IMG/VR virus record: IMGVR_UViG_3300044638_007036
Span: 18,096 to 82,095 of that record
Source of the DNA: a virus
Length of the DNA: 64,000 nucleotides
Reading direction: 5' to 3' (one strand)
Shown here: piece by piece, positions 1 to 64,000 of the stretch
Layout: each line of letters begins with the position of its first letter
Numbering within the stretch: the stretch's first letter is position 1
Position numbers and translations under genes: made by a program
The notes under the pieces: model-generated
What the model was told of the DNA's origin: nothing
Seen by the model: only the letters and a program-made list of their open reading frames with translations
Database searches by the model: none

Positions 1-1322
1 CTACAACATTTTTGAATATTGGTTCCAACTATTACAATAATCCTTCGCAGTATAGTTTTTTTAAAAATGGAGACAAGTTTTACTACAGACGCTATGATCA
101 TGTACTTGTAAAAAGAGATATATCAACTGGAGCTGAAGAAACTTTGGATATTCCTATAGCTTTTGATGGAAATACTCAATTTACACTTTCTTTTGTTAAC
201 AATAAAGTAGTAGTTGAGGTTCATAATCATCAATACCATAGTTTTACATTTAAAGATGAAACCTATCTACCGATTCCATCAACTCAAAATACTATAGCGG
301 TTGGAGTATATAATGCTTCAACGGGAGCTTTAGTTAAAGCAACAGCCCACGCAGCTACTGACAGTTTTAACAGCTACAACACTAGATTATTAAAATCAAG
401 TACAATCCAGAATAAGTGTTGGTTTGTTGGATATTATGGATCAATCCATGAAATCGATCTAGCTACGGGAATTGTTACTAAACTAACAGATATTTCACTT
501 CAAGCAGTGCCTAGTCATACTCTTAGTGCAACTTTTGTAGATGGAAACTACTTATATGCAATAGCTGGAAGTACTGAAATTAGTGCAACTGATTCAACAG
601 GTACTTATACAAAAAATTACATGACTAGAATAAACTTATCTACTAAATTAGTGGATCAATCTTTCAGTGTTTCTAATCCTTCGTGGGGCGAAGCCACTAA
701 CAGAAAAGTTCACGTAACTGATAACTTTATTTATGTAACAAGTATAGGTGTTCCTTATGGCGGTTATGGAAAATCAATGGTAAGATTTAGAAAATCTAAC
801 TTTACTGTAGAAACAATCGATTACACAGCCACGTTCCCAGTTTCAAATATACAATACTACCAAGAATTTATAGGAATTGCAAAACTAGATTCTACAAGAA
901 TTGTTGTATATGGAGATAAACAGTTCGGAGCAAATTCAGGATGGGCAAAGCCATATTTGATTTTTGATGAAGAATCAATGACTCCTGTTGCTTCTCAGCC
1001 TAGCTTTACTGGACAGCCTTCTGTATCTTGTTATTCTGCAGAATTTGGTAAACTAGTGACTATAGGCAGTGCTGCAAATTACTGGGAGACTGAAATAGCA
1101 GTTTATGATGTAGCTACAGAAACAAAAACGGTTTATATTAATGCATCTCAATATCAACCATCGGGATCATCACCAATGTTTAATGGTGGATATAGTACCA
1201 ACTTAATGTTCTTTAATAACCATATATTTATAGAACTGGCATATAGTTCCAATTCGTATAAAAACAAACAATATACTGGTATTATTAAAGTCAACTCAAG
1301 TGGGGAAGTTGTTAACAGTTAA
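1..1322 (+). CDS. Tail-associated beta-rich (propeller-like) protein, probably 5'-truncated
   Basis: Frame is open to the window edge upstream of TTG 12; S/T/N/Y-rich repeated beta-strand pattern; lies in the late module and is followed by a terminator. Confidence 0.45.
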   Translation, partial: TTFLNIGSNYYNNPSQYSFFKNGDKFYYRRYDHVLVKRDISTGAEETLDIPIAFDGNTQFTLSFVNNKVVVEVHNHQYHSFTFKDETYLPIPSTQNTIAVGVYNASTGALVKATAHAATDSFNSYNTRLLKSSTIQNKCWFVGYYGSIHEIDLATGIVTKLTDISLQAVPSHTLSATFVDGNYLYAIAGSTEISATDSTGTYTKNYMTRINLSTKLVDQSFSVSNPSWGEATNRKVHVTDNFIYVTSIGVPYGGYGKSMVRFRKSNFTVETIDYTATFPVSNIQYYQEFIGIAKLDSTRIVVYGDKQFGANSGWAKPYLIFDEESMTPVASQPSFTGQPSVSCYSAEFGKLVTIGSAANYWETEIAVYDVATETKTVYINASQYQPSGSSPMFNGGYSTNLMFFNNHIFIELAYSSNSYKNKQYTGIIKVNSSGEVVNS

Positions 1323-1333
1323 CTAACTCAAGG

Positions 1334-1365
1334 AAGGGAAGGAAGCAATTCCTTCCTTTTTTTTT
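1334..1365 (+). terminator. Rho-independent terminator
   Basis: GGAAGGAA-GCAA-TTCCTTCC hairpin (1337-1356, GNRA loop) followed by 9 T. Confidence 0.9.
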
Positions 1366-1372
1366 ATAAAAA

Positions 1373-1387
1373 AACAAATGTACATAG
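1373..1387 (+). promoter_or_regulatory. Putative late-promoter motif AACAAATGTACATAG
   Basis: Identical 15-mer at 50370 and 61428; lies directly after a terminator and before a late gene. Confidence 0.7.
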
Positions 1388-1412
1388 GATATAATCGTAA
1401 AAAGGGGAACTT

Positions 1413-1775
1413 ATGATGCAAGAATTCATGAAAATGTTAGCTAAAAAACAACAGGAACAGGGCGGTCCTAGAAAAGGACACGACATGGAAGCTAAAGCTT
1501 CTATGGCAAAAGAACTATCTGATATGCTTGGCGAAGACCTTACAGAAGGTATTAAAGACGCTAAGAGAGTTACAGTAGCTTCTGATTCTGAAGAAGGGCT
1601 TAAAAAAGGTCTGGAAAAAGCAGAAGATATCCTAGAAAGTAAAATGGAAGACGATTCAGAAGAATCTGAAGATATGAAAGATTCTGAAGACATGGAAGAT
1701 TCTGAAGAAGACCCAGAAGAAAAAATTAAAGAATTAGAAAGGCAAATCGAAGAACTTAAAGCTAAGAGAAAATAA
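1413..1775 (+). CDS. Small acidic coiled-coil protein of the virion module
   Basis: RBS AGGGGA; D/E-rich; TAATG coupling to the next gene. Confidence 0.7.
   Translation: MMQEFMKMLAKKQQEQGGPRKGHDMEAKASMAKELSDMLGEDLTEGIKDAKRVTVASDSEEGLKKGLEKAEDILESKMEDDSEESEDMKDSEDMEDSEEDPEEKIKELERQIEELKAKRK
1665..1708 (+). repeat. 18-bp in-frame tandem repeat (SEDMKD/SEDMED/SEE)
   Basis: tctgaagatatgaaagat tctgaagacatggaagat tctgaaga. Confidence 0.8.
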
Positions 1776-2776
1776 TGGCATCTTCAATCAAAGCAGGTCT
1801 AACTACAAGTGGACTGCTTAAGTCAATTAAGCGTAGAGCCATGGTTCCTGATAATCAAAACACATTTAGTGATCAGGACTTTATTGACTTTTTGAATGAA
1901 GAAATGATGATCGGAATGGTTCCTTCCATTCTACAAATGAAAGAAGAATACTTTATTTTTAGACAAATAGTACCTCTTGTTGCCGAAAAATCAAATTACC
2001 CTGTCCCAGAAAGAGCACTTGCTAGTAAACTTAGAGAGTTGTGCTTCAAAGATACCCCTGCTAAAACAACTGGAAATGAGTATGAGATGACTCAAATAGC
2101 TGTCGATGACAGGTATACAGGTCTTTCAAACGGTACAGGTTCTAGTGATTTCACTGGTTTTCGTAGATTTTATATGATGGGCAGTGATGTTATCCTGCAT
2201 CCTAGCGTAGGTCCTTCTCCATATGGAGCATTGGCTTTTTATTATTACCTTAGACCAAATACGATTGTAAAAGATAACTTAGTAGCTACTGTAAAATCAA
2301 TAAACAGAGTTACCGGAGACATTACATTAGACAGTATCCCCACTGGTTATAGTGTGTATGTAGCTGGAACTAATAATACAGTACCCTCTACTTTTGACTT
2401 CGTAAAAACAAAATCACCACACAATATATTAGATATTGATATCACAATAAATTCAATAAACACATCTACGAAAGTTGTAAATGTAGCTTTAGATTCTATT
2501 CCAAAAGATTTAGAAATTGGAGACTATATGCCTTTAGCTGGACAAAGTTGTGTTCCAAATATTCCAACAGAATTACACATGGTTTTAGCTCAAAGAGTAG
2601 CTCAGAGAGTATTAGAAGCTCTTGGAGATACTGAAGGCTTAAACAATGCCACAGCTAAAATTGCTGAAATGGAAGGTAAACTTACTACAATGTTGGATAA
2701 CCGAGTAGAAGGTGCTCCTAGAAAAGTAGTAAATCGTGCTTTAATGACTGGAGTAGCTAGAAATAGACGGAGGTAG
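1775..2776 (+). CDS. Head-tail adaptor / tail tubular protein A-like
   Basis: N-terminal helix 'LLKSIKRRAMVP..FSDQDFIDFLNEE' and C-terminal 'IPTELHMVLAQRVAQRVLEALGD' pattern of podovirus adaptors; precedes the nozzle gene. Confidence 0.6.
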   Translation: MASSIKAGLTTSGLLKSIKRRAMVPDNQNTFSDQDFIDFLNEEMMIGMVPSILQMKEEYFIFRQIVPLVAEKSNYPVPERALASKLRELCFKDTPAKTTGNEYEMTQIAVDDRYTGLSNGTGSSDFTGFRRFYMMGSDVILHPSVGPSPYGALAFYYYLRPNTIVKDNLVATVKSINRVTGDITLDSIPTGYSVYVAGTNNTVPSTFDFVKTKSPHNILDIDITINSINTSTKVVNVALDSIPKDLEIGDYMPLAGQSCVPNIPTELHMVLAQRVAQRVLEALGDTEGLNNATAKIAEMEGKLTTMLDNRVEGAPRKVVNRALMTGVARNRRR

Positions 2777-2778
2777 TC

Positions 2779-5700
2779 GTGGCTTCTCAAGTAATAAATC
2801 TCAAGGCTGCAGGTCTTCAAACTAATTATCAGTCCTTAATGGAGATTTCTCCGGGTGCTCTATTAAAAGCAACAAACACTGTCATAAATAGAGAAGGTAT
2901 TATAGAACCTAGAAGAGGGATAAAGACTTATTCTCCTTCTGAAGTAATAGCAAGCACATCTCGTCCAGTAAAACAATTACTTGAGTATAAAGGAAGAATA
3001 CTACGGCACGTTGAAAACAGATTGCAATTTGACAATGGAATAGGAACTTTTACTAGTTTTGATTATTCTGCAATTGAAGAACCTCGTTCCGGATATAGAA
3101 TTAAATCGATAGATTCTAAAAATAACCTATATTTTACCACAAGCGCAGGAGTTAGGAAGATTTCCGAAGCTTCCGCAAGTGATATAAATGTAAACTCTGT
3201 GAGAGAAGTTGGAGTTCCAAGAGCTTCTATTCGCAGTGTTAAAACTCTATACCAAGGAAATGGCAATCCTCTTTTTGGATTTTTTCCAGAATACACTCCT
3301 ACTTCTACAGTATATGTAGCTTATAGAGTTACATGGTCTTATACAGATAAAACTACAAACCTACTTATAGGAGCACCTTCTCCACGAGTAGTCGCTTCTA
3401 ACATAGCGAAAGAATCCTATGCTCACACTTATTTAGAAATAGATATTCCGAGTGAGATAGTAAACTCAATAAATCCTACAGAATACAGATACTCTATATA
3501 TAGATCTGAGATAAACATAGAAGAGCCAACAGATGAACTAAGATTAATTTATGAAGCAAATTTAACTACGGGATATATTGCTGCAAACGTAGTTACTTTT
3601 GAAGATAAAGTACTAGAAGCGAATAGAGTAGGAGGTATTCCTCTTTATAGTAATCCAGAAACTGGAGAAGGTCCAACTAAAACAAATGAGCAACCGCCAT
3701 TAGCGTATGATCTTGCTTTTTTTGAAGGACATTTATTCTATGCTAATACTAGAGAACGACATGCTACTCAATTAAAACTAGAGACTTTGGGATACTACGA
3801 CGATGGTCAAAAACAATATCCTACTTTCCAAAATAAAAGCTTTTCCATTACAAATGGAGACATTACAAATACTTATACTTTTCAAGGAGCTAGAACTAGA
3901 TATAATATAACTTGTCCTGCAGGTAGTGCAATTGTAAATTACTCATATATAAAATTGTACTCTAGCGATAATGAGAGAGTGTATCGTATAATTTTCAACA
4001 GAACTGATGTAACTCCCGATCCTCTTCTAACTAATGCTGGAGAAATTGATATTATAGTTAATGTAAGTAGTACAACTACAGCAGCACAAGTAGCCACTGC
4101 TATACAAACGGCATTAAGTATTGTCGGTAGTGCCGCCACTTATGATTTCACAGTTACTATTTCTTCTAATATCTTAACAATAGAAAATAAAAATAATGGA
4201 ACTTCTCAATATTTTATACCGTCTCCCTTTATTTATACTCCTTTAGTTACAGGTTTAGGAGAGGATATTGTAAATAAAATTGTATTATTATCTGGAAACT
4301 CTAATAAAGAAGAAGCATTTAGAGAGACTATGACTTCTTTAGTAAGAGTTATAAATGCTAATCCAAATGAAATAGTAAGAGCTACCTACGCTTCAAACTT
4401 ATACGAACTACAAGGAAAAATTGTACTAGAATCAAAATCCTTAGAGGACTTAGCTTTCTATCTAACTTCTCTAGATTCTGTAGAGATGATAACAAGCTTC
4501 ACTCCTAATTTATCTAGTAACTATAGTAATAGTGCGATTGTTTATGATAACGTAAGTAAAACCACAACAGTTACTATCCCTGCTTTAATAGAACCAGATA
4601 TAAAGGCTGGAGATAAAGTAGCAATTATACAATCAAGCTCTGCGGTAAATGGACAATATGTAATTGCTTCTACGCAATATACGGGAAGCACTTTTACGTA
4701 TGTAGTTAATGGTGCAATATTAGCTTTAACTGGATTTTTTGGTAAAACTGTATCTGCTAAGTCAATAAGTAAATCTCCTCAAATTAAAAATAGAATATAC
4801 TATTCAAAATTTTATCAACCAGAAGCAGTTCCTTTTTTAAACTTCATGGATGTGGGGAGTTCAGAATTTGAAATTTCTAGAATAATTACTCTAAGAGAAT
4901 CTTTATTTGTTTTAAAAAAAGATGGTGTTTTTAGAATTGCTGGAGAAGGAGGAGCATCTCCCACTTTTAAGTCCTCTATTTTTGATAATACTTCTCTTAT
5001 AGTAGCTCCAGATACTGCTGTAAATTTATCCAATCAGTGTTATTTTTTCAGCAATCAAGGAATAATGCGTCTTAATGAATCATCAATTGAAACTATATCT
5101 CGCCCAATACAAGATAAACTACTCCCCCTTATAACTACAAATTCCAATATATCAACCTTATCTTTTTCTGTCCCTTATGAGACGGATAGATCTTTTTTAA
5201 TCTGGACAGTCGCAAACAAAACAGACACAAAAGCTAGTATATGTTATCGCTATAATATAGATACTTCAACGTGGACCGAATGGAAAATTACGAAGTATTG
5301 TGGTATTTTAAATGAACATCAAGATAAGCTTTATTTAGGCGGAGAGTATATTGAAGAAAATGGAAATGTCACATATTCTGTAGACATAGAAAGAAAAGAC
5401 TTTACTAGATTTGATTATGCTGATCGAGACTTTACTTTTAATTTAACTGAAATTGATCTACAGGGAGTAGAGCTAGCCCCCTCTTCTATTTATAACTTCT
5501 CAGTAGGGGACGTTGTCTTACAAGAACAGTATGTTACTATGTACCAATTTAATAGTCTTCTTAAGAAGCTAGACATGGACATGGGTTTAGATGTGCATGA
5601 TTTCTATAATTCAAATATAAAACTTGAGAATGGAAAGAGTTTATCTACTAGTATGAGTTTGTTAGTAGCTAGACTTAATTTAGCCGATTCTACGGAAACT

Positions 5701-6312
5701 TACACTTTTAGCGGAACTACTGATTTTGCAACAATTCAAACTGAATTTAATACAATTACAACTAAATTAAATAACTCTATAAAAACTTATTTTAATAACT
5801 ATCTCCTCTCGTCTGGAACATTAAATTATGAAACAATTGTAATTTCTAAAAATATGAGTTATAATACAGTTGAGTTAAAAACAGAACAACCGTTTATAGC
5901 TGGTCCTATGAAAATATACAAAGCCATCTCGACTGAAATTCAATATGCTCCTCAACATGCGGGAGATCCTTCTAGTTTTAAACAGTTTTCAGCCGGAGAA
6001 TTCATGTTTGAAAGACGATCTTTTAGTTCAGCTATAGCGTCTTACAATAGCGATATAAGTGATAATTATGAAGAGATAACATTAGTTGCTAAATCAGCTA
6101 GTAACTATGGTAATTCTGAGTGGGGCAATGAATCTATTTGGGGAGGTCAGGGAGATCAGTCTCAAATTCGTACATATATTCCCCTTAAAAAACAACGATG
6201 CAGATTCTTGGGATGTAAGTTTAATCATGCTATAGCTTTTGAAAATTTTCAGCTATATGGAATCTCTTTATCTGTAAGAACATACGCTATTCCAGATAGA
6301 GATTACCGATGA
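2779..6312 (+). CDS. Tail nozzle / tail tubular protein B-like (P22 gp10 / T7 gp12 analogue)
   Basis: 1177 aa, beta-rich; N-terminal 'ATNTVINREGIIEPRRG'; 'RIYYSK..QPEAVP'; C-terminal 'YGNSEWGNESIWGG'; synteny. Confidence 0.6.
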   Translation: MASQVINLKAAGLQTNYQSLMEISPGALLKATNTVINREGIIEPRRGIKTYSPSEVIASTSRPVKQLLEYKGRILRHVENRLQFDNGIGTFTSFDYSAIEEPRSGYRIKSIDSKNNLYFTTSAGVRKISEASASDINVNSVREVGVPRASIRSVKTLYQGNGNPLFGFFPEYTPTSTVYVAYRVTWSYTDKTTNLLIGAPSPRVVASNIAKESYAHTYLEIDIPSEIVNSINPTEYRYSIYRSEINIEEPTDELRLIYEANLTTGYIAANVVTFEDKVLEANRVGGIPLYSNPETGEGPTKTNEQPPLAYDLAFFEGHLFYANTRERHATQLKLETLGYYDDGQKQYPTFQNKSFSITNGDITNTYTFQGARTRYNITCPAGSAIVNYSYIKLYSSDNERVYRIIFNRTDVTPDPLLTNAGEIDIIVNVSSTTTAAQVATAIQTALSIVGSAATYDFTVTISSNILTIENKNNGTSQYFIPSPFIYTPLVTGLGEDIVNKIVLLSGNSNKEEAFRETMTSLVRVINANPNEIVRATYASNLYELQGKIVLESKSLEDLAFYLTSLDSVEMITSFTPNLSSNYSNSAIVYDNVSKTTTVTIPALIEPDIKAGDKVAIIQSSSAVNGQYVIASTQYTGSTFTYVVNGAILALTGFFGKTVSAKSISKSPQIKNRIYYSKFYQPEAVPFLNFMDVGSSEFEISRIITLRESLFVLKKDGVFRIAGEGGASPTFKSSIFDNTSLIVAPDTAVNLSNQCYFFSNQGIMRLNESSIETISRPIQDKLLPLITTNSNISTLSFSVPYETDRSFLIWTVANKTDTKASICYRYNIDTSTWTEWKITKYCGILNEHQDKLYLGGEYIEENGNVTYSVDIERKDFTRFDYADRDFTFNLTEIDLQGVELAPSSIYNFSVGDVVLQEQYVTMYQFNSLLKKLDMDMGLDVHDFYNSNIKLENGKSLSTSMSLLVARLNLADSTETYTFSGTTDFATIQTEFNTITTKLNNSIKTYFNNYLLSSGTLNYETIVISKNMSYNTVELKTEQPFIAGPMKIYKAISTEIQYAPQHAGDPSSFKQFSAGEFMFERRSFSSAIASYNSDISDNYEEITLVAKSASNYGNSEWGNESIWGGQGDQSQIRTYIPLKKQRCRFLGCKFNHAIAFENFQLYGISLSVRTYAIPDRDYR

Positions 6313-6713
6313 AGTTAGAACCTGTTAGAATTAAAACTAATGATTTTCCAGAAGAAGATAAGCCATTCATCGATAGTTTGGGTGGTATTCTAAATCCATT
6401 CATCGATAAGTTAATTATTGCATTTAATAAAAATCTATCAGTAGATGATAACCTTCCTTTTGAATTCAAGACCTTAGACATAAAAGTAGATACAAATGGA
6501 GTACCTTTAATTAATCAAACAGTAAAAACTGCACTGACTAACTTTAAAGGGTACATCTGTATAAATGTCACAGATGTTAATAATACTGGTAATTTACCTT
6601 CTGCAAGTCCGTTTTTAATGACTAAAACTTCAGCAGATCAAGTAAAAATAGTTAAAATTACAGGATTAACTGCTAACACATCCTACAGATTGATACTATT
6701 AGGTATTAGTTAA
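6309..6713 (+). CDS. Small virion/tail protein
   Basis: ATGA overlap with the nozzle gene; position in the tail module. Confidence 0.55.
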   Translation: MKLEPVRIKTNDFPEEDKPFIDSLGGILNPFIDKLIIAFNKNLSVDDNLPFEFKTLDIKVDTNGVPLINQTVKTALTNFKGYICINVTDVNNTGNLPSASPFLMTKTSADQVKIVKITGLTANTSYRLILLGIS

Positions 6714-6717
6714 TAAT

Positions 6718-6727
6718 AACAAATATT
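6718..6727 (+). promoter_or_regulatory. Putative late-promoter motif AACAAAT
   Basis: Intergenic copy starting 29 nt before ATG 6747. Confidence 0.6.
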
Positions 6728-6746
6728 TAATAAGGTAAGGAAGTCT

Positions 6747-9329
6747 ATGAAGATAAAAATAAAAAAACCTAAATTAAAAATAAAACTAAAAGCTCCCACA
6801 ATTAAAGTAGGTAAAGACCTCGGCATGAAGAATATTGGCAAAGCTGCCTCTTCTGCCGTATCTTCTGTTGGTAAAACTACAGGAGATGCCCTTAAAATAG
6901 CCGAAAGTGGTCTGAAAGCCCAAGGTAAGCTCTTAACTGGAGATTTTAAAGGTGCAGGAAAAGAAGCACTTCAAGGTTTTACTTCTGCAGGAAATATTGC
7001 CGGAGAGATTGGTGGAAATGTAGGAGGACTTGTAGGGGATAGGAAAACTGGAGATATTGCTGGAAGAATAACAGCAGATGTAGGTGCTAATGCGATTACT
7101 GGTGGAGGATACGGACTAGCTAAAACTGCAGCACAGGGACTATCTTCCGGAGGAGTAGGAGGTCTTCTAAGTAGTAAAGGGCTTCAAGAAGCTGCTCTAG
7201 GAGCTGCAGGTTCATATGCTGGAATCGATCCCAATTTAATAAAAGCAGGATTATCTGCAACACAGGGTGACATTAAAGGCGCAGCTTTATCAGGACTTAG
7301 TTCTCTAGGGGGCTTCGATCCAAAACAATTACAAATGGCATCTACTGGAGTATCTGCTCTTACGGGAGATAAAAAAGGATTAGCTTCAGGTTTAGCTTCT
7401 CAATTTGGAGCTAGTGACAGTGCAGCTAATATGCTAGGTTCCGTTGCTGGAGGAGACATTAAAGGTGCTCTTTTAGGTAAGTTAGCAGGAGCTACTGGAT
7501 TAGATCAAAAGATGCTAGAGAATGTTTCTAAGGGTAAGTTTGATCCAATGCAATTAGCTGCCGCAGGTGGATTAGATTCTTCTAGTTTACTAGGTGGAGC
7601 TGCAGATAAACTAGGAATTAGTTCATTTACAAAATCTCCGGAAGCACAAGAAATGATAAATATGGGAAAAAGTGCAGGGAGAAGTTTAGCTTCTGTCGAA
7701 AAAAATATTCAAGAAGCTAAGTCAACAGCAGAAGATACTTATAAGATTGCTAAAGGTGACAGCTTTAATGCCATTGCTAAGAAAATGGGAGTAACTCCTG
7801 AGCAATTGAAAGCTGCAAATCCTCAAATAAAAGATATTAATAAAATTGCTTCTGGAGCAAACTTAAATATTCCCAAAGCTGCTAGTCAGGCAGTAGAGGG
7901 AGCTAGACAAAATGTTACAGATAAGTATTTAAAAGATGCTCAAGGAAGGACAATATATGGAGCTAATAATGCTCCTATTGCTAATCCTAATTTTAGTGCT
8001 GAAGAATATGATAAAGCACAAGCTCAAAGAGCAGATCTTGCAGAAGACGCTGCCGCCTATGTTCCCGGTCAGCAATTAGGCGAAGAAAAATGGACTATGG
8101 ATAGAGTCCTTGGAAACATAAAAAGAGAAGGTGGAAAAGCTCTTGATACAATTAAAACTGGAGCAGGTGCTGTTGGCGGAGCTATTGGAGGTGCTTTAAG
8201 TTCTGCAAAAGATTTCGCAGCAGAAAATAAAGGTGCATTAGGTTTAGCTGCAGATGCTGCGGCTGCTTATGGTGGATATAGAGCTGGACAGGAAGCTTCT
8301 GAAAAAGTAGAGGACTTATCCAAACAACAACTAAGAGATCTTCAAGCACAAGGTAAGACTTTCGAAGGCATTACTTATGATCCAGAAAGATATAAACAAC
8401 AAAGACAATTTTTACAAGAAAGTATAGCTGGTGGAGGAAGGTCTGCCCTTACTAGACAATTAGCCGCTGAATCAGATAGAGAAGCAGGAGCAGCAGAAGC
8501 CGCAGCCAGAGGAGCTGCTTTGCAAAAGGCAGCAGAGATAGGTGGCGGAGCTGGATTAGGATTAGGTTCCATGCTTCAAAGCTCATTTTCAGGAGCAGCT
8601 ACAGGTGCTGGAATTAGAGGAAAAGCTGGCTTAGAAAGAGCTACTACTGCAGAGAGACAGTACAGAGAAGATTTAGAAAAAATGGGCAAGCTTTCAACTC
8701 AGCAAACTTCAGAAGAAGCAGAACTAGCTAGACAGCAGGGAACTTTTGGACTTGATAAAACAAGAGCTGTTGGCGGAGTAAGAGGGGAACTTGGCAATAT
8801 AGAAATGGGAAGAGGAGCTGCTCTTCAAAATTTATATAGTAGTGGAGCTGATATGGCAAAGCAAGCACTATCGCTAACTCAGTCCCAACAAGAAAAAGCA
8901 AACGCTGATGCGAATGCAAAATACCAAGCCGACATGAGGGAAGCTCAGTTAGCTAAAGCTCGAAATGAAGCTGGAATGAATCAACCCACTACTCAAACAC
9001 CTCCACCGCCAGCTCCAGAAAAAACAGCGGCTGCACAGAAGCTAAGTCAAGGAACTCAAACAGTTCAAACAACTACTCCAGCAACACAACCAAAAACTGC
9101 TACTCAAAAAATGAATGAAACTTATACTGGTCCTATGGCAAGACCTCAACCAAATGCCCAACCTCAAAATCCAATGCAACAAATGACTTCTCAAATTGGT
9201 AAGTTTGCACAAGGAGCAGTGGCTAATCCGCAGCAAGCAGCTCAAACTGTACAGAAGAAAGTTGAAGAAGTAAAGAAAGATCCTTTAAAAGCAGCAACAG
9301 GTTTATTTAATCAATGGATGGGAAAATAA
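6747..9329 (+). CDS. Gly/Ala-rich putative ejection (internal virion) protein with a LysM domain
   Basis: LysM motif 'YKIAKGDSFNAIAKKMGVTPEQLKAANPQIKDINKIASGANLNIP'; Gly/Ala-rich helices; position after the tail genes. Confidence 0.65.
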   Translation: MKIKIKKPKLKIKLKAPTIKVGKDLGMKNIGKAASSAVSSVGKTTGDALKIAESGLKAQGKLLTGDFKGAGKEALQGFTSAGNIAGEIGGNVGGLVGDRKTGDIAGRITADVGANAITGGGYGLAKTAAQGLSSGGVGGLLSSKGLQEAALGAAGSYAGIDPNLIKAGLSATQGDIKGAALSGLSSLGGFDPKQLQMASTGVSALTGDKKGLASGLASQFGASDSAANMLGSVAGGDIKGALLGKLAGATGLDQKMLENVSKGKFDPMQLAAAGGLDSSSLLGGAADKLGISSFTKSPEAQEMINMGKSAGRSLASVEKNIQEAKSTAEDTYKIAKGDSFNAIAKKMGVTPEQLKAANPQIKDINKIASGANLNIPKAASQAVEGARQNVTDKYLKDAQGRTIYGANNAPIANPNFSAEEYDKAQAQRADLAEDAAAYVPGQQLGEEKWTMDRVLGNIKREGGKALDTIKTGAGAVGGAIGGALSSAKDFAAENKGALGLAADAAAAYGGYRAGQEASEKVEDLSKQQLRDLQAQGKTFEGITYDPERYKQQRQFLQESIAGGGRSALTRQLAAESDREAGAAEAAARGAALQKAAEIGGGAGLGLGSMLQSSFSGAATGAGIRGKAGLERATTAERQYREDLEKMGKLSTQQTSEEAELARQQGTFGLDKTRAVGGVRGELGNIEMGRGAALQNLYSSGADMAKQALSLTQSQQEKANADANAKYQADMREAQLAKARNEAGMNQPTTQTPPPPAPEKTAAAQKLSQGTQTVQTTTPATQPKTATQKMNETYTGPMARPQPNAQPQNPMQQMTSQIGKFAQGAVANPQQAAQTVQKKVEEVKKDPLKAATGLFNQWMGK

Positions 9330-9331
9330 TT

Positions 9332-9841
9332 ATGAAACAAATGCCAAAGTCAACAATGAATCAAGTAAATAGAAAAATGGTTAAACCTGCAGTAAAACCT
9401 GCAATTAGACCTAGTTTTAATAATCTTAGATCAATGTTTCGTTCTCAACAAAGACCAATGGCGCAACCTGTACAACCTCAAATGTCACAAGCACCAACTA
9501 CTTCTCCGAATGATCAAGTAAAATTATCTCCCAGCATACAAGCACAGCCGCAACCAACACAGATTAAACAAGAATCTGCTCAACAACCTCTTCAGCAACT
9601 TGCTCCTTCTCCAATTCCAGAAGCTGTTCCGCAAACAGCTCCTATTCAGCAGCCTCAAACAATAGGTCCTGCTCAACAAGCAGCTCAAGATCAAAGTAAA
9701 TTTGGTATGGCAATGCCTAAACCAGCTTTACCAATACAAAATCCAATTAACCCACAGCAATCTAATCAACCTCTTGAAAATCCAGAGGATGAAATTAATA
9801 AAAAACTAAGAAATAAAACTTTTGGAGCTAGTGGTTTTTAA
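9332..9841 (+). CDS. Pro/Gln-rich low-complexity protein
   Basis: ATG 9332, just after the upstream stop, is preferred over 9314; disordered-type composition. Confidence 0.6.
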   Translation: MKQMPKSTMNQVNRKMVKPAVKPAIRPSFNNLRSMFRSQQRPMAQPVQPQMSQAPTTSPNDQVKLSPSIQAQPQPTQIKQESAQQPLQQLAPSPIPEAVPQTAPIQQPQTIGPAQQAAQDQSKFGMAMPKPALPIQNPINPQQSNQPLENPEDEINKKLRNKTFGASGF

Positions 9842-9845
9842 TTAA

Positions 9846-9855
9846 AACAAATAGT
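9846..9855 (+). promoter_or_regulatory. Putative late-promoter motif AACAAAT
   Basis: Copy in a 30-bp intergenic gap before ATG 9872. Confidence 0.6.
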
Positions 9856-9871
9856 ATAATAGAGAGTATAT

Positions 9872-11293
9872 ATGGCTTTTCAAAAAACACCAGAAGAGAT
9901 AGAAGCAGAGAGAAAACTCCTAGAGGAGAGATATCCAGAATTAGTGGATACTGGAATTGATCCTACTCAAAAAGCTAGAGATGCTATAAAAAGAGTAATT
10001 GGGTCAGGATTCAAACCCGATTCTCCATTAGGACCCGCTACAGAAAGTTTAAGAATGGCTGGAACTCCTAAAGAAGAATTTGAAATGTCTCCAGAAATCA
10101 AAAAATACGGATATGACTTATTCGGTATTAAAGATTTGGCTGGAGATGTAGAACAAGAAATTCCATTTGCCCCTAAAGAAAAAGAAGAAGCTTCAGCGCA
10201 GGAATCTCTTCTTATGGAAGAAGAGGAAAATATAGCTCCCGAAGTTCCAGTTAAAAAGGAATCAAAATCTGCAGAATCCCCTGTACAAATTAAACAACCA
10301 ATTAGAGCTGAGAAAGTTTCGCAAATTGCGGAACCTAGACAAACTCAAGCTGATATAGAAAATTTAATAAAACAAACTGAAGAAGAAGAAGATAGAGCTG
10401 CATTATGGAAGCAATCAGCTAAACTTAGAGATGCTGTAATGGGAGCTGGTCTTGGTAGAATTAAGCAAACAGACGTTAGCATGTATGAAGACCTACAAAA
10501 AAAAGCTCAACGTCCTCTCAGAAATTTACTTTTAAAAGAAGAGTTAGAAGATAAACAACAAAAAAGAGATCCTAATAGTAATATTTCAAAGCTAATGCGT
10601 AAATCATTAGAAGATTTAGGCGTTCGTATGCAAGGTCTTGAAAATATTTCGGCTGCTCAATTAGAAAAACTTTATCCTAATCTAGTAAGTGGTATTACGG
10701 CTAAAATTAATGCTGAAACTAGAAGAGATATTGCGTCGATGTCTAGAGAAGATAGAGCTATTCTTAGGAGAGAAAAAGAAGATTTAAAAAAGGCAGCAGC
10801 GGCTAAACTTTCAGATAGACAATTAACTCCATTAGTAGATGTTGATTCTATTATTGGTAATCTTGATAATGTTATATCTATGGCTAATGAAAAATTTGTA
10901 GGTCCTCTTGATGCAAGAATTCCAGACGTTATGACATCTGGAGAAAATGCAGCTTTTCGCTCTTCTGTTGGAAGAATGGTAGACTCTTATAGAAAAGCAA
11001 TTACGGGAGCTGGAGCAAGTGCGATGGAACTTCAAAAATTAGAAGGAAGACTCCCTCAACCTACAGATACTCTCGAACAATTTAAAGCAAAAGCTTTATC
11101 TTTTAGAAAAGAATTAGTTAGAAATAGAAACACTTATTTACGAACTTTAAAAAAACAAGGTAAGGATGTTAGTGAATGGGAGACTTCGGTAGAGTCTGAA
11201 CAATCCATTACCCCAGAAGAAAGATTGAAAATGCTAGAAGAGCAACTGTCTAAAAATAGTAAGAGACTAGAAGAACTAAAAAGTAAAAGGTAA
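9872..11293 (+). CDS. Putative ejection / DNA-transfer protein
   Basis: Helical charged protein with 'YRKAITGAGASAMELQKL..RLPQPTD' C-terminal segment; synteny. Confidence 0.5.
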   Translation: MAFQKTPEEIEAERKLLEERYPELVDTGIDPTQKARDAIKRVIGSGFKPDSPLGPATESLRMAGTPKEEFEMSPEIKKYGYDLFGIKDLAGDVEQEIPFAPKEKEEASAQESLLMEEEENIAPEVPVKKESKSAESPVQIKQPIRAEKVSQIAEPRQTQADIENLIKQTEEEEDRAALWKQSAKLRDAVMGAGLGRIKQTDVSMYEDLQKKAQRPLRNLLLKEELEDKQQKRDPNSNISKLMRKSLEDLGVRMQGLENISAAQLEKLYPNLVSGITAKINAETRRDIASMSREDRAILRREKEDLKKAAAAKLSDRQLTPLVDVDSIIGNLDNVISMANEKFVGPLDARIPDVMTSGENAAFRSSVGRMVDSYRKAITGAGASAMELQKLEGRLPQPTDTLEQFKAKALSFRKELVRNRNTYLRTLKKQGKDVSEWETSVESEQSITPEERLKMLEEQLSKNSKRLEELKSKR

Positions 11294-11296
11294 TAT

Positions 11297-13450
11297 ATGC
11301 CTCTGAGTCCGCAAGAAGAGCAAGAGTTATTAGATTTAGAAAATCAACAAACTGAGTTATTAACTCAATATGAATCTTTAAAAAAAGAATTTGAAACTCC
11401 AGTTCCAATGGAATCTCAATCAGAAATTGGAATGCCAGAAGCTTTTGCTCGCTCCGCTGCTCAAGCTCTTACTTTTGAAACAGCAGATGAGGCTACTGCA
11501 AGAGCAGAATCCGTACTAACTGGAAAACCTTATGAACAAGCCTTGGAAGAAACGAGAGCAAAATATAAAGCTGCAGAAGAACAGTCCCCTGCTATTTCTT
11601 TGCTAGGAGGAATTGCCGGAGGAGTAGCTCAAGGTCTTGGAGTAGCCGCTCTAACTGGAGGAGCTTCCGCTCCTGTAACAGGTGCTCAAACTTTAAGTAA
11701 AATAGCAAAGCTTGGACAGATAGCAAAAACTGCCCTATTACCTTCAACTCAAAAAGGAGTTTTGAAAAATATAGGATCTTCTGCTTTAGCTGGAGCTACT
11801 TATGGAGGTCTAACTGAAATTGGAGCTTCTGAAAAAGAAGGATTAGAAAGACTGGAAGAAGTTCCTAGATCAATTTTAACTGGCGGTATAGTAGGGGGAG
11901 CTTTTGGAGGAGCAGTAGAAGCAGGTAAAAAAACTATTGGAGCTATTGGTAAGAGTGTAAATAAAGCAATCGACGAAGGAGTACTTCCTTCATCTTTTAG
12001 AAAAATTAGAGATGTAACTAAAGCTGGACTTGAAGGTAAAGGGTACATTTCAGAAAAAGAAATTAAAAGAATAGACGATTCTTTAGAAGATGCGGCAGAA
12101 AAGTCACTTGCTATTATTAATGAAAATAAAAACAACGCTAGAGTACTTAAAAAAACAATAATATCTCAAGTAGATAAGCCAATCGAAATGGACACAACTT
12201 TTGTTCGATTTGCAGATGAACTAGCAGAAGAGGCGAATCAAGGAGTATCAGATGCCACTCCTGCCTTAAATAGATTACAAAAACTAGTAGAAAGTAAATT
12301 ACAACCTGATTCAACTTCTTTAAGTGCGACTGCACTTGATGATATTATAAATAAGTTAGATGACTATGCAGTAGATAATCCAGAAACTTCTGGAAGTGTT
12401 CAGAAAGTTCTTCGTAAGGGTATAAATGAATTAAAATTAAAACTTAGGTTAGCAGTAACTTCTGATGATGTTAATAATGTTTTAAATCAGAATCCAGAAT
12501 TAAAAGAGAATTATTTAAAGTACGTAAAGAACATGTCGGTAGATTCTTTAGAAAATTCTCCCGTACTTTCAGAGTATGAAAAAAAGTTTTTTTCGGGATT
12601 AAAGAAATCTAAAACTGCGCAAGATAAGAAACTAGTCAAAGAAGGAATTTCTCCTGAAGATCAAACTTCTCAAGAATTAGAAGCTGCAATTAAAGAAGTT
12701 TCTAAAAAGAAGAGAGGTCGTCAAGGAATGACACAAGAGCAAAAACAAGAAAGAATTTTAGAGAAATACGGAGAAGAAGGGATCGCAGATATCCTACAAG
12801 AAATTAAAGATATCTCAAAACAAAATCCACTAGGTCAATTAGATAATGTACTTCACCATATATTAAATGCATCTGAAACATTAGGAATAAAAGTAAAAGC
12901 AAGAGATCCTTTGGCTCAAAAATTTAAAATTTTTGATGTATTAAGGGGAAATACTGCAGAAACTGGCACTGGTCAAAAAGCTGTTATGAGGTATCAAGCT
13001 GCTATAGACGAACTAGAGAAAGCTAATCCCGATATTGCAAAACAATTTAGAGAAGTAACGGAACCTGCAATTAAGGAACTTGAAAATAGAAAATTTCTAG
13101 AAGGAACTAGATTGGGAGAAGGTCCTAGAGATCAAGGGGCTTTAAAGACTCTCGTTACTGCCCCAGCAGTAGCTACGGCATTAACTGGTAACTTATTAGC
13201 TCAAGCTACTAAATCAAGTTCAGCTAAGAGCTTAATGCGTCCAAGTGTTCAATTTCTTGAAAGCTTGAAAAATAAAATTGATGATAAAATTGTAGTAGAA
13301 CCTACAAACCCCGTTTTAAAATTTATATCTAAATCTTTAGAAAATGCTTTATCTGAAAAAAATGAAGCTAGAAGAGCCGCAACTTTAAATACTTTAATGC
13401 AATACGAAACCATTAGAAAACTTTTTGAAGAAGAAAAATATGAGCGATGA
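11297..13450 (+). CDS. Putative ejection / DNA-transfer protein
   Basis: 'AFARSAAQALTFETADE' N-terminal segment plus Gly/Ala hydrophobic stretches, as in podovirus ejection proteins. Confidence 0.55.
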   Translation: MPLSPQEEQELLDLENQQTELLTQYESLKKEFETPVPMESQSEIGMPEAFARSAAQALTFETADEATARAESVLTGKPYEQALEETRAKYKAAEEQSPAISLLGGIAGGVAQGLGVAALTGGASAPVTGAQTLSKIAKLGQIAKTALLPSTQKGVLKNIGSSALAGATYGGLTEIGASEKEGLERLEEVPRSILTGGIVGGAFGGAVEAGKKTIGAIGKSVNKAIDEGVLPSSFRKIRDVTKAGLEGKGYISEKEIKRIDDSLEDAAEKSLAIINENKNNARVLKKTIISQVDKPIEMDTTFVRFADELAEEANQGVSDATPALNRLQKLVESKLQPDSTSLSATALDDIINKLDDYAVDNPETSGSVQKVLRKGINELKLKLRLAVTSDDVNNVLNQNPELKENYLKYVKNMSVDSLENSPVLSEYEKKFFSGLKKSKTAQDKKLVKEGISPEDQTSQELEAAIKEVSKKKRGRQGMTQEQKQERILEKYGEEGIADILQEIKDISKQNPLGQLDNVLHHILNASETLGIKVKARDPLAQKFKIFDVLRGNTAETGTGQKAVMRYQAAIDELEKANPDIAKQFREVTEPAIKELENRKFLEGTRLGEGPRDQGALKTLVTAPAVATALTGNLLAQATKSSSAKSLMRPSVQFLESLKNKIDDKIVVEPTNPVLKFISKSLENALSEKNEARRAATLNTLMQYETIRKLFEEEKYER

Positions 13451-13769
13451 TAAATTAAACAAGATCGAAGAGAAAATTGATAAGATTAACGAAAAGTTAA
13501 ATGAGATTCATGTTACTTTAGCAGAGAATACTCAATCTCTAATCGTACACGAAAAGAGAACGGATCTTGCAGAACAAAAATTAGAATTGCTTGAATTAGA
13601 ACTTAAAGAAAGAGCTGAGATAAGTTCTGATGCTGTTAAAGAAATCTCTAAAAGAATAGAACCCATCCATGATCATGTGATAGTAGTTAGTGCTGTGGTA
13701 AAATATGTTATACCAGCTATATGTACAGTATTAGCTTTCTTCTATAAGTTTAATATTCTTAAATTTTGA
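13440..13769 (+). CDS. Coiled-coil protein with C-terminal TM helix (holin/XhlA-like)
   Basis: ATG 13440; coiled coil, then 'VIVVSAVVKYVIPAICTVLAFF'; last gene of the late operon; overlaps the convergent gene by 39 bp. Confidence 0.5.
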   Translation: MSDDKLNKIEEKIDKINEKLNEIHVTLAENTQSLIVHEKRTDLAEQKLELLELELKERAEISSDAVKEISKRIEPIHDHVIVVSAVVKYVIPAICTVLAFFYKFNILKF

Positions 13770-14315
13770 CAGTAGCATTTTACCATAATTAGATTCTGCT
13801 AATTTTTTATCAGCACTAGTCTTTGGATTTTTGCATTTTTTGTAATCTTCGAACATCTCTTCTGATAAGACTTCCTCGACTTCCTGATAGGAACCATTAA
13901 ATTCATCATAAAGCTTATCACTGATAGCATTTGAAAACTCTACCATAGAGTCAATATCGGTTAAACTGTCTATGAAAGAACTAATATCTTCGCACCGAAA
14001 TGTTCTACCTGTAGCATTTGAGATAGTTAATCCACACCTATTTCTAGTATTATTTCTTGAGTAACATTCTCTACGTTCTTCTACGGTACTGTGAAAATTA
14101 TCTCTACTATAGTCACCTTCTTCTGTTTTTTTAAAAGCTCCACTTACATACTCAGCCATGAACTGATTCATGAATTTAAGCTCTGCGTCATCTAGTTTTT
14201 TAAGATAGTCCATGTCTAATACTTCAAATCTGGTCTTTGCATTTAATCTTGGATTCAAAGCAGGGTACTTATCTAAACCTCTTTTCTTTTTGATATTTTC
14301 TTTTTTCTTTGACAT
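13731..14315 (-). CDS. Hypothetical protein
   Basis: ORF with RBS AGGAG; last gene of the minus-strand block. Confidence 0.7.
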   Translation of the reverse strand: MSKKKENIKKKRGLDKYPALNPRLNAKTRFEVLDMDYLKKLDDAELKFMNQFMAEYVSGAFKKTEEGDYSRDNFHSTVEERRECYSRNNTRNRCGLTISNATGRTFRCEDISSFIDSLTDIDSMVEFSNAISDKLYDEFNGSYQEVEEVLSEEMFEDYKKCKNPKTSADKKLAESNYGKMLLSKFKNIKLIEES

Positions 14316-14616
14316 AATCTCCTACAACTTTGTTTAAATCAATATTACAATCATTTTTATTAATATAAAACCAATCTTTATCTTTTTTAGTTAACCTTAT
14401 TATATCATAAAATATAGATAAGCTTACTGGATCAATCGACCATTTTTTATAATGGGCATATAGGTGTCTTTTATATATCTTGAAAGAACCATCTGTTATT
14501 CGGTGAGTTTCTTGATAATAGGCAACATCAAATCTCTCTTCGGATTCTTCTGCGCTTTCTTGTAGAGCTAATTCTATTAATTGCTCATCTGTAAGTCTTG
14601 ACGACTCCATATCCAA
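14269..14616 (-). CDS. Hypothetical protein
   Basis: ORF in a tightly overlapped operon. Confidence 0.6.
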   Translation of the reverse strand: MDMESSRLTDEQLIELALQESAEESEERFDVAYYQETHRITDGSFKIYKRHLYAHYKKWSIDPVSLSIFYDIIRLTKKDKDWFYINKNDCNIDLNKVVGDYVKEKRKYQKEKRFR

Positions 14617-14956
14617 TAAGTCCTGTGATTAATGCTCCTGATATAAAATATAAAGAGTTTTTTAAAAAAGTATTATTTTCATTCTTAACTTCTCGATCCG
14701 CAAATTCTCTAGCTTTATTTTGATAAAGCTCTAATCTCTTATTCAGAATGTCTATTTCGCTTTCACTTAGCTCATTTAATTTTTTTAGAGTCACTATCTT
14801 TTTTTCAGAAGCTTCTAAATCATTACGTACTTCTTTTTCCTTTTCTTTTGTAAAAAGAACTCCGTCAAAAGGAACAGTCTCCCCCTTCTTTACAACTTTA
14901 ACTTCCTCTGCTAAAGATAAGTTACAAGCTAGTAGCAAACACAATAGGAGTTTCAT
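14585..14956 (-). CDS. Signal peptide + coiled coil + C-terminal TM protein (spanin-like candidate)
   Basis: 'MKLLLCLLLAC' hydrophobic leader with a possible lipobox; C-terminal 'LYFISGALITGLIGYGVV'. Confidence 0.5.
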   Translation of the reverse strand: MKLLLCLLLACNLSLAEEVKVVKKGETVPFDGVLFTKEKEKEVRNDLEASEKKIVTLKKLNELSESEIDILNKRLELYQNKAREFADREVKNENNTFLKNSLYFISGALITGLIGYGVVKTYR

Positions 14957-15210
14957 TTTTTACCCTTATTCCAGTAGTCTTCTATATCTTTATCAGAAAG
15001 ATCTTTCATCACTGTTTTATCAACTTCTTTTAGAAACTTATCTAACTCTTTTTTAGATTGCTTAATTGCTTCCTGTTTTGTTTCTAACTTAGCATCTTTA
15101 ACTTCAATGTCATGTATCTTTTTGTCAGATTTCAATTTTTTATTTTCTTTTATAATAAGTAAAATTGCAGCCCCAACACCTGTTGCTAGGGCTATTAATA
15201 TTTCAGTCAT
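14953..15210 (-). CDS. N-terminal TM + coiled-coil protein (i-spanin-like candidate)
   Basis: 'ILIALATGVGAAILLII' followed by a charged coiled coil. Confidence 0.45.
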   Translation of the reverse strand: MTEILIALATGVGAAILLIIKENKKLKSDKKIHDIEVKDAKLETKQEAIKQSKKELDKFLKEVDKTVMKDLSDKDIEDYWNKGKK

Positions 15211-15960
15211 TTAAGGCTCCAAGTTTCTTCTACCCTCTAAGTATTCCATAATTTTATCAGTATCTTGATTCTGTTCGATAAGAGGTTCTGTTAATAATGG
15301 ACATTTAGAAAGTTTAACTTTAAAAGAAAAAATAAAAGATTGTACGGTTTTTTCTACCAACCCATCTAAACTAGCATCACACTTCAAAGACACTACTTCA
15401 TCTGCAAATCTATCTTCGATAGCATTAGTACCAACAGCATAGTATTCATCTCTAATCAATTCCGCATAACTACTTTTAGTATACTTACCATTAGTACGAG
15501 AAATGACTTGCTCATCCATCTTTTCTACAAGATCGATTACGTGTTTTAATCTAGAACTAACCTGTTGTGGAATATCTCCTTGAAATCCTCCACTAGCTCT
15601 ATGAGACATTAACGTGGCATACTTTGTAACGTATCGTCTAGGACTATTTTGTAAGATGTGGAAACCCATACTCGCAGCATACTTAGCTATAGAAAATACA
15701 GGTCTTCTTAGTTTATTCATAAATTCAATTAAATCTAATCCAGCTAAAACACTTCCTCCCGGAGTATTGAGAATTAAATAGATAGGCTCATTAGTTTCTC
15801 CTTCCTTTGCTAAAGCGTTAAGCTCATGCATAACTTCCCCAACAGATTCTCTAGTTACTGGACCCCTTAGAGTCACTGTATTTTTACTGGTTAGTAGAAT
15901 TTCTTTTTCAGCAGCTAACAAATTAAAAGAAAGTAAAATTAAAAACAAAAACAGTTTCAT
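15211..15960 (-). CDS. ClpP/crotonase-fold serine protease with signal peptide
   Basis: 'IYLILNTPGGSV', 'AASMG' (catalytic Ser), 'LMSH' (His); leader 'MKLFLFLILLSFNLLA'. Confidence 0.85.
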   Translation of the reverse strand: MKLFLFLILLSFNLLAAEKEILLTSKNTVTLRGPVTRESVGEVMHELNALAKEGETNEPIYLILNTPGGSVLAGLDLIEFMNKLRRPVFSIAKYAASMGFHILQNSPRRYVTKYATLMSHRASGGFQGDIPQQVSSRLKHVIDLVEKMDEQVISRTNGKYTKSSYAELIRDEYYAVGTNAIEDRFADEVVSLKCDASLDGLVEKTVQSFIFSFKVKLSKCPLLTEPLIEQNQDTDKIMEYLEGRRNLEP

Positions 15961-16463
15961 TATAACCCCTTAGGTATAAGCTGAAATTTATAAGGATTTG
16001 TAAATAATTCCCTATCATAAAATTCCTGCGTAGATTTATTATAACATCTTTGTGATGGTTCTATATAAGGATGCATTATGCTCATCGGACAATAAGTAGG
16101 GAAATCAAATGAATTTTCAACATGCTCTCTTCTTAGAAGACAGTGCCCCCATTCATGATATAACAGGAGTTTACGGCTATTATTATCTAAATATTGCCAA
16201 GACCTTCTAGAGATTACAACAAGATTGAGGTGTGGCATACAGTATCCCAATTGTCCTTGAGCAGTACTGTTGCTAAAAATAGTAACTAATCGATAGTAGT
16301 CTATTTTTACATCGTGCTTTTTTGAATCTTTGTCGAAGGATTTTGCGTAGTCTTGAAATTCTGGATCTATGTAGACAGGCTTATTAAAAACTTTACTATA
16401 GAATAAAGGAACAGCTAAAAAGCAGTTTAAAGTAAAAAAAGTTATAATCATAAGTCGTATCAC
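15960..16463 (-). CDS. Membrane-anchored or secreted metzincin-like Zn metallopeptidase
   Basis: 'HEWGHCLLRREH' (HExxHxxxxxxH) plus 'SIMHP' Met-turn; hydrophobic N-terminus. Confidence 0.75.
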   Translation of the reverse strand: MIRLMIITFFTLNCFLAVPLFYSKVFNKPVYIDPEFQDYAKSFDKDSKKHDVKIDYYRLVTIFSNSTAQGQLGYCMPHLNLVVISRRSWQYLDNNSRKLLLYHEWGHCLLRREHVENSFDFPTYCPMSIMHPYIEPSQRCYNKSTQEFYDRELFTNPYKFQLIPKGL

Positions 16464-16852
16464 AAATCTAGTTTCCCATCTTTATCTTTGTAGTATTGTA
16501 ACACAGCTTTCTCTTTTTTCAAAATTTTTCGTTTAGCATTTTCTTCTTTTGTTTTTTTATCGTGACATTCTTTGCAAATTGCCTGAAATCCATCTGCTTC
16601 ACAGAATAATCTTTTTACAACATCATCCCAATCTTTAAACCCCTCGACTGGAATTACTGGATTAATATGATCTATTTTTATATCTTTAGTTTGTGTTATT
16701 TTTTTACACAAATTACAAGTGTACATTCCTCTAGCAATTCGAGCTTTCTTTAAACATTCCCGAGCAGGTTCCCAAAATCTAGAAATCTTTCTCAGTCCAG
16801 ACATAAGCCATGATCTAAATTTTTTATGGTTAGGACTCGTTATCTCTTTCAT
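16460..16852 (-). CDS. HNH endonuclease
   Basis: CxxC...'IDHINPV'...'QAICKECHDKKT'. Confidence 0.8.
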   Translation of the reverse strand: MKEITSPNHKKFRSWLMSGLRKISRFWEPARECLKKARIARGMYTCNLCKKITQTKDIKIDHINPVIPVEGFKDWDDVVKRLFCEADGFQAICKECHDKKTKEENAKRKILKKEKAVLQYYKDKDGKLDL

Positions 16853-17204
16853 TTTTTATAACCTTTCTATATTTACAATCGCCGCACAAAAGTATTCTTC
16901 CCATTATTGGAACACTTATATTTTTTACGTCGGAAGATCCGCATTTTTCACACTTGTTACCTTTCTTTATTTCCTGTAAAGTAGAACCTTTCTTAACTCC
17001 ATCAATAATATTCTCTACTGAAATATTGTCAGTATTACCTTTCAAGTAAGTTGAAGTCTGACTAAATGCTTCGTGTAAAGTCGCCACTTCTGACTTTAAT
17101 CTTTCATTATCTCTTTTTAACCTTCTATTTGCAGCTTTTAATTCTTTAATCGTCTGTTCATTCTCTTCCTGTATTCTTACATCTTTAGCACGTTTTCTGC
17201 CCAT
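16830..17204 (-). CDS. Coiled-coil + C-terminal Zn-ribbon protein
   Basis: CEKC...CGDC. Confidence 0.65.
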   Translation of the reverse strand: MGRKRAKDVRIQEENEQTIKELKAANRRLKRDNERLKSEVATLHEAFSQTSTYLKGNTDNISVENIIDGVKKGSTLQEIKKGNKCEKCGSSDVKNISVPIMGRILLCGDCKYRKVIKNERDNES

Positions 17205-17212
17205 CTGTACCT

Positions 17213-17575
17213 CTAGTCAGAGTATTTAAAAACAATTCCTTCAGGACTCTGTAGATTACCGTCTATTAGTATATCATGAAAAAACATGATTCTATCAAGC
17301 AAAGTACAGGTTGTTATAGTAGGAGTCAATTCTTCTGTAACAAAAATGTTGTCCCATAATTCCGGTATTTTAAATCCATCCGTTGTTCTTATTTTGGTTC
17401 TAGTAGACATATGAAATGTAATGTTATTAGAAGCTCTATAATACATAGGATAACAGCTAACTATCATAATACTCTTAACCGGAAAATAAACTCCACCCTC
17501 ACACAAAAGTAAGTCTCCTACTTTTACATCGTTTAATTTTTTTATTTTACCGTTTTCTATTACTCGCAATTGCAT
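17213..17575 (-). CDS. Standalone degenerate Hint (intein-like) domain protein
   Basis: 'NGKIKKLNDVKVGDLLL', 'RTTDGF', 'FHDILIDGNL..EGIV' follow Hint block patterns; catalytic residues absent. Confidence 0.55.
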   Translation of the reverse strand: MQLRVIENGKIKKLNDVKVGDLLLCEGGVYFPVKSIMIVSCYPMYYRASNNITFHMSTRTKIRTTDGFKIPELWDNIFVTEELTPTITTCTLLDRIMFFHDILIDGNLQSPEGIVFKYSD

Positions 17576-18215
17576 CTTTCACTACCGTATACCACATGCA
17601 TATCTCTGACTGAAGTGCTGTGATAGTAGAAACATTATTAATAATCACATCATAATCAGATTCTTCCCCGAGTTGATTTTCACTAATATGTCCATCTTTA
17701 GATTCAAATCCCGGACGATTTACTAAAACTAATACGGCTCCTAACCCTCTAAGAAAGTCTCTTTCATTTTGAAATCTAGCATCTGTTATTACAATGTTAC
17801 CATAGTCATTCTCTATGTTCTTTTTGACGTAAGATAGCCAAATGTCGTCCTTAATAAAATTTCTACAAATATCTGTCCCAACCACCTGAAGAGCATCCCT
17901 AATAGTTGAAAGCTTCTTATCTCTAAATTGTGAATTAATTTGTTCAATATGGAATTCAGTAACATTGAAACCATCCTCTGTTAATATTTTAAATAAAGTA
18001 TTCAAGTGAATATCTGTTAGTACGATAGGTAATTCAAAAGGTTTTTCTTTTTTAAAAGGATCGTCCATATCCTGCCTATTTATTTCAAAAATAACAGAGC
18101 AGATTGTTTTAAGTCTATCAGCCAATCCTATTCTTTTAAATCCACAAGTACGCATTAATCCTTCAGCGGCACTATCTTTTCCAGCAAATTTAACTCCCGA
18201 GAAAGCTACAATCAT
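17547..18215 (-). CDS. Deoxynucleoside monophosphate kinase
   Basis: P-loop 'FSGVKFAGKDS', 'LADRLK', 'RDALQVVGTD', 'ITDARFQNE', 'HISE'. Confidence 0.9.
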   Translation of the reverse strand: MIVAFSGVKFAGKDSAAEGLMRTCGFKRIGLADRLKTICSVIFEINRQDMDDPFKKEKPFELPIVLTDIHLNTLFKILTEDGFNVTEFHIEQINSQFRDKKLSTIRDALQVVGTDICRNFIKDDIWLSYVKKNIENDYGNIVITDARFQNERDFLRGLGAVLVLVNRPGFESKDGHISENQLGEESDYDVIINNVSTITALQSEICMWYTVVKDAIASNRKR

Positions 18216-18622
18216 TAATCCTCCCTATAGAATTTACCAATTCGTAATTCATCTTCTTCCGAAGTGTACCCATCTTTTTTTAATTTTACCATAAAAATAG
18301 CTAAAATTTCACACTCTAACATTTTATGTTCTGGAGTATGTTCCCAATAAATTAAGTGCGAAAGTTCATGTGCTAGATATTGTAGCAGATCTAGAGTTGA
18401 GTATTGTTTTATTTTATCTGATGGTAAATCATGATAAGTCAAGTATAAAGTTATACGGTAAGATTTTTTATCAAAGTATGTAATAAGTCCATGACAGTGT
18501 TGCCATCTTTCTCTATTACCTTTTTTAGAAGATATTTTTTTTAAATGTTTTACTTTTGGAACCAAGTGTTCCACTTTATCAATATATTCTCTGACCCATT
18601 CAAGTTCTTTCGTAATTTTCAT
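18215..18622 (-). CDS. HEXXH Zn metallopeptidase-like (WLM/YgjP/SprT-type)
   Basis: 'LAHELSHLIYWEHTPEH'. Confidence 0.65.
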   Translation of the reverse strand: MKITKELEWVREYIDKVEHLVPKVKHLKKISSKKGNRERWQHCHGLITYFDKKSYRITLYLTYHDLPSDKIKQYSTLDLLQYLAHELSHLIYWEHTPEHKMLECEILAIFMVKLKKDGYTSEEDELRIGKFYRED

Positions 18623-18630
18623 TAGAGCAC

Positions 18631-19440
18631 CTATTTTTTAATAATATCATATGCTCTCAAAGCTGAAGTAACATTTTCATTTTTAATAAAATCCGCTAAC
18701 TGTAAAAATAATTCTTCTAAAGATAGAACATCATATTTATTATAAGTCTCCATGGATTTCCATGCTTTTAAATTTCCTTTAATACATTCATCCCAAAGTT
18801 TAAATCCCTTAAAATCAGAATGATCTTGCTTTTTATATTTTGTATTTAACTTAGCTGTCATGTAAGCAAGCTTATGAGAAGTAAATCCAAATCTTTTAGC
18901 CATCTTATAAGTGTCGATTGACTTGAATTCGCTAGGGCATCCCATCTTATGGTGGATAAATCTTGCATTTAGTTTGGGTAAATCAAATCTATCCGAGTTC
19001 TGACCTACTATAATGTCAGCTTCGTCCATCAACTTCCATAGAGGCTTCAAAAGCTCCTTATCATTAACCAAAGCATTACCCTTTTTTTTACGATTATCTC
19101 TGTAAATGACTTCCGACTCAGGAGAGTTAGCCCATTTTGCAGACCATGATAATACTGACCAATCTTCTATTAGCATTTCTAAGGGAATATTCTGATCGAA
19201 CGTGCCCCATACCCAAGCTTTCAAGGGTTTAGTCTCAATGTCTACATATAAAACTTTAGGAACATCTTTTTCGATATGTCTTGCATGGCGTTCGATCTTT
19301 CGTCGCATAGAATATTCGGTGATGTTAGTAAAAAACTTGCGATTAAATAGTCTAGTAATAGTTCTTCTACTTTTTCCTTTTTTATATTGGTTAACAATAA
19401 AAGTTACTTGAGCATTGCTTAGTTCTTGTTTCACGTTCAC
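18631..19440 (-). CDS. RNase H-fold 3'-5' exonuclease (DEDD) with N-terminal HTH-like region
   Basis: 'VDIET', 'GQNSDRFDLP', 'IDTY', 'YNKYDV'. Confidence 0.85.
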   Translation of the reverse strand: MNVKQELSNAQVTFIVNQYKKGKSRRTITRLFNRKFFTNITEYSMRRKIERHARHIEKDVPKVLYVDIETKPLKAWVWGTFDQNIPLEMLIEDWSVLSWSAKWANSPESEVIYRDNRKKKGNALVNDKELLKPLWKLMDEADIIVGQNSDRFDLPKLNARFIHHKMGCPSEFKSIDTYKMAKRFGFTSHKLAYMTAKLNTKYKKQDHSDFKGFKLWDECIKGNLKAWKSMETYNKYDVLSLEELFLQLADFIKNENVTSALRAYDIIKK

Positions 19441-19650
19441 CTACTGAGTTAGTTTCGTTGTATTATTATAAGATTCACGACAGTACATAAGATAGAAAGC
19501 TATGGACATCATCACTACTCTCTCTAATGATTCTCTTTGTTCCAAGTCTAAATGAGGAATCTGGAGTTCTTCTTGTAAAATCTCTACAGTTTTTGTAACA
19601 GATTCATCATCTAAAGAGATCGTACCTAAAGATCTTCCATTATTATTCAT
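19441..19650 (-). CDS. Hypothetical protein
   Basis: ORF abutting both neighbours. Confidence 0.55.
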   Translation of the reverse strand: MNNNGRSLGTISLDDESVTKTVEILQEELQIPHLDLEQRESLERVVMMSIAFYLMYCRESYNNTTKLTQ

Positions 19651-20197
19651 TATTATCCTTTAAATACAAAGCTCGTTTATTTTCCGAAAACTTGGACAAT
19701 TTAGTTTCTCCAAATACAAGAGTTCTAAATTGTTTTGCTAGTAAAATTTCTACTCTAGCAGTTTTATTTATCTCATCAGTAAAAACTCTACACCCTATTA
19801 CTATATCATACTCATTAGAAAATTCAAACAACGGATCTTTAGCTTGAAATATCCAACTGTCTCCATATCTATTAGAAGACTCAAAAGATTGAGATTTTAT
19901 ATGTAGATTATATAATCCCCAATACAAATCAGGATCAAATGATTTATATTGTGCTGAATAGACTGACATATCTGGAATATTTATATTAGTCCTACCTTCT
20001 GAGAGATATATAAAATAAACTCCCCATTCTGCAAGCTTTCCAAGTAGTATGTCATTTTTGATTTTAGATAAATTAAATTGTTTTCTTTTAGAGTACTCAT
20101 CTTTATTAGTAATGAGTACTCTTTCTGCGAAGTGCTCGCATATTTTATAAATATCTGACTGTAGTTGATAAGATCTATCGAAAAGATCCGGCTTCAT
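19643..20197 (-). CDS. Putative PD-(D/E)XK-fold protein
   Basis: 'GKLAE', 'FDPDL', 'HIKS' spacing. Confidence 0.4.
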   Translation of the reverse strand: MKPDLFDRSYQLQSDIYKICEHFAERVLITNKDEYSKRKQFNLSKIKNDILLGKLAEWGVYFIYLSEGRTNINIPDMSVYSAQYKSFDPDLYWGLYNLHIKSQSFESSNRYGDSWIFQAKDPLFEFSNEYDIVIGCRVFTDEINKTARVEILLAKQFRTLVFGETKLSKFSENKRALYLKDNNE

Positions 20198-20324
20198 ATA
20201 CCTTATTCTTTTGTTCTTCCTCTTCTACTTTTTTCTTATCTACTCCAAAACTTGTTTCGTAATGTAAAGCACAAGACTGTAGAAACATTAATAGAAATAA
20301 AATAATAGCAGTTTTAAAATTCAT
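20175..20324 (-). CDS. Small lipoprotein (49 aa, not in the ORF track)
   Basis: Manual translation MNFKTAIILFLLMFLQSCALHY...; lipobox LQSC; RBS AAGGAG. Confidence 0.65.
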   Translation of the reverse strand: MNFKTAIILFLLMFLQSCALHYETSFGVDKKKVEEEEQKNKVYEAGSFR

Positions 20325-20333
20325 TACAACTCC

Positions 20334-20594
20334 TTACGTTTCTTCTGGTACAAATTCTCTTTTCATTTCATAATCTAAATTTTTAACATAGTTCCTAACT
20401 TCTTCTTTTCTAGAATGGTGAACTTGTTTTACAAGAACATGTTCATCAATCTCCTTTTCAGTAAGTGGTCTAAGCTTAGGTTCCATAAACATCTCAATCA
20501 TCTTTAGAATCTCCTCTGCTTTAGCAGACTTAGGAGAATCTCCGTTCAACATAGATTCGACATTCTTCAGCATTTGACTTCGTTTAGCAAACAT
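20334..20594 (-). CDS. Small protein, 'MKRS...' paralog family
   Basis: Similar to 20819 and 46938. Confidence 0.6.
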   Translation of the reverse strand: MFAKRSQMLKNVESMLNGDSPKSAKAEEILKMIEMFMEPKLRPLTEKEIDEHVLVKQVHHSRKEEVRNYVKNLDYEMKREFVPEET

Positions 20595-20818
20595 AATTAC
20601 CTCTGAACATATTGTATCAGTATTAATACTACAAACAAAAGAATAAATTTACCAGTTAATCCCATAAAGCTTTAACCTCTGTATTGATTCTATTTAAAAT
20701 TTCCTGAGGCAGTACTTGCATAGCAATCATAACATCATATGGAATTGGTTCTGTATTTTTATTTGACCAATATACTTTACTTAATAACCATTCCTTTAAG
20801 ATAAACTCAGCTTGTTCT

Positions 20819-21046
20819 TCAGACATTTTCATCCTCCCATCCTTCTACTACCACAGTTTCTTCATAAGGCATTAGTTCAATATCTTTCTTACGAATTCTC
20901 TTTTTATGAGTTGGTTTAATAATATCAAGATCTTCTAAACCTTTTAGTACCAAGTCAGCATGTTCTTTTTCATTGTATGAATAATGTCCAGTATTTCTCA
21001 TAGTTAAAGTCGTAGCAATTAATTTAAGTACAGCACTGCGTTTCAT
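20819..21046 (-). CDS. Small protein, 'MKRS...' paralog family
   Basis: MKRSAVLKLI...ADLVLKGLE...GWEDE. Confidence 0.6.
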   Translation of the reverse strand: MKRSAVLKLIATTLTMRNTGHYSYNEKEHADLVLKGLEDLDIIKPTHKKRIRKKDIELMPYEETVVVEGWEDENV

Positions 21047-21252
21047 TGTAACATCCTTGTATTTTTTTTAACTAGTTCATATTCCTCAGAAGGTAAATTA
21101 TGCATATCATTATTTATATTTGACATGAACTTTTCATATTCAACATTAAGCAATCTATTTTCTAATTCAAGATTACTTTTTATTAAAAAGATACAGAAGC
21201 AACCTAGCACAAGTAACACAATTCCAAGAGTCCAAGTTAAGATAGTCATCAA
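21043..21252 (-). CDS. Small membrane protein
   Basis: N-terminal TM helix. Confidence 0.55.
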   Translation of the reverse strand: MMTILTWTLGIVLLVLGCFCIFLIKSNLELENRLLNVEYEKFMSNINNDMHNLPSEEYELVKKNTRMLQ

Positions 21253-23534
21253 TGCCCCTCCCTTAAGTTTCCAGCAATTTCAGGTTTAGCTATTAAAGGC
21301 ATTGCTAGTTTGTTAGTGCCTTCCATTGCAGATTGTACCACTTGCTTTCCTATTTCACAAATTTCTTCTTTACATGTAGCTACTAGCTGATCATGTATTT
21401 GTAAACTTACCCATGCATCTAGTTTATTTTCCATGAATTTCTTTGTCATGGCAATAGCGGCTCTATTCACAATAGAAGTAGCGGCTGATTGAATAGGAAA
21501 GTTTAAAGCATTGTTTAGTAGATTGTTATATTCTTTTCGGATTAATCTAAGTTCGTCCATAGGTACTCCAGTTTTCGTTGATATCTTTTTGAGATTTCTG
21601 AAATCTAAAATACCATCTCCAAATCTTTGATAGATTTCCTTAGCTCTAGGAAGGTGACGGACTCTGCCAAATTTACTAGTAACCTTTCCAGTAGTCTTTA
21701 CTTCTGTGAGATATTTATCCATCTTAGCTTTCAATCCGGGAAATGCTTTAAAGTAGTTACTGATAATCTCTGCCGCCTTCTCTTCGGAAATATCTAAACT
21801 CTTAGCAAGCTTGAACTCTTTCATTCCATATCGAATACCGAGAGCATAAGCCTTTGCGTTCTGCCTGACATTAGGATATTTCTTCTTTAGAAAGTTCGGA
21901 GCTTTCTTATCAGCCGAAGCATCTTTGATATCTTCTGCCATGATAGCTACTACTGAATACATATCTAGATTGTCAGTAAAGATTCTGATTAGAGCTTCAT
22001 CGCCCGCATCGTCAGCGAAGCAACGAGGTTCAAGAGATTCATAGTCATCGTCTATGAACTTATAACCTTTAGGAGCAATTACTAATTCCCGAATAGAATC
22101 ATTGTATTTCTTTACTAGCTCATGCTCTACGCTGTCTTCATCCTTTGGACGAGGTAGCTGTTGGAAGTCACTGGAGTATCTTCCTGACGTTGTACCATGT
22201 TGCTTGAATGAAGGATAGTAAATTCCATTCTCATGATTCTCAAGGAATCTTTCGTAGTAGCTACTCTTGATTTTATTGAGCTTATTATATACTCTTAGCT
22301 TCTCAGCCCAAGGATGATCCTTAGAAATACTTTCAACGAAGTCCTCATTGAATTGCGGAGATCCTTTAGCTGTCTTTGTAAGAGGCTCGATTCCCATGTA
22401 GTTAAATACTAAATCTCCAATTTGAGTTTTGGATTGAATGTTAATCAGGTAATCTGTTTCATTATCTTTCTTTAGTAGGTTACATCGAATATCCCAAATA
22501 GAACTGGAACCTAAGTAGTGTGCATCATTAGTTAAAAGAAATTTCTTCCAGCAACTATCAGGTAACGATTCAATAGTTTTCTTATTAAGTATAAACTTTC
22601 CATTCGCTCCAGTAGGAAGTTCTAATCCTGCATAGTTACAAACCTCTTGAGCAAAAGAACCTTTACATGATACGGGATATTCCTCTAATTTAGTTTGGAT
22701 ATAATTACTCCAAGCTGAAGTATTGTATAAAGCCTCGACAACTTCTTTTTCGTACTCTAGGATATCGGAAGTAATTCCTGCGTAAAGTTGTTGCAATCGA
22801 GGCAGGTCGATATGAACTCCACGATGCTCCATGCGGATAGTAACTAATCTATATAGAGGCATCACTTCTTCTTGAAAAAAGAAAGTAAACAAATTCTGCT
22901 GCTCTAGTTGCTTTAAATGGTAATTGTATAATCGAATAGTCATATCCACATCGGCACAAGCATACTTATGTAACAACCACAAATCTGCTTTATACATTTC
23001 TTTATTAGACGCAATCCACTTACCACCATTATCTATTACAGATTGTTTTAAATCGAGTTGCTCTTGATTGGCAGCATCTTGAGAATCCAATCCTAATTCT
23101 ACTGCTCTACGAATACAAATGTCCTTAAGTCCAAATGGACCATCTTCGTTAATAGTATGCTCCATTAACATAGTATCAGCATGTAGAGCTGAGAGTAAAT
23201 TCGTTTTAAGATCGTTAGCAGTAATACGAATATCATAAGAGGCATTGTGCATTACGAGCTTTTTAGTTTTCAACACAGATAAAATTTTATTAAGTGTATT
23301 ATCAGAATAGAAAGGGTGAGTAGTAAGTGCTTTAATATGATCTTGCCAATACATTATAGGATAGTAAAATCCCATAGCTTCTTTGCCAGTAAATGCAATA
23401 CCAATAACTCTATCCTTACGTACGTTAAGTCCTGTAGACTCCACATCGTACGCTATAACAGAATAGTTTTCTAAATGATCTAAAGCTTTTTGTAATGGTT
23501 TTTCTCCATCTATTAGAATATATTCTTTAATCAT
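21249..23534 (-). CDS. polA: DNA polymerase family A with 3'-5' exonuclease domain
   Basis: Exo 'YDVESTGL', 'HNASYD', 'YACAD'; 'GTTSGRYSS'; motif A 'DYESLEPR', motif B 'RQNAKAYALGIRYG', motif C 'QIHDQ'. Confidence 0.95.
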   Translation of the reverse strand: MIKEYILIDGEKPLQKALDHLENYSVIAYDVESTGLNVRKDRVIGIAFTGKEAMGFYYPIMYWQDHIKALTTHPFYSDNTLNKILSVLKTKKLVMHNASYDIRITANDLKTNLLSALHADTMLMEHTINEDGPFGLKDICIRRAVELGLDSQDAANQEQLDLKQSVIDNGGKWIASNKEMYKADLWLLHKYACADVDMTIRLYNYHLKQLEQQNLFTFFFQEEVMPLYRLVTIRMEHRGVHIDLPRLQQLYAGITSDILEYEKEVVEALYNTSAWSNYIQTKLEEYPVSCKGSFAQEVCNYAGLELPTGANGKFILNKKTIESLPDSCWKKFLLTNDAHYLGSSSIWDIRCNLLKKDNETDYLINIQSKTQIGDLVFNYMGIEPLTKTAKGSPQFNEDFVESISKDHPWAEKLRVYNKLNKIKSSYYERFLENHENGIYYPSFKQHGTTSGRYSSDFQQLPRPKDEDSVEHELVKKYNDSIRELVIAPKGYKFIDDDYESLEPRCFADDAGDEALIRIFTDNLDMYSVVAIMAEDIKDASADKKAPNFLKKKYPNVRQNAKAYALGIRYGMKEFKLAKSLDISEEKAAEIISNYFKAFPGLKAKMDKYLTEVKTTGKVTSKFGRVRHLPRAKEIYQRFGDGILDFRNLKKISTKTGVPMDELRLIRKEYNNLLNNALNFPIQSAATSIVNRAAIAMTKKFMENKLDAWVSLQIHDQLVATCKEEICEIGKQVVQSAMEGTNKLAMPLIAKPEIAGNLREGH

Positions 23535-23537
23535 TTT

Positions 23538-24005
23538 TTAACTCCATACTGGTTCACGAACATCAGTTTCCCAACGTGAAGAAAGGTAAAGCTGGTACGC
23601 TATGGTTACATCTTTCTCATGAGTGAAGTCTACTCCCTTCGTAAGATTGCGAGCATTGTTAGAGAATGGCATACGTTCTCCTGCAGGGATGAGATGTTCA
23701 TTAGCTTCAAACACTGGTACTAGTTTAGAACTTGCATGTGTCTTACCTGTGCGTCTAGTATACTCTTCGCATAAAGCTTTGAAGTGAGCGAGAAGCCATC
23801 TATAGTTACCCTGTGTGGTGCGAGTCCATACTGAACTCGGATGATTAAGATGAGCGATTCTATAAACGTCAGATCCTTTATAACCATGGACTCGTAGAGC
23901 TGTTGATAGTAACTGTGCGGACTCGAGACACATTTTGATACATCGTTTATCGTCAAGAAATTTAGCGGACTGCACTGGACAATCTGAGGTTGCAAAGATA
24001 TTCAT
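23538..24005 (-). CDS. Pyrimidine-dimer DNA glycosylase-like protein
   Basis: 'MNIF...DDKRCIKMCLESAQLLST', 'HLNHPSSVW', 'EYTRRTGKTH'. Confidence 0.8.
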   Translation of the reverse strand: MNIFATSDCPVQSAKFLDDKRCIKMCLESAQLLSTALRVHGYKGSDVYRIAHLNHPSSVWTRTTQGNYRWLLAHFKALCEEYTRRTGKTHASSKLVPVFEANEHLIPAGERMPFSNNARNLTKGVDFTHEKDVTIAYQLYLSSRWETDVREPVWS

Positions 24006-24043
24006 GGTTGCCTCCTTAATATCTAAGTTTAATATATCATAAA

Positions 24044-24298
24044 TTATCCCGCATTAAAAGAAGCAATTACTACTCCTTTCTCAATTCCCTCTTTTGCTAC
24101 TCCAATTAATTCTACTTTTACGTCTTCTAATTTAAAACACCAAGAACTGTATTCACGTGCTCCTACCCACCATTCTTCTACAGCGTACTGGCAGGGGTTA
24201 ATTTTTTTAGCTTCTTCTTCATTTTCTGCCGCAACAATTGCAGAATCATAAGTGTCCCAATCGTTATTTACTATTTGTGATATCTTATATAAATTCAT
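24044..24298 (-). CDS. Hypothetical phage protein
   Basis: 'WDTYDSAIVAAENEEEAK...SFNAG'; RBS present. Confidence 0.7.
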   Translation of the reverse strand: MNLYKISQIVNNDWDTYDSAIVAAENEEEAKKINPCQYAVEEWWVGAREYSSWCFKLEDVKVELIGVAKEGIEKGVVIASFNAG

Positions 24299-24310
24299 TG
24301 TTTTATTCCT

Positions 24311-24625
24311 TTAAAATTTATTTATATTATCACTCTTACAGAATGGACATCCCACTCTTAATTTAACTTTATTTACATCCCACTTAATATACTGATTGTT
24401 GCCCGAAAAATTTCCAGTATTACGATTCGAAAATGTTCTATCACAATCTCCACAGTTTAAATAATCACTTGGCTTTTTATTTGCTAATCTTAAAAGTCTC
24501 TGGTTTCTTTCGTACTCCGTGGCACATGCTTTACATATACCACGTTTCTTTGAATGAAGATACTTTTCTTTTTTCATTTCCTCTGCTGTGAATTGTGTTC
24601 TCAAACATGATCGACAATTGTACAT
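24311..24625 (-). CDS. Multi-CxxC Zn-binding protein
   Basis: Four CxxC pairs. Confidence 0.65.
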   Translation of the reverse strand: MYNCRSCLRTQFTAEEMKKEKYLHSKKRGICKACATEYERNQRLLRLANKKPSDYLNCGDCDRTFSNRNTGNFSGNNQYIKWDVNKVKLRVGCPFCKSDNINKF

Positions 24626-24639
24626 ACCATCCTTTTGTA

Positions 24640-26598
24640 TTAAAACAAATCAATATCTCCACCACCATCCTTAGCTGCTTTCTTAGCGTCTCGGACTTCC
24701 TTGAGTTCCATTCTTTCGATGTCCTCAAGTTCTCTTATATTACCAGTAAGACCATCCCAATGCAAATCGGCAGAAAATAACCTACCCGATCTGTTCTTGA
24801 CACAATCGATTGAGAAGAACTTATCTGTCTCTGGAGTACGTGAGCTATATCCGGGACGATGAATTGTCAGGATAGCAGTACAAGCCTGAGCAATAGCAGA
24901 TGAACCCTTAGCCGCATTGTAGGATAGTAGCGGCTCATCAATAGTACTAGACATCTTGTTCGGTTGTAAGAATACAAGTACAGCTTTATTCATATTAATC
25001 GCAATCTCTCGCAGTCCTTGAATAACTTCTGCACTACTCTGAGTTGGGTCCGAGTATTTAGATTGTACTAGCTCAAGATAGTCCACTACAATAAGACGAA
25101 AGTTAACTCCTAATTTCTTTTCAGTATTAATGATTGTTTGTTTCATCTCTTCAATACTCTGTCCAGTTTTAAATACAAAGCGAACATTCTTATACTCATC
25201 TGCTACTAACTTAGCTATGCGCTGTTGCTCTGTCTTGTTATTAGTGCGGTAGATATCATATAACTTATCCCTATCCAACTTAGTGTGTCGTTGAATTAAT
25301 TTTTGGAACACATCAAACTTCGACATATCGAAACTAAAGAACATAGAAGGTATGCCAAGCTGAGAAGTATTGTTATGAACTGTAACACCTAAAGAAGTTT
25401 TACCTGATCCCGGAGGTCCAATGATTCCATAAAGTCTACCGACTTGTACATGGAGATTATTATCTAAACATGGTATACCAAACTTTAAAGTATTCTTATC
25501 AATATCTTTAGCATAGCTCACAAATAGCTTGGCTGTTTCTTCGATGTCATGTACATCTGCCTCATCTTCTACTTTAGCAGAAGCAGGTACAAGTGTTGAT
25601 AATGTTTGTAGTAAGTCATCATTAGCAATTGAATACACTCCTCCTTTCCAATGGGGAGAATATATTTGTGCGATGATGTTCTTATATATCTCACTCTTTG
25701 GAAACTTATCATCTCCTGTTCTTTCTCCTTGAAGTTCAGCGGCTGACTTTAAGAAGTGATAGGTCTGAGTTTCATTAAATCCTAAGGACTTAAATGTAGA
25801 ACCTAGAATCATAAGAGCATGACTACGTTCCCCAGAATCAAAGAATCCTAGTGAGAGTAAATACTTTTCTGGAGTCAAGAACTTTGGCTTACTACTCCAA
25901 TCAACTTCAGAAATATCATATGCAATTTTTAATTTAGTAACTGTTTCAACTTTCGGGGATTTAATTTTTAACTCCTTAAGTTTGGGAGTAATGGATGCAG
26001 GTTTAAAAATATCTCGTAGTTGACTCGCATCGAATGATTGTCGTGCTTCATTCTTTATTTCCTCAATTGTAGCATCTGCTAGTCCTGTGAAATCCAAAGG
26101 AACTTTAAACAATCCAGTGTCCTGATGTTTACTTAAAGGTAATCGTAGAATTCTATTCGCATTATAGATCTGTCTATCTAGAGTATTTAAACCTTCCCCT
26201 ACATTTAAACAGATGTTCTTAACTTCTTGTGGAGTAAATGTTTCAGATTGAAATGTTACCTCAACTTGAAATCCCTTCTTTCCAGAAAAGAATAAAGCAA
26301 TGTTATCAGATGCTAAATTATAAATCTTAGCTAGTCTAGCACAGAGAACGTGAGCATCGTCCTTAGCTTGATTTAGATTATCAGCACTATCAAAATCCCA
26401 ATAAAGTTTATTAGTTACTGTATCATTAATCCCTGCAACCGTTCCAGTTGTCTTGAATGTATTATATTGATCTTCGTTATAAAAGAAAGCCGAAGTGTAA
26501 TAGTCTTTATTTAAATCTATGTTCTTATATACGTCGCTATTAATCGGAACTAGAATACCTTTGTCTTGAACGCCTTTACAAATTCTAATATAATTCAC
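24640..26598 (-). CDS. Primase-helicase fusion (AEP-type primase + SF4/DnaB-like helicase)
   Basis: 'YWDFD', 'FSGKKGFQV', 'RILRLP' (AEP); Walker A 'GPPGSGKT', 'VVDYLE', 'KNRSG'; GTG 26598 with GGAGG RBS preferred over 26640. Confidence 0.9.
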   Translation of the reverse strand: MNYIRICKGVQDKGILVPINSDVYKNIDLNKDYYTSAFFYNEDQYNTFKTTGTVAGINDTVTNKLYWDFDSADNLNQAKDDAHVLCARLAKIYNLASDNIALFFSGKKGFQVEVTFQSETFTPQEVKNICLNVGEGLNTLDRQIYNANRILRLPLSKHQDTGLFKVPLDFTGLADATIEEIKNEARQSFDASQLRDIFKPASITPKLKELKIKSPKVETVTKLKIAYDISEVDWSSKPKFLTPEKYLLSLGFFDSGERSHALMILGSTFKSLGFNETQTYHFLKSAAELQGERTGDDKFPKSEIYKNIIAQIYSPHWKGGVYSIANDDLLQTLSTLVPASAKVEDEADVHDIEETAKLFVSYAKDIDKNTLKFGIPCLDNNLHVQVGRLYGIIGPPGSGKTSLGVTVHNNTSQLGIPSMFFSFDMSKFDVFQKLIQRHTKLDRDKLYDIYRTNNKTEQQRIAKLVADEYKNVRFVFKTGQSIEEMKQTIINTEKKLGVNFRLIVVDYLELVQSKYSDPTQSSAEVIQGLREIAINMNKAVLVFLQPNKMSSTIDEPLLSYNAAKGSSAIAQACTAILTIHRPGYSSRTPETDKFFSIDCVKNRSGRLFSADLHWDGLTGNIRELEDIERMELKEVRDAKKAAKDGGGDIDLF

Positions 26599-26602
26599 AC
26601 TT

Positions 26603-26640
26603 CCTCCATAAAATATGGAGGAGGAATAAACCTCCCCCAT
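26603..26640 (-). promoter_or_regulatory. Two mutually exclusive hairpins (terminator-like vs RBS-sequestering)
   Basis: Minus strand: ATGGGGGAGG-TTTATT-CCTCCTCCAT-ATTTT versus CCTCCATA-TTT-TATGGAGG. Confidence 0.6.
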
Positions 26641-26648
26641 AAAGAATA

Positions 26649-26933
26649 CTATTTAATCTTAGCCACAACTCGCTTTACAAAAAACTTAGGAATCTTCTCC
26701 ATACTTTTCTTAGCACTCTCTACTTGATCATCCGATAGTTTACCAGAATTAATCATACGTTTATACTTTTCATCTGGTGCTTCTAGTTCAAGAATTGTAT
26801 TAGGTTTAATCAGTTCTAGAATTTCTTCCTTAGCTGTAATCTTAATATAATACCTTGTCTTCTCTGATGGATCTTTCTTTGGTGCTTCTAAGAATTCTCC
26901 AAAATCTCTACGCAATACTTTTTTATCAGCCAT
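26649..26933 (-). CDS. Hypothetical protein (possible ssDNA-binding)
   Basis: Lies between ERF and primase-helicase; function is positional inference only. Confidence 0.5.
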   Translation of the reverse strand: MADKKVLRRDFGEFLEAPKKDPSEKTRYYIKITAKEEILELIKPNTILELEAPDEKYKRMINSGKLSDDQVESAKKSMEKIPKFFVKRVVAKIK

Positions 26934-26948
26934 AGTTTACTCCTTGTG

Positions 26949-27599
26949 TTATAGATCAATTTCACCAGCTACTTCTTTAGTAGCTGTTTCTACTGATACT
27001 GTTGGCTTTGGTTTATTGAACGATACCGTTTTCTTTACAGACGTAGCATCTCTCATAGGAGTTGCTGAAGGGGTAGTAGCAGATGTGGTAGGTTTAGCTA
27101 AGCTCTTTGCTTGCACCTCTTCTACAATATTCTTTTTAGGAGGAGCCTTGAAACTGTTCTCATGATCTCTCGACTCTTCGTTGTCTGTAGATTCTAGTAC
27201 AAAGTTTTTGAGGAATACATACTTCACCGCCATACTCTCAGCTTTACCTACTGCCTTGTCCCCACTATCAAATGCATATGCAAAACTTTTGCATACCTCA
27301 CGTTCCTCTGGTTTATCTGCATTAATAAAAGTTACATCGACCCATACATCAGCTCTATATTCAAGAGAAGTATCCCCATACTTATTAGTTTTTTCTCTGG
27401 AGGATAGTTCTACTTTTTCTACTGATACTTTAGTAACGATACCATTCTCTGCTAGAGGTTTGTGTAATAGCCTCGCAACATCATCATGATTTACAGCAGA
27501 ATAAGACCTACCATTACCCATGCTAATGTTTGCACCTTTGAATACAGTCTCTACTTCTTTCATAATTGAAGTCATTTTTTGATAAAGATTTTTAGACAT
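26949..27599 (-). CDS. erf: ERF-family ssDNA annealing protein
   Basis: 'NLYQKM..I', 'YSAVNHDDV', 'DSGDKAVGKAESMAVKY'. Confidence 0.85.
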   Translation of the reverse strand: MSKNLYQKMTSIMKEVETVFKGANISMGNGRSYSAVNHDDVARLLHKPLAENGIVTKVSVEKVELSSREKTNKYGDTSLEYRADVWVDVTFINADKPEEREVCKSFAYAFDSGDKAVGKAESMAVKYVFLKNFVLESTDNEESRDHENSFKAPPKKNIVEEVQAKSLAKPTTSATTPSATPMRDATSVKKTVSFNKPKPTVSVETATKEVAGEIDL

Positions 27600-28137
27600 A
27601 ACCTTCCTTTTTCAATAATGTACAAATATAACTAGGTGCTATTTTATAAGCAGCTCCTATTTGTTTATAAGTATACCCTAATTTTTTAAATTCATATAGT
27701 TCAAAAATAATTTCTTTAGTGTACTTTGAACAATTAACATTATGTTTTTTAAAAAGTCCCATATCTTTTGCATGTTGTAAATTTTCTGAACGATCTAACC
27801 AATTAATATTCTGTAATGAATTGTCATTTTTATTACCATTAATATGATTAGCTTCATAACTATCTCCACAATAATTGAGAAAAGTCTGAGCCACTAATCT
27901 AGATACATAAAATGTTTTTGTTAAATTATTTTTTCTAATTGATACAACAATATAATTACTTCTATTTTTTCTTTGCTTATAAATATAATCGGTACTAAAA
28001 TTTTTAACCCTTCCTAAATTAGATACTAAAACATCTTCTAATTTAGGATGGAACAACCAAACCTCCTTCCCTCTTTTATTTATAAAATCTAAAGTAATAT
28101 TTCTAAATGATTCTCTATGACGCAAAGAATACTGCAT
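27592..28137 (-). CDS. NUMOD4-HNH homing endonuclease
   Basis: 'EVW...VSNLGRVK', 'VSRLVAQTF', 'NHINGNKNDNSLQNINW...EN'; more AT-rich than its neighbours. Confidence 0.85.
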   Translation of the reverse strand: MQYSLRHRESFRNITLDFINKRGKEVWLFHPKLEDVLVSNLGRVKNFSTDYIYKQRKNRSNYIVVSIRKNNLTKTFYVSRLVAQTFLNYCGDSYEANHINGNKNDNSLQNINWLDRSENLQHAKDMGLFKKHNVNCSKYTKEIIFELYEFKKLGYTYKQIGAAYKIAPSYICTLLKKEGYV

Positions 28138-28535
28138 TAGTTCACTCCTAATTTAGTTCCTAACTGTCTTCTAAATTCCAATAGACTATCTCCGATACCA
28201 CTTTCAATAGACGATTCCACAATCCTTACCCCAATAGAACCATCCTCATTAAGAGAAGCATCAACAAAGGCAATTAGGTTTGATCCACTTGAAGTTTTAA
28301 CCATAATCACATTTGGGTTCGTAACGGAAACTTCTTCCTTATTCACATTACCATTCTTCTCAATTGTAACAGTACCTCCAATTAAAGAAACAATGGTGTT
28401 TAAATCTTCTTGAGTTAATCTCTTTGCATGAGATCCCGCATCGAATCCTGCCGCCTGTACTTTTTTTACAAACTCCCCAACAGGTTCTCCTCTTCGTTTA
28501 GCTAATTCTCCTAAGGTCATTACATAGATAGACAT
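28137..28535 (-). CDS. Protein with an N-terminal IF2_N-like domain
   Basis: 'MTLGELAKRRGEPVGEFVKKVQAAGFDAGSHAKRLTQEDLNTI' fits the IF2 N-domain pattern. Confidence 0.55.
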   Translation of the reverse strand: MSIYVMTLGELAKRRGEPVGEFVKKVQAAGFDAGSHAKRLTQEDLNTIVSLIGGTVTIEKNGNVNKEEVSVTNPNVIMVKTSSGSNLIAFVDASLNEDGSIGVRIVESSIESGIGDSLLEFRRQLGTKLGVN

Positions 28536-29392
28536 TACTTCTCCTTTGTTTCTTGGTATATATCCTTACTAAAGTAACCATTATGACAATGTGTGTAAAA
28601 TTCACATCGCCTTCCAAAAGCATAACATGATTTAGTATTCATTTCAAAATCTTTATTTTTAATCTTGTCTAAAGTAGTTACAAACTTATCTAGAACTTGT
28701 TCTTTTTTTTCATTACTAATTTTGTCTAATATTATTTGAGTTTTAAAATTCTTTTTGTTTAGAGTTAAATAACCAAACCATTCTATATCTGAAAATCCAC
28801 ACGCATATAAAGCTAACTGATCTTTAACCTGTACAGAATTTTTAGCATAAGGTTCGCTTGTGGTTTTGTTATCTAGTAAAGCATGAACAACATTGCCATT
28901 GTCATCTTCTATCATAGCAATCAAATCTAGTTTACCGTATATACTATCCTCAGTCTCTTCGCCTTTATCGTCATAACCACTTAAGGTTAACTCCCCTTGT
29001 ACTGAAAGCACTTTATGTATTTTAGGAAAGATATTATCTTTGTATGCATCTAATAATTTATGACCTTTCCTAGAAAGGGAAAGGAAGTTCTGCTCTACTA
29101 ATGGTAATGATTGCTCTTCATCAGATAATAATTTTAAATCTAAATCAGATTTGTAATACTCTATTCTATCCATGATTTCCGAGTACTTACTCCATTCGCA
29201 GTCAAATACTTCATGATAGTTTAGATTACCTTCCAACATAGAATTCAATGCTATATCCAAAGCATTACCAAAACATAAAGCAGAACTTTGTAATGAACTT
29301 CTGTACCTTTCTACATAGTGCAGGTAATATTTATAAGGACACTGTTCATACTTTTCTCTTGCTGAAAAACTTAATCTAGTCATCTCTTGCAA
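28535..29392 (-). CDS. PD-(D/E)XK Cas4/RecB-like exonuclease
   Basis: 'LSFS..QCP', 'GKLDLI', 'LDNKT', 'QLALY', C-terminal Cys cluster; adjacent to ERF. Confidence 0.85.
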   Translation of the reverse strand: MQEMTRLSFSAREKYEQCPYKYYLHYVERYRSSLQSSALCFGNALDIALNSMLEGNLNYHEVFDCEWSKYSEIMDRIEYYKSDLDLKLLSDEEQSLPLVEQNFLSLSRKGHKLLDAYKDNIFPKIHKVLSVQGELTLSGYDDKGEETEDSIYGKLDLIAMIEDDNGNVVHALLDNKTTSEPYAKNSVQVKDQLALYACGFSDIEWFGYLTLNKKNFKTQIILDKISNEKKEQVLDKFVTTLDKIKNKDFEMNTKSCYAFGRRCEFYTHCHNGYFSKDIYQETKEK

Positions 29393-29561
29393 CTTTTATT
29401 GTTAGAAAGAATAATAGGAATATTGGAACTAAAGGTATCATGAAAACTATATAACTAAATTTTGTAAATGCTGGAATATCACCAGATGGCTCAGGTTCTA
29501 TAAAAGTTAGACAGAGAATTGCTATCGAACAAACAAAACATACTCCCATATACTCAAGCAT
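29376..29561 (-). CDS. Small two-TM membrane protein
   Basis: Two hydrophobic segments. Confidence 0.5.
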   Translation of the reverse strand: MLEYMGVCFVCSIAILCLTFIEPEPSGDIPAFTKFSYIVFMIPLVPIFLLFFLTIKVARDD

Positions 29562-29943
29562 TTCCTAAATCCTTTTTACAAGTAGGACATACCCAAAACT
29601 TAATACCTCCTGCTTGATTAACATACTTATTCTCATGTCTACAAATTACATTTGGTATATCTTGTTTTATTGTCGTCGTATTTTTTTTAATTGCATTGAA
29701 ATTTTTAAACTTTACTTTACCTCTATATACATTTCCACCTATTGAAAAATCATATACATAATGCGATGCATTTATCTCCTCTCCTCCATCAAGTCTTAAT
29801 TTTAATCTTTCGAATGAATCTAATATACCATGCTCATGTAGTAAATAGTATTCGTATAATTCCATGGCTGTAAGATTTACTACAGTACCATCTTCGTAAC
29901 GAAGTTCGTAGAATCTATCTATATCATCATAAGTCTCAAACAT
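29554..29943 (-). CDS. Hypothetical protein with C-terminal Zn ribbon
   Basis: CRH...CPTC; RBS GAGG. Confidence 0.6.
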   Translation of the reverse strand: MFETYDDIDRFYELRYEDGTVVNLTAMELYEYYLLHEHGILDSFERLKLRLDGGEEINASHYVYDFSIGGNVYRGKVKFKNFNAIKKNTTTIKQDIPNVICRHENKYVNQAGGIKFWVCPTCKKDLGNA

Positions 29944-30098
29944 TTGCTACCTCATTAAGAATGCTGTCGCAGTTATAACTAAAGCTCCTCCACATACTAA
30001 CATACTGTATTCCTTTTCTTCTTTAGTCTTTGCTAACCTTTGTAAGTTAGAACCTTTTAAAGCAATTAAGAATCCTATAATAGATAATATCGCCGCAG

Positions 30099-30377
30099 TC
30101 ATATCGATGCCCCGATTCTTCTAAGATGATCTAGTACTTGGTTTAACTTAACCTCATGCTCCTTTTCTGACAAGGCTGGAGTTAGTCCTGTAATGATGTC
30201 AATTAAAACATCTTCAGTCAATCTAAACTCTTCAGGTACGCTCAAGGTAATATCCACTTCGACGGTGCCTTCTTCTTTGTTTGCAAAGACCGTATAACTT
30301 TGTTTAGCATTTAAATCTTTGTCTATGAAATCAATGCTATCTCGTGTTAAGTAAACGGTTCTTGTAACTTTTCTCAT
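30099..30377 (-). CDS. Hypothetical protein
   Basis: RBS AGGAG. Confidence 0.65.
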   Translation of the reverse strand: MRKVTRTVYLTRDSIDFIDKDLNAKQSYTVFANKEEGTVEVDITLSVPEEFRLTEDVLIDIITGLTPALSEKEHEVKLNQVLDHLRRIGASI

Positions 30378-30461
30378 AACTACTCCTAAGATATATACAA
30401 TAAATACAGAATTAATATATCACCAATTGTCCCAGAAACCAAAGCTACTTTTAAATCTAAT

Positions 30462-30674
30462 TTAAATATGTGGTGTAAGATGAATATCATTTCCAGAATC
30501 CTCGTTTGTAATAAGTGTTAATATTCTATGCGTTGGAAACTTAAGTTCGAGATTAACCCGCTGTGCTTTTATGAGTATTAGAGTGCTTTCTTCAAGTGCT
30601 TTAAAGTACATCATACTCGAATACATTTTAGTCTTAGTTTTAACACACTGAGCTACAAACTTTACGCCAATCAT
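30462..30674 (-). CDS. Hypothetical protein
   Basis: ORF in operon orientation. Confidence 0.5.
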   Translation of the reverse strand: MIGVKFVAQCVKTKTKMYSSMMYFKALEESTLILIKAQRVNLELKFPTHRILTLITNEDSGNDIHLTPHI

Positions 30675-30675
30675 A

Positions 30676-30873
30676 CTAACCTACTATTTTAGATATTACT
30701 GCCGCAACTTCAGCTACGATTGAAGATAGGATATTTATTCCACCTTCTAAAACTTTAGCTACTACAATCAATGCTAACACAGAGCCTCCTAAATAAAAAG
30801 AGATTTGAAATAAAAACATTAATACTTCCATCATAATTACATCCTTGTTGTTAAAGACCAGATTCGTGCCCAC
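30676..30873 (-). CDS. Small membrane protein (start probably at an internal ATG)
   Basis: Hydrophobic segments. Confidence 0.45.
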   Translation of the reverse strand: MGTNLVFNNKDVIMMEVLMFLFQISFYLGGSVLALIVVAKVLEGGINILSSIVAEVAAVISKIVG

Positions 30874-31214
30874 TAATATAGTAGACAGTTTAAGTTAACT
30901 ACTTCTGTGACATACCTCATACCATTTTTAGTACACAGTTTTAGATGTTGTGTCATAGGCTCCAGTAATGTCACTCCCTTAGGTAATACTATTGCAATGG
31001 TATTACAAGTAGTCTGTTGTTTTCTTGAAACAGGATCGACTTGCCATGCTCGATTATGTTTCTTTGCTTTCTTTACTTCGATAAGTAATACCTTGCCATT
31101 CTTCATAGCTACAATGTCTACTCCATTAGACCTCTCATCTCGTTGTTCATCCAGAATAAATCCTGATTCTTTTAGTTGGCTTCTAACTTGTTTCTCTGCT
31201 TTATTCAGTTTCAT
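30873..31214 (-). CDS. Small PD-(D/E)XK nuclease (Hjc/resolvase-like)
   Basis: 'AEKQV...LKESGF', 'GVDIVAMK', 'LIEVK'. Confidence 0.75.
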   Translation of the reverse strand: MKLNKAEKQVRSQLKESGFILDEQRDERSNGVDIVAMKNGKVLLIEVKKAKKHNRAWQVDPVSRKQQTTCNTIAIVLPKGVTLLEPMTQHLKLCTKNGMRYVTEVVNLNCLLY

Positions 31215-31446
31215 TAGTACTCCTCTTAATTAATCTTATTAGTATATCCTGAGATACTGAGAACTTACAAAGCATTTCTTTTAGACAATGCTCTGTCACA
31301 TCTTCCCCCGTTTTGTGAGCCACGAATTTTACATTATACCCTGCATCAATAAGCTCTTTACATTCTTTAAGGTTAACATAACGGGAAGCATCTTGTGAAT
31401 ATAATTTTCTATTTTTATAATATGTTACAATAAAATCATTTCTCAT
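31201..31446 (-). CDS. PhaR-type (PHB accumulation regulator N-terminal) DNA-binding domain protein
   Basis: 'YYKNRKLYSQDASRYVNL...I..G..V.FV..KTGEDVT...L' matches PhaR 'KYPNRRLYDT..S.YITL...V...GEDLT'. Confidence 0.75.
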   Translation of the reverse strand: MRNDFIVTYYKNRKLYSQDASRYVNLKECKELIDAGYNVKFVAHKTGEDVTEHCLKEMLCKFSVSQDILIRLIKRSTNETE

Positions 31447-31727
31447 TTGATAATTTCTCCAATTTTTTTCTTGCCCATTTTAATAATAGTTTCCTTGTCC
31501 GTTCTATAAACCGCATACTCCATATTGTATGGTTGTTTATTAAGCCAGTAAATCATTCCATACATGGTTTCAAATCTAGGGGATGTCTTTCTTCTCCCAT
31601 GTAATACTAATCTTTTAGGTATCTGATATCTTATCATTGCTACGTATGCGGGCTTCTCAAACTTAATATCAGGAAGGGGAATTGTATTTATAATATCTTT
31701 TCCATAATCTCTATATTTCTTTTTCAT
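31443..31727 (-). CDS. Hypothetical basic protein
   Basis: RBS AGGAG; overlaps the next gene. Confidence 0.6.
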   Translation of the reverse strand: MKKKYRDYGKDIINTIPLPDIKFEKPAYVAMIRYQIPKRLVLHGRRKTSPRFETMYGMIYWLNKQPYNMEYAVYRTDKETIIKMGKKKIGEIIK

Positions 31728-31896
31728 TAAAACTTCTCCTTGTATTTTTCTATTTTACCTTTTGCTAACAGTGTAGTTCCTTCTTTTATGAAGAAAGAAG
31801 TTCCGATTTCTTTTGATCTTGCAAATACTAAAGCGTTTGTAAGTGTATCGAAAGAATGTTCAGTAACTATATCCATAAATTGTAAAGTAACTGTAA

Positions 31897-32727
31897 TCAT
31901 AGTGTTTCTCCACAGTTAAAACAATAATTCATTCCAAGAACTCCGTCTTGTCCACATGAAGGACAGCTACCATCCCATTCATCTTCCTCTTCGAATTCAA
32001 CTTCAGGCAGTTCGTAAGCAGAAGTTACAAGAGGTCTGTTAATAATTCCTTGTGACTCAGCTACTACCTTGAACTTACTTACTCGCATCTTAGTGCCGTT
32101 ATAATCAGTAGGCACAGCAACAACATCAGCAGGGTCAACCTCAACATCAAGTAGCTTATCATCTCCAGATCCAAACGATTGAGCGTAAGACATCGTGGCT
32201 ACGTGCAAGCCATGCGAACACACATTGTTTGGATTGTCGTCAACCTTACTACGATCAATAGACACAATGTTACCTACTGAGTTATCCATCTTGCCAGTAT
32301 GCTTGTCAAGGAAGTCATTACGAACTGCACGATATGCGATGAAGTTACCTTCGGAAGTAATAGGATGACCATTGTGTTCAAGAAATTTATACAACATCTG
32401 TCTACTATTAAAGCTCGGGTTAGTCTTTAACTTAGCCCAGAACTTTAGAAGCGGTTGGAAAGGAAGTCCATTGTTGTAGAAGTCTAACACTCTCTGCGAA
32501 AGAGAATCGGGCAGAGCGTCATCTTCAATGTGAACGACACCGTCCACAACAGTAAAGCCATTGTCAATAAGATTCTTAGTAATAGAAAGTAAAGGAATAA
32601 TCTCGTCAAGTTTTCCCTCCTTGATTTTATCTAGCACCTTGTCGTATCTACCATCTGCTCTATTAATTGTAGTCGTCGTGCCTTCGTGGTTAAGAATAAG
32701 ACTTTGAGGTAAAATGATATAGTTCAT
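31897..32727 (-). CDS. rIIB: rIIB-like protein
   Basis: 'LYKFL...PIT..GNFIAYRAV', 'VDDNPNNVCSHGLHV', 'VDPADVVAVPTDYNGTKMRV'; ATG 32727 with GGAG RBS. Confidence 0.9.
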   Translation of the reverse strand: MNYIILPQSLILNHEGTTTTINRADGRYDKVLDKIKEGKLDEIIPLLSITKNLIDNGFTVVDGVVHIEDDALPDSLSQRVLDFYNNGLPFQPLLKFWAKLKTNPSFNSRQMLYKFLEHNGHPITSEGNFIAYRAVRNDFLDKHTGKMDNSVGNIVSIDRSKVDDNPNNVCSHGLHVATMSYAQSFGSGDDKLLDVEVDPADVVAVPTDYNGTKMRVSKFKVVAESQGIINRPLVTSAYELPEVEFEEEDEWDGSCPSCGQDGVLGMNYCFNCGETL

Positions 32728-32728
32728 A

Positions 32729-32881
32729 CTAAGCTCCCATATATACGAGTTGATCATATACTTTATTGAGTGTTGTAATCATTTGTTCCACTTCTTGTTG
32801 TTGATCAAAGCAATCACTGTCTTGTTTGTAACGATATAACTCTTCAATGACACTTCCTAGTTCTAAAAGTAAGTCATTCAT
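32729..32881 (-). CDS. 50-aa helical protein between rIIA and rIIB (not in the ORF track)
   Basis: Manual translation MNDLLLELGSVIEELYRYKQ...YMGA; ATGA overlap with the rIIA stop; RBS AGGAGG. Confidence 0.65.
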   Translation of the reverse strand: MNDLLLELGSVIEELYRYKQDSDCFDQQQEVEQMITTLNKVYDQLVYMGA

Positions 32882-34740
32882 ACATCCTCCTTAGATTGTT
32901 TATTAATTTCATCCACAACAATTTGTATTGAATTACTGTGATGATAACTTATACTGTCAAGAGCTTTAATTAAAGGATACTTCTTAAGTAGCTTTTCATA
33001 CTTACTCTCGATATTCTTTACTTCATCTTTAAGATCAGGAAACTCTTTCAATAAATAAACTTGAAGACTTGCTGAAGTTTTTCTCCTATTAAATTTTTTA
33101 AGAACATTTATTTTTTCCCAACTATTAGGGAGGTTACTCAATCCTAACGCATCTTGTTTATTTTTAGATAGTAGGTATTTTTTTCCTTGCTCTAGTGTCA
33201 TGCCTTTCTTAAGTACTAAGTCTTTATTACACTTAGGAATATTAAATACTGGAATAAACTCAGCAAGAGCCTTAGACTCTGGAGTAATATCATCAACAAA
33301 TACTACAGGGTAAACACTGCTGTTTAATTTTTCTATTGTCCATTGACTACGAACACCTGATTCATTTATGTTCCAACACACTGCATCTCTTGTACTCTTT
33401 TGTGTACGTTGAGCAGACTTCTTAGGAGGTAATGGCAAAGCATCTGCATCCATTCTATTAGTGAATAGAATATCTTGGAATGGAATGTTAGCAATATCAT
33501 TTGCATTAACTAATACTTTATCTCTGTTTGATTCAAGATAATGATTAAGTTTACGTGCAAGGTTACTGCTGTTATCAGTACTTGAGAATACAGTAGCGGT
33601 TAAGTCAATTCCAGTAGAACCAGTTACCTCATTATGAGTAGAACCTCTGCGTCCTCTTCTTACGTATCTATACGATACAGGGGTTGGACAAATTACAGTC
33701 TTACCAGACAATCTAAAGTTACTACCTAAGTCTAAATCAATTCGTGAAATTTGACTGAAGCATGAATATGTTTTCTTACTCTCAAGTCTATCCTTAAGAT
33801 TCTTATGAGTGTTGTTTATATCATTGATAATAATAGTTGAAATCGCATCACGACAATTATCTAACATCTTAGTTTGTTTAATTTTATTATCGTCATTGTT
33901 CTCAAGACGTTCTCTTGATGAAGCAATCTTGAAGTGACCATTGGCGACATTCAAAGTCACAGTGTTACCGCCAGCGTGTAGATTATTTTCTTTTCTTTGC
34001 CAGTAAGAGACTCCCTGTTCCTCCATCAAGTCATACTCGATACCATCAATCAAATAAATTGTACGAGCAGGGTAAGACTCTGCATACACCGCCATATTGC
34101 CGAGCGTCAAAGTCGGCTTAAGTTGGAAGATGTCTTTACTTCCATGAAACTTAATAGGCTCTGCCCAGAATTTAACGCATCTTTGAACTGCTTCTCTAAA
34201 CTCTGCAATATCTTTAGGCTTAACACCAATACTAATTTCAACACCATTCGGTTGAGTCGTATTATTCTGAGAGATAAGATTAACTCCACCCTCATCACCA
34301 AGGTGAGCAACATACAAGTAACGTACACCATTATAAAATGATGTCACTGTAAAGCTGTCAGTGTAAGAGAAAGCAGACTTAGCACCAATACCGAAGCCTC
34401 CTGTCTGAGTATTAGTGTTACGTTTAGTTGATGAACCATAGTTGACAAAGATATTTGCCATTCTATCAGGTGAGATACCTACTCCGAAGTCACGCACTTT
34501 GAACACTGGATCAAGTGAGTTAGGTACAGTGATTTCGATAGGCAATTTAGCCCAAGTTCCTGCCTCTCGCATAGCATCCCGACCATTACAGATATACTCT
34601 TGCACAAGTGTTCTAATCGGGTAAGCATATAGCTTACTCAAGATGTCAACCACTAGTCGAACATCGGAGATGCCGAAGTTCAGAGCCTTACTTGGTTCGA
34701 CGTTTGAATCAATCTTGACTGCGTTGTTATTTATAATCAT
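32878..34740 (-). CDS. rIIA: rIIA-like protein (GHKL/Hsp90-type ATPase N-domain)
   Basis: 'QEYICNGRDA', 'VRDFGVGIS', 'YGSSTKR', 'GGFGIGAKSAFSYTD'. Confidence 0.9.
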   Translation of the reverse strand: MIINNNAVKIDSNVEPSKALNFGISDVRLVVDILSKLYAYPIRTLVQEYICNGRDAMREAGTWAKLPIEITVPNSLDPVFKVRDFGVGISPDRMANIFVNYGSSTKRNTNTQTGGFGIGAKSAFSYTDSFTVTSFYNGVRYLYVAHLGDEGGVNLISQNNTTQPNGVEISIGVKPKDIAEFREAVQRCVKFWAEPIKFHGSKDIFQLKPTLTLGNMAVYAESYPARTIYLIDGIEYDLMEEQGVSYWQRKENNLHAGGNTVTLNVANGHFKIASSRERLENNDDNKIKQTKMLDNCRDAISTIIINDINNTHKNLKDRLESKKTYSCFSQISRIDLDLGSNFRLSGKTVICPTPVSYRYVRRGRRGSTHNEVTGSTGIDLTATVFSSTDNSSNLARKLNHYLESNRDKVLVNANDIANIPFQDILFTNRMDADALPLPPKKSAQRTQKSTRDAVCWNINESGVRSQWTIEKLNSSVYPVVFVDDITPESKALAEFIPVFNIPKCNKDLVLKKGMTLEQGKKYLLSKNKQDALGLSNLPNSWEKINVLKKFNRRKTSASLQVYLLKEFPDLKDEVKNIESKYEKLLKKYPLIKALDSISYHHSNSIQIVVDEINKQSKEDV

Positions 34741-34915
34741 AAGTCCTCCTAAAAATCTGATGGAATATTAATATCAATTCTATCTGCAATATTTAAATCA
34801 ATCATATCATCTGTTAGTTCAGTAATAGTACTGTTGTATAAAAATATCGGTAAAGTTTTGTCTGGTAAATCATTCAGTAAGTTTATTAAATCCTGCACTG
34901 TCATAAGTCCTCCTA

Positions 34916-35107
34916 TTACCATTGATCTTCAAAGACAGCTCCGTCTTCTCTGTAAATTTCATTATTATCATTTAAGATTTCAATTATTTCATAAAAGGAT
35001 AAGTCGTTCTCATCGTGAGTTTCTACCCACCCCAAAGCATAATCATAGACAGCTTTTATCTTTGCTAGTTCACTTAACTCTTTGAATCTTAATTCTTTTT
35101 TTTTCAC
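34916..35107 (-). CDS. Hypothetical early protein
   Basis: GTGA overlap with the upstream gene. Confidence 0.55.
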   Translation of the reverse strand: MKKKELRFKELSELAKIKAVYDYALGWVETHDENDLSFYEIIEILNDNNEIYREDGAVFEDQW

Positions 35108-35316
35108 TGTTGCTTACCCTCTTGATATAGTTTGGATTCAACCAATGCCAAGTCCTTCTCATATTGCAACCACATCCTTACTTCACTCGGTTGCCAATCT
35201 GATTCATTGAATAAGTCAATAACCTTAGCTAAAGTGTGCATCCTTTCTGTTAGTTTCTCAATAGCTTGAGCGTCACTATCGACGCTCAAGCCACCGTTAA
35301 TTAATCTGAATTTCAT
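35104..35316 (-). CDS. Hypothetical early protein
   Basis: TAATG coupling. Confidence 0.6.
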   Translation of the reverse strand: MKFRLINGGLSVDSDAQAIEKLTERMHTLAKVIDLFNESDWQPSEVRMWLQYEKDLALVESKLYQEGKQQ

Positions 35317-36062
35317 TATGCCACCTTTTGTTCAGCAAGATCCCAGAGCATTGTATTAATCTCAGTTTGACTGATAAGACTATTTACTTTACGAATTGCC
35401 TTATCTTTACACTTACCCTCTTGTTCAACCAGAACTCTTGCACCGCCCCTGATTAAGTTCTCCTGCACTACATTCATTACAGTAAATAGATCGGTTGCCT
35501 CGTCTTCTCTGCGATGTACAGGCATTGAGAAGGAATGAATGATACTATCATTACCTAGTCGATTTTGTAAAGCTTCACGTTGAAAGGCAATAACTTCCGC
35601 TTGAGTAAGTACAGTTGCTTTCATCTTATCAATTGACTCAGTTAGTTTACTAGCTTGAGCAACGATATGGTTGATAGCTACGATCAAACGTTGATCGAAG
35701 TCATTACCCGAGTGTCGCACTCTTACAGGTTGGATAAGGTTATCACCAACAACCAAACCATTTGAACAAACAAACCTAAAGAAACCAATTTGAAGCGTTA
35801 CTGAACTGCTACCATCATGTGAATTTGTCAATAGTAATTGAGGAACTCCATCGGATGTTGCCTTCATTAATGGACTAGTGAAGATCACTCTATGTTTCTG
35901 GAAGCCTTGTCGTTCTTTCTTTCGAACCTTCATAGCCACAAATTTATCCATGGTAAAGCCTAGTCCTTGGATACGCATCACAATATCTGAAGTCTTAGCA
36001 AGCTTATATTTGTCGCTAAGTGTTGGAAGTTTCTGGTCAAGAGTGTTAATTTCTGTTGTCAT
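35316..36062 (-). CDS. DUF932-family protein
   Basis: 'LLLTNSHDGSSS...GFFRFVCSNGLVVG', 'VVQENLIRGG'; ATG 36062 with AAGGA RBS. Confidence 0.85.
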   Translation of the reverse strand: MTTEINTLDQKLPTLSDKYKLAKTSDIVMRIQGLGFTMDKFVAMKVRKKERQGFQKHRVIFTSPLMKATSDGVPQLLLTNSHDGSSSVTLQIGFFRFVCSNGLVVGDNLIQPVRVRHSGNDFDQRLIVAINHIVAQASKLTESIDKMKATVLTQAEVIAFQREALQNRLGNDSIIHSFSMPVHRREDEATDLFTVMNVVQENLIRGGARVLVEQEGKCKDKAIRKVNSLISQTEINTMLWDLAEQKVA

Positions 36063-36142
36063 GTTGTGTCCTTTTGTTTGAAGCGTCATGCTTCGATTAA
36101 TTAAATTGTAATTCAGTTTTGTGTTAAGATGAAGTGGGTAAA

Positions 36143-36406
36143 TTATTCCACTTCGTACTTAATGCCTTCAAAAGTTATTGACTTCAAAGTGTTGACGTTA
36201 ATAGTCCGGTACTCTTCAGATTGTAGATCGAAAACAGTCAGGTAGTTCAGTGCCTCGGCATCATACCCTAGCTCACCACCTTTGAGATATTTCTTGACTC
36301 CCAAACGGCATGTCATCTTTCGAAGGCTACCATCTTTTTTAGTAAACTCCACCGAAAATATTTTACTTCCGACAAGTTCTCTTAATTGTTTTACTTCAGT
36401 TTTCAT
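36143..36406 (-). CDS. Small SH3/WYL-like beta-barrel phage protein
   Basis: 'FSVEFTKKDGSLRKMTCR', 'VFDL...YRTI'. Confidence 0.7.
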   Translation of the reverse strand: MKTEVKQLRELVGSKIFSVEFTKKDGSLRKMTCRLGVKKYLKGGELGYDAEALNYLTVFDLQSEEYRTINVNTLKSITFEGIKYEVE

Positions 36407-36420
36407 GTTGTCTCCTATTG

Positions 36421-36999
36421 TTAGTGGGCAATTAATCCAATCTTAGGATTGTTGCCTATTGCTATTAAATCATTTTCAGAGGCGTTCGCATAGCCCGAGG
36501 CAATTAATTCCGCCTCGCTCTTAAATATTCTAGCGTGTCGATCAGTATCAGCATTGATAAGGTCGTCACGTTTGCCACCTTCAGATTTAATCAGAGTAAA
36601 GTTGGCAGGTAATTTGATACCATCAAGTAAAGGTAGACTCTTTGAGTAAGCATAGAACTTTACATGAGGCATTGAGTCCATTACCTTAAACCATTTGTGA
36701 AGGTATTCCCGACTGTAGAAGTCACCAGAATCATGGATGCGGATAACATCCGCTTTACGTCGAGTAATCTCATCGATCATTACTTGAGGAAAGTTATCTT
36801 GTTTCGTTGCCTCAAGTCTACGTTCAAATGCGGGCTTGACGTTTGACCAAATGTATGCACCTTTTGAAGCATAGCAATACTTTTTACAATCACCTGCCCA
36901 TATACAAGTATCTTGAGCAGGAATACCGAAGTTAAATACTCGAAGTCCTGTTGCTTTACTTGTTGATTTTAGTTTACTATTCTGCGTCAAAAGTTCCAC
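36421..36999 (-). CDS. GP88-like (radical-SAM-related) protein
   Basis: 'NSKL', 'TC....DC...CYASKG', 'IRIHDSGDFYS', 'FYAYSKS'; GTG 36999 with GGAGG RBS. Confidence 0.75.
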   Translation of the reverse strand: MELLTQNSKLKSTSKATGLRVFNFGIPAQDTCIWAGDCKKYCYASKGAYIWSNVKPAFERRLEATKQDNFPQVMIDEITRRKADVIRIHDSGDFYSREYLHKWFKVMDSMPHVKFYAYSKSLPLLDGIKLPANFTLIKSEGGKRDDLINADTDRHARIFKSEAELIASGYANASENDLIAIGNNPKIGLIAH

Positions 37000-37168
37000 G
37001 TTCCCTCCTATTATTTTCATCGTCCAATCGTACGAGCTCGTCGTATAATTCATTAAAAAATCCGTTCTTAGAAAGCAGATATAATACCTCGTCGCCAAAC
37101 TTATTAGTATCAATATCTAGGTAACTGAAATTACGTTCTATTAATTGTTCGGCAATCTTTTTTACCAT
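36977..37168 (-). CDS. Hypothetical acidic early protein
   Basis: RBS AGGAG. Confidence 0.6.
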   Translation of the reverse strand: MVKKIAEQLIERNFSYLDIDTNKFGDEVLYLLSKNGFFNELYDELVRLDDENNRRERGTFDAE

Positions 37169-37183
37169 AACATTCTCCTATAA

Positions 37184-37519
37184 TCATTCTATTGCAACGA
37201 TACCAGATGCGTCAATCGTGGCAATCTTTGCCGTTTTAATACTAGACTCGTCATCTTTCCTGACAAAACTAGTAAACTTGTAAGGATTGTATGTCACTTT
37301 AGTTGACTTACCTAGTAAACTTACATCACCAATCCAAATACCTGAACATCCTGCATGGACATTCTTAGACTTCTCTCGTCGGACTTTGGCATTACCTGCC
37401 TTTCCCACTAAGAATCTCACGTTTGCTAAACTGATTGACTCAACATGAGCAATCACTTTTCCCTTGTGTCGAACCGAGTAACCGCCTCGGTGAATGTTTC
37501 TATAAACATATACTCTCAT
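37184..37519 (-). CDS. Hypothetical phage protein
   Basis: 'VYVYRNIH..YSVR', 'KNVHA', 'VTYNPYK'. Confidence 0.7.
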   Translation of the reverse strand: MRVYVYRNIHRGGYSVRHKGKVIAHVESISLANVRFLVGKAGNAKVRREKSKNVHAGCSGIWIGDVSLLGKSTKVTYNPYKFTSFVRKDDESSIKTAKIATIDASGIVAIE

Positions 37520-37679
37520 AGTTGACTTCCTTTATTGGACTTGTGTTAACACTCTCTCTACATTCGAATCTCTTAAGAATTGATGAAAGAAATACCTTAA
37601 CATCATTTCATTTTTTACGAAGTGTTCGTGGGTAAATGTTGCCCCACTTTTATACTTGACATGGAAAGTTAACATCATA

Positions 37680-37907
37680 CTATTCCCCTTTTACAATCGA
37701 GTTGATAAGACTTGTATGACTTGCCAATCTTGCACCCACTTGATGATCCTCTTCTATCTTGTACCCTAGTTCAAGGATACTGCTCAATTGATTATCGCTG
37801 AAAGTCTTAACACCAAGCAAGCGGGCAAACTTTTCCGCTAGGTGACAAGACGGATACACTAGTTCTCTACCATAGACATTCTTAGTTTTCACATAGATAG
37901 TTTTCAT
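37680..37907 (-). CDS. Hypothetical early protein
   Basis: RBS GGAGG; 'KNVYGRELVYP...FARLLGVKT'. Confidence 0.7.
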   Translation of the reverse strand: MKTIYVKTKNVYGRELVYPSCHLAEKFARLLGVKTFSDNQLSSILELGYKIEEDHQVGARLASHTSLINSIVKGE

Positions 37908-38059
37908 TTAGTACCTCCATGATACTGCACTAATAAATCATAGTGTTTCTTAATCCACAAAGCCACTTCAGGATCTGTCAGTTCTTTCCCCTCTTGAGCG
38001 AGGATAGAAAGAATGTTAAGACATGAGACTAGTTCCCTAGCAATCTCTTTTTTATCCAT
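37904..38059 (-). CDS. First early ORF, 51 aa (not in the ORF track)
   Basis: Manual translation MDKKEIARELVSCL...; RBS GGAGG; ATGA overlap with the next gene. Confidence 0.65.
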   Translation of the reverse strand: MDKKEIARELVSCLNILSILAQEGKELTDPEVALWIKKHYDLLVQYHGGTK

Positions 38060-38728
38060 AATCCCTCCCTATGCATTTCGGGCATTGTACCCAAAACTGT
38101 AACCTGTTAAATTTACTGAATAACTTGAACGCTATTTAGTAACTTTAACAAGTATAATTATAATCGTACCTAATCGAACTTTAATACAGTAAGAAAAAAG
38201 AACACTGTACTGGAAACAATCGTATCTATAGCTTTACCAAAAGTAAAGCGTAGGTAAAAAATACCTACTCAGAACTACATAAAACTATATCACTAAAGTA
38301 TTAGGAAAATACTCAAGTTATACCCGATTCCTCCAGTACAGTACTCAGTCAATCACTCAATAGTATACTGTTATTGTTTATCCTCGCATCTCCTATAGTA
38401 TAGTCTGGACGTTTTACCTTGACGCATCTTGTTATACTTCGTTGCATCAATTCTAAGGGCAGTCATATCCGAGTTAATTCTCGTCTCACCATACCCATAC
38501 AATCCACTATAGTCCTTCGAGTGTCTTAATCTCAGTTCGTACTATTCAGTACTTAGAAGATATACCTATCTTCAGAGACTATACCACACTGCGTCAAAGC
38601 GTTCAGTCTTGCTTAAGACCATTACACTATTCAGTGTGTTGACCTATTTGGTCGAGCATCGTTCGTGGACTATAACCACGACACCTTCTTTTACAATACT
38701 TTGAGACTCGTTGCCTTGTCTCTCTTTA

Positions 38729-39086
38729 ATCTTATCTCGGTTAATCTGAACAATCAAGCTAGGTATTTTTTGCCTATCGTCTCGCTGTTCGTCTTATCCT
38801 TTTGTTGCCCTCGGCATTATTGCCTCGGTACAATCATCTTACCACAATGGTTATAGGTTACAAGCCTAGGCAAACTTTGCCGATACCACCAAACTAAAAT
38901 AGTCAAGTGTTGCATTATATTATAAGGACAGAGAGATCTATACTAAACTAAAATGGTTGTCAAGTATAGGCAAATTATTCCAGTATGGTTTAGTCAAGTA
39001 AACTGGATTGGTCAAGTATTAGGTTTGGGGAATCCTCTATTGTCTCATAGAAAAGAATCGCTGTCAACCCCTAGGCAAATTCTGCC
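38729..39086 (-). promoter_or_regulatory. Four tandem sigma70-type promoters, each with an upstream GGCA-N5-TGCC-type palindrome
   Basis: TTGACA-17-GACAAT, TTGACA-17-TAGATC, TTGTAA-16-TAAGAT, TTGATT-17-TAAGAT; palindromes at 39074, 38969, 38869, 38762. Confidence 0.7.
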
Positions 39087-39205
39087 GCTTCGTATATTCT
39101 ATAAAGAAGACTGACTTAGTTGGTTATTGTCAAAGGGGGGGGGTGGTGGGTGTTAGCCGTGACGAGTTTGGGTTACTGTCTGTACACCAGAATGGGTGTT
39201 TATAT

Positions 39206-39217
39206 ATCTATGCACTA
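39206..39217 (+). repeat. Direct repeat copy 1 (ATCTATGCACTA)
   Basis: Matches 40366-40377 and 41548-41559. Confidence 0.75.
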
Positions 39218-39274
39218 CCTTATGTAAACTTCTGCACTCAGTAGCTCATTGTGGGTGCTATTGTTTACACTATG

Positions 39275-39284
39275 AACAAATGTA
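39275..39284 (+). promoter_or_regulatory. Putative late-promoter motif AACAAATGTA
   Basis: Starts 27 nt before ATG 39302. Confidence 0.65.
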
Positions 39285-39301
39285 TTTATTGAGGATTAAA
39301 C

Positions 39302-40366
39302 ATGGGTAAGAAGATAAGCAAAGAAGAACTCTCTAATGAACAAATCGAACAATTAATCGAAGAGTTTGCTAATCTTACTGAAGAAGAAAGGCAAAAGCGT
39401 CTACTAGGTAAAGGTGCATACAAGTCAGCTTATGAAATACCCGGAAAAGACTTTGTAATAAAGAAGCCACACTATACCAGCGAAGCAATCAACGACATGG
39501 CTAGAGAATACGGAGTTAATAAAAGACTACTAGATGAAGTGGATTTAGAACCTCCCATACTTGTTACTCGTAAAAATGAACTTGGAGAAAGAGATCCGTT
39601 CCACATTCAAAGACGAGTAGCTCCTTTAAACGACGAACTACGAGAGACTATTACAAATGATCCTAAACTTAAATCATTTAAGGAAGAAGAAGATTTCCTT
39701 TCTCAGCTAATGAAGAAGTCAGACGCAGCTAGAACTAGGGCTCTTAATGAAAACGATTTAGTAGCTGCAAAAAACTATGCAAAAGACTACCAAGATGCTT
39801 ATAGCAAACTTCAACAAGTAACTAATGCAAAAATAGAAAGAAGAAATAATCTTTCCCAACCAGCAATGGAGCTTATCGATAAAGTTAGTGAGGGTATTGA
39901 AAAGGCTAATCTTAGAGGTGCAGATATCCACGAAGGAAACATCACCAAGAAAGGTAGCGTCTTCGATCTAGGATCGTGGGTTGACTACATTGATGATGAC
40001 GCTAAAAGTAAGGGTCTTTCTAAGATGAGATCAAACATCGTAAAAAAAACCATCTCAGAAGCAAAAAAACCAACCAAGTTTGGCATATATAGAGCCCTCA
40101 TTCCTCTTGTCGCAAAAGGAGCTTTGGCTGGAGCTACGGGATTAGCCTCTTTAGCAGCAGAAGCTTCTGATGCTACAGAAGAAGGAAGTTCTATTGAAGA
40201 AGCAGCTATGGAGAGAGAAAAGCAAGATCGTAAGTTTCGCAATACCGTAGGACAAGATACTTATAATGCATCGCAAAAATTATTAAGAAGTATTGGTCCT
40301 AAAGATCTAATTGATCCAGATGCGCAAAAATCTCAATTTAGAACACTTAGAAATAAGCTTAAGTAA
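39302..40366 (+). CDS. Protein-kinase-like protein with a coiled-coil insertion and hydrophobic/basic C-terminus
   Basis: Gly loop 'LLGKGAYKSAYE', 'FVIKK', catalytic loop 'ADIHEGNI', 'VFDLG'. Confidence 0.75.
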   Translation: MGKKISKEELSNEQIEQLIEEFANLTEEERQKRLLGKGAYKSAYEIPGKDFVIKKPHYTSEAINDMAREYGVNKRLLDEVDLEPPILVTRKNELGERDPFHIQRRVAPLNDELRETITNDPKLKSFKEEEDFLSQLMKKSDAARTRALNENDLVAAKNYAKDYQDAYSKLQQVTNAKIERRNNLSQPAMELIDKVSEGIEKANLRGADIHEGNITKKGSVFDLGSWVDYIDDDAKSKGLSKMRSNIVKKTISEAKKPTKFGIYRALIPLVAKGALAGATGLASLAAEASDATEEGSSIEEAAMEREKQDRKFRNTVGQDTYNASQKLLRSIGPKDLIDPDAQKSQFRTLRNKLK

Positions 40367-40377
40367 TCTATGCACTA
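40364..40377 (+). repeat. Direct repeat copy 2 (TAATCTATGCACTA)
   Basis: Begins at the kinase stop codon; identical to 41546-41559. Confidence 0.8.
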
Positions 40378-40389
40378 TAAAGGAATGGC

Positions 40390-41334
40390 ATGAGAGTATC
40401 TAGAAATAAAGTACCGTTTAAGCCACAAGAATTTGAAAAAAATTATTCTCCATCTGAAAAAGATATTTCTCATATGGAAAGTCTTGCCAAGCAAAATAAG
40501 CTAGACGAATTAAATGATTTTATAAATAATAAAATGGTTGGAGCGGAATTAGACTCCAATGCTCCCGGAATACCAACTAGAGACTTCCTAACTGAAGCAC
40601 TTTCAAAATCAATAAGAAAAAGACAACCAGAGTTGGCTAATCTATCAGCAGAACAAAAACTTAACTATTTTAAAGATCAAGTATATCCGGGAGTTGATGA
40701 ATTTAGAAAAAAAATGGGATTGTCCAGTTTAAAATTAAAAGCAATTCCATGGGTTGGTAGTGAATACAATTATGAAACTGGAGAATTAAACTATGATGAT
40801 AGATATAAAAATGACCCTATGCAAGAGGGAACTATGCTGCACGAACTTGCTCATTCTGCGGATCACGCATTCCAAGATCAAGCACAAAGAGAATCTCTTA
40901 TAGATCATTATAGAAATATAGCTGTTTTTGATGGCGAACGTCCTGAACATCCAAAAAATAATAATCATCAAGAATTTAAAAATTCCCAGTTAGGAAGAGA
41001 AATAATAAATGATTATATTAAAAAATTGCCTAAATTAAAGAAGTTAGATAGTGGTCAAAGCCGTACGACAAATTCAGAAATTGATGGTTGGATGAATAAA
41101 GGGTATTCTAAGATTAAAAGAATGCCAAATTTTGAGGACTATGATTGGAAATCGGGAGATTTTAACTCAGATGTAATTCAAAATCCAGTAGATAAATATA
41201 AGCAGATTGGAACAGATCATCACTCAGGTAGAGCATTTTCTTTAGATAACTTCATTAACTTTGCAAAAGGTGGTCTTAAGGATGTTGTTCAAAATGAGAA
41301 TAGATTTAAAAAATTAAGAAGTAAACTAACATAA
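40390..41334 (+). CDS. HEXXH Zn metallopeptidase-like protein, paralog of 59459-60628
   Basis: 'GTMLHELAHSADH'; colinear similarity to the post-portal protein. Confidence 0.7.
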   Translation: MRVSRNKVPFKPQEFEKNYSPSEKDISHMESLAKQNKLDELNDFINNKMVGAELDSNAPGIPTRDFLTEALSKSIRKRQPELANLSAEQKLNYFKDQVYPGVDEFRKKMGLSSLKLKAIPWVGSEYNYETGELNYDDRYKNDPMQEGTMLHELAHSADHAFQDQAQRESLIDHYRNIAVFDGERPEHPKNNNHQEFKNSQLGREIINDYIKKLPKLKKLDSGQSRTTNSEIDGWMNKGYSKIKRMPNFEDYDWKSGDFNSDVIQNPVDKYKQIGTDHHSGRAFSLDNFINFAKGGLKDVVQNENRFKKLRSKLT

Positions 41335-41354
41335 ATACCAATTTGTAAGAATTA

Positions 41355-41546
41355 CTATATAGTCTTTCTTACAAGTAGCTCTAGTAGTCGCAATTCAATC
41401 TCTAGCTCTTCCAAATTTATCACCATATACTTTGCTAATACCATTAGCCTATATTCGTCAGGTACAGAGTCCATCTCTCTTTCTAGACGATTCTGGAGCG
41501 TTTGGAGATGTGGGTGTTCTTGTAAAAATAGTTTTAGTTCTTCCAT
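41355..41546 (-). CDS. Small helical hypothetical protein
   Basis: ORF convergent on 40390; start abuts repeat copy 3. Confidence 0.55.
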   Translation of the reverse strand: MEELKLFLQEHPHLQTLQNRLEREMDSVPDEYRLMVLAKYMVINLEELEIELRLLELLVRKTI

Positions 41547-41559
41547 AATCTATGCACTA
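41546..41559 (+). repeat. Direct repeat copy 3 (TAATCTATGCACTA)
   Basis: Identical to 40364-40377. Confidence 0.8.
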
Positions 41560-41865
41560 GCTTTGATACACTCCAACCACTACACTTAAAATTACTAAAA
41601 ATAATACGGCTTCAGATATACTCATGTCTACTCACTCCTTCGAGAATAGTCCTCGCCAAGAGGCGAGCCATGAAATTTATTTCACAATATAAATTTCCTT
41701 ACAGTACTTCTATAAATGTCCAACTACCTACTACCGTGTAGAGATCTTCTAGAGTTTCGATACAGAAGTACCGCCATTTACTAGACAGATCACAGTAATA
41801 GAATACTAAATTTTCAGAGTATACGATACCTAAGTTATCGTTATGAGTAATGTAATACCCATGTT

Positions 41866-42633
41866 TCATTTAGTATCTCCTTTGTACAAATCAGGATTTC
41901 CCAAACTATCCCATTCCTCTTCTGATTTTTTAAGAATATCTTCTTTACTAAAAGATCTAATTGCTAAACCTTTTAAGTGGTAATTTAATTCTGCTGTTAC
42001 AGTAGGATCATCGTGATATAAATGAAAAGCTCTTGCGTTTTTCATAACTCCATACTTTAAACATTTTCCAATTTTAAAAGAAACTAAATCATCTTCTCCG
42101 CCCCATCCTTCAAAATTTTCTGGATACCCTCCTATCAGTTTATATGTCTCAGTTTTAAAACATATAACTCCCCCAGCTAAAGGTATTATGGTTGCTCTTT
42201 TTTCTTTGAATTCTGGCAAGCTAATTAGAGAATTAAAATCTAAATTCAAAATAAATTCTGTGGATTGATTTTTATTTAGATACGTAACATTTTGATGGAA
42301 GGGAGATATCGCATCATATTCTTTCAAATTTTCTATAGATTTTTCTATAGTAATTTTATTACAAATTAAATCCGAGTCTCCTAAGATTACATTTTGAAAT
42401 CCTTCTTCTATTGCTTTTTTAACAGCCACATTCAACGACCACGATTTATTAAATTTTTTAGGATTGTACAAAAATAGGGAATCTTTAATTATTTGACTTT
42501 CTCCTTGCTCTACTACGCAAAGATCAAGATTTGGAAAATTAAGCTTTATGTGCTTTTTTAAAGTTTCTAAATTTAGTAATCTTCGAACATCGCCGTTGTA
42601 TTTAAACGGTATAATATATCTAGTTTTATTCAC
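41866..42633 (-). CDS. GT-A glycosyltransferase (GT2/GT7 galactosyltransferase-like)
   Basis: 'IIPF', 'VVEQ', 'FNKSWSLN', DxD 'GDSD', 'GGYPENFEGWGGEDD', 'FHLYH'. Confidence 0.9.
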   Translation of the reverse strand: MNKTRYIIPFKYNGDVRRLLNLETLKKHIKLNFPNLDLCVVEQGESQIIKDSLFLYNPKKFNKSWSLNVAVKKAIEEGFQNVILGDSDLICNKITIEKSIENLKEYDAISPFHQNVTYLNKNQSTEFILNLDFNSLISLPEFKEKRATIIPLAGGVICFKTETYKLIGGYPENFEGWGGEDDLVSFKIGKCLKYGVMKNARAFHLYHDDPTVTAELNYHLKGLAIRSFSKEDILKKSEEEWDSLGNPDLYKGDTK

Positions 42634-42832
42634 TTAAAATCTCTTTTATTTCAGTAGTTAGTTCTTCTATAGATATAATCTCTCTCTCATCATATTTACT
42701 GAGTTTTCTAATATATCTTTCTATATCTTCTAATTTTTTTGCAGTTTTTGCAGCACTTTGAAAAAGTTCTAATTCGTCTTTATCTTCGTAAGGATCAAAC
42801 TCATATATTATTTTCATGTAAGAAGTTAGCAA
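42626..42832 (-). CDS. Hypothetical protein (start probably ATG 42817)
   Basis: ORF overlapping the GT start. Confidence 0.55.
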   Translation of the reverse strand: MLTSYMKIIYEFDPYEDKDELELFQSAAKTAKKLEDIERYIRKLSKYDEREIISIEELTTEIKEILSE

Positions 42833-42834
42833 CT

Positions 42835-42870
42835 ACCTCACAACTTAGATTTAGTAGGTATGTGACACCT
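42835..42870. repeat. Bipartite hairpin element, copy B
   Basis: ACCTCACAACTT-N10-GGTATGTGACACCT; arms identical to 45489-45537. Confidence 0.8.
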
Positions 42871-42893
42871 AAGGGTAACGCTGCGATAATTTA

Positions 42894-43298
42894 TTATACC
42901 ATATAATATCCATAAAAAAATCCCAACCAGTACTGATTATTTTTATATCCCGATTTAAAAGTATGAGTAGGAAACCATATCTTACTAAGTTGGTTAGCTA
43001 TTTTTTCAGTATATAATTCTGCGTTTAGGGCGTATCTTGCAAAATTTTTTCTCCCCATTTTTTCTATTGCTTTATAGTGATTTGATTTATGATAAATCGG
43101 ATATTTATTTTCTATGTCGTTTTTGTAATGTGCGAGTTCATGGCAAAATACTGATATAGTCTCAACATCAGTCATGTCATTACTTATTATCATCTTGCCT
43201 TTCCAGTACAAGCCACCAGTATTTTTATTAGAGATTTTTATACTACATCCATAAATTTTACAAATTTCTCTTATGTATTTTTTTAAATACTTGCTCAA
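42894..43298 (-). CDS. ImmA/IrrE-like HEXXH metallopeptidase
   Basis: 'FCHELAHY' with downstream 'AELYTEKIA'. Confidence 0.6.
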   Translation of the reverse strand: MSKYLKKYIREICKIYGCSIKISNKNTGGLYWKGKMIISNDMTDVETISVFCHELAHYKNDIENKYPIYHKSNHYKAIEKMGRKNFARYALNAELYTEKIANQLSKIWFPTHTFKSGYKNNQYWLGFFYGYYMV

Positions 43299-43528
43299 TC
43301 TCTAAATCCTTTTATAGTAAGTAAGTCCCCATCTTGAATTCCCAAATCGGGATCTAAGCAAATTGCTTTACTTTTTATAAAAAAATCAACTGGTCCGGGA
43401 ATATTAATTTCATGATGACCTATTAGTCTTAGCCCATTTAAATACACAGAGCAATCTTTCATTTCGTAATCTAGTAAGTAACTATATTTTTCCTTTTTTA
43501 AATTTATAAATTCTACGCACCAGATCAT
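43295..43528 (-). CDS. Hypothetical protein
   Basis: ATGA overlaps with both neighbours. Confidence 0.55.
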   Translation of the reverse strand: MIWCVEFINLKKEKYSYLLDYEMKDCSVYLNGLRLIGHHEINIPGPVDFFIKSKAICLDPDLGIQDGDLLTIKGFRD

Positions 43529-43788
43529 TGCATCTCCTTTTTCTTTTTTATTTCAAAAATAGTTAAATGCTTTTCAATTTCTGTTTTAGTCATTCTATAT
43601 GTATCAGGACAAGTACACTTATAGGGCATATTTAGACTTCTAGCTTTTAATTGATTTTCGTAGCATTGATCTGAAAATAGTAATTCTAACTCAGATCTCT
43701 TATGTTCTAGATCAAAGTCCACTATCTGTTCATTTGTAAGATTTACGTTTAATTCTTTTGCTATTTTTTTCTTGTTTTCAGATTTCAT
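43525..43788 (-). CDS. Hypothetical protein
   Basis: ATGA overlaps with both neighbours. Confidence 0.55.
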   Translation of the reverse strand: MKSENKKKIAKELNVNLTNEQIVDFDLEHKRSELELLFSDQCYENQLKARSLNMPYKCTCPDTYRMTKTEIEKHLTIFEIKKKKEMQ

Positions 43789-44426
43789 ATTTCAATCGTT
43801 ATGGGGTTGATTATAAGATCGGAATAAGGTATTCCACAAATGGAAGCATTTATAGTCACATAGTTCTCATAATTTGTAGATTCAAGAGAGCACCCTCTAC
43901 TTTCATGAATATGTCCGCAAACGTGTAATTTTAATTTATTAAATCTATGCTCAATATGATTAGTTAAAGTCGCACTTCCTACATGTCCTCCCGGACATTT
44001 ATCTAGTCTAAAAAATGCAGGTCCATGAGTAACTAGTATGTCTATATCGTGATCTATAGAACTCCATATACTATCTAATTCTAAATCTGGTAATCCGTAT
44101 GCCCATCTTCCAAATTCCTTAGAGTAAGGACTTCCGAATATTTTCAAACCATTTATTTCTACGTGTTCATTATTCAACAAAATAATATTATTTTCCATAC
44201 AAAGTTTTTGCAAGCTTTGTATATTTTTACTTACTCCTACTTCGTGATTTCCACAAATTAAAATCTTGTAATTAGATTCCTGAACGGCATACCATTCTAT
44301 AAAATTTCTAACCTCATCTTGTTTTCCTCTATTAGTAAAATCTCCTGCATGAATAATCATATCACAAGGAGGAATTATTAGTTGATCATGAAGTTGATGA
44401 GTATCAGAAATACAGGTTATCTTCAT
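43785..44426 (-). CDS. Calcineurin-like metallophosphoesterase
   Basis: 'ISDTH', 'HAGDFT', 'CGNHE', 'VTHGP', 'CGHIHE'. Confidence 0.92.
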   Translation of the reverse strand: MKITCISDTHQLHDQLIIPPCDMIIHAGDFTNRGKQDEVRNFIEWYAVQESNYKILICGNHEVGVSKNIQSLQKLCMENNIILLNNEHVEINGLKIFGSPYSKEFGRWAYGLPDLELDSIWSSIDHDIDILVTHGPAFFRLDKCPGGHVGSATLTNHIEHRFNKLKLHVCGHIHESRGCSLESTNYENYVTINASICGIPYSDLIINPITIEI

Positions 44427-44686
44427 TTTGTTCTTTTTGTAAATCTATGATTGTGTTTTTTTCTACAGTAGTCAGAACAATATACGACAGCTATTCCAGA
44501 TTTAGTTTCATATATATAGTACGGCAGATGTATATAGTGCTTTATAATATAGCCCCGTGGAGGAGCTAGCATTGTTGTGGTTAGCGGTGCTGAAAAAATT
44601 TTACTGCATTTTTCACATCGTACTGTATTATCTATTTTAACATTCGCATATTGATTAACAACTTTTCCATCTATATTATAACTCAT
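44423..44686 (-). CDS. Small Zn-finger protein
   Basis: CEKC...YCSDYC. Confidence 0.55.
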   Translation of the reverse strand: MSYNIDGKVVNQYANVKIDNTVRCEKCSKIFSAPLTTTMLAPPRGYIIKHYIHLPYYIYETKSGIAVVYCSDYCRKKHNHRFTKRTK

Positions 44687-44846
44687 TTACGTATGCACCT
44701 TGCTTTAATTTTGATTCCATTTTTCTCCATATCTATCAATTTAGATATAGCTTGTAAGCAGGTTGATTCAGAATTAAAAGTGGATACATTTGTACTTATA
44801 GAAGTACCTAAACTATTAATCACGATTAAATATAATAAATACTCCA

Positions 44847-45083
44847 TTATCTATCCTCACATAATTTAAAAATTCTTCCATTTACATATATCTTTTTTAA
44901 TCTAAAAACATCTTTGCTAATAAACATTTTATCGATAACTACTGACATGATAGCCATCGTTAATGCTATTCCAACTACTAAACCGTGAATAAAGTTCAAT
45001 GCCAATTTTTGTTTAACCATACTGCTATAAATGGAACTCCTAAAGTTATTATAACTTGTACAATCTGAAAAGCCAAACGCCAT
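44847..45083 (-). CDS. Small membrane protein (start probably at an internal ATG)
   Basis: TM helix 'FIHGLVVGIALTMAIMSVVI'. Confidence 0.45.
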   Translation of the reverse strand: MAFGFSDCTSYNNFRSSIYSSMVKQKLALNFIHGLVVGIALTMAIMSVVIDKMFISKDVFRLKKIYVNGRIFKLCEDR

Positions 45084-45126
45084 CTTTCATAAGCTGACAT
45101 TCGATTAAAATCTTCTTTTATAAATT

Positions 45127-45315
45127 TTATAATTTTTTCTGAGAGATGCATTTTGCTAAATTCTTGTAATCACCAAGAAATCCACCATCTAAGCACTTTG
45201 TATAGTATTGTTGACACTTAAGTTGCCTCTCTTCTGTGAATTGTATCAGGGTTGATGAATTTGCTCCTGCTCCATTTAATTGACAAAGTAATGCTATAGT
45301 TTGAATGATTTCCAT
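45127..45315 (-). CDS. Small Cys-containing hypothetical protein
   Basis: RBS GGGAG. Confidence 0.55.
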   Translation of the reverse strand: MEIIQTIALLCQLNGAGANSSTLIQFTEERQLKCQQYYTKCLDGGFLGDYKNLAKCISQKKL

Positions 45316-45488
45316 ATTACTCCCTAATTCTTAAGGCTCTAATAAAAAAAACACATGCTGTTATACCAAACCCAATTCCAACAATTGGAAATCCCCTGAC
45401 TGTCATAAAGACATTTAGAAGAGTGAATAAATAACCTATAACTGTTAATTCTAATTTTTTTTGTATCATATGTTAAAAGCGAGCCGCC

Positions 45489-45537
45489 ACCTCACAACTT
45501 CCCAGAAATCTATAACATCTAGGGGTATGTGACACCT
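45489..45537. repeat. Bipartite hairpin element, copy A
   Basis: ACCTCACAACTT-N23-GGTATGTGACACCT. Confidence 0.8.
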
Positions 45538-45564
45538 CGGAGGAGGGAGTACTAAAACGTGGTA

Positions 45565-45756
45565 TCAAAGTACTCTTAAACTAACTCCAAAGCGGGAGGC
45601 TACGCTTCGGACAGTTTTTAAAGGTCGATGAATAATAGCTGCGATATTTTTTGCTGACATTTTTCCTGCATTATTTACAATGAATTCAACAGTTCCAAAA
45701 GTTAATGGCTTATTTAGTTTAGTCCATTTTCCATTTACCTTAGACAATTTCTTCAT
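45565..45756 (-). CDS. Small basic HTH DNA-binding protein
   Basis: 'EFIVNNAGKMSAKNIAAIIHRPLKTVRSVASRFGVSL'; RBS AGGAG; extended -10 (TGCTATAAT) upstream near 45780. Confidence 0.65.
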   Translation of the reverse strand: MKKLSKVNGKWTKLNKPLTFGTVEFIVNNAGKMSAKNIAAIIHRPLKTVRSVASRFGVSLRVL

Positions 45757-45808
45757 AAAACTCCTTTATTTATTAATTTATTATAGCACGAGATTTATTT
45801 AAATAAAA

Positions 45809-46948
45809 TTATTTTTTATTAAATAATTGGTCTATAAGTTTTTCATATCCTTTTATATTTTCAGGATTGTCTATTAAATAACGACTTGCAAACTTCCTAC
45901 TTCTTTCTAAGTACTTATTATTAGGATACTCTAAATTATCAAAATTTCGTATCACGTACTCAAGATGTTCAACCGCAATTGTTGCGTTATTTTCAGGATA
46001 ATACCATCCTAAGTCTTTCATCATAGAACTATTATGAACTACGGGATATCCTAGCCAAGCAGCATCCAAGTATAGATAATTTAAATCCCAATGAACTTGG
46101 TGAGATAAAACAATATCCGTATGGGTTTTTAAACTCCAAACAATTGGATATCTACTTTCAAAAAACATTTTGTTATTTTTATAGCAGTCCATTCGGTTTA
46201 CGAATTGAACAAAATCTCTTTTCTTTTTAATTCTATCTGTTCCAAACATGTTTACTTTGTCAATTGAATCAGGATTTCTATTATAAAGTTTTTCAGATAT
46301 TACAATAGGAATAATACAAGTTTTTCCCATATTTAAATTAGGCTCCATCGTTGATATTCTTTTTTTAGAATTAACCGGAGCGTAGTTTGCTGTTTTATTT
46401 TTTTGCTCATACTTTTGTATGTCTGGTTCCATGAATTTAGGACTCCATACATAGGGAGCCTCGAAAACAGGACATTTATGTATTTGTTCAAAAAAATGCT
46501 TATCTCGTTCATAGAAATGAGGACTTACCCATATAGCATCTAAATTATTGTTTTTATCATATAGTCCAGTTGATTTATCGTCAAATAATACTTTTTCATT
46601 AAAAATACTTAATTCAGATCCCAATACTTGAAATACTATTTTTTTATTTAAATTTTCTAATTCTGTAAATTCTTTTTTAGATAAATTTCCATGACACAAA
46701 ACAATTACGTCACATAAATTTTCAGCTTCTTTTACTGAGATTATATTTTTAGAATAAGGTTCCCAAAAAGTATTTTTGTAATCTTCGGGATTTATATTAG
46801 CAGAATTAATAATGTATGAATTATTTACATTCTTACATTTTTTATATAGTTCTTGTAGCAATATTACATTTTGACGAATTCCATTACTAAATGGAGAGTC
46901 TTTTTTTGGATCTTTTAAAATTATAGTAATTCCTATATTAATCTTCAT
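45809..46948 (-). CDS. DUF2827-like putative glycosyltransferase-related protein
   Basis: 'NIGITI...FSNGIRQN', 'PYVWSP.F', 'EPNLNMGKT..IP', 'DIVLSHQ...LNYLYLD..W.GYPVVHNS'. Confidence 0.75.
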   Translation of the reverse strand: MKINIGITIILKDPKKDSPFSNGIRQNVILLQELYKKCKNVNNSYIINSANINPEDYKNTFWEPYSKNIISVKEAENLCDVIVLCHGNLSKKEFTELENLNKKIVFQVLGSELSIFNEKVLFDDKSTGLYDKNNNLDAIWVSPHFYERDKHFFEQIHKCPVFEAPYVWSPKFMEPDIQKYEQKNKTANYAPVNSKKRISTMEPNLNMGKTCIIPIVISEKLYNRNPDSIDKVNMFGTDRIKKKRDFVQFVNRMDCYKNNKMFFESRYPIVWSLKTHTDIVLSHQVHWDLNYLYLDAAWLGYPVVHNSSMMKDLGWYYPENNATIAVEHLEYVIRNFDNLEYPNNKYLERSRKFASRYLIDNPENIKGYEKLIDQLFNKK

Positions 46949-47153
46949 CTTCCGGCTCCCATGCAGTATCGAGTGTTCCTAATTTTTTTAAATAAGCGAA
47001 TGGAGGAAGCATCCCTTCTTTTTCTAAAGCTGATAAAATTCTTTCGTTTAAAGGGACAAATCCTTCTAAATTATCTAAATCTACTTTTACCCAATCATCC
47101 ACAAATTTTCCATAAGTATCATCAATAATTTTTAAAGCATCTTTTCTTTTCAT
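46938..47153 (-). CDS. Small protein, 'MKRS...' paralog family
   Basis: MKRKDALKII...ILSALEKEGMLPP...WEPE. Confidence 0.6.
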   Translation of the reverse strand: MKRKDALKIIDDTYGKFVDDWVKVDLDNLEGFVPLNERILSALEKEGMLPPFAYLKKLGTLDTAWEPEDED

Positions 47154-47557
47154 TAAAAGTCCATTCTTAAAGCATGGGTTATTATTCCAACAGAAAAAAG
47201 ATTATCTATGGAAATATTTTTTGTTAATCTAATTCTATAGTCTAATCCAATAACTGGAGTTATTCCATTAAAAGAAGGAGGTTCAATTCCAATTTCTCTA
47301 AATTTTTTAAAATTAGTATTATATCCTCCGGCAATAAATTCTAAATTGTTTGCTAATTTAAAAGAACTTATAGGTCCGATTATAGATCCACAAGAAGAAT
47401 CCTTTCCAGAAATAACGCCCACTTTAGTTTTCTCTGTACCCACTAGACCAATAACATATTCATTATGTATAGTACCATAATTATTTAATCTTTTACAGTA
47501 TGGTAAATTACTTCCAATATAATGATGAGTAATACCCCCATATAAAATAGAAATCAT
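47153..47557 (-). CDS. Hypothetical beta-rich protein
   Basis: TAATG coupling on both sides. Confidence 0.6.
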   Translation of the reverse strand: MISILYGGITHHYIGSNLPYCKRLNNYGTIHNEYVIGLVGTEKTKVGVISGKDSSCGSIIGPISSFKLANNLEFIAGGYNTNFKKFREIGIEPPSFNGITPVIGLDYRIRLTKNISIDNLFSVGIITHALRMDF

Positions 47558-48108
47558 TAACTACCTACTATCCATTGAGTCGTGTTGGCTTTATAGTTTG
47601 GCATTTCAGAGTTTCTAGAACAAAGTGCTTTATCTAAAAATAAAATACGGTATTGAGGATATAAAAGAAAATCCCCAGTTAGGGTTTGAACCGCATGTAA
47701 TTGTTTCCAGTGTGTTGGGTGTCTACTATACCCTTCTCCAACAAAATCCACAGTAAAAAGATATTTTCCAGAAGAGGCTATCTGATCTCCAATTACTTCA
47801 CATTCCGCATATCTCAAACTCTCTATGCAGAAAACTTCAATATCATCACTAACGCAATCCCACATTTGAGAATCTTGTAAGTTTAATTGTTTATTAAAAC
47901 AATCTGCTCTGAATGTTATAGCATTTGCTGGTAGACCTGTAAATAAAGCTCCAGTTTCTAGTAGAACACTAAATTGAAGGGCTTGATTTTGCCTAGCTCT
48001 AACTGATACTAAGTGTCCTTGAGTTTTACCTTCCTGATTAGAATCGTTATCAAATAAAAATTTATTCCAAATATGTACTTCAATAGGAGGTAAATTTTGA
48101 TTTTTCAT
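47557..48108 (-). CDS. Hypothetical phage protein
   Basis: ORF abutting its neighbours. Confidence 0.65.
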   Translation of the reverse strand: MKNQNLPPIEVHIWNKFLFDNDSNQEGKTQGHLVSVRARQNQALQFSVLLETGALFTGLPANAITFRADCFNKQLNLQDSQMWDCVSDDIEVFCIESLRYAECEVIGDQIASSGKYLFTVDFVGEGYSRHPTHWKQLHAVQTLTGDFLLYPQYRILFLDKALCSRNSEMPNYKANTTQWIVGS

Positions 48109-49035
48109 TTAAAATATCCAATTAGGTTTTTTATTGATTATAACAGAAGAATCTAGTATAAATTGAATAGGTTTTTGTTTCATGCTTGGTGCTTCAAATT
48201 GAGAGTCAATAAGAACTTCTTCTAACGTCCCCTGTAAACCTCGAGCACCTAATCCTTTAGCTAATGCGTTTATTGCTAAAAGTTCTATTGCGTCTGGCAT
48301 AACAATTAATTCTATTTTCTCAGTTTCAAACCATTCTCTAAAGGATAATAAAATAGAACCTTTTGATTCTATTAGGATTTTTTTAAAATCTTCGATTGTT
48401 AGCTCTGAAAGTTTTGTAATTATGGAAAATCTTCCAACTAATTCTGGAATCATTCCATATTTAATAATCTCGCTGGTTTCTGAATTTTCAAGTCCTACAA
48501 AAGCCCCAGAAGCTATGAATAGGATATTTTTTGTATTTAATTTTCTATCGTATGATGATCCAGATTGCCCGGAACTATAAGCAACGTCGCTACCCTCTAT
48601 TAGTTTTAGAAGAGCTTGCTGAACCCCCATTCCATTAACATCGTTATCTGTGTTTTTCTTTTTTAATTTATCTATTTCATCTAAATATATAATAGATTTT
48701 TCAGCCCGATCCTCATCTCCTTGGCAGACGTTGACCAATTCCGTTATCATATCCTCTACATTTCTACCCTCATATCCCGAAGCAGTCAATTGTGTACAGT
48801 CAATAGTAATAAAAGGAACGTCGAGTATTTCAGCAAGATTAGAAATCATATAGGTTTTACCACATCCTGTAGGACCTATGATCATTACGTTAGTTTTCTT
48901 AATCTTATCTCCTCGCATTCTTTTAAAATGATTATACCCCGCTACTGATAAATATTTTTTAGCCTGATCATGTCCGATAACATATTCATCTAACTTATTT
49001 TTTATACTTTCCGGAGTTTTTACTGTAGTTTTCAA
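48109..49035 (-). CDS. clpX: ClpX-like AAA+ ATPase lacking the Zn-binding domain and IGF loop
   Basis: 'LDEYVIGHDQAKK.LSVA.YNH', 'GPTGCGKT', 'YLDEIDK', 'GVQQALLKLIEG', 'GMIPELVGRF', 'GARGL'. Confidence 0.9.
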   Translation of the reverse strand: MKTTVKTPESIKNKLDEYVIGHDQAKKYLSVAGYNHFKRMRGDKIKKTNVMIIGPTGCGKTYMISNLAEILDVPFITIDCTQLTASGYEGRNVEDMITELVNVCQGDEDRAEKSIIYLDEIDKLKKKNTDNDVNGMGVQQALLKLIEGSDVAYSSGQSGSSYDRKLNTKNILFIASGAFVGLENSETSEIIKYGMIPELVGRFSIITKLSELTIEDFKKILIESKGSILLSFREWFETEKIELIVMPDAIELLAINALAKGLGARGLQGTLEEVLIDSQFEAPSMKQKPIQFILDSSVIINKKPNWIF

Positions 49036-49226
49036 ATGTAATTATCTTCCTCTATGTCATCTATATATTTTTCCGTAATAGTTGGATATACTCCTAAATC
49101 TTCGTTATCAAGATATAGTTCATCCATGGCTTTTTCTACTTTCGAAATTGCCACATCTTCACTAGAATAAACTCCAACTATCACTGTATTCTCTAAATCT
49201 ACCAAAGAAGCAATATATACTTTCAT
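49032..49226 (-). CDS. Small acidic hypothetical protein
   Basis: 'MKVYI...VGVYSSED.A' pattern. Confidence 0.55.
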   Translation of the reverse strand: MKVYIASLVDLENTVIVGVYSSEDVAISKVEKAMDELYLDNEDLGVYPTITEKYIDDIEEDNYI

Positions 49227-49227
49227 G

Positions 49228-49587
49228 CTATTTCCATAATAGGTTAAATTTTTTATAATAAGCTTGTTCTAATGGTTTTTTTATTTTATAAGCTCCGGTA
49301 ATTCCTCTATTATAGCATAAAACGTACAAGTTATTTTTTGTGTGCTTACATTTTCCCTTTAGTTTACCCAAAGTATGCAGGGCTATAGCTATATTTGTTT
49401 CTGGAATAAATATCCATTTTGGATTATGAAATCTATAGAAATTTCTATTTAGTTGAAATAGACCTCCATCATTTGTTTTTGAGATAGCCGTAGGATTCAT
49501 GCTACTTTCTATTTTTGCCATTTTAAAAGAGATATAAGGATCTATTCCATTTACCATAGAATAAAAAGTTATAAATAAATTAATCAT
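49228..49587 (-). CDS. Lytic transglycosylase (SLT domain)
   Basis: 'AKIESSMNP', 'GLFQL', 'NI', 'YNRG'; ATG 49587 with AGGAG RBS. Confidence 0.8.
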   Translation of the reverse strand: MINLFITFYSMVNGIDPYISFKMAKIESSMNPTAISKTNDGGLFQLNRNFYRFHNPKWIFIPETNIAIALHTLGKLKGKCKHTKNNLYVLCYNRGITGAYKIKKPLEQAYYKKFNLLWK

Positions 49588-49654
49588 AGGACTCCTATTT
49601 TTAGTATATGGGCAATGATCCATATTGCATGGGGATGTACAAAAGGGACAAGTA

Positions 49655-49918
49655 TCAGCAGTCAACATATAAAGTATCCCCATTATATAAAGAATCTACA
49701 AGTTCGTAATTAGATTCCATGAAATATTTTATCTTCTCTTTAAAACTGTCCCCCCAATTAGGAAGTCCTAATTTTCTAACTTGCAAATCATACGGATCTC
49801 TCGCTTTAAAATCATAGTCGTTTTTATATTCTATCCAATATATTACTTCTACTTTTCCAAAATCAATCCAAGTACTTCCGGTTTTTAGTTTAATAATTAA
49901 ATTTTTATTTGCTAACAT
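49655..49918 (-). CDS. Hypothetical protein
   Basis: RBS AGGA. Confidence 0.5.
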   Translation of the reverse strand: MLANKNLIIKLKTGSTWIDFGKVEVIYWIEYKNDYDFKARDPYDLQVRKLGLPNWGDSFKEKIKYFMESNYELVDSLYNGDTLYVDC

Positions 49919-50022
49919 ATTAAAATCCTATAAGCCAAGTGTTAAAATTAATTTTTAAATCTATGTAAAATTTAGAATTATGAAATATAATACAAACTCC
50001 AAACCCCCTAGTATTTTTTGAT

Positions 50023-50349
50023 TTACTTTTTAGTATTTGCATTTAAAATAACCTCCTTATCTATTTCTACAAATCCTTCAGGAATATTACTTGATACTCT
50101 AGGTCCCATATCCATAAGTAAATACGAACTCTCATATTTTATTTTAGAAATAGGAATACCTACGAATATAGTTTTCATATATTTAGTTAGTAATTTCAAT
50201 AATTTAGCATAATCTTTTGGATTTACTGTAAAAGCATTCACATTAATATAATCTATTTGTGAAAATTCGATAGATGATAGAAGTGAGTTTTTATAAAACT
50301 CTTCTACTGGATTCTTATTTTTCCTTATTATTGGGAATTTGATTAGCAT
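50023..50349 (-). CDS. Hypothetical protein
   Basis: ATG 50349 with AGGAG RBS, downstream of a consensus promoter. Confidence 0.6.
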   Translation of the reverse strand: MLIKFPIIRKNKNPVEEFYKNSLLSSIEFSQIDYINVNAFTVNPKDYAKLLKLLTKYMKTIFVGIPISKIKYESSYLLMDMGPRVSSNIPEGFVEIDKEVILNANTKK

Positions 50350-50364
50350 AAATCTCCTAGACAT

Positions 50365-50393
50365 ATTATAACAAATGTACATAGAGGATGCAA
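50365..50393 (-). promoter_or_regulatory. Sigma70-type promoter TTGCAT-17-TATAAT with extended TG, overlapping a + strand late motif
   Basis: + strand attata(50365-70)-N17-atgcaa(50388-93); AACAAATGTACATAG at 50370-50384. Confidence 0.75.
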
Positions 50394-50395
50394 AT

Positions 50396-50596
50396 ATGAC
50401 TTGTAAATCATGTAAACAGGACGTAACAAAAGAACCTGTAGTGAGAAAAGATGTTACTAGATTTGTTGACCATAATGGCAAGTTATGGAATGGAAAGCAG
50501 TGTCCTGACTGTTATAGATCTTATAACAGAGAAAGAATGCGTCTAAAAAGAAGAGAAACTAAAGATATTAAACTTGAAAATAATTTAAAGATTTGA
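50396..50596 (+). CDS. Small basic Zn-finger protein, lone + strand gene
   Basis: CKSC...CPDC; ATG 50396 after GAGG; late motif directly upstream. Confidence 0.65.
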   Translation: MTCKSCKQDVTKEPVVRKDVTRFVDHNGKLWNGKQCPDCYRSYNRERMRLKRRETKDIKLENNLKI

Positions 50597-50842
50597 TATC
50601 CACGAAATATATAGTCTACATTCGTGTTCTAATGATTTGAATTCTGTAATCCTTGAATAGAATTTTTTTTTATCTAATGCTTTTATAAATTTTTTAACAG
50701 AAGATTTTTCTACAAAAACTTCCATATCGGACATTCCTATTTTTGCATGCAATTCTATTAGTTGAGCAATATCTTCAATAGAAGTGTAAACTGTTTGTTC
50801 CGCTTCTCTAGTAATTTCAATTGCCTTTTTTTTACTCATCAT
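50585..50842 (-). CDS. Hypothetical protein
   Basis: ATGA overlap with the upstream gene. Confidence 0.55.
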   Translation of the reverse strand: MMSKKKAIEITREAEQTVYTSIEDIAQLIELHAKIGMSDMEVFVEKSSVKKFIKALDKKKFYSRITEFKSLEHECRLYISWISNL

Positions 50843-50999
50843 TTATAGATTTCCAATTTTTTAAAAGAGCATTTGTATTTATTTAAATTCCTCTTATTTA
50901 GATAGCTTTTACCTATTGTATCACAGTTTCTTTTATAATAGAATTTGTAATCATAAGTAAAAGCTTTACCGTTCAAAAATAATGTAAGTATCCAAACTT

Positions 51000-52853
51000 T
51001 CATATACTTAACTCGCACAGACCTCCGGAACAAGCAATTTGATCTATTCTATTGGTAGTATCTGTTACTTCTAGTATTTTACTTAAATCTATTTCTTTTA
51101 CCATGTTGTCATATTTTTCAAACATTTGCTTTGTACAATCTTCGAAAGGTGCTTGTTGATAAATAGCATCCGAAAAAGGTAGTAAACTTACTGCTGCATA
51201 CTCAAATCGATCATTCCATAACTTATTAAAAAGTAAATCAACTTCTTCGGGTTTATAGTTAATTGTACAACTGATATTATGAGTGTTAACTCCTTCTCGA
51301 TGACCCGGTACTACCCAATTATTATAATAGTGTTTTACTCTGTCAAAAAGAACTAATGCACTTTCTTGATGCCTAGTTATTGCCCCTTCTGGAGATTTTT
51401 GAGGAATTGTAACTACTACTCCATTTGCAGAAAAAATATCAGGTTCTACTAGTTCTGGAATTACTCTTAAAAGATATCTAGCAAGTTCATCGTCTTTGTT
51501 CATTCTTACTCGTCGGAGATAATACTCTGAATGTCTAGCGTGAATTCCTGAACTGGACCCGAGTACGCAACTAGCTGTTCCTTCTGGCTTAATAGCTGTG
51601 GTTCTATTTGCGACATTAATTCCAATTTTTTTTGCGTATTTTTCATTAACTTCAAGGACAAGTTTCGCAGCTCGTTGTAGAGAATCACTGGACAAACTTG
51701 TTGCATCTGCAATTCCAGTAAAAGAGCATCCAATAAGTGCTTCTGATTCAGTGACGGTTTTCCATTTTTCACTGAGGTATGGAAAATCTGTAAATCCTGC
51801 TTGTAAGGTTCCAAGCAATGAGGCGGCATATACTCTATTTTCGAAGTCTTTTTCATTTTTAATTCCAGTTAAATTGGTTGTTGTTAAATTGCAGAATTGA
51901 TTTGATTGAAGACCAATTTCCGCACAGGGATTAGTTCCCCATTCAATATTATTTGTCCAAAAAAATCCGGGTTCTCCAGCATTACTTGCAATACACATGT
52001 CATATACATTTTTAAATTCTTCAAAAGTAGTTTCAGTTCTTGGTAAAACTGCTGAATTATTTGCCCTCGCTCGATGTGGATGTTTTTCCCACCAAGATCC
52101 ATGTTTAGAAGATAGCATTTCCGTATCATTTCTGTCAAATAAACAGATTAAAGCAGCTCTACGAATTCCTCCAGATAGTACGCAATCTGCTATCAGGCAT
52201 AGAATGTCATGGACCTGTAAAGGAGATAATTTTTTTCCTAAATTAAGTTTTAGGATAGATTCTACTTTTATTAACATTTGCCGTAGAGGTTCAGGTCCCG
52301 GGGCTTTCGCTCCAGTTGTTACTAAATAAGATCCTTTGTCTCTAATTTTAGAAAAGTCAAAAATAGGTCTAATTGATCCGAAAAAATAAGCAGACGTAAG
52401 TTGGTTTAATGCTTCTGCCCATCCTTCTATAGAATCATGAACTACGTAAATACCTTCTTCTTTAGGTACTCTTAGACTCGGTAGTTGATTTATGTGATGT
52501 TTTTGTACTGAGTATCCGAATCCTGTTCCAGAGAGCAATAAGAATAAAGCTTCTGCAAAAATTCTCGGGTAAGTAATATTAGCGAAAGAACAATTAAATA
52601 ATCTCACATTATTTTTTAAGATAGCTTCTCCTCCAAATTGGAGAGATCTCATAGAAGGCATAACATTAAAGTCATGTACTTGTTTAAATGCTTTGATAAT
52701 ATCCCTGCTAAGTTTTGGATATTTTTCTAAGTACATTGATAAATTTCTATTTATAGTTTCTTCTAAAGTTTCTCGTCTATTATGCGAATTTAAATGTTTT
52801 GAGTAAGTTCTATAGGCTACGATCTCGCTTAACAAACGATTTGATTTGTTCAT
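51000..52853 (-). CDS. nrdJ: Class II (B12-dependent) ribonucleotide reductase
   Basis: 'PSMRSL', 'FNCSF', 'GTNPCAEI', 'FCNL', 'IKPEGT', C-terminal 'ACSGGLCEL'; no small subunit nearby. Confidence 0.93.
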   Translation of the reverse strand: MNKSNRLLSEIVAYRTYSKHLNSHNRRETLEETINRNLSMYLEKYPKLSRDIIKAFKQVHDFNVMPSMRSLQFGGEAILKNNVRLFNCSFANITYPRIFAEALFLLLSGTGFGYSVQKHHINQLPSLRVPKEEGIYVVHDSIEGWAEALNQLTSAYFFGSIRPIFDFSKIRDKGSYLVTTGAKAPGPEPLRQMLIKVESILKLNLGKKLSPLQVHDILCLIADCVLSGGIRRAALICLFDRNDTEMLSSKHGSWWEKHPHRARANNSAVLPRTETTFEEFKNVYDMCIASNAGEPGFFWTNNIEWGTNPCAEIGLQSNQFCNLTTTNLTGIKNEKDFENRVYAASLLGTLQAGFTDFPYLSEKWKTVTESEALIGCSFTGIADATSLSSDSLQRAAKLVLEVNEKYAKKIGINVANRTTAIKPEGTASCVLGSSSGIHARHSEYYLRRVRMNKDDELARYLLRVIPELVEPDIFSANGVVVTIPQKSPEGAITRHQESALVLFDRVKHYYNNWVVPGHREGVNTHNISCTINYKPEEVDLLFNKLWNDRFEYAAVSLLPFSDAIYQQAPFEDCTKQMFEKYDNMVKEIDLSKILEVTDTTNRIDQIACSGGLCELSI

Positions 52854-52870
52854 CTACTCTCCTGTTGAAT

Positions 52871-53899
52871 TTAGGCTAACCGGATTTCTTTAGTTTTTCC
52901 AAAATGTTTTTTAAGCATTTTATTTTTATCTTCTATGATTTTAACACATTCTTTGAAAGTTTTTTCAGTTTTTTTATGAGCAAAACAAATTTCTCTAATA
53001 TCTACGATAGGCATATTTTCAGTAAGGGTTAGTTCTTCTTCTGATGCTTCTCTTTTTAAATAAAGATTAATTAGTTTTTTTCTTGCTACTACATTAGGAT
53101 ATTCTACTTTTACAAAAATATCAATTCTACCATTTCTGACAATATTTTCAGGAATAGATTCTGGATAGTTAGTAGATAAGAAATATATCGTATTAGATAA
53201 GGATTTTGAACCGTCTAAAAAATCTAACATCTCACGTATGTCATCGGATGATTCTAAAAGAGATACGGCTTCTTCAAAAACCACAATCTTTAACTTGTCT
53301 TTTGTAGAAGTTTCTAGTTTTTCTAAAAATTTACGAGAAGGAACTCCGTCCATAAAAATTACGATAGCATCTTTTTTACGAATAAACTCTCTCATATAAC
53401 TAGTTTTCCCACTTCCCGGAGGACCAAATAATAGTACTCCAAGTTTATAAGCAGAACAAGAATCTGTATACAATTGTTTGTTTTTTACAAATTGATCAAT
53501 TCCTTCATCCAAGTCTTTTAAGCTATCCATCAATTCTACATATTTATCTTCTCTAATTACCATTGGAGAAATTCTTTCTGGAACAGATGCGCTACCAAAT
53601 TCATGATAATAAATGCCATTTGGTAAAATTTGTGGTTCTGTTTGTGGAGTAGCTTTTTCGTATACTTCTACTAAGTTATTAGTAATTACTTCGTATGATT
53701 TTTCTGGATTTAAACTTTTAGCCATTTCCTGAGGAGTTTCGTAAAAACAAAGTTCATGTTTACTCTTAGTAAATGGACTAAGATAAAATCCAGTAGGTGT
53801 GTTAAATTTATACCAAACAAGTTCTAGTTCAGAAGTAGTGTTTTTTGAGTCTTCGTTTGCATTTTCTTCTTTTAGAATCTTATTTAGATTTAAAATCAT
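52871..53899 (-). CDS. AAA+ ATPase
   Basis: 'GVLLFGPPGSGKTS', 'VVFEEA', 'STNYPE', 'RNGRID'. Confidence 0.88.
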   Translation of the reverse strand: MILNLNKILKEENANEDSKNTTSELELVWYKFNTPTGFYLSPFTKSKHELCFYETPQEMAKSLNPEKSYEVITNNLVEVYEKATPQTEPQILPNGIYYHEFGSASVPERISPMVIREDKYVELMDSLKDLDEGIDQFVKNKQLYTDSCSAYKLGVLLFGPPGSGKTSYMREFIRKKDAIVIFMDGVPSRKFLEKLETSTKDKLKIVVFEEAVSLLESSDDIREMLDFLDGSKSLSNTIYFLSTNYPESIPENIVRNGRIDIFVKVEYPNVVARKKLINLYLKREASEEELTLTENMPIVDIREICFAHKKTEKTFKECVKIIEDKNKMLKKHFGKTKEIRLA

Positions 53900-54273
53900 A
53901 CAGGATTGCTCCTAATTTTCTCTTGAAGTTGCGTTGCTACTTTTTCAATTTCATCTCGTGCTATAGTAGTTTTAGTTTTTAGGTCTTCTACCTCTTCTTT
54001 AGATCTCTCCGTATCTTTTTCTAAAAAAGAAAGTGCATTATCTAAAGATCTCCTGACAATTTCGCAGAATTCAAATACCGTTTCCGCTTCCCCTCTATTT
54101 AAAGCAACATAATTTGCATTGGTTGGTTTTATCTTTTCATAGAGATCGTTAAAAGCTATGGCTAATTCTTGATCTTTTCCATTTACTGCGTTATTTTCAG
54201 AGGCTTTTAAAATTTCTAAAAGATAATTGCGTTGATTGTCATTCAAATATAATTTCATTCGTAGATTCTCCAT
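53896..54273 (-). CDS. Hypothetical helical protein
   Basis: ORF overlapping its neighbours. Confidence 0.6.
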   Translation of the reverse strand: MENLRMKLYLNDNQRNYLLEILKASENNAVNGKDQELAIAFNDLYEKIKPTNANYVALNRGEAETVFEFCEIVRRSLDNALSFLEKDTERSKEEVEDLKTKTTIARDEIEKVATQLQEKIRSNPV

Positions 54274-54517
54274 TTTCTTTTTTGTTTAATCTCTCATATG
54301 CTTCATTTGATAATCTTAGTCTAATCGACAAGCCGTTATCTTGTATTGATAAATAAAAAACGCCCACCCCTGCCCAAAAGAATCGTTGTTCTTTTTTTAA
54401 GATTTCCACCATCTCATACCCAGTTACCTTAAGTATAGCATCTATATCGTAAACTCCCAAACCTGTTTTTTTGGCAATTTTTTTAGCAATTCGATTCATT
54501 TTTGGAAGTTTTTCCAT
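54239..54517 (-). CDS. HU/IHF-like DNA-binding protein (shortened arm)
   Basis: 'IAKKIAKKTGL...DIDAIL...L', 'AGVGVF', 'IRLRLS...ERLN'. Confidence 0.6.
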   Translation of the reverse strand: MEKLPKMNRIAKKIAKKTGLGVYDIDAILKVTGYEMVEILKKEQRFFWAGVGVFYLSIQDNGLSIRLRLSNEAYERLNKKENGESTNEIIFE

Positions 54518-54927
54518 TAGTATATCCAATGCCTTTTTCCTGTTGACTTTATTGGTCTAGTATCTACGTGCACAAATCCCTTTTTTCTACCGTCTCCAAC
54601 ATTATTAAATTTATTAAAACAAATCTCATACAGTAAATCTAAATCATCTAAAGTTTTTCTTGAAGGAGAAGGATCTGCAGCTAGTCCTTTCATGTGAGAA
54701 CTATTTTCCTTTCCTCCTATTTTTTTATTATGAGCAGGACATCTGTATCCAGAGTTTATTACTATACCACTACCATATTCTACTCTAACTTCTTCTAATT
54801 TGTTTACTAATTCCTCATCAATAAACTGATCCTTATCATTACAAGCCTTACAAGGACACTCAAATTCCGAAGAATTGAAGTGATCTGTCAATTGCTTGTT
54901 TTCTCCTTTTTTGAATGTTATAATCAT
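54517..54927 (-). CDS. Peptidase M15A-family endolysin
   Basis: 'HFNSSEFECPC', 'INSGYRCPAHN', 'SSHMKGLAAD', 'FVHVDTR'. Confidence 0.9.
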   Translation of the reverse strand: MIITFKKGENKQLTDHFNSSEFECPCKACNDKDQFIDEELVNKLEEVRVEYGSGIVINSGYRCPAHNKKIGGKENSSHMKGLAADPSPSRKTLDDLDLLYEICFNKFNNVGDGRKKGFVHVDTRPIKSTGKRHWIY

Positions 54928-54942
54928 AAAACACCTCTTTCG

Positions 54943-54952
54943 TATATTTGTT
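54943..54952 (-). promoter_or_regulatory. Putative late-promoter motif AACAAATATA (minus strand)
   Basis: + strand tatatttgtt, directly upstream of the endolysin RBS GAGG. Confidence 0.65.
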
Positions 54953-55192
54953 TATTTATTATGCAAAAGAAGCATTGCGTCACCAATAATTTTAATTATT
55001 TAGTAATATTTTTATGTCAAACTCGTATAAATTTAAATTATACTATTATGCGTATCGTATACAATCGAGAGTACTTTTCTATACGTTTCGCAGCTCGCTT
55101 CAGGCTCGCTGCGTAAAATTGCGTGTACTATATAGTAATATTATACATGCTTTTTTTAAAAAACACCAAATAATATTTTTATGTGCTATAAT

Positions 55193-55202
55193 AACAAATA
55201 TA
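55193..55202 (+). promoter_or_regulatory. Putative late-promoter motif AACAAATATA
   Basis: Heads the terminase operon; preceded by TGTGCTATAAT. Confidence 0.6.
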
Positions 55203-55291
55203 TTATGAGACAAAGTAAGTTCGAGTGTTCCACTTGGAATAAATGTACACAAGCGATTAACACAATGTCTCTTTTAACATAGGTAAAAAAA

Positions 55292-55576
55292 ATGAAAAGT
55301 TATGATTTTGTATTCATACTAGTATGTCTTTTTGTCCTAAGAATTGTATTCTTTTCAGCATCTTACGCTGATGCTGCATGTTTATTTTCCGTATTTGCTT
55401 TTTTGACAGCTAATGAAATTCTAAAAGTTAAGAAAATTTCTAACCAAGTTCTAGAAAAAGTCACAAAAAATGAAGACACTACAAATGCTAGAATTGTAGA
55501 ACTTAGTAACGAAATGGTGAAAATCAGAAATGCAGCCGAAGGTATTAAAGCTGCAGTTAACTTTGTTAAAAAATAA
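55292..55576 (+). CDS. Two-TM + coiled-coil membrane protein (holin candidate)
   Basis: Hydrophobic N-terminal half; divergent from the endolysin. Confidence 0.5.
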   Translation: MKSYDFVFILVCLFVLRIVFFSASYADAACLFSVFAFLTANEILKVKKISNQVLEKVTKNEDTTNARIVELSNEMVKIRNAAEGIKAAVNFVKK

Positions 55577-55578
55577 TT

Positions 55579-55995
55579 ATGAAATTATTATCAGCCGATG
55601 AAGTTAGAGATATTCTAAGTCAGAATGAAGAATTGAAAAAATATTCTGAAAAATTAACTACTCTTAACACTAAACTTCAAAAAGAATTAGAACAAACAAA
55701 AGATAAGTTAGCTCATTTGGAAGAAATAGCTAAGTTTTCTCAAAATCCTATCGCAGTTGGATCTAATGAAGAGGAATTGTGTAAGCTTGAAATAAATAGA
55801 CTGTATCAATCAGCAAAAACCGGACCATTAGAATTTACTGAAGTTAAAGCTTTTGAAATATATGTGAAATCTTTAATGTTAATTAAAGGCAAGTCCGTAA
55901 CTGAAGAAAAAAAGAATAAAAAAGAGCAAAGTTTAAGCCACGATCAGTTATTGCAACTTGCTTTACAGGTCGTAGATGATTCAAACGAACAATAA
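55579..55995 (+). CDS. Coiled-coil protein, possible terminase small subunit
   Basis: Overlaps the start of TerL; positional inference. Confidence 0.45.
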   Translation: MKLLSADEVRDILSQNEELKKYSEKLTTLNTKLQKELEQTKDKLAHLEEIAKFSQNPIAVGSNEEELCKLEINRLYQSAKTGPLEFTEVKAFEIYVKSLMLIKGKSVTEEKKNKKEQSLSHDQLLQLALQVVDDSNEQ

Positions 55996-57409
55996 TACAC
56001 TACAAATAACTCCGCAGCAAGCTAGAGAAATCCTTTGGAGAAAAGGAAAAGTAGCTGATTTTCTATTAGATAGTAATCAAAAAATCCTTAGAGATCAATT
56101 AAAATCTACAAAAAGAAAAACCCACGTAGCCTTGTTTTCTCGACAATCTGGTAAGAGTTATGGAGCTTTAGGGATTGCCACAGAAGAATTGCTTACAAGA
56201 AAAAACATTACAATATGTTATGTAGCTCCTCGTCTTAAGCAAGGCAAGAAAATTGTAAAATCCACTTTTGATGAAATATTTAAATCATGTCCTCAGGATA
56301 TAAAACCCAAATTTGACAGAGATTCGTCTACTTATGTATTTCCGTCAACTAAAAGTAAACTAGAATTATATGGATTTAACGCAGAAGAAATAGAATCAGC
56401 AAGGGGACCTAAAGCTCATATGATTATTGTAGATGAGTGTGGGTTTATGAATGATTTAAAATATGGTCTAAAGTCCGTTCTGTACCCGAAGTTAAACTCA
56501 ACAAAGGGATCAATGTTGTTGATTTCAACTTTGCCAAGATCTCAAGGTCATGAGTTTTGGTCTATAGTAAAAGAAGCGGAGTATAAAGAAACTCTTTTAA
56601 ATAGAAATATATATCAATGCCCTAGATATACACAGGAAGATATTGATGGTTTTGCTGAAGAAGTTGGGGGATATGATTCTGTAGATTTTAAAAGAGAGTA
56701 CTTAAATATAATGATAACTGACGAAGATCATGCAGTTATTCCCGAAGCTAATGATGAAATTCTTGCTAAAATAGTAAAGCAGTATAGTAGACCAGCATAC
56801 TATGATTGTTATGTTTCAATGGATATTGGGGTTAAGGACTTAACTGGTGTATTATATGCTTATTATGATTTTATTACAGGAAAAGTTGTGATAGAAGACG
56901 AAGCTACTTTTAAAGGAAAAAGTTTTACTACAGCGAATTTAGCAGCTTCCATAAAGAAAACGGAAGAATCGTTGTGGAATTTAAAAAAACCTTTTTTAAG
57001 AGTTTCTGATAATAACAACTTGATTTTATTAAATGATTTAAGTATTGACTATGGGATTACTTTTATTCCTACGGCAAAAGATAATAAACATGCTTGGTTA
57101 AACCAGATAAGAATTTTAATAGCAGAAGAGCGTATTGTTATTAATCCTAAGTGTAAGCAGTTGATTTTTCATTTAAAAAATGCAACTTGGAATAAAAATA
57201 AAACAGATTACGAGCGATCTCTAGATGGAGGTCACTATGATTTGATTGATGCGCTGGCATATTTGATACGTAACATAGCGTTTACACGTAATCCATATCC
57301 TAAAGGCTATGGTATGACTTATGGCGATTCGGCATTTAGATTAGGCGAAAGTGGAAAATCTAGATTTGAAGAACATTTACTTAATATGTTTAGTTATAAA
57401 AAGAATTAA
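55976..57409 (+). CDS. terL: Terminase large subunit
   Basis: Walker A 'SRQSGKS', Walker B 'IIVDECG', 'ISTL', nuclease 'SMDIG', 'HYDLIDALAY'. Confidence 0.93.
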   Translation: MIQTNNNTLQITPQQAREILWRKGKVADFLLDSNQKILRDQLKSTKRKTHVALFSRQSGKSYGALGIATEELLTRKNITICYVAPRLKQGKKIVKSTFDEIFKSCPQDIKPKFDRDSSTYVFPSTKSKLELYGFNAEEIESARGPKAHMIIVDECGFMNDLKYGLKSVLYPKLNSTKGSMLLISTLPRSQGHEFWSIVKEAEYKETLLNRNIYQCPRYTQEDIDGFAEEVGGYDSVDFKREYLNIMITDEDHAVIPEANDEILAKIVKQYSRPAYYDCYVSMDIGVKDLTGVLYAYYDFITGKVVIEDEATFKGKSFTTANLAASIKKTEESLWNLKKPFLRVSDNNNLILLNDLSIDYGITFIPTAKDNKHAWLNQIRILIAEERIVINPKCKQLIFHLKNATWNKNKTDYERSLDGGHYDLIDALAYLIRNIAFTRNPYPKGYGMTYGDSAFRLGESGKSRFEEHLLNMFSYKKN

Positions 57410-57418
57410 ACAAATAAT
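57409..57418 (+). promoter_or_regulatory. Putative late-promoter motif AACAAAT
   Basis: In the 22-bp gap between terL and portal. Confidence 0.6.
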
Positions 57419-57431
57419 AATAGAGGTTTAA

Positions 57432-59456
57432 ATGGCTAAACAAACATACTTTGCAGCTAGAGAAGGAAAAGAAACGGCTTCCGTTCTATTGGAAAAAGCT
57501 TCCGATTGGAAATCTACCCTAACTACAAACGGTTATTTAGAAAAATTAAAAACATGCTGGGCTACCTATCATGGGGCTTATTTTACAGATATGGCTTCTG
57601 GTCATACTATTACATTTGCTGGGGAACAGGGAGAATTAGCTCAACTACCCGTAAATCATATTCGTAATTTAGCGCAACATATGTATGTTATGACAACGTC
57701 TAGTAGACCATCTATGGAAGCTAGAGCTGCCAATACTGATTATAAATCTAGCGCACAAGTTACTTTAGCTAATGGTTTATTAGACTATTACATGCGTGAA
57801 AAAAGATTAGAGCGTTACATTAATAAAGCCGTAGAACTAAGTATTGTTTTAGGTGCTGGATATGTGAAAGTGGAATGGGATGCTACTTCAGGTAAAGTAA
57901 TCGAAGAAGATGAAGAAACTGGAGATAAAGTATTTGAGGGGGATATAAAATTCACAAACGTATCCCCTTTTGACGTAGTTTTTGATGTGAACAGAGAAGA
58001 CAATAATCATGATTGGGTTCTAATAAGAACTTACAAAAATAAATTCGATTTAGCTGCTAAATACCCAGAATTAGAAGATGAGATTTTAGCTCTAGATACT
58101 AAGAGTGCAAAAGATAGGTATTCTCTTCAAATATTTAGAAAATCAGATTCCGATGAAGTAGAAGTATGGACGATGTATCATAAAAAAACAGATGCGATGC
58201 CAGAAGGTAGAGAGCTAGTTTTTCTATCAGATGACATTGTTATACATGATCAAGTATTACCATATAGAAGAATTCCAGTATTTAGAATGAGTCCTAATGA
58301 AATTCTAGGTACGGCTTTTGGTTATTCTAATTTATTTGACCTACTACCTTTGCAAGAAGGTATTAATCATCTTTACTCATCTATTATGTCTAACAATATA
58401 GCTTTCGCTACTCAAAACTTATTTGTGAGATCTGGTTCTAACATCGACATTACAAATTTAGGTGGTGGATTAAATATTATTCAAGGAACAGAAAAACCTG
58501 AACCATTGAATCTACTAGGAACTTCCCAAGAAACATTTAATTTTCTTCAAATGTTGGAAAGTAAAATGGAGCAATTATCGGGAGTTAATTCCGTGACAAG
58601 AGGTACTCCAGATCCTGCAGCTAATTTACGTTCTGGAAATTCTTTAGCTTTAGTGCAATCTATGGCTATTCAGTTTCAATCTGGACTTCAAAATCAATAT
58701 GTTCAACTAGTAGAGGATCTGGGAGTAGCTATTCTTGAAATTTTACAAGATTACGCAACTGCTCCAAGAGTAGCTTCTATTATTGGCATAAACAATAAAC
58801 AATACTTAGTTCAATTTAAAGGAACTGATATTGCGGATATTAATAGAGTTATTGTAGATGTAGGAAATCCTTTAGCTAGAACAACTGCAGGTCGAGTACA
58901 AATGGCAGAACAGCTAATGCAAATGAAACCAGAAGAATTTTCAATTCAACAATATGCTCAAGTTATTAATACAGGAAGAATTGACGGAATGATGGAAAGT
59001 CCAGTAGATCAAACTAACTTAATTCAAATGGAAAATGAAAGACTTATTCAAGGAATTTCAGTTCCTGCATTAGTTATCGATGATCATAAAGAACATATTT
59101 TAAGACACCGAACTATTTTAAACGATATTGATATTCGTATGGATGAAGAAAAAGCTTCCGTTATATACGCTCATATTCAAGAACATATTGAATTTGCTAG
59201 AAGTACCGATCCTGCTGTATTAATTATGACAAATCAACAACAATTGCCTCCTGCTCCAGCACCTGCTCCAACAGAAGCACCTGCTCCAGAAACAGCTAAT
59301 CAACCGCCACAAAATGCAGCAGGACAATCTCCTATAGCGCAAGTAGCAGAAGCATCTGAACAATCAATGCAACAAGAAATGCCGGGAGTACCTAAACCAG
59401 CTACTCCACCAGCACCTTTTGAAAACTTACCTACAACCACTATTCCGAATCAATAA
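57432..59456 (+). CDS. Portal protein (P22-like) with Pro-rich tail
   Basis: Follows terL; 'NHIRN..', 'GAGYVKVEWD', 'VSPFDVVFD', 'LSGVNSVTRG'; size and synteny. Confidence 0.85.
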   Translation: MAKQTYFAAREGKETASVLLEKASDWKSTLTTNGYLEKLKTCWATYHGAYFTDMASGHTITFAGEQGELAQLPVNHIRNLAQHMYVMTTSSRPSMEARAANTDYKSSAQVTLANGLLDYYMREKRLERYINKAVELSIVLGAGYVKVEWDATSGKVIEEDEETGDKVFEGDIKFTNVSPFDVVFDVNREDNNHDWVLIRTYKNKFDLAAKYPELEDEILALDTKSAKDRYSLQIFRKSDSDEVEVWTMYHKKTDAMPEGRELVFLSDDIVIHDQVLPYRRIPVFRMSPNEILGTAFGYSNLFDLLPLQEGINHLYSSIMSNNIAFATQNLFVRSGSNIDITNLGGGLNIIQGTEKPEPLNLLGTSQETFNFLQMLESKMEQLSGVNSVTRGTPDPAANLRSGNSLALVQSMAIQFQSGLQNQYVQLVEDLGVAILEILQDYATAPRVASIIGINNKQYLVQFKGTDIADINRVIVDVGNPLARTTAGRVQMAEQLMQMKPEEFSIQQYAQVINTGRIDGMMESPVDQTNLIQMENERLIQGISVPALVIDDHKEHILRHRTILNDIDIRMDEEKASVIYAHIQEHIEFARSTDPAVLIMTNQQQLPPAPAPAPTEAPAPETANQPPQNAAGQSPIAQVAEASEQSMQQEMPGVPKPATPPAPFENLPTTTIPNQ

Positions 59457-59458
59457 AT

Positions 59459-60628
59459 ATGAAAGAAGGCAGAATAAAAGAAATACTACAGGAGATACGG
59501 AGATTAAAAGATAATCCCGAAGCTATAGATAAGTTTTTAAATACTGAATTAGAAGAAAAATTTAAAAAAACATTACAGAGATCTCAAAGAGCAGATCCTT
59601 TAATGAAGCAGTTGCCCTCTAAATATAAAGCTAGAGCAACAGATGATTTTTTGCATGATATACTAGGACAAATAGCTACGGAAGAACTTGAAGGTATCGA
59701 TAAATTAAAACCTGAAGATCAATATAAAAAAATACTTGAAACTGCTTATCCTGAAATAAAAGATCTACAAAAAAGTATAAATTATAATCCAAACATCTAT
59801 GTAAAAGATCTTCCCCCTAATATAGCTGGAAGTTGGCAACCTTCTAAGGGTATTGTTTTAAGTAAAAAATTTGCGGAAGATCCCTCAAGAAAGCTAACTA
59901 TGAGAGGAACTGTTTTACATGAAGGTGGACATGGTATTGATGATACAGCAGCTAAACTAAAAGAACTTTTAGATGAAGTAGATTCTAGAGCTGAAAGACC
60001 AAAAGTTTTACAGTTTAGAGATTTAAATCAATATGATCCTAATAAGACAATTTTTCAAAATATGAAAAACTCTGAACTATATAGGTATTTTGAAAATGTT
60101 CGAGATAAATTAGATAAGTTTAAAGATAAAAATCCAGAAAAAATAGAAAGTTTAATAGATCAAGAGGCTATTAAAAAATTTGAAAGTTTACCCTACCCAG
60201 ATGATTTTGAACATTCATCCTATGCGAACAAGACCCCATTAGAATTACAAGATTTACATACTAGAGGACATTTTTTTAATAGAAATTTTGCAAAAAAAAA
60301 TGTATTAAAAAGCATTAAAGATGGAATAAAAGGTGTTAAAAGTTTAGGGGTTTCTATGCTTCCAGCAGCAGCCTTGGGAGCTATTGCAGCTTATTCTCCA
60401 GATACAATGGCTGGAACTATTGCTAGAACAGGAACTAAGGTTTTAGATGAGGGAGATCCAACTTCTTTTCTTTTTCCTTCAGAAGCTGGAGAAGGGGAAG
60501 AACAAGAATTAAAGAAAATGATTCAAGAAAAAGAAGTTGAAGAAGCTCAAAAAATAAAAAAAGAAAGCAATCTTACAGATGAACAAATGCGTAGATGGTC
60601 TAAAATAAAGGATCAATTAAAAAGGTAG
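59459..60628 (+). CDS. Post-portal HEXXH Zn metallopeptidase-like protein
   Basis: 'GTVLHEGGHGIDD'; paralog of 40390; hydrophobic segment and basic C-terminal helix. Confidence 0.7.
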   Translation: MKEGRIKEILQEIRRLKDNPEAIDKFLNTELEEKFKKTLQRSQRADPLMKQLPSKYKARATDDFLHDILGQIATEELEGIDKLKPEDQYKKILETAYPEIKDLQKSINYNPNIYVKDLPPNIAGSWQPSKGIVLSKKFAEDPSRKLTMRGTVLHEGGHGIDDTAAKLKELLDEVDSRAERPKVLQFRDLNQYDPNKTIFQNMKNSELYRYFENVRDKLDKFKDKNPEKIESLIDQEAIKKFESLPYPDDFEHSSYANKTPLELQDLHTRGHFFNRNFAKKNVLKSIKDGIKGVKSLGVSMLPAAALGAIAAYSPDTMAGTIARTGTKVLDEGDPTSFLFPSEAGEGEEQELKKMIQEKEVEEAQKIKKESNLTDEQMRRWSKIKDQLKR

Positions 60629-60630
60629 TT

Positions 60631-61428
60631 ATGAAAAAAACAAAATCATTTGAAGAAGTGCTAAAAGAACAAGTAGATAAAACTGATATTATTGACATGA
60701 ATAAACAGTTAGAATCTACAATACCAAAAACTTTGTCGGATGAGTCAACAGAAGAATTTTTAAAAAAAAGACAGTTACAGCAAGAAATGAGAAAACAATA
60801 TCTTCCTACTCCAGCAAAAGATCAGGTAGCACTGTATGAACAAATTCAGAAACAAAGTTCAAGTCCTGTAGACGTATCGCAAGAAAAAAACATTACAAAA
60901 ATAGAAGATATTATAAAACAAGCAGATCCAGCAAGTTTAGAAGACAGGGCTACAGTAGAAAAATTAGAAAGATTAAAAAGAAAACAAGGTAATTTGACAA
61001 AAAAAAATTTACCAAAACTGCCAAAAATACTTAAAAAAGGTGGTAGATTTGGGGCACTTGCTTCCGCTTTAGGACTTGGAACTTCCCTACTAGCTCCAAA
61101 AAGTAAAGCTGCAGAAATAGTTAGTAAGATTGGAGAAGCTGCTGAAAAAGTAGATCCAGCTACTTATTTACAACAAGGTATATCAGATTTCGATAAAAAA
61201 TTTCAACAAATGCAAGATGAGGCTAACCGTAAAAAATTAGAAAAACAACTCATGGAAAGAGAAGTTGGAGAAGTTGTAAAGACTACTGGAGGCGAGCCTG
61301 ATATCCGTCCATCTAAGTCTGAGAGTATGCTTGGAGAAAAAGAAAGTAAAGACATTGAAGACATGTCTAATATATTAGATTATGAGGATTATTTAAAACA
61401 AAGAAAAAGAAAATTCGGCTACGAATAA
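60631..61428 (+). CDS. Charged protein sharing a hydrophobic module with 59459
   Basis: 'LGLGTSLLAPKSKAAEI...KVDPATYL' vs 'LGAIAAYSPDTMAGTI...EGDPTSFL'. Confidence 0.65.
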   Translation: MKKTKSFEEVLKEQVDKTDIIDMNKQLESTIPKTLSDESTEEFLKKRQLQQEMRKQYLPTPAKDQVALYEQIQKQSSSPVDVSQEKNITKIEDIIKQADPASLEDRATVEKLERLKRKQGNLTKKNLPKLPKILKKGGRFGALASALGLGTSLLAPKSKAAEIVSKIGEAAEKVDPATYLQQGISDFDKKFQQMQDEANRKKLEKQLMEREVGEVVKTTGGEPDIRPSKSESMLGEKESKDIEDMSNILDYEDYLKQRKRKFGYE

Positions 61429-61442
61429 ACAAATGTACATAG
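61428..61442 (+). promoter_or_regulatory. Putative late-promoter motif AACAAATGTACATAG
   Basis: Identical to 1373 and 50370. Confidence 0.7.
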
Positions 61443-61509
61443 AAAAAGCTACCGCAATAATGTGATGCTTTAACTTATAACTACCCTGTAAGGGCGTGAA
61501 AAGGATTGT

Positions 61510-62451
61510 ATGTCAGAAAATACTTCAGTAGAAAGTACTGGTTCCGAGTCAAGTGAGTCATCTGAAATTTTAGAAGCAGATGGATCTTTGCAAGCAAATG
61601 AGTCAAATGAAAAACCTAATTCAATGACTCAAGATGAATGGGAAGAATTTAATTTAAAAGTAAACGGTAAAGAAATTAAAGAAAGAGTTAATCTAAAAGA
61701 TCGAGAGAGAATAACTCGTGCTTTACAAATGGAAAAAGCTGCTCAACAAGCTTTTCAAGAAAGATCAATTACAGCTCGTCAACTTGAGGAAATTCAAGGA
61801 GATGTTCAAGAATTTCTAGAACAATTTACTTCAAATCCTTTGTCTGTAGTAATGAGTCCAGAATTCAATCTTACAAAAGAACAAAAAAGAGAGCTTGCAG
61901 AAGCTATCCTACGTGAAGATTTAGAAAATAGTCAAAAATCTCCAGAACAACTAGCTCTAGAAGAAACTAAAAGAAGATATGAAGAACTTTTAGCGGAAAA
62001 AGAAGCCCTAGAAGAAGAGAGACGTTCTGCAGAACGGCAGAGACTTGAGCAAGAAGCTGCAATTCAATTGGAAAGCGAAATTGTACAAGCCATTGAAGTT
62101 GGTGAGTTACCGAAATCAACTTATATCTCTAAAAAACTAGCGGACTTAGCTTACATTGCTTATTCAAATGGAATTGATCTTCCAATTGCTGATCTGATTC
62201 CTTTTGTAAAACAACAATATAAAAAAGATATTGCTGAGATGTTAGGTATTTTATCTGATGATGAAGTTGAAATGCTAGTTTCAAAAGATAGAATTAGACA
62301 AATTAGAAATAAACAAATTCAAGCAGTTAAGCCTAAAGAGAATGCTCCTAAGTCCCCTTTAAAAACTCAAGATACTGGAGTTTCTAGTAAAAAAGAAGCA
62401 GAACCTCAAAAGATTAAAGCCAAAGATTTCTTTAATTCTCTAAGGGGTTAA
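61510..62451 (+). CDS. Capsid scaffolding protein
   Basis: Acidic N-terminus, 'LKVNGKEIKERV', long coiled coil, position before the capsid gene. Confidence 0.75.
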   Translation: MSENTSVESTGSESSESSEILEADGSLQANESNEKPNSMTQDEWEEFNLKVNGKEIKERVNLKDRERITRALQMEKAAQQAFQERSITARQLEEIQGDVQEFLEQFTSNPLSVVMSPEFNLTKEQKRELAEAILREDLENSQKSPEQLALEETKRRYEELLAEKEALEEERRSAERQRLEQEAAIQLESEIVQAIEVGELPKSTYISKKLADLAYIAYSNGIDLPIADLIPFVKQQYKKDIAEMLGILSDDEVEMLVSKDRIRQIRNKQIQAVKPKENAPKSPLKTQDTGVSSKKEAEPQKIKAKDFFNSLRG

Positions 62452-62459
62452 CAAATATA
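62450..62459 (+). promoter_or_regulatory. Putative late-promoter motif AACAAATATA
   Basis: Upstream of the capsid operon. Confidence 0.65.
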
Positions 62460-62582
62460 TTTGGGTAAATACAAGGAGATAGACTTCTAAGCAAGCATAG
62501 TGCCCTTAGAATATCGATGCTTTAATTTGTGTTATTCAAAAAGTAAAACAAAAAAACATTAATAATTAAAAAAGGAAAAACT

Positions 62583-62903
62583 ATGTCGTCTATCTCAAAA
62601 GACTCAAAAGTACAAGATCTGCAAATTGAGCAGAAACAGTTGTGCTTGAGAGCAGATTTAGTAGCTCAAACTTCGGAATCAGCATCTATCGTTTCTATGT
62701 CAGGTGTACTAGCAACTAGAACAGTGTCAATCGATGTTAAAGAGCCTGTAAAATCGTGTCAAAAAGTTCAAGTAGTAAATCGTGCATCTGGTTCAAATGC
62801 CGGTATTTCAGCAGCCCCTTCAGTTTCTGGAAGTGTTATTTCAGTAACTCTTGACGCTACTGGATTATCAGACGTTTGTATTGTTGTAGATTATAGAAAT
62901 TAA
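62583..62903 (+). CDS. Small beta-rich virion protein (possible capsid decoration)
   Basis: RBS AAGGA; S/V-rich; immediately before the MCP. Confidence 0.55.
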   Translation: MSSISKDSKVQDLQIEQKQLCLRADLVAQTSESASIVSMSGVLATRTVSIDVKEPVKSCQKVQVVNRASGSNAGISAAPSVSGSVISVTLDATGLSDVCIVVDYRN

Positions 62904-62926
62904 TTAAAAGTAAAAGGAAATAAATT

Positions 62927-64000
62927 ATGAGTGGAACAGCTAACACACTAGACAACCTAAATGGTTTGTACAAAAAAGTTTACGATGGTAAACTAGAAAA
63001 CTTAATCCCAGATGGAGTTAAACTTCTTAACGCTATCAAATTCGTACGTAAAGAAAAGCGTCCGGGTGCTGACTATAATCAATCAGTTATCCTTGGTATG
63101 GAGCATGGCGTAAGCTTTGCTGAACCAGATGAAGGTGCTTTTGCTCTTAATCCACCTATCTCAGGTACAATTAAGCAAGCTTCAATTCGTGGTTATCAAA
63201 TGGTTCTTCGCTCTGCGATGGCATTTGACACTATGTTCGCTGCAGATTCTGCAGGTGAAAGAGCTTTTGAAGAAGCTACAAAGTATATCTTCCAAGCTAT
63301 GATGGATTCTATGTCTAAAAAACTTGAAATTCGTCTTTTCTACGGACAGTCAGGACTAGCTGAAGTTGGTGCTGCTTCTGGTAACACTCTTCCAATTTCT
63401 GCTGGACATTGGGCTCCGGGAATTTGGGGTGGTGCAGAAAATATGAGAATTGAACTTTATGATTCTGCCGATAATCTTCTTGGCGATTGTAAAGTAACTG
63501 CAGTTGATTTTGACAACAAAACAATTACAGTAGATGCTTTACCTGCTGGAACTCCTAAAACTATATTTGAATATGGTTCTAAAGGTAAAGAAATGGCGGG
63601 TCTTCACAAAATCATTACAAATACTGGATCTCTATTTGGTATTTCTGCTTCTCAATACTCTTTATGGAAAGGTAACACTCATTCTGCATCAAGTACGCAA
63701 TTAACTTTCAAGAAACTAGCAGTAGGTCTTGCTAAACCAGTTGCTAAAGGTCTTCAGTCAGACGTTACAGTCTATGTTAACCCATCTTCTTGGGCTGATT
63801 TAATGACTGAACAAGCTGGCTCTCGTCGTTTTGACGTTTCTTATAAGTCTGCATCAGCTCAGAATGGCTCTGAAGCTCTTGAGTTCTTCTCTCAGAATGG
63901 TAAAATGACTATCGTATCTTCTATCTTCGTAAAAGAAGGTAATGCTTACGCTATCAATCATGATCAATTCCTAAGAGAAGAACTCAAGAGCTTCAGAGCC
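62927..64000 (+). CDS. Major capsid protein, 3'-truncated (absent from the ORF track)
   Basis: Manual translation MSGTANTLDNLNGLYKKVYDGKLENLIPDGVKLL...; RBS AAGGA; appears open to the window end; position after the scaffold. Confidence 0.85.
   Translation, partial: MSGTANTLDNLNGLYKKVYDGKLENLIPDGVKLLNAIKFVRKEKRPGADYNQSVILGMEHGVSFAEPDEGAFALNPPISGTIKQASIRGYQMVLRSAMAFDTMFAADSAGERAFEEATKYIFQAMMDSMSKKLEIRLFYGQSGLAEVGAASGNTLPISAGHWAPGIWGGAENMRIELYDSADNLLGDCKVTAVDFDNKTITVDALPAGTPKTIFEYGSKGKEMAGLHKIITNTGSLFGISASQYSLWKGNTHSASSTQLTFKKLAVGLAKPVAKGLQSDVTVYVNPSSWADLMTEQAGSRRFDVSYKSASAQNGSEALEFFSQNGKMTIVSSIFVKEGNAYAINHDQFLREELKSFRA

Follow-up and report, generated by a model that had tools for sequence, protein, structure and literature searches.

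The window, the whole stretch of 64,000 nucleotides analysed here from an uncultured podovirus-like phage (82 kb), holds four plus-strand genes at two distant loci whose products differ at their N-termini and resemble one another at their C-termini, raising the question of whether these proteins form a single system and what their common ends are for (Table 1). The preliminary description of this DNA saw in them interchangeable enzymes loaded late into the capsid and injected at the next infection, with a C-terminal helix as the address. All four genes are in the ORF list (39302, 40390, 59459, and 60631) and the peptide strings quoted for their tails and hydrophobic segments were found letter-exact in the translations. 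In keeping with that description no MuF domain was found in P0001-P0004, nor any other Pfam family, at E <= 0.1, and no significant match to the four proteins was found in PHROGs. A PDB sequence search with profiles of the C-terminal module and of the long zincin likewise gave no significant match.

Table 1. Positions of the genes, modules, tails and upstream elements at the two loci.
Feature	Coordinates	Strand	Description
AACAAAT	39275..39281	+	27 nt upstream of kinase-like gene; candidate late-gene element
P0001	39302-40366	+	354 aa; protein-kinase-like domain, C-terminal module after it
P0001 module	40061..40219	+	aa 254-306; basic patch, Gly/Ala helix ALIPLVAKGALAGATGLASLAA, acidic EASDATEEGSSIEEAAMERE
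P0001 basic terminal helix	40328..40363	+	KSQFRTLRNKLK
P0002	40390-41334	+	314 aa; zincin-like, HELAH; P0003 paralogue
P0002 basic terminal helix	41296..41331	+	ENRFKKLRSKLT
AACAAAT	57409..57415	+	23 nt upstream of portal gene
Portal	57432..59456	+	left conserved flank; Pfam P22_portal 6e-9, SU10_portal 7.5e-9, phrog_156 3e-23
P0003	59459-60628	+	389 aa; cassette gene 1; long-form zincin-like domain aa 1-292, HEGGHGID
P0003 module	60293..60502	+	aa 279-348; basic patch, SLGVSMLPAAALGAIAAYSP, DEGDPTSFLFP, EAGEGEE
P0003 basic terminal helix	60578..60625	+	ends MRRWSKIKDQLKR
P0004	60631-61428	+	265 aa; cassette gene 2; coil N-terminal half
P0004 module	61009..61170	+	aa 127-180; LPKLPKILKKGGR, FGALASALGLGTSLLAP, KSKAAEIVSKIGEAAEKVDPATYL
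P0004 C-terminal block	61288..61425	+	GGEPD...YEDYLKQRKRKFGYE; GY-type tail
Scaffold-like acidic coiled-coil protein	61510..62451	+	right conserved flank; basic aromatic end KIKAKDFFNSLRG

The shared C-terminal module

The common element is a portable and hitherto undescribed four-part C-terminal module of about 90-110 residues, in which a basic patch precedes a Gly/Ala-rich and moderately hydrophobic helix, an acidic stretch leads into a helical spacer, and a strongly basic amphipathic end closes the chain. The three Gly/Ala hydrophobic segments (LIPLVAKGALAGATGLASLAA, MLPAAALGAIAAYSP, and FGALASALGLGTSLLAP) lie in the translations where they had been placed, as does the continuation P...A..I...DP..[FY]L common to the 59459 and 60631 proteins. 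In P0003 the module comes after the zincin-like domain and is separated from the basic helix by a coiled spacer, and in P0004 the coil half leads to the hydrophobic module, the basic tail being of the GY type; P0002 ends in the basic helix without a hydrophobic module.

The module is the best-conserved part of P0001 in its family alignment, with P268, K272, G280, and A282 to D290 invariant, and hhalign matched it to the P0003/P0004 module with a probability of 65% (E 5.9e-5), the alignment covering the module only. When residues 286-389 of P0003 alone were compared with 5.8 billion proteins, 9 proteins were matched (E 4.5e-53 to 8e-12), four of them of the 60631 (P0004) type (E 7e-14 to 8e-12); P0004 has homologues in P0012 and P0014-16 and matches P0003 in blastp at E 0.033. 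Recombinant homologues link the types further, with a short-form zincin joined to the 59459 (P0003)-type module and tail in P0011, a zincin and another N-terminus joined to the 39302 (P0001)-type module in P0070 and P0069, respectively, and a zincin with a module of the DEGDP kind and a tail of the GY type in P0024. These recombinants bear out the proposal of a single modular system comprising all four proteins, and the comparisons show that the common C-terminal elements are homologous modules which recombination has joined to different N-terminal domains, the hydrophobic and acidic portion ahead of the terminal helix being the best conserved. The module was found behind several zincin-like subtypes, a kinase-like domain without a C-lobe, or non-enzymatic coils, such that the N-termini are indeed variable, but only two enzyme classes (zincin-like subtypes and kinase-like) were seen alongside the coils rather than the wider range of enzymatic domains first envisaged. 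Module profiles detected 2-3 carrier proteins per genome in three genomes and no match in G004; with so few carriers per genome the set does not amount to a large arsenal.

In 64/92 distinct family proteins the Kyte-Doolittle mean over 17 residues reached 1.2 or more, and 60 of these 64 segments carried net positive charge in the preceding 15 residues and net negative charge in the next 30 (on average +3.7 before and -3.0 after). The most hydrophobic versions of the module attained means of 1.8-1.96 and one interchangeable version was weakly hydrophobic (0.8-1.3), the values lying mostly below those of constitutive membrane anchors. An ordinary N-in/C-out anchor synthesised in the infected cell and held in its membrane would show this charge dipole too. 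In AF2 models pLDDT fell below 50 at 267-302 in P0001 (mean 76.3) and at 301-344 in P0003 (mean 83.9), the latter having ten-residue block means that stay mostly >90 as far as roughly residue 290, and a helix at 374-388. The module is thus predicted to be unstructured in the monomer next to confidently modelled N-terminal domains, which would fit a segment needing a partner or a membrane.

N-terminal domains and the two loci

The call of a kinase at 39302 was upheld at the level of the fold, Foldseek matching P0001 to APH(2'')-IVa (probability 0.99, E 1.4e-3) and to the NleH1 kinase domain (probability also 0.99). The domain lacks a canonical C-lobe and has a long two-helix insert (aa 109-201); the 11 kinase-bearing homologues aligned retain its G-loop, VIK Lys, DIHxGN, and FDLG motifs, the family comprising 15 homologues besides P0001, 12 of which were aligned. 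Both proteins named as HEXXH proteins have the motif (HELAH in P0002 and HEGGH in P0003) and they match one another in blastp (E 9e-5 over 262 columns), with further P0002-type homologues in P0025, P0032, P0038, P0039, P0041, P0043, P0046, P0050, P0053, and P0054. The zincin-like assignment draws on the conserved HEXXH and on the weak best fold matches of P0003 (SPRTN, Z 4.9; jannalysin, Z 4.6), Foldseek giving no match for the zincin at E <= 0.001. In the zincin family HEXXH is followed three residues later by an Asp, and one member has the variant HEXXXH. Both features and a C-lobe-less kinase are described for the phage polyvalent proteins, which are predicted to be injected and which the module family resembles in these three respects (PMC5512222). 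P0004 is largely unstructured, since the model of the ESM Atlas itself has a pLDDT of 0.48.

The gene upstream of 59459 encodes a portal protein, as had been proposed, and the order terminase, portal, two cassette genes, scaffold-like protein and major capsid protein is the same in the tabulated relatives. The scaffold-like protein had no significant match in Pfam or PHROGs and owes its label to position, composition and length; relatives share its KAKDFFxSL(R/G)G end. Across 11 loci, the portal is 77-94% identical to its counterparts in relatives, the capsid protein 83-98% and the scaffold 69-93%, compared with undetectable to 55% for cassette gene 1 and undetectable to 83% for cassette gene 2, in both cases over partial length. 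With the closest relative, L006, the DNA is 86% identical as far as 59464, about the portal stop, after which similarity is absent over 59465-61032 (1.57 kb), covering all of the P0003 gene, and returns at 61033, the start of the P0004 module. The slot from portal to scaffold is therefore hypervariable, as an effector locus would be, and the two cassette genes form a recombination-prone pair between conserved neighbours. A zincin occupies the slot in 17/18 informative relatives' loci (16 with HEXXH; L011 with HEXXXH), and in L018, whose portal is 85% identical, the slot is without a HEXXH protein. Such near-constant presence of a zincin at cassette gene 1 would equally be expected of a core assembly enzyme. 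In a search of 50,697 phage records the best portal match was 27% identical.

The kinase-like and zincin-like pair at the second locus forms an island in late-gene orientation among replication genes, regarded as accessory because the 39302 kinase was found in 0/5 and the 40390 type in 1/5 of the relatives' records. A position search placed AACAAAT ahead of both loci, at 39275 and 57409, as described. The motif shows no enrichment across the window (34 copies vs 26.2 +/- 4.7 expected, 6/100 shuffles reaching 34); it occurs <=60 nt upstream of 7/45 plus-strand genes compared with 2/80 minus-strand genes, and upstream of the portal gene in 16/18 relatives examined. AACAAAT also precedes other virion genes.

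The basic tails

Basic C-terminal helices are present in the translations of the three proteins for which they were reported (QFRTLRNKLK, RFKKLRSKLT, and RWSKIKDQLKR, each directly before the stop). That homologues keep the helix holds for the P0001 family, with F..[LI][RK].K[LI]K in 12/13 rows of the alignment, and for 9/10 P0002-type representatives (e.g., RFKTLRKKLS and RFKNLRKKLS), and the P0003 tail also occurs on P0011, whose short-form N-terminal domain differs; it does not hold for the portal-adjacent orthologues, in which three basic tails interchange, the zincins ending C1-like, GY-type (KRKKRLGYE) or merely lysine-rich (KNYKKKK and KKKNLK). The broader motif [FW]..[LI][RKM].[KQRN]L occurs seven times in the genome (124 called ORFs, 26,370 aa), and 5/7 occurrences fall within the last 16 residues of a protein compared with 0.30 expected, an enrichment to be read with the motif having been written after three of the five were seen and with the two independent hits, in small virion-block proteins, not being significant alone. 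The final 12 residues carry a net charge of +3 or more in 73/92 family proteins, compared with 100/522 ORFs from five genomes.

The motif also lies at or near N-termini, in the ORF at 7388 of this genome and in ORFs of L027 and L044, which together with the variation among orthologues argues against one sequence-specific address, such that the terminal helix is not a fixed address. The C-terminal block of P0004 exists as a standalone 90-aa protein in L004/L013, and in the phage whose portal is 27% identical, a 336-aa ORF lying two genes past the portal has a tail of the GY kind, KRYGYK.

Packaging and its alternatives

Given a common module on three protein types, two of them encoded in a fast-changing slot, these proteins are probably loaded into the head and injected, packaging in virions being wholly an inference. 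The best explanation, held tentatively and at a little under even probability, is that they are lineage-specific modular proteins co-packaged in the head and ejected with the DNA, with enzyme domains that act on the host. Expressed late, they would be produced together with the head proteins and would co-assemble into the procapsid, the basic terminus touching the acidic scaffold, capsid interior or portal in the manner of a scaffold C-terminus. At the next infection they would exit with the DNA, the hydrophobic helix with its charge dipole (positive before, negative after) may insert in the cytoplasmic membrane or oligomerise there, and the enzyme domain might then target host proteins, if catalytically active. 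Nearest in concept are MuF toxins, phage polyvalent proteins, the T4 capsid-targeting sequence and cargo loading by scaffold tails. Ejection proteins, soluble and then membrane-inserting, are described with such modest hydrophobicity (PMC8954989). The capsid-loading effector originally proposed finds partial support, from the modular shuffling and the hypervariable slot, but its helix is no fixed address.

It is unlikely, though a serious possibility, that the proteins are never packaged and are late membrane-anchored proteins instead, the basic patch, helix and acidic stretch forming an ordinary N-in/C-out anchor that tethers the zincin or kinase domain to the inner side of the host membrane in the late phase, for instance for envelope remodelling, superinfection exclusion or lysis control. 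The positive-inside pattern of 60/64 segments and the means of 1.8-1.96 in the top module versions are in keeping with this; however, modules that interchange on the same N-terminal domain are weakly hydrophobic (0.8-1.3), P0002 and its family carry the tail without a hydrophobic segment, and the position between portal and scaffold is fixed in the examined relatives, a position unusual in phage gene order for membrane proteins of the host-cell phase. Somewhat less probable is a role in head assembly, in which the zincin is a head-maturation or processing protease and the second gene an auxiliary scaffold or core protein, with basic termini that bind the capsid interior, in the manner of the C-terminus common to lambda protease C and the scaffold Nu3, and island genes that are duplicated offshoots. 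Prohead proteases usually lie between portal and scaffold, the zincin is in that slot at 17/18 loci, the scaffold-like protein likewise ends in a basic aromatic peptide, and PHROGs revealed no other protease in the 26 proteins scanned. Against this, the zincin diverges beyond detection where the capsid protein is 98% and the scaffold 93% identical, contrary to what co-evolution of an enzyme with these substrates would give, the slot of L018 is without a HEXXH protein, and no prohead protease is known to be a metalloprotease.

Packaging could also serve the passage of DNA itself, the proteins being essential parts of an ejection conduit rather than interchangeable effectors, with Gly/Ala helices that build a membrane channel and a hypervariability that reflects adaptation to host envelopes. 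This we consider improbable, and below a role in assembly, despite the small-xxx-small spacing of the Gly/Ala-rich segments, the two-gene architecture kept in relatives, the GY-tailed protein with a Gly/Ala segment two genes past the portal even at 27% portal identity, and the basic C-terminal residues of T7 gp16, reported as necessary for infectivity (PMC8954989). At least the kinase-like carrier is dispensable, since it was found in 0/5 relatives' records, channel subunits are not expected to hold enzyme domains, and the virion block has bigger candidates for the usual podovirus ejection proteins at other positions (1177 aa; 860 aa, with LysM and transglycosylase-like matches; and 717 aa, with Gly/Ala-rich stretches), whose presence also counts against the leading reading. 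That unrelated lysine-rich and alanine-rich ends merely coincide in composition is very improbable. The post hoc tail motif, the 100/522 background ORFs with basic C-termini and the two independent terminal hits that alone are not significant would all allow it, but the tails are kept in 9/10 and 12/13 homologues, and for the hydrophobic module coincidence is contradicted by the region-only E-values (1e-12 to 1e-23), by invariant columns across families and by the DNA recombination breakpoint at the module.

The C-terminal module and its N-terminal domains

The four + strand ORFs singled out in the preliminary description, and every peptide string quoted from them, were found as described: a kinase-like protein (P0001) and a zincin-like protein (P0002) in an accessory island, and a second zincin-like protein (P0003) followed by a coil protein (P0004) in a cassette behind the portal gene. 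The C-terminal module consists of a basic patch, a Gly/Ala hydrophobic helix, an acidic stretch (DEGDP/EAGEGE) and a basic terminus. P0002 and P0003 are paralogues across the entire HEXXH domain (blastp E 9e-5, 262 columns), and the similarity between P0003 and P0004 is confined to the hydrophobic segment and the part downstream of it (blastp E 0.033). P0001 has no pairwise similarity to P0003 or P0004; in profile comparison its family aligns with the P0003 and P0004 families over the module alone (probability 65%, E 5.9e-5).

The proposed search with the module, tabulating the N-terminal domains attached, placed it behind differing N-domains (P0011, P0069, P0070 and P0024). Full-length P0003 recovered 6 proteins and residues 286-389 alone recovered 9. 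P0011 joins a short N-domain (HELEH), unlike that of P0003, to the P0003 module with an identical last 13 residues, and P0024 combines a zincin and a DEGDP block with the GY-type end, the tail kind of P0004. P0012 and P0014-16 are of P0004 type, ending in ...YEDYLKKKKRQLGY, with a hydrophobic/DEGDP/EAGEGE block nearer to that of P0003 than to P0004's own. Behind one and the same short N-domain, the hydrophobic block is seen in at least three versions and the end in three kinds. P0001 has 15 homologues, and the most conserved parts of a 13-row alignment are the block LP..(A/G)KG...A.G.ASLAAEASD..EGS..EE and the end F..LR.KLK; in two rows this block stands behind other N-termini, a HEGAH zincin in P0070 and an unrelated N-terminus in P0069. 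As judged from these alignments, the shared parts are real modules.

The module and zincin families are small, since no more than 43 of 1.84 billion representatives matched in a profile search at E <= 0.001. A peptide resembling RFKxLRKKLS ends nine of the ten P0002-type proteins among these, with related terminal helices on long-form zincins (e.g., RKWSKIKNLLEK and RAFNKLKKLLEE). Module profiles matched P0001 besides the cassette proteins in the phage's own genome; among four relatives' genomes their matches were limited to the two cassette proteins of G001 and of G002 and a single one of G003, with no match in G004. In 50,697 phage records neither the portal-to-scaffold stretch nor P0003 had a match at DNA or protein level, and single-protein scans of viral contigs gave no match to P0003 or P0001. 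Pfam and PHROGs assigned no significant family to P0001-P0004, the one weak match being P0001 to phrog_4301 (8e-4). Sequence searches of the PDB with the module and zincin profiles returned chance-level rows only, and no usable match to P0004 came from the ESM Atlas (best feature score 0.81, TM below 0.5).

A hydrophobic 17-mer with a Kyte-Doolittle mean of at least 1.2 is present in 64 of 92 distinct family proteins, and in 60 of these 64 the preceding 15 residues are net positive and the following 30 net negative. An end with a net charge of at least +3 occurs in 73/92 family proteins vs 100/522 ORFs of five genomes, a background that contains family members too. Two further carriers of the terminal motif are small, very basic virion-block proteins outside the window (60 and 83 aa; see table) with the motif at or near the C-terminus, which is retained in their orthologues in G001-G003. 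A DUF5872 match is spread over two overlapping ORFs, the second being the 83-aa ORF, which points to either a frameshift or a split gene. The ORF next after it, at genome 7388, has the same kind of peptide at its start, and a KFQxLRxx peptide lies near the N-terminus of two Pro/Gln-rich proteins, one directly ahead of the P0002-like zincin in G002 (locus L027) and the other directly behind a kinase homologue (L044). The motif is therefore better regarded as a short portable peptide than as a strictly C-terminal address. Its place in cassette zincins can be taken by a GY-type or plain lysine-rich end.

In the AF2 models P0003 and P0001 each comprise a single folded N-domain and the module. For P0003, ten-residue block means are mostly above 90 to about residue 290, with pLDDT below 50 at 301-344 and about 80 in the terminal helices. 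Of the zincin hallmarks, an HEXXH active-site helix beside a small beta sheet and a third metal ligand, the model shows three strands (113-135) followed by the HEXXH helix. HEXXH is conserved, with HExxHxxD in the long-form rows inspected of the zincin alignment. The P0003 model had no Foldseek match at E <= 0.001; the top ranks from an exhaustive aligner were small zincins (SPRTN, Z 4.9; jannalysin, 4.6; selecase, 4.0; abylysin, 3.8; Wss1, 3.5), such that the predicted fold has weak matches, all of one class. A specific kinship with the N4 virion RNA polymerase was set aside, as the zincin profile aligned with its peptidase region at the HEXXH motif alone (13 columns, probability 0.95%) in what was a weak single-sequence test. 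The short and long portal-adjacent zincins are not unrelated domains: their HEXXH regions align by hhalign (probability 98.2%, E 4.4e-14), a score that owes part to the shared module. In locus L011 the portal-adjacent zincin has HETGGH (HEXXXH) in place of HEXXH, which is not used as an argument for an inactive enzyme because HEXXXH peptidases are described in PMC5512222.

The P0001 model (pLDDT 76) resembles aminoglycoside phosphotransferases, NleH kinase domains and protein kinases (Foldseek probability up to 0.99), the matches to APH(2'')-IVa and NleH1 having a probability of 0.99 yet E-values of only 1.4e-3 to 7e-3. P0001 has a Gly-rich loop, the VxK lysine, the helix-C Glu, a D-x-x-x-x-N catalytic loop and the DxG metal-binding motif, and GKGAYKSAY, FVIKK, MAREY, ADIHEGN and FDLG recur in the 11 rows of its family alignment that have the kinase domain. 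The usual C-lobe is missing, since there is little sequence between the DLG motif and the module. An alignment-based scan of viral contigs for the kinase family found nothing, and a scan of metagenome contigs found only a 1.1-kb fragment.

The portal-scaffold cassette

The record of 82,095 bases (window, bases 18096-82095) is estimated to be 98% complete, with a + strand virion block that runs to the window end and continues over the record's first 31.8 kb. This block encodes the large terminase (phrog_2, 3e-27), a portal matching Pfam P22_portal and SU10_portal and phrog_156, the major head protein (phrog_14242, 1e-9) and tail fibre-like proteins, and the - strand blocks encode a family A DNA polymerase, a DnaB-like helicase, a ribonucleotide reductase and AAA ATPases. 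Two proteins of 860 and 717 aa may be the counterparts of the internal or ejection proteins usual in podoviruses. The lineage is uncultured, as the portal of the nearest cultured phage is only 27% identical. There are no tRNA genes in the window, the annotated parts of the phage genome show no sign of a temperate lifestyle, there is no recognisable immunity gene, and PHROGs revealed no prohead protease in the 26 proteins of the phage that were scanned.

Coordinates of features in the window, the genome record and related loci (L0xx)
Feature	Coordinates	Description
P0001	window 39302-40366, +	kinase-like; accessory island
P0002	window 40390-41334, +	zincin-like (HELAH); accessory island
P0003	window 59459-60628, +	zincin-like (HEGGH); cassette gene 1
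P0004	window 60631-61428, +	coil protein; cassette gene 2
Virion block	window 55292 to end, +	
860-aa protein	window 6747-9329	virion block; LysM domain, transglycosylase or endolysin-like matches
717-aa protein	window 11297-13450	aa 97-207 with long uncharged Gly/Ala-rich stretches
106-aa gene	window 62583-62903	between scaffold-like and capsid genes
ORF-poor stretch	window 38060-39300	1.24 kb; short ORFs only, 63 and 53 aa
ATCTATGCACTA repeat	window 39206-39217, 40366-40377, 41548-41559	12 bases; exact copies
ORF beyond P0002	window 41355-41546, -	
60-aa ORF	genome 6822-7004	terminal motif
83-aa ORF	genome 7140-7391	terminal motif; C-terminal part of DUF5872 match
DUF5872 match	genome 6976-7143 and 7140-7391	profile positions 1-39 and 54-114
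Zincin with HETGGH	L011 4157-5287	portal-adjacent
256-aa ORF	L021 5131-5901; L022 6795-7565	between cassette gene 2 and scaffold-like gene
336-aa ORF	L029 8316-9326	CP017838.1, Silvanigrella phage; two genes past portal
153-aa Pro/Gln-rich protein	L027 943-1404	KFQxLRxx near N-terminus
208-aa Pro/Gln-rich protein	L044 338-964	KFQxLRxx near N-terminus

A portal query recruited 22 related viral loci. In those reaching past the portal the gene order is portal, zincin, P0004-type protein(s), scaffold-like protein, small protein and capsid protein, and P0003 itself starts 3 nt past the portal stop. The slot zincins of the relatives are 283-376 aa long (HELKH, HELEH, HESGH, HEFGH, HEYGH or HELRH; HETGGH in L011), occurring in a short and a long form related at profile level. 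Behind the zincin, these loci encode one or two P0004-type proteins ending in K(R/K)K(L/F/M)GY, and the scaffold-like proteins end in KAKDFFxSL(R/G)G. L018 has no HEXXH protein in the portal-scaffold slot, and the layout differs in L024 and L025, where portal identity is only 50%.

Across 11 loci, identity to the relatives is 77-94% for the portal, 83-98% for the capsid protein and 69-93% for the scaffold-like protein, against undetectable to 55% for cassette gene 1 and undetectable to 83% for cassette gene 2, both over partial length. Even if its products are not packaged, the cassette is an unusual hypervariable island within an otherwise very conserved head-gene block. Compared with L006, DNA similarity of 86% extends to 59464, six bases inside P0003, is missing over 1,568 bases and is back at 61033, where P0004 has its basic patch and hydrophobic helix, so that a recombination junction falls on the module. 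Of the four relatives used to locate breakpoints (L006, L012, L014 and L020), L006 alone has the right junction at the module start.

A second replaceable slot holds the 106-aa gene, over which (62581-62905) DNA similarity to L006 is again broken, with L006 and L016 encoding an unrelated protein of 136-138 aa. In front of the scaffold-like gene, two loci have a 256-aa ORF whose beginning resembles, by eye, that of a GIY-YIG homing endonuclease. In the Silvanigrella phage, with a portal 27% identical, a 336-aa ORF has a Gly/Ala hydrophobic N-terminus and a KRYGYK end, and the presence of this end near so distant a portal makes the GY-type end seem much older than the remaining cassette.

Comparison with known systems and possible roles

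In T4, a short capsid-targeting sequence shared by the internal proteins and Alt loads unrelated proteins into the prohead, from which they are injected with the DNA; it is N-terminal and removed by the prohead protease, and the internal-protein loci are hypervariable. Unlike this sequence, the shared part here is C-terminal and much longer. Shared C-termini are known from lambda C and Nu3 and from the 80alpha scaffold and SaPI1 CpmB. In P22, the basic, capsid-binding C-terminal helix of the scaffolding protein suffices to load fused cargo into procapsids (PMC12129825; PMC13433545). The scaffold-like protein and P0001-P0004 likewise all end in basic amphipathic peptides, the tails being of at least three kinds.

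The MuF toxins of temperate phages are described as a conserved head-associated part joined to a variable enzyme, 20% with a metallopeptidase, encoded immediately downstream of the portal gene with head packaging as the presumed route (Jamet et al., 2017; PMC5576092). In keeping with this, P0003 is encoded directly downstream of the portal (P0001 and P0002 are not) and a conserved part and a variable enzyme are combined in one protein. However, the conserved trafficking domain of MuF toxins is N-terminal and the toxin C-terminal, whereas here the enzyme is N-terminal and the module, with its hydrophobic helix and charge dipole, C-terminal. The absence of a MuF domain noted at the outset is borne out by Pfam, with no PF04233 or PF06152 match in P0001-P0004 at E <= 0.1, although a very remote relation, for instance to the MuF3 or MuF4 profiles (Jamet et al., 2017), may exist.

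Polyvalent proteins are predicted to be packaged and injected, with 2-15 unrelated domains each, among them kinases without a C-terminal subdomain, zincins of the phage type in which an Asp stands three positions past HEXXH, and HEXXXH variants, and stand-alone domain versions and cassette-like variation are also mentioned (Iyer et al., 2017; PMC5512222). A C-lobe-less kinase-like domain, HExxHxxD in the long-form zincin-like rows inspected and one HEXXXH variant are seen here too, but with one enzymatic domain per protein. The C-terminal module does not appear in the passages of that paper compared here, and these zincin and kinase clades may figure in its alignments. The internal virion proteins gp14-16 of T7 and gp7, gp16 and gp20 of P22 have hydrophobic segments and are soluble before ejection and membrane-inserting thereafter, with the positively charged C-terminus of T7 gp16 required for infectivity (PMC8954989). 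No homology to podovirus ejection proteins was detected with PHROGs; the T7 and P22 genes follow the tail genes, a position that the cassette does not share, and their products lack the zincin- or kinase-type enzyme domains predicted here.

The reading that fits best is that P0001-P0004 are putative cargo proteins that would be made together with the head, taken up by the procapsid and released on infection, the module serving in loading first and in membrane contact later. A more specific proposal, that the module is a natural portable load-and-deliver device, is tentative and on balance somewhat doubtful. Its basic terminus would dock the enzymes within the procapsid, the Gly/Ala helix with its built-in charge dipole would put them in or across the membrane of the next host after ejection, and phages of the lineage would swap entire enzyme cassettes by recombination at the module itself. 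If true, this would be a head-cargo system without a MuF domain, portal fusion or protease processing.

The main rivals, all of them plausible, are that the module is an ordinary membrane anchor in the producing cell, that the proteins have a role in head maturation, or that they are a structural part of the ejection channel. These are favoured by the positive-inside pattern and by a slot that almost always contains a zincin; the domain types, the accessory nature of the kinase and the hypervariability of genes set in so conserved a frame point to host-directed cargo. Were these cargo proteins packaged, they would represent a third way in which tailed phages load enzymes into their heads, beside T4-like N-terminal protease-trimmed tags and MuF or portal fusions, one that relies on a bipartite C-terminal module without cleavage, in a phage whose scaffold is separate and for which no head protease was recognised. 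The system would offer a short natural tag for loading capsid cargo, and it has two defined points of recombination, at the portal stop and the module start. It also adds two small, previously unannotated enzyme families, the zincins (43 representatives in 1.84 billion) and the C-lobe-less kinases, both candidate host-takeover or anti-defence effectors.

The island of kinase-like and zincin-like genes

P0001 and P0002 lie 17-18 kb away from the portal, on the + strand between two - strand blocks and behind the ORF-poor stretch. No P0001 counterpart was found in the records of five relatives, one of them 95% complete. The relative genome G002 has a P0002-like zincin with the tail (end EAFRKLRDRLA) in a similar + strand islet. 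The sequence AACAAAT stands ahead of P0001, of the portal and of several virion genes, as well as both genes of the G002 islet. Late co-expression is plausible.

The two island genes are bracketed by exact copies of the repeat ATCTATGCACTA, which has no further copy with fewer than two mismatches in the window. The first lies 96 nt before P0001, the second shares its first base with the last of the P0001 stop codon and stops 13 nt short of the P0002 start, and the third abuts the start of the - strand ORF beyond P0002. In G002 a similar TATGCAC element followed by AACAAAT lies upstream of the islet genes. The repeat may be a promoter or a cassette boundary. The ORF-poor stretch in front of the island has a G+C content above that of its neighbours, with a G-run near 39135.
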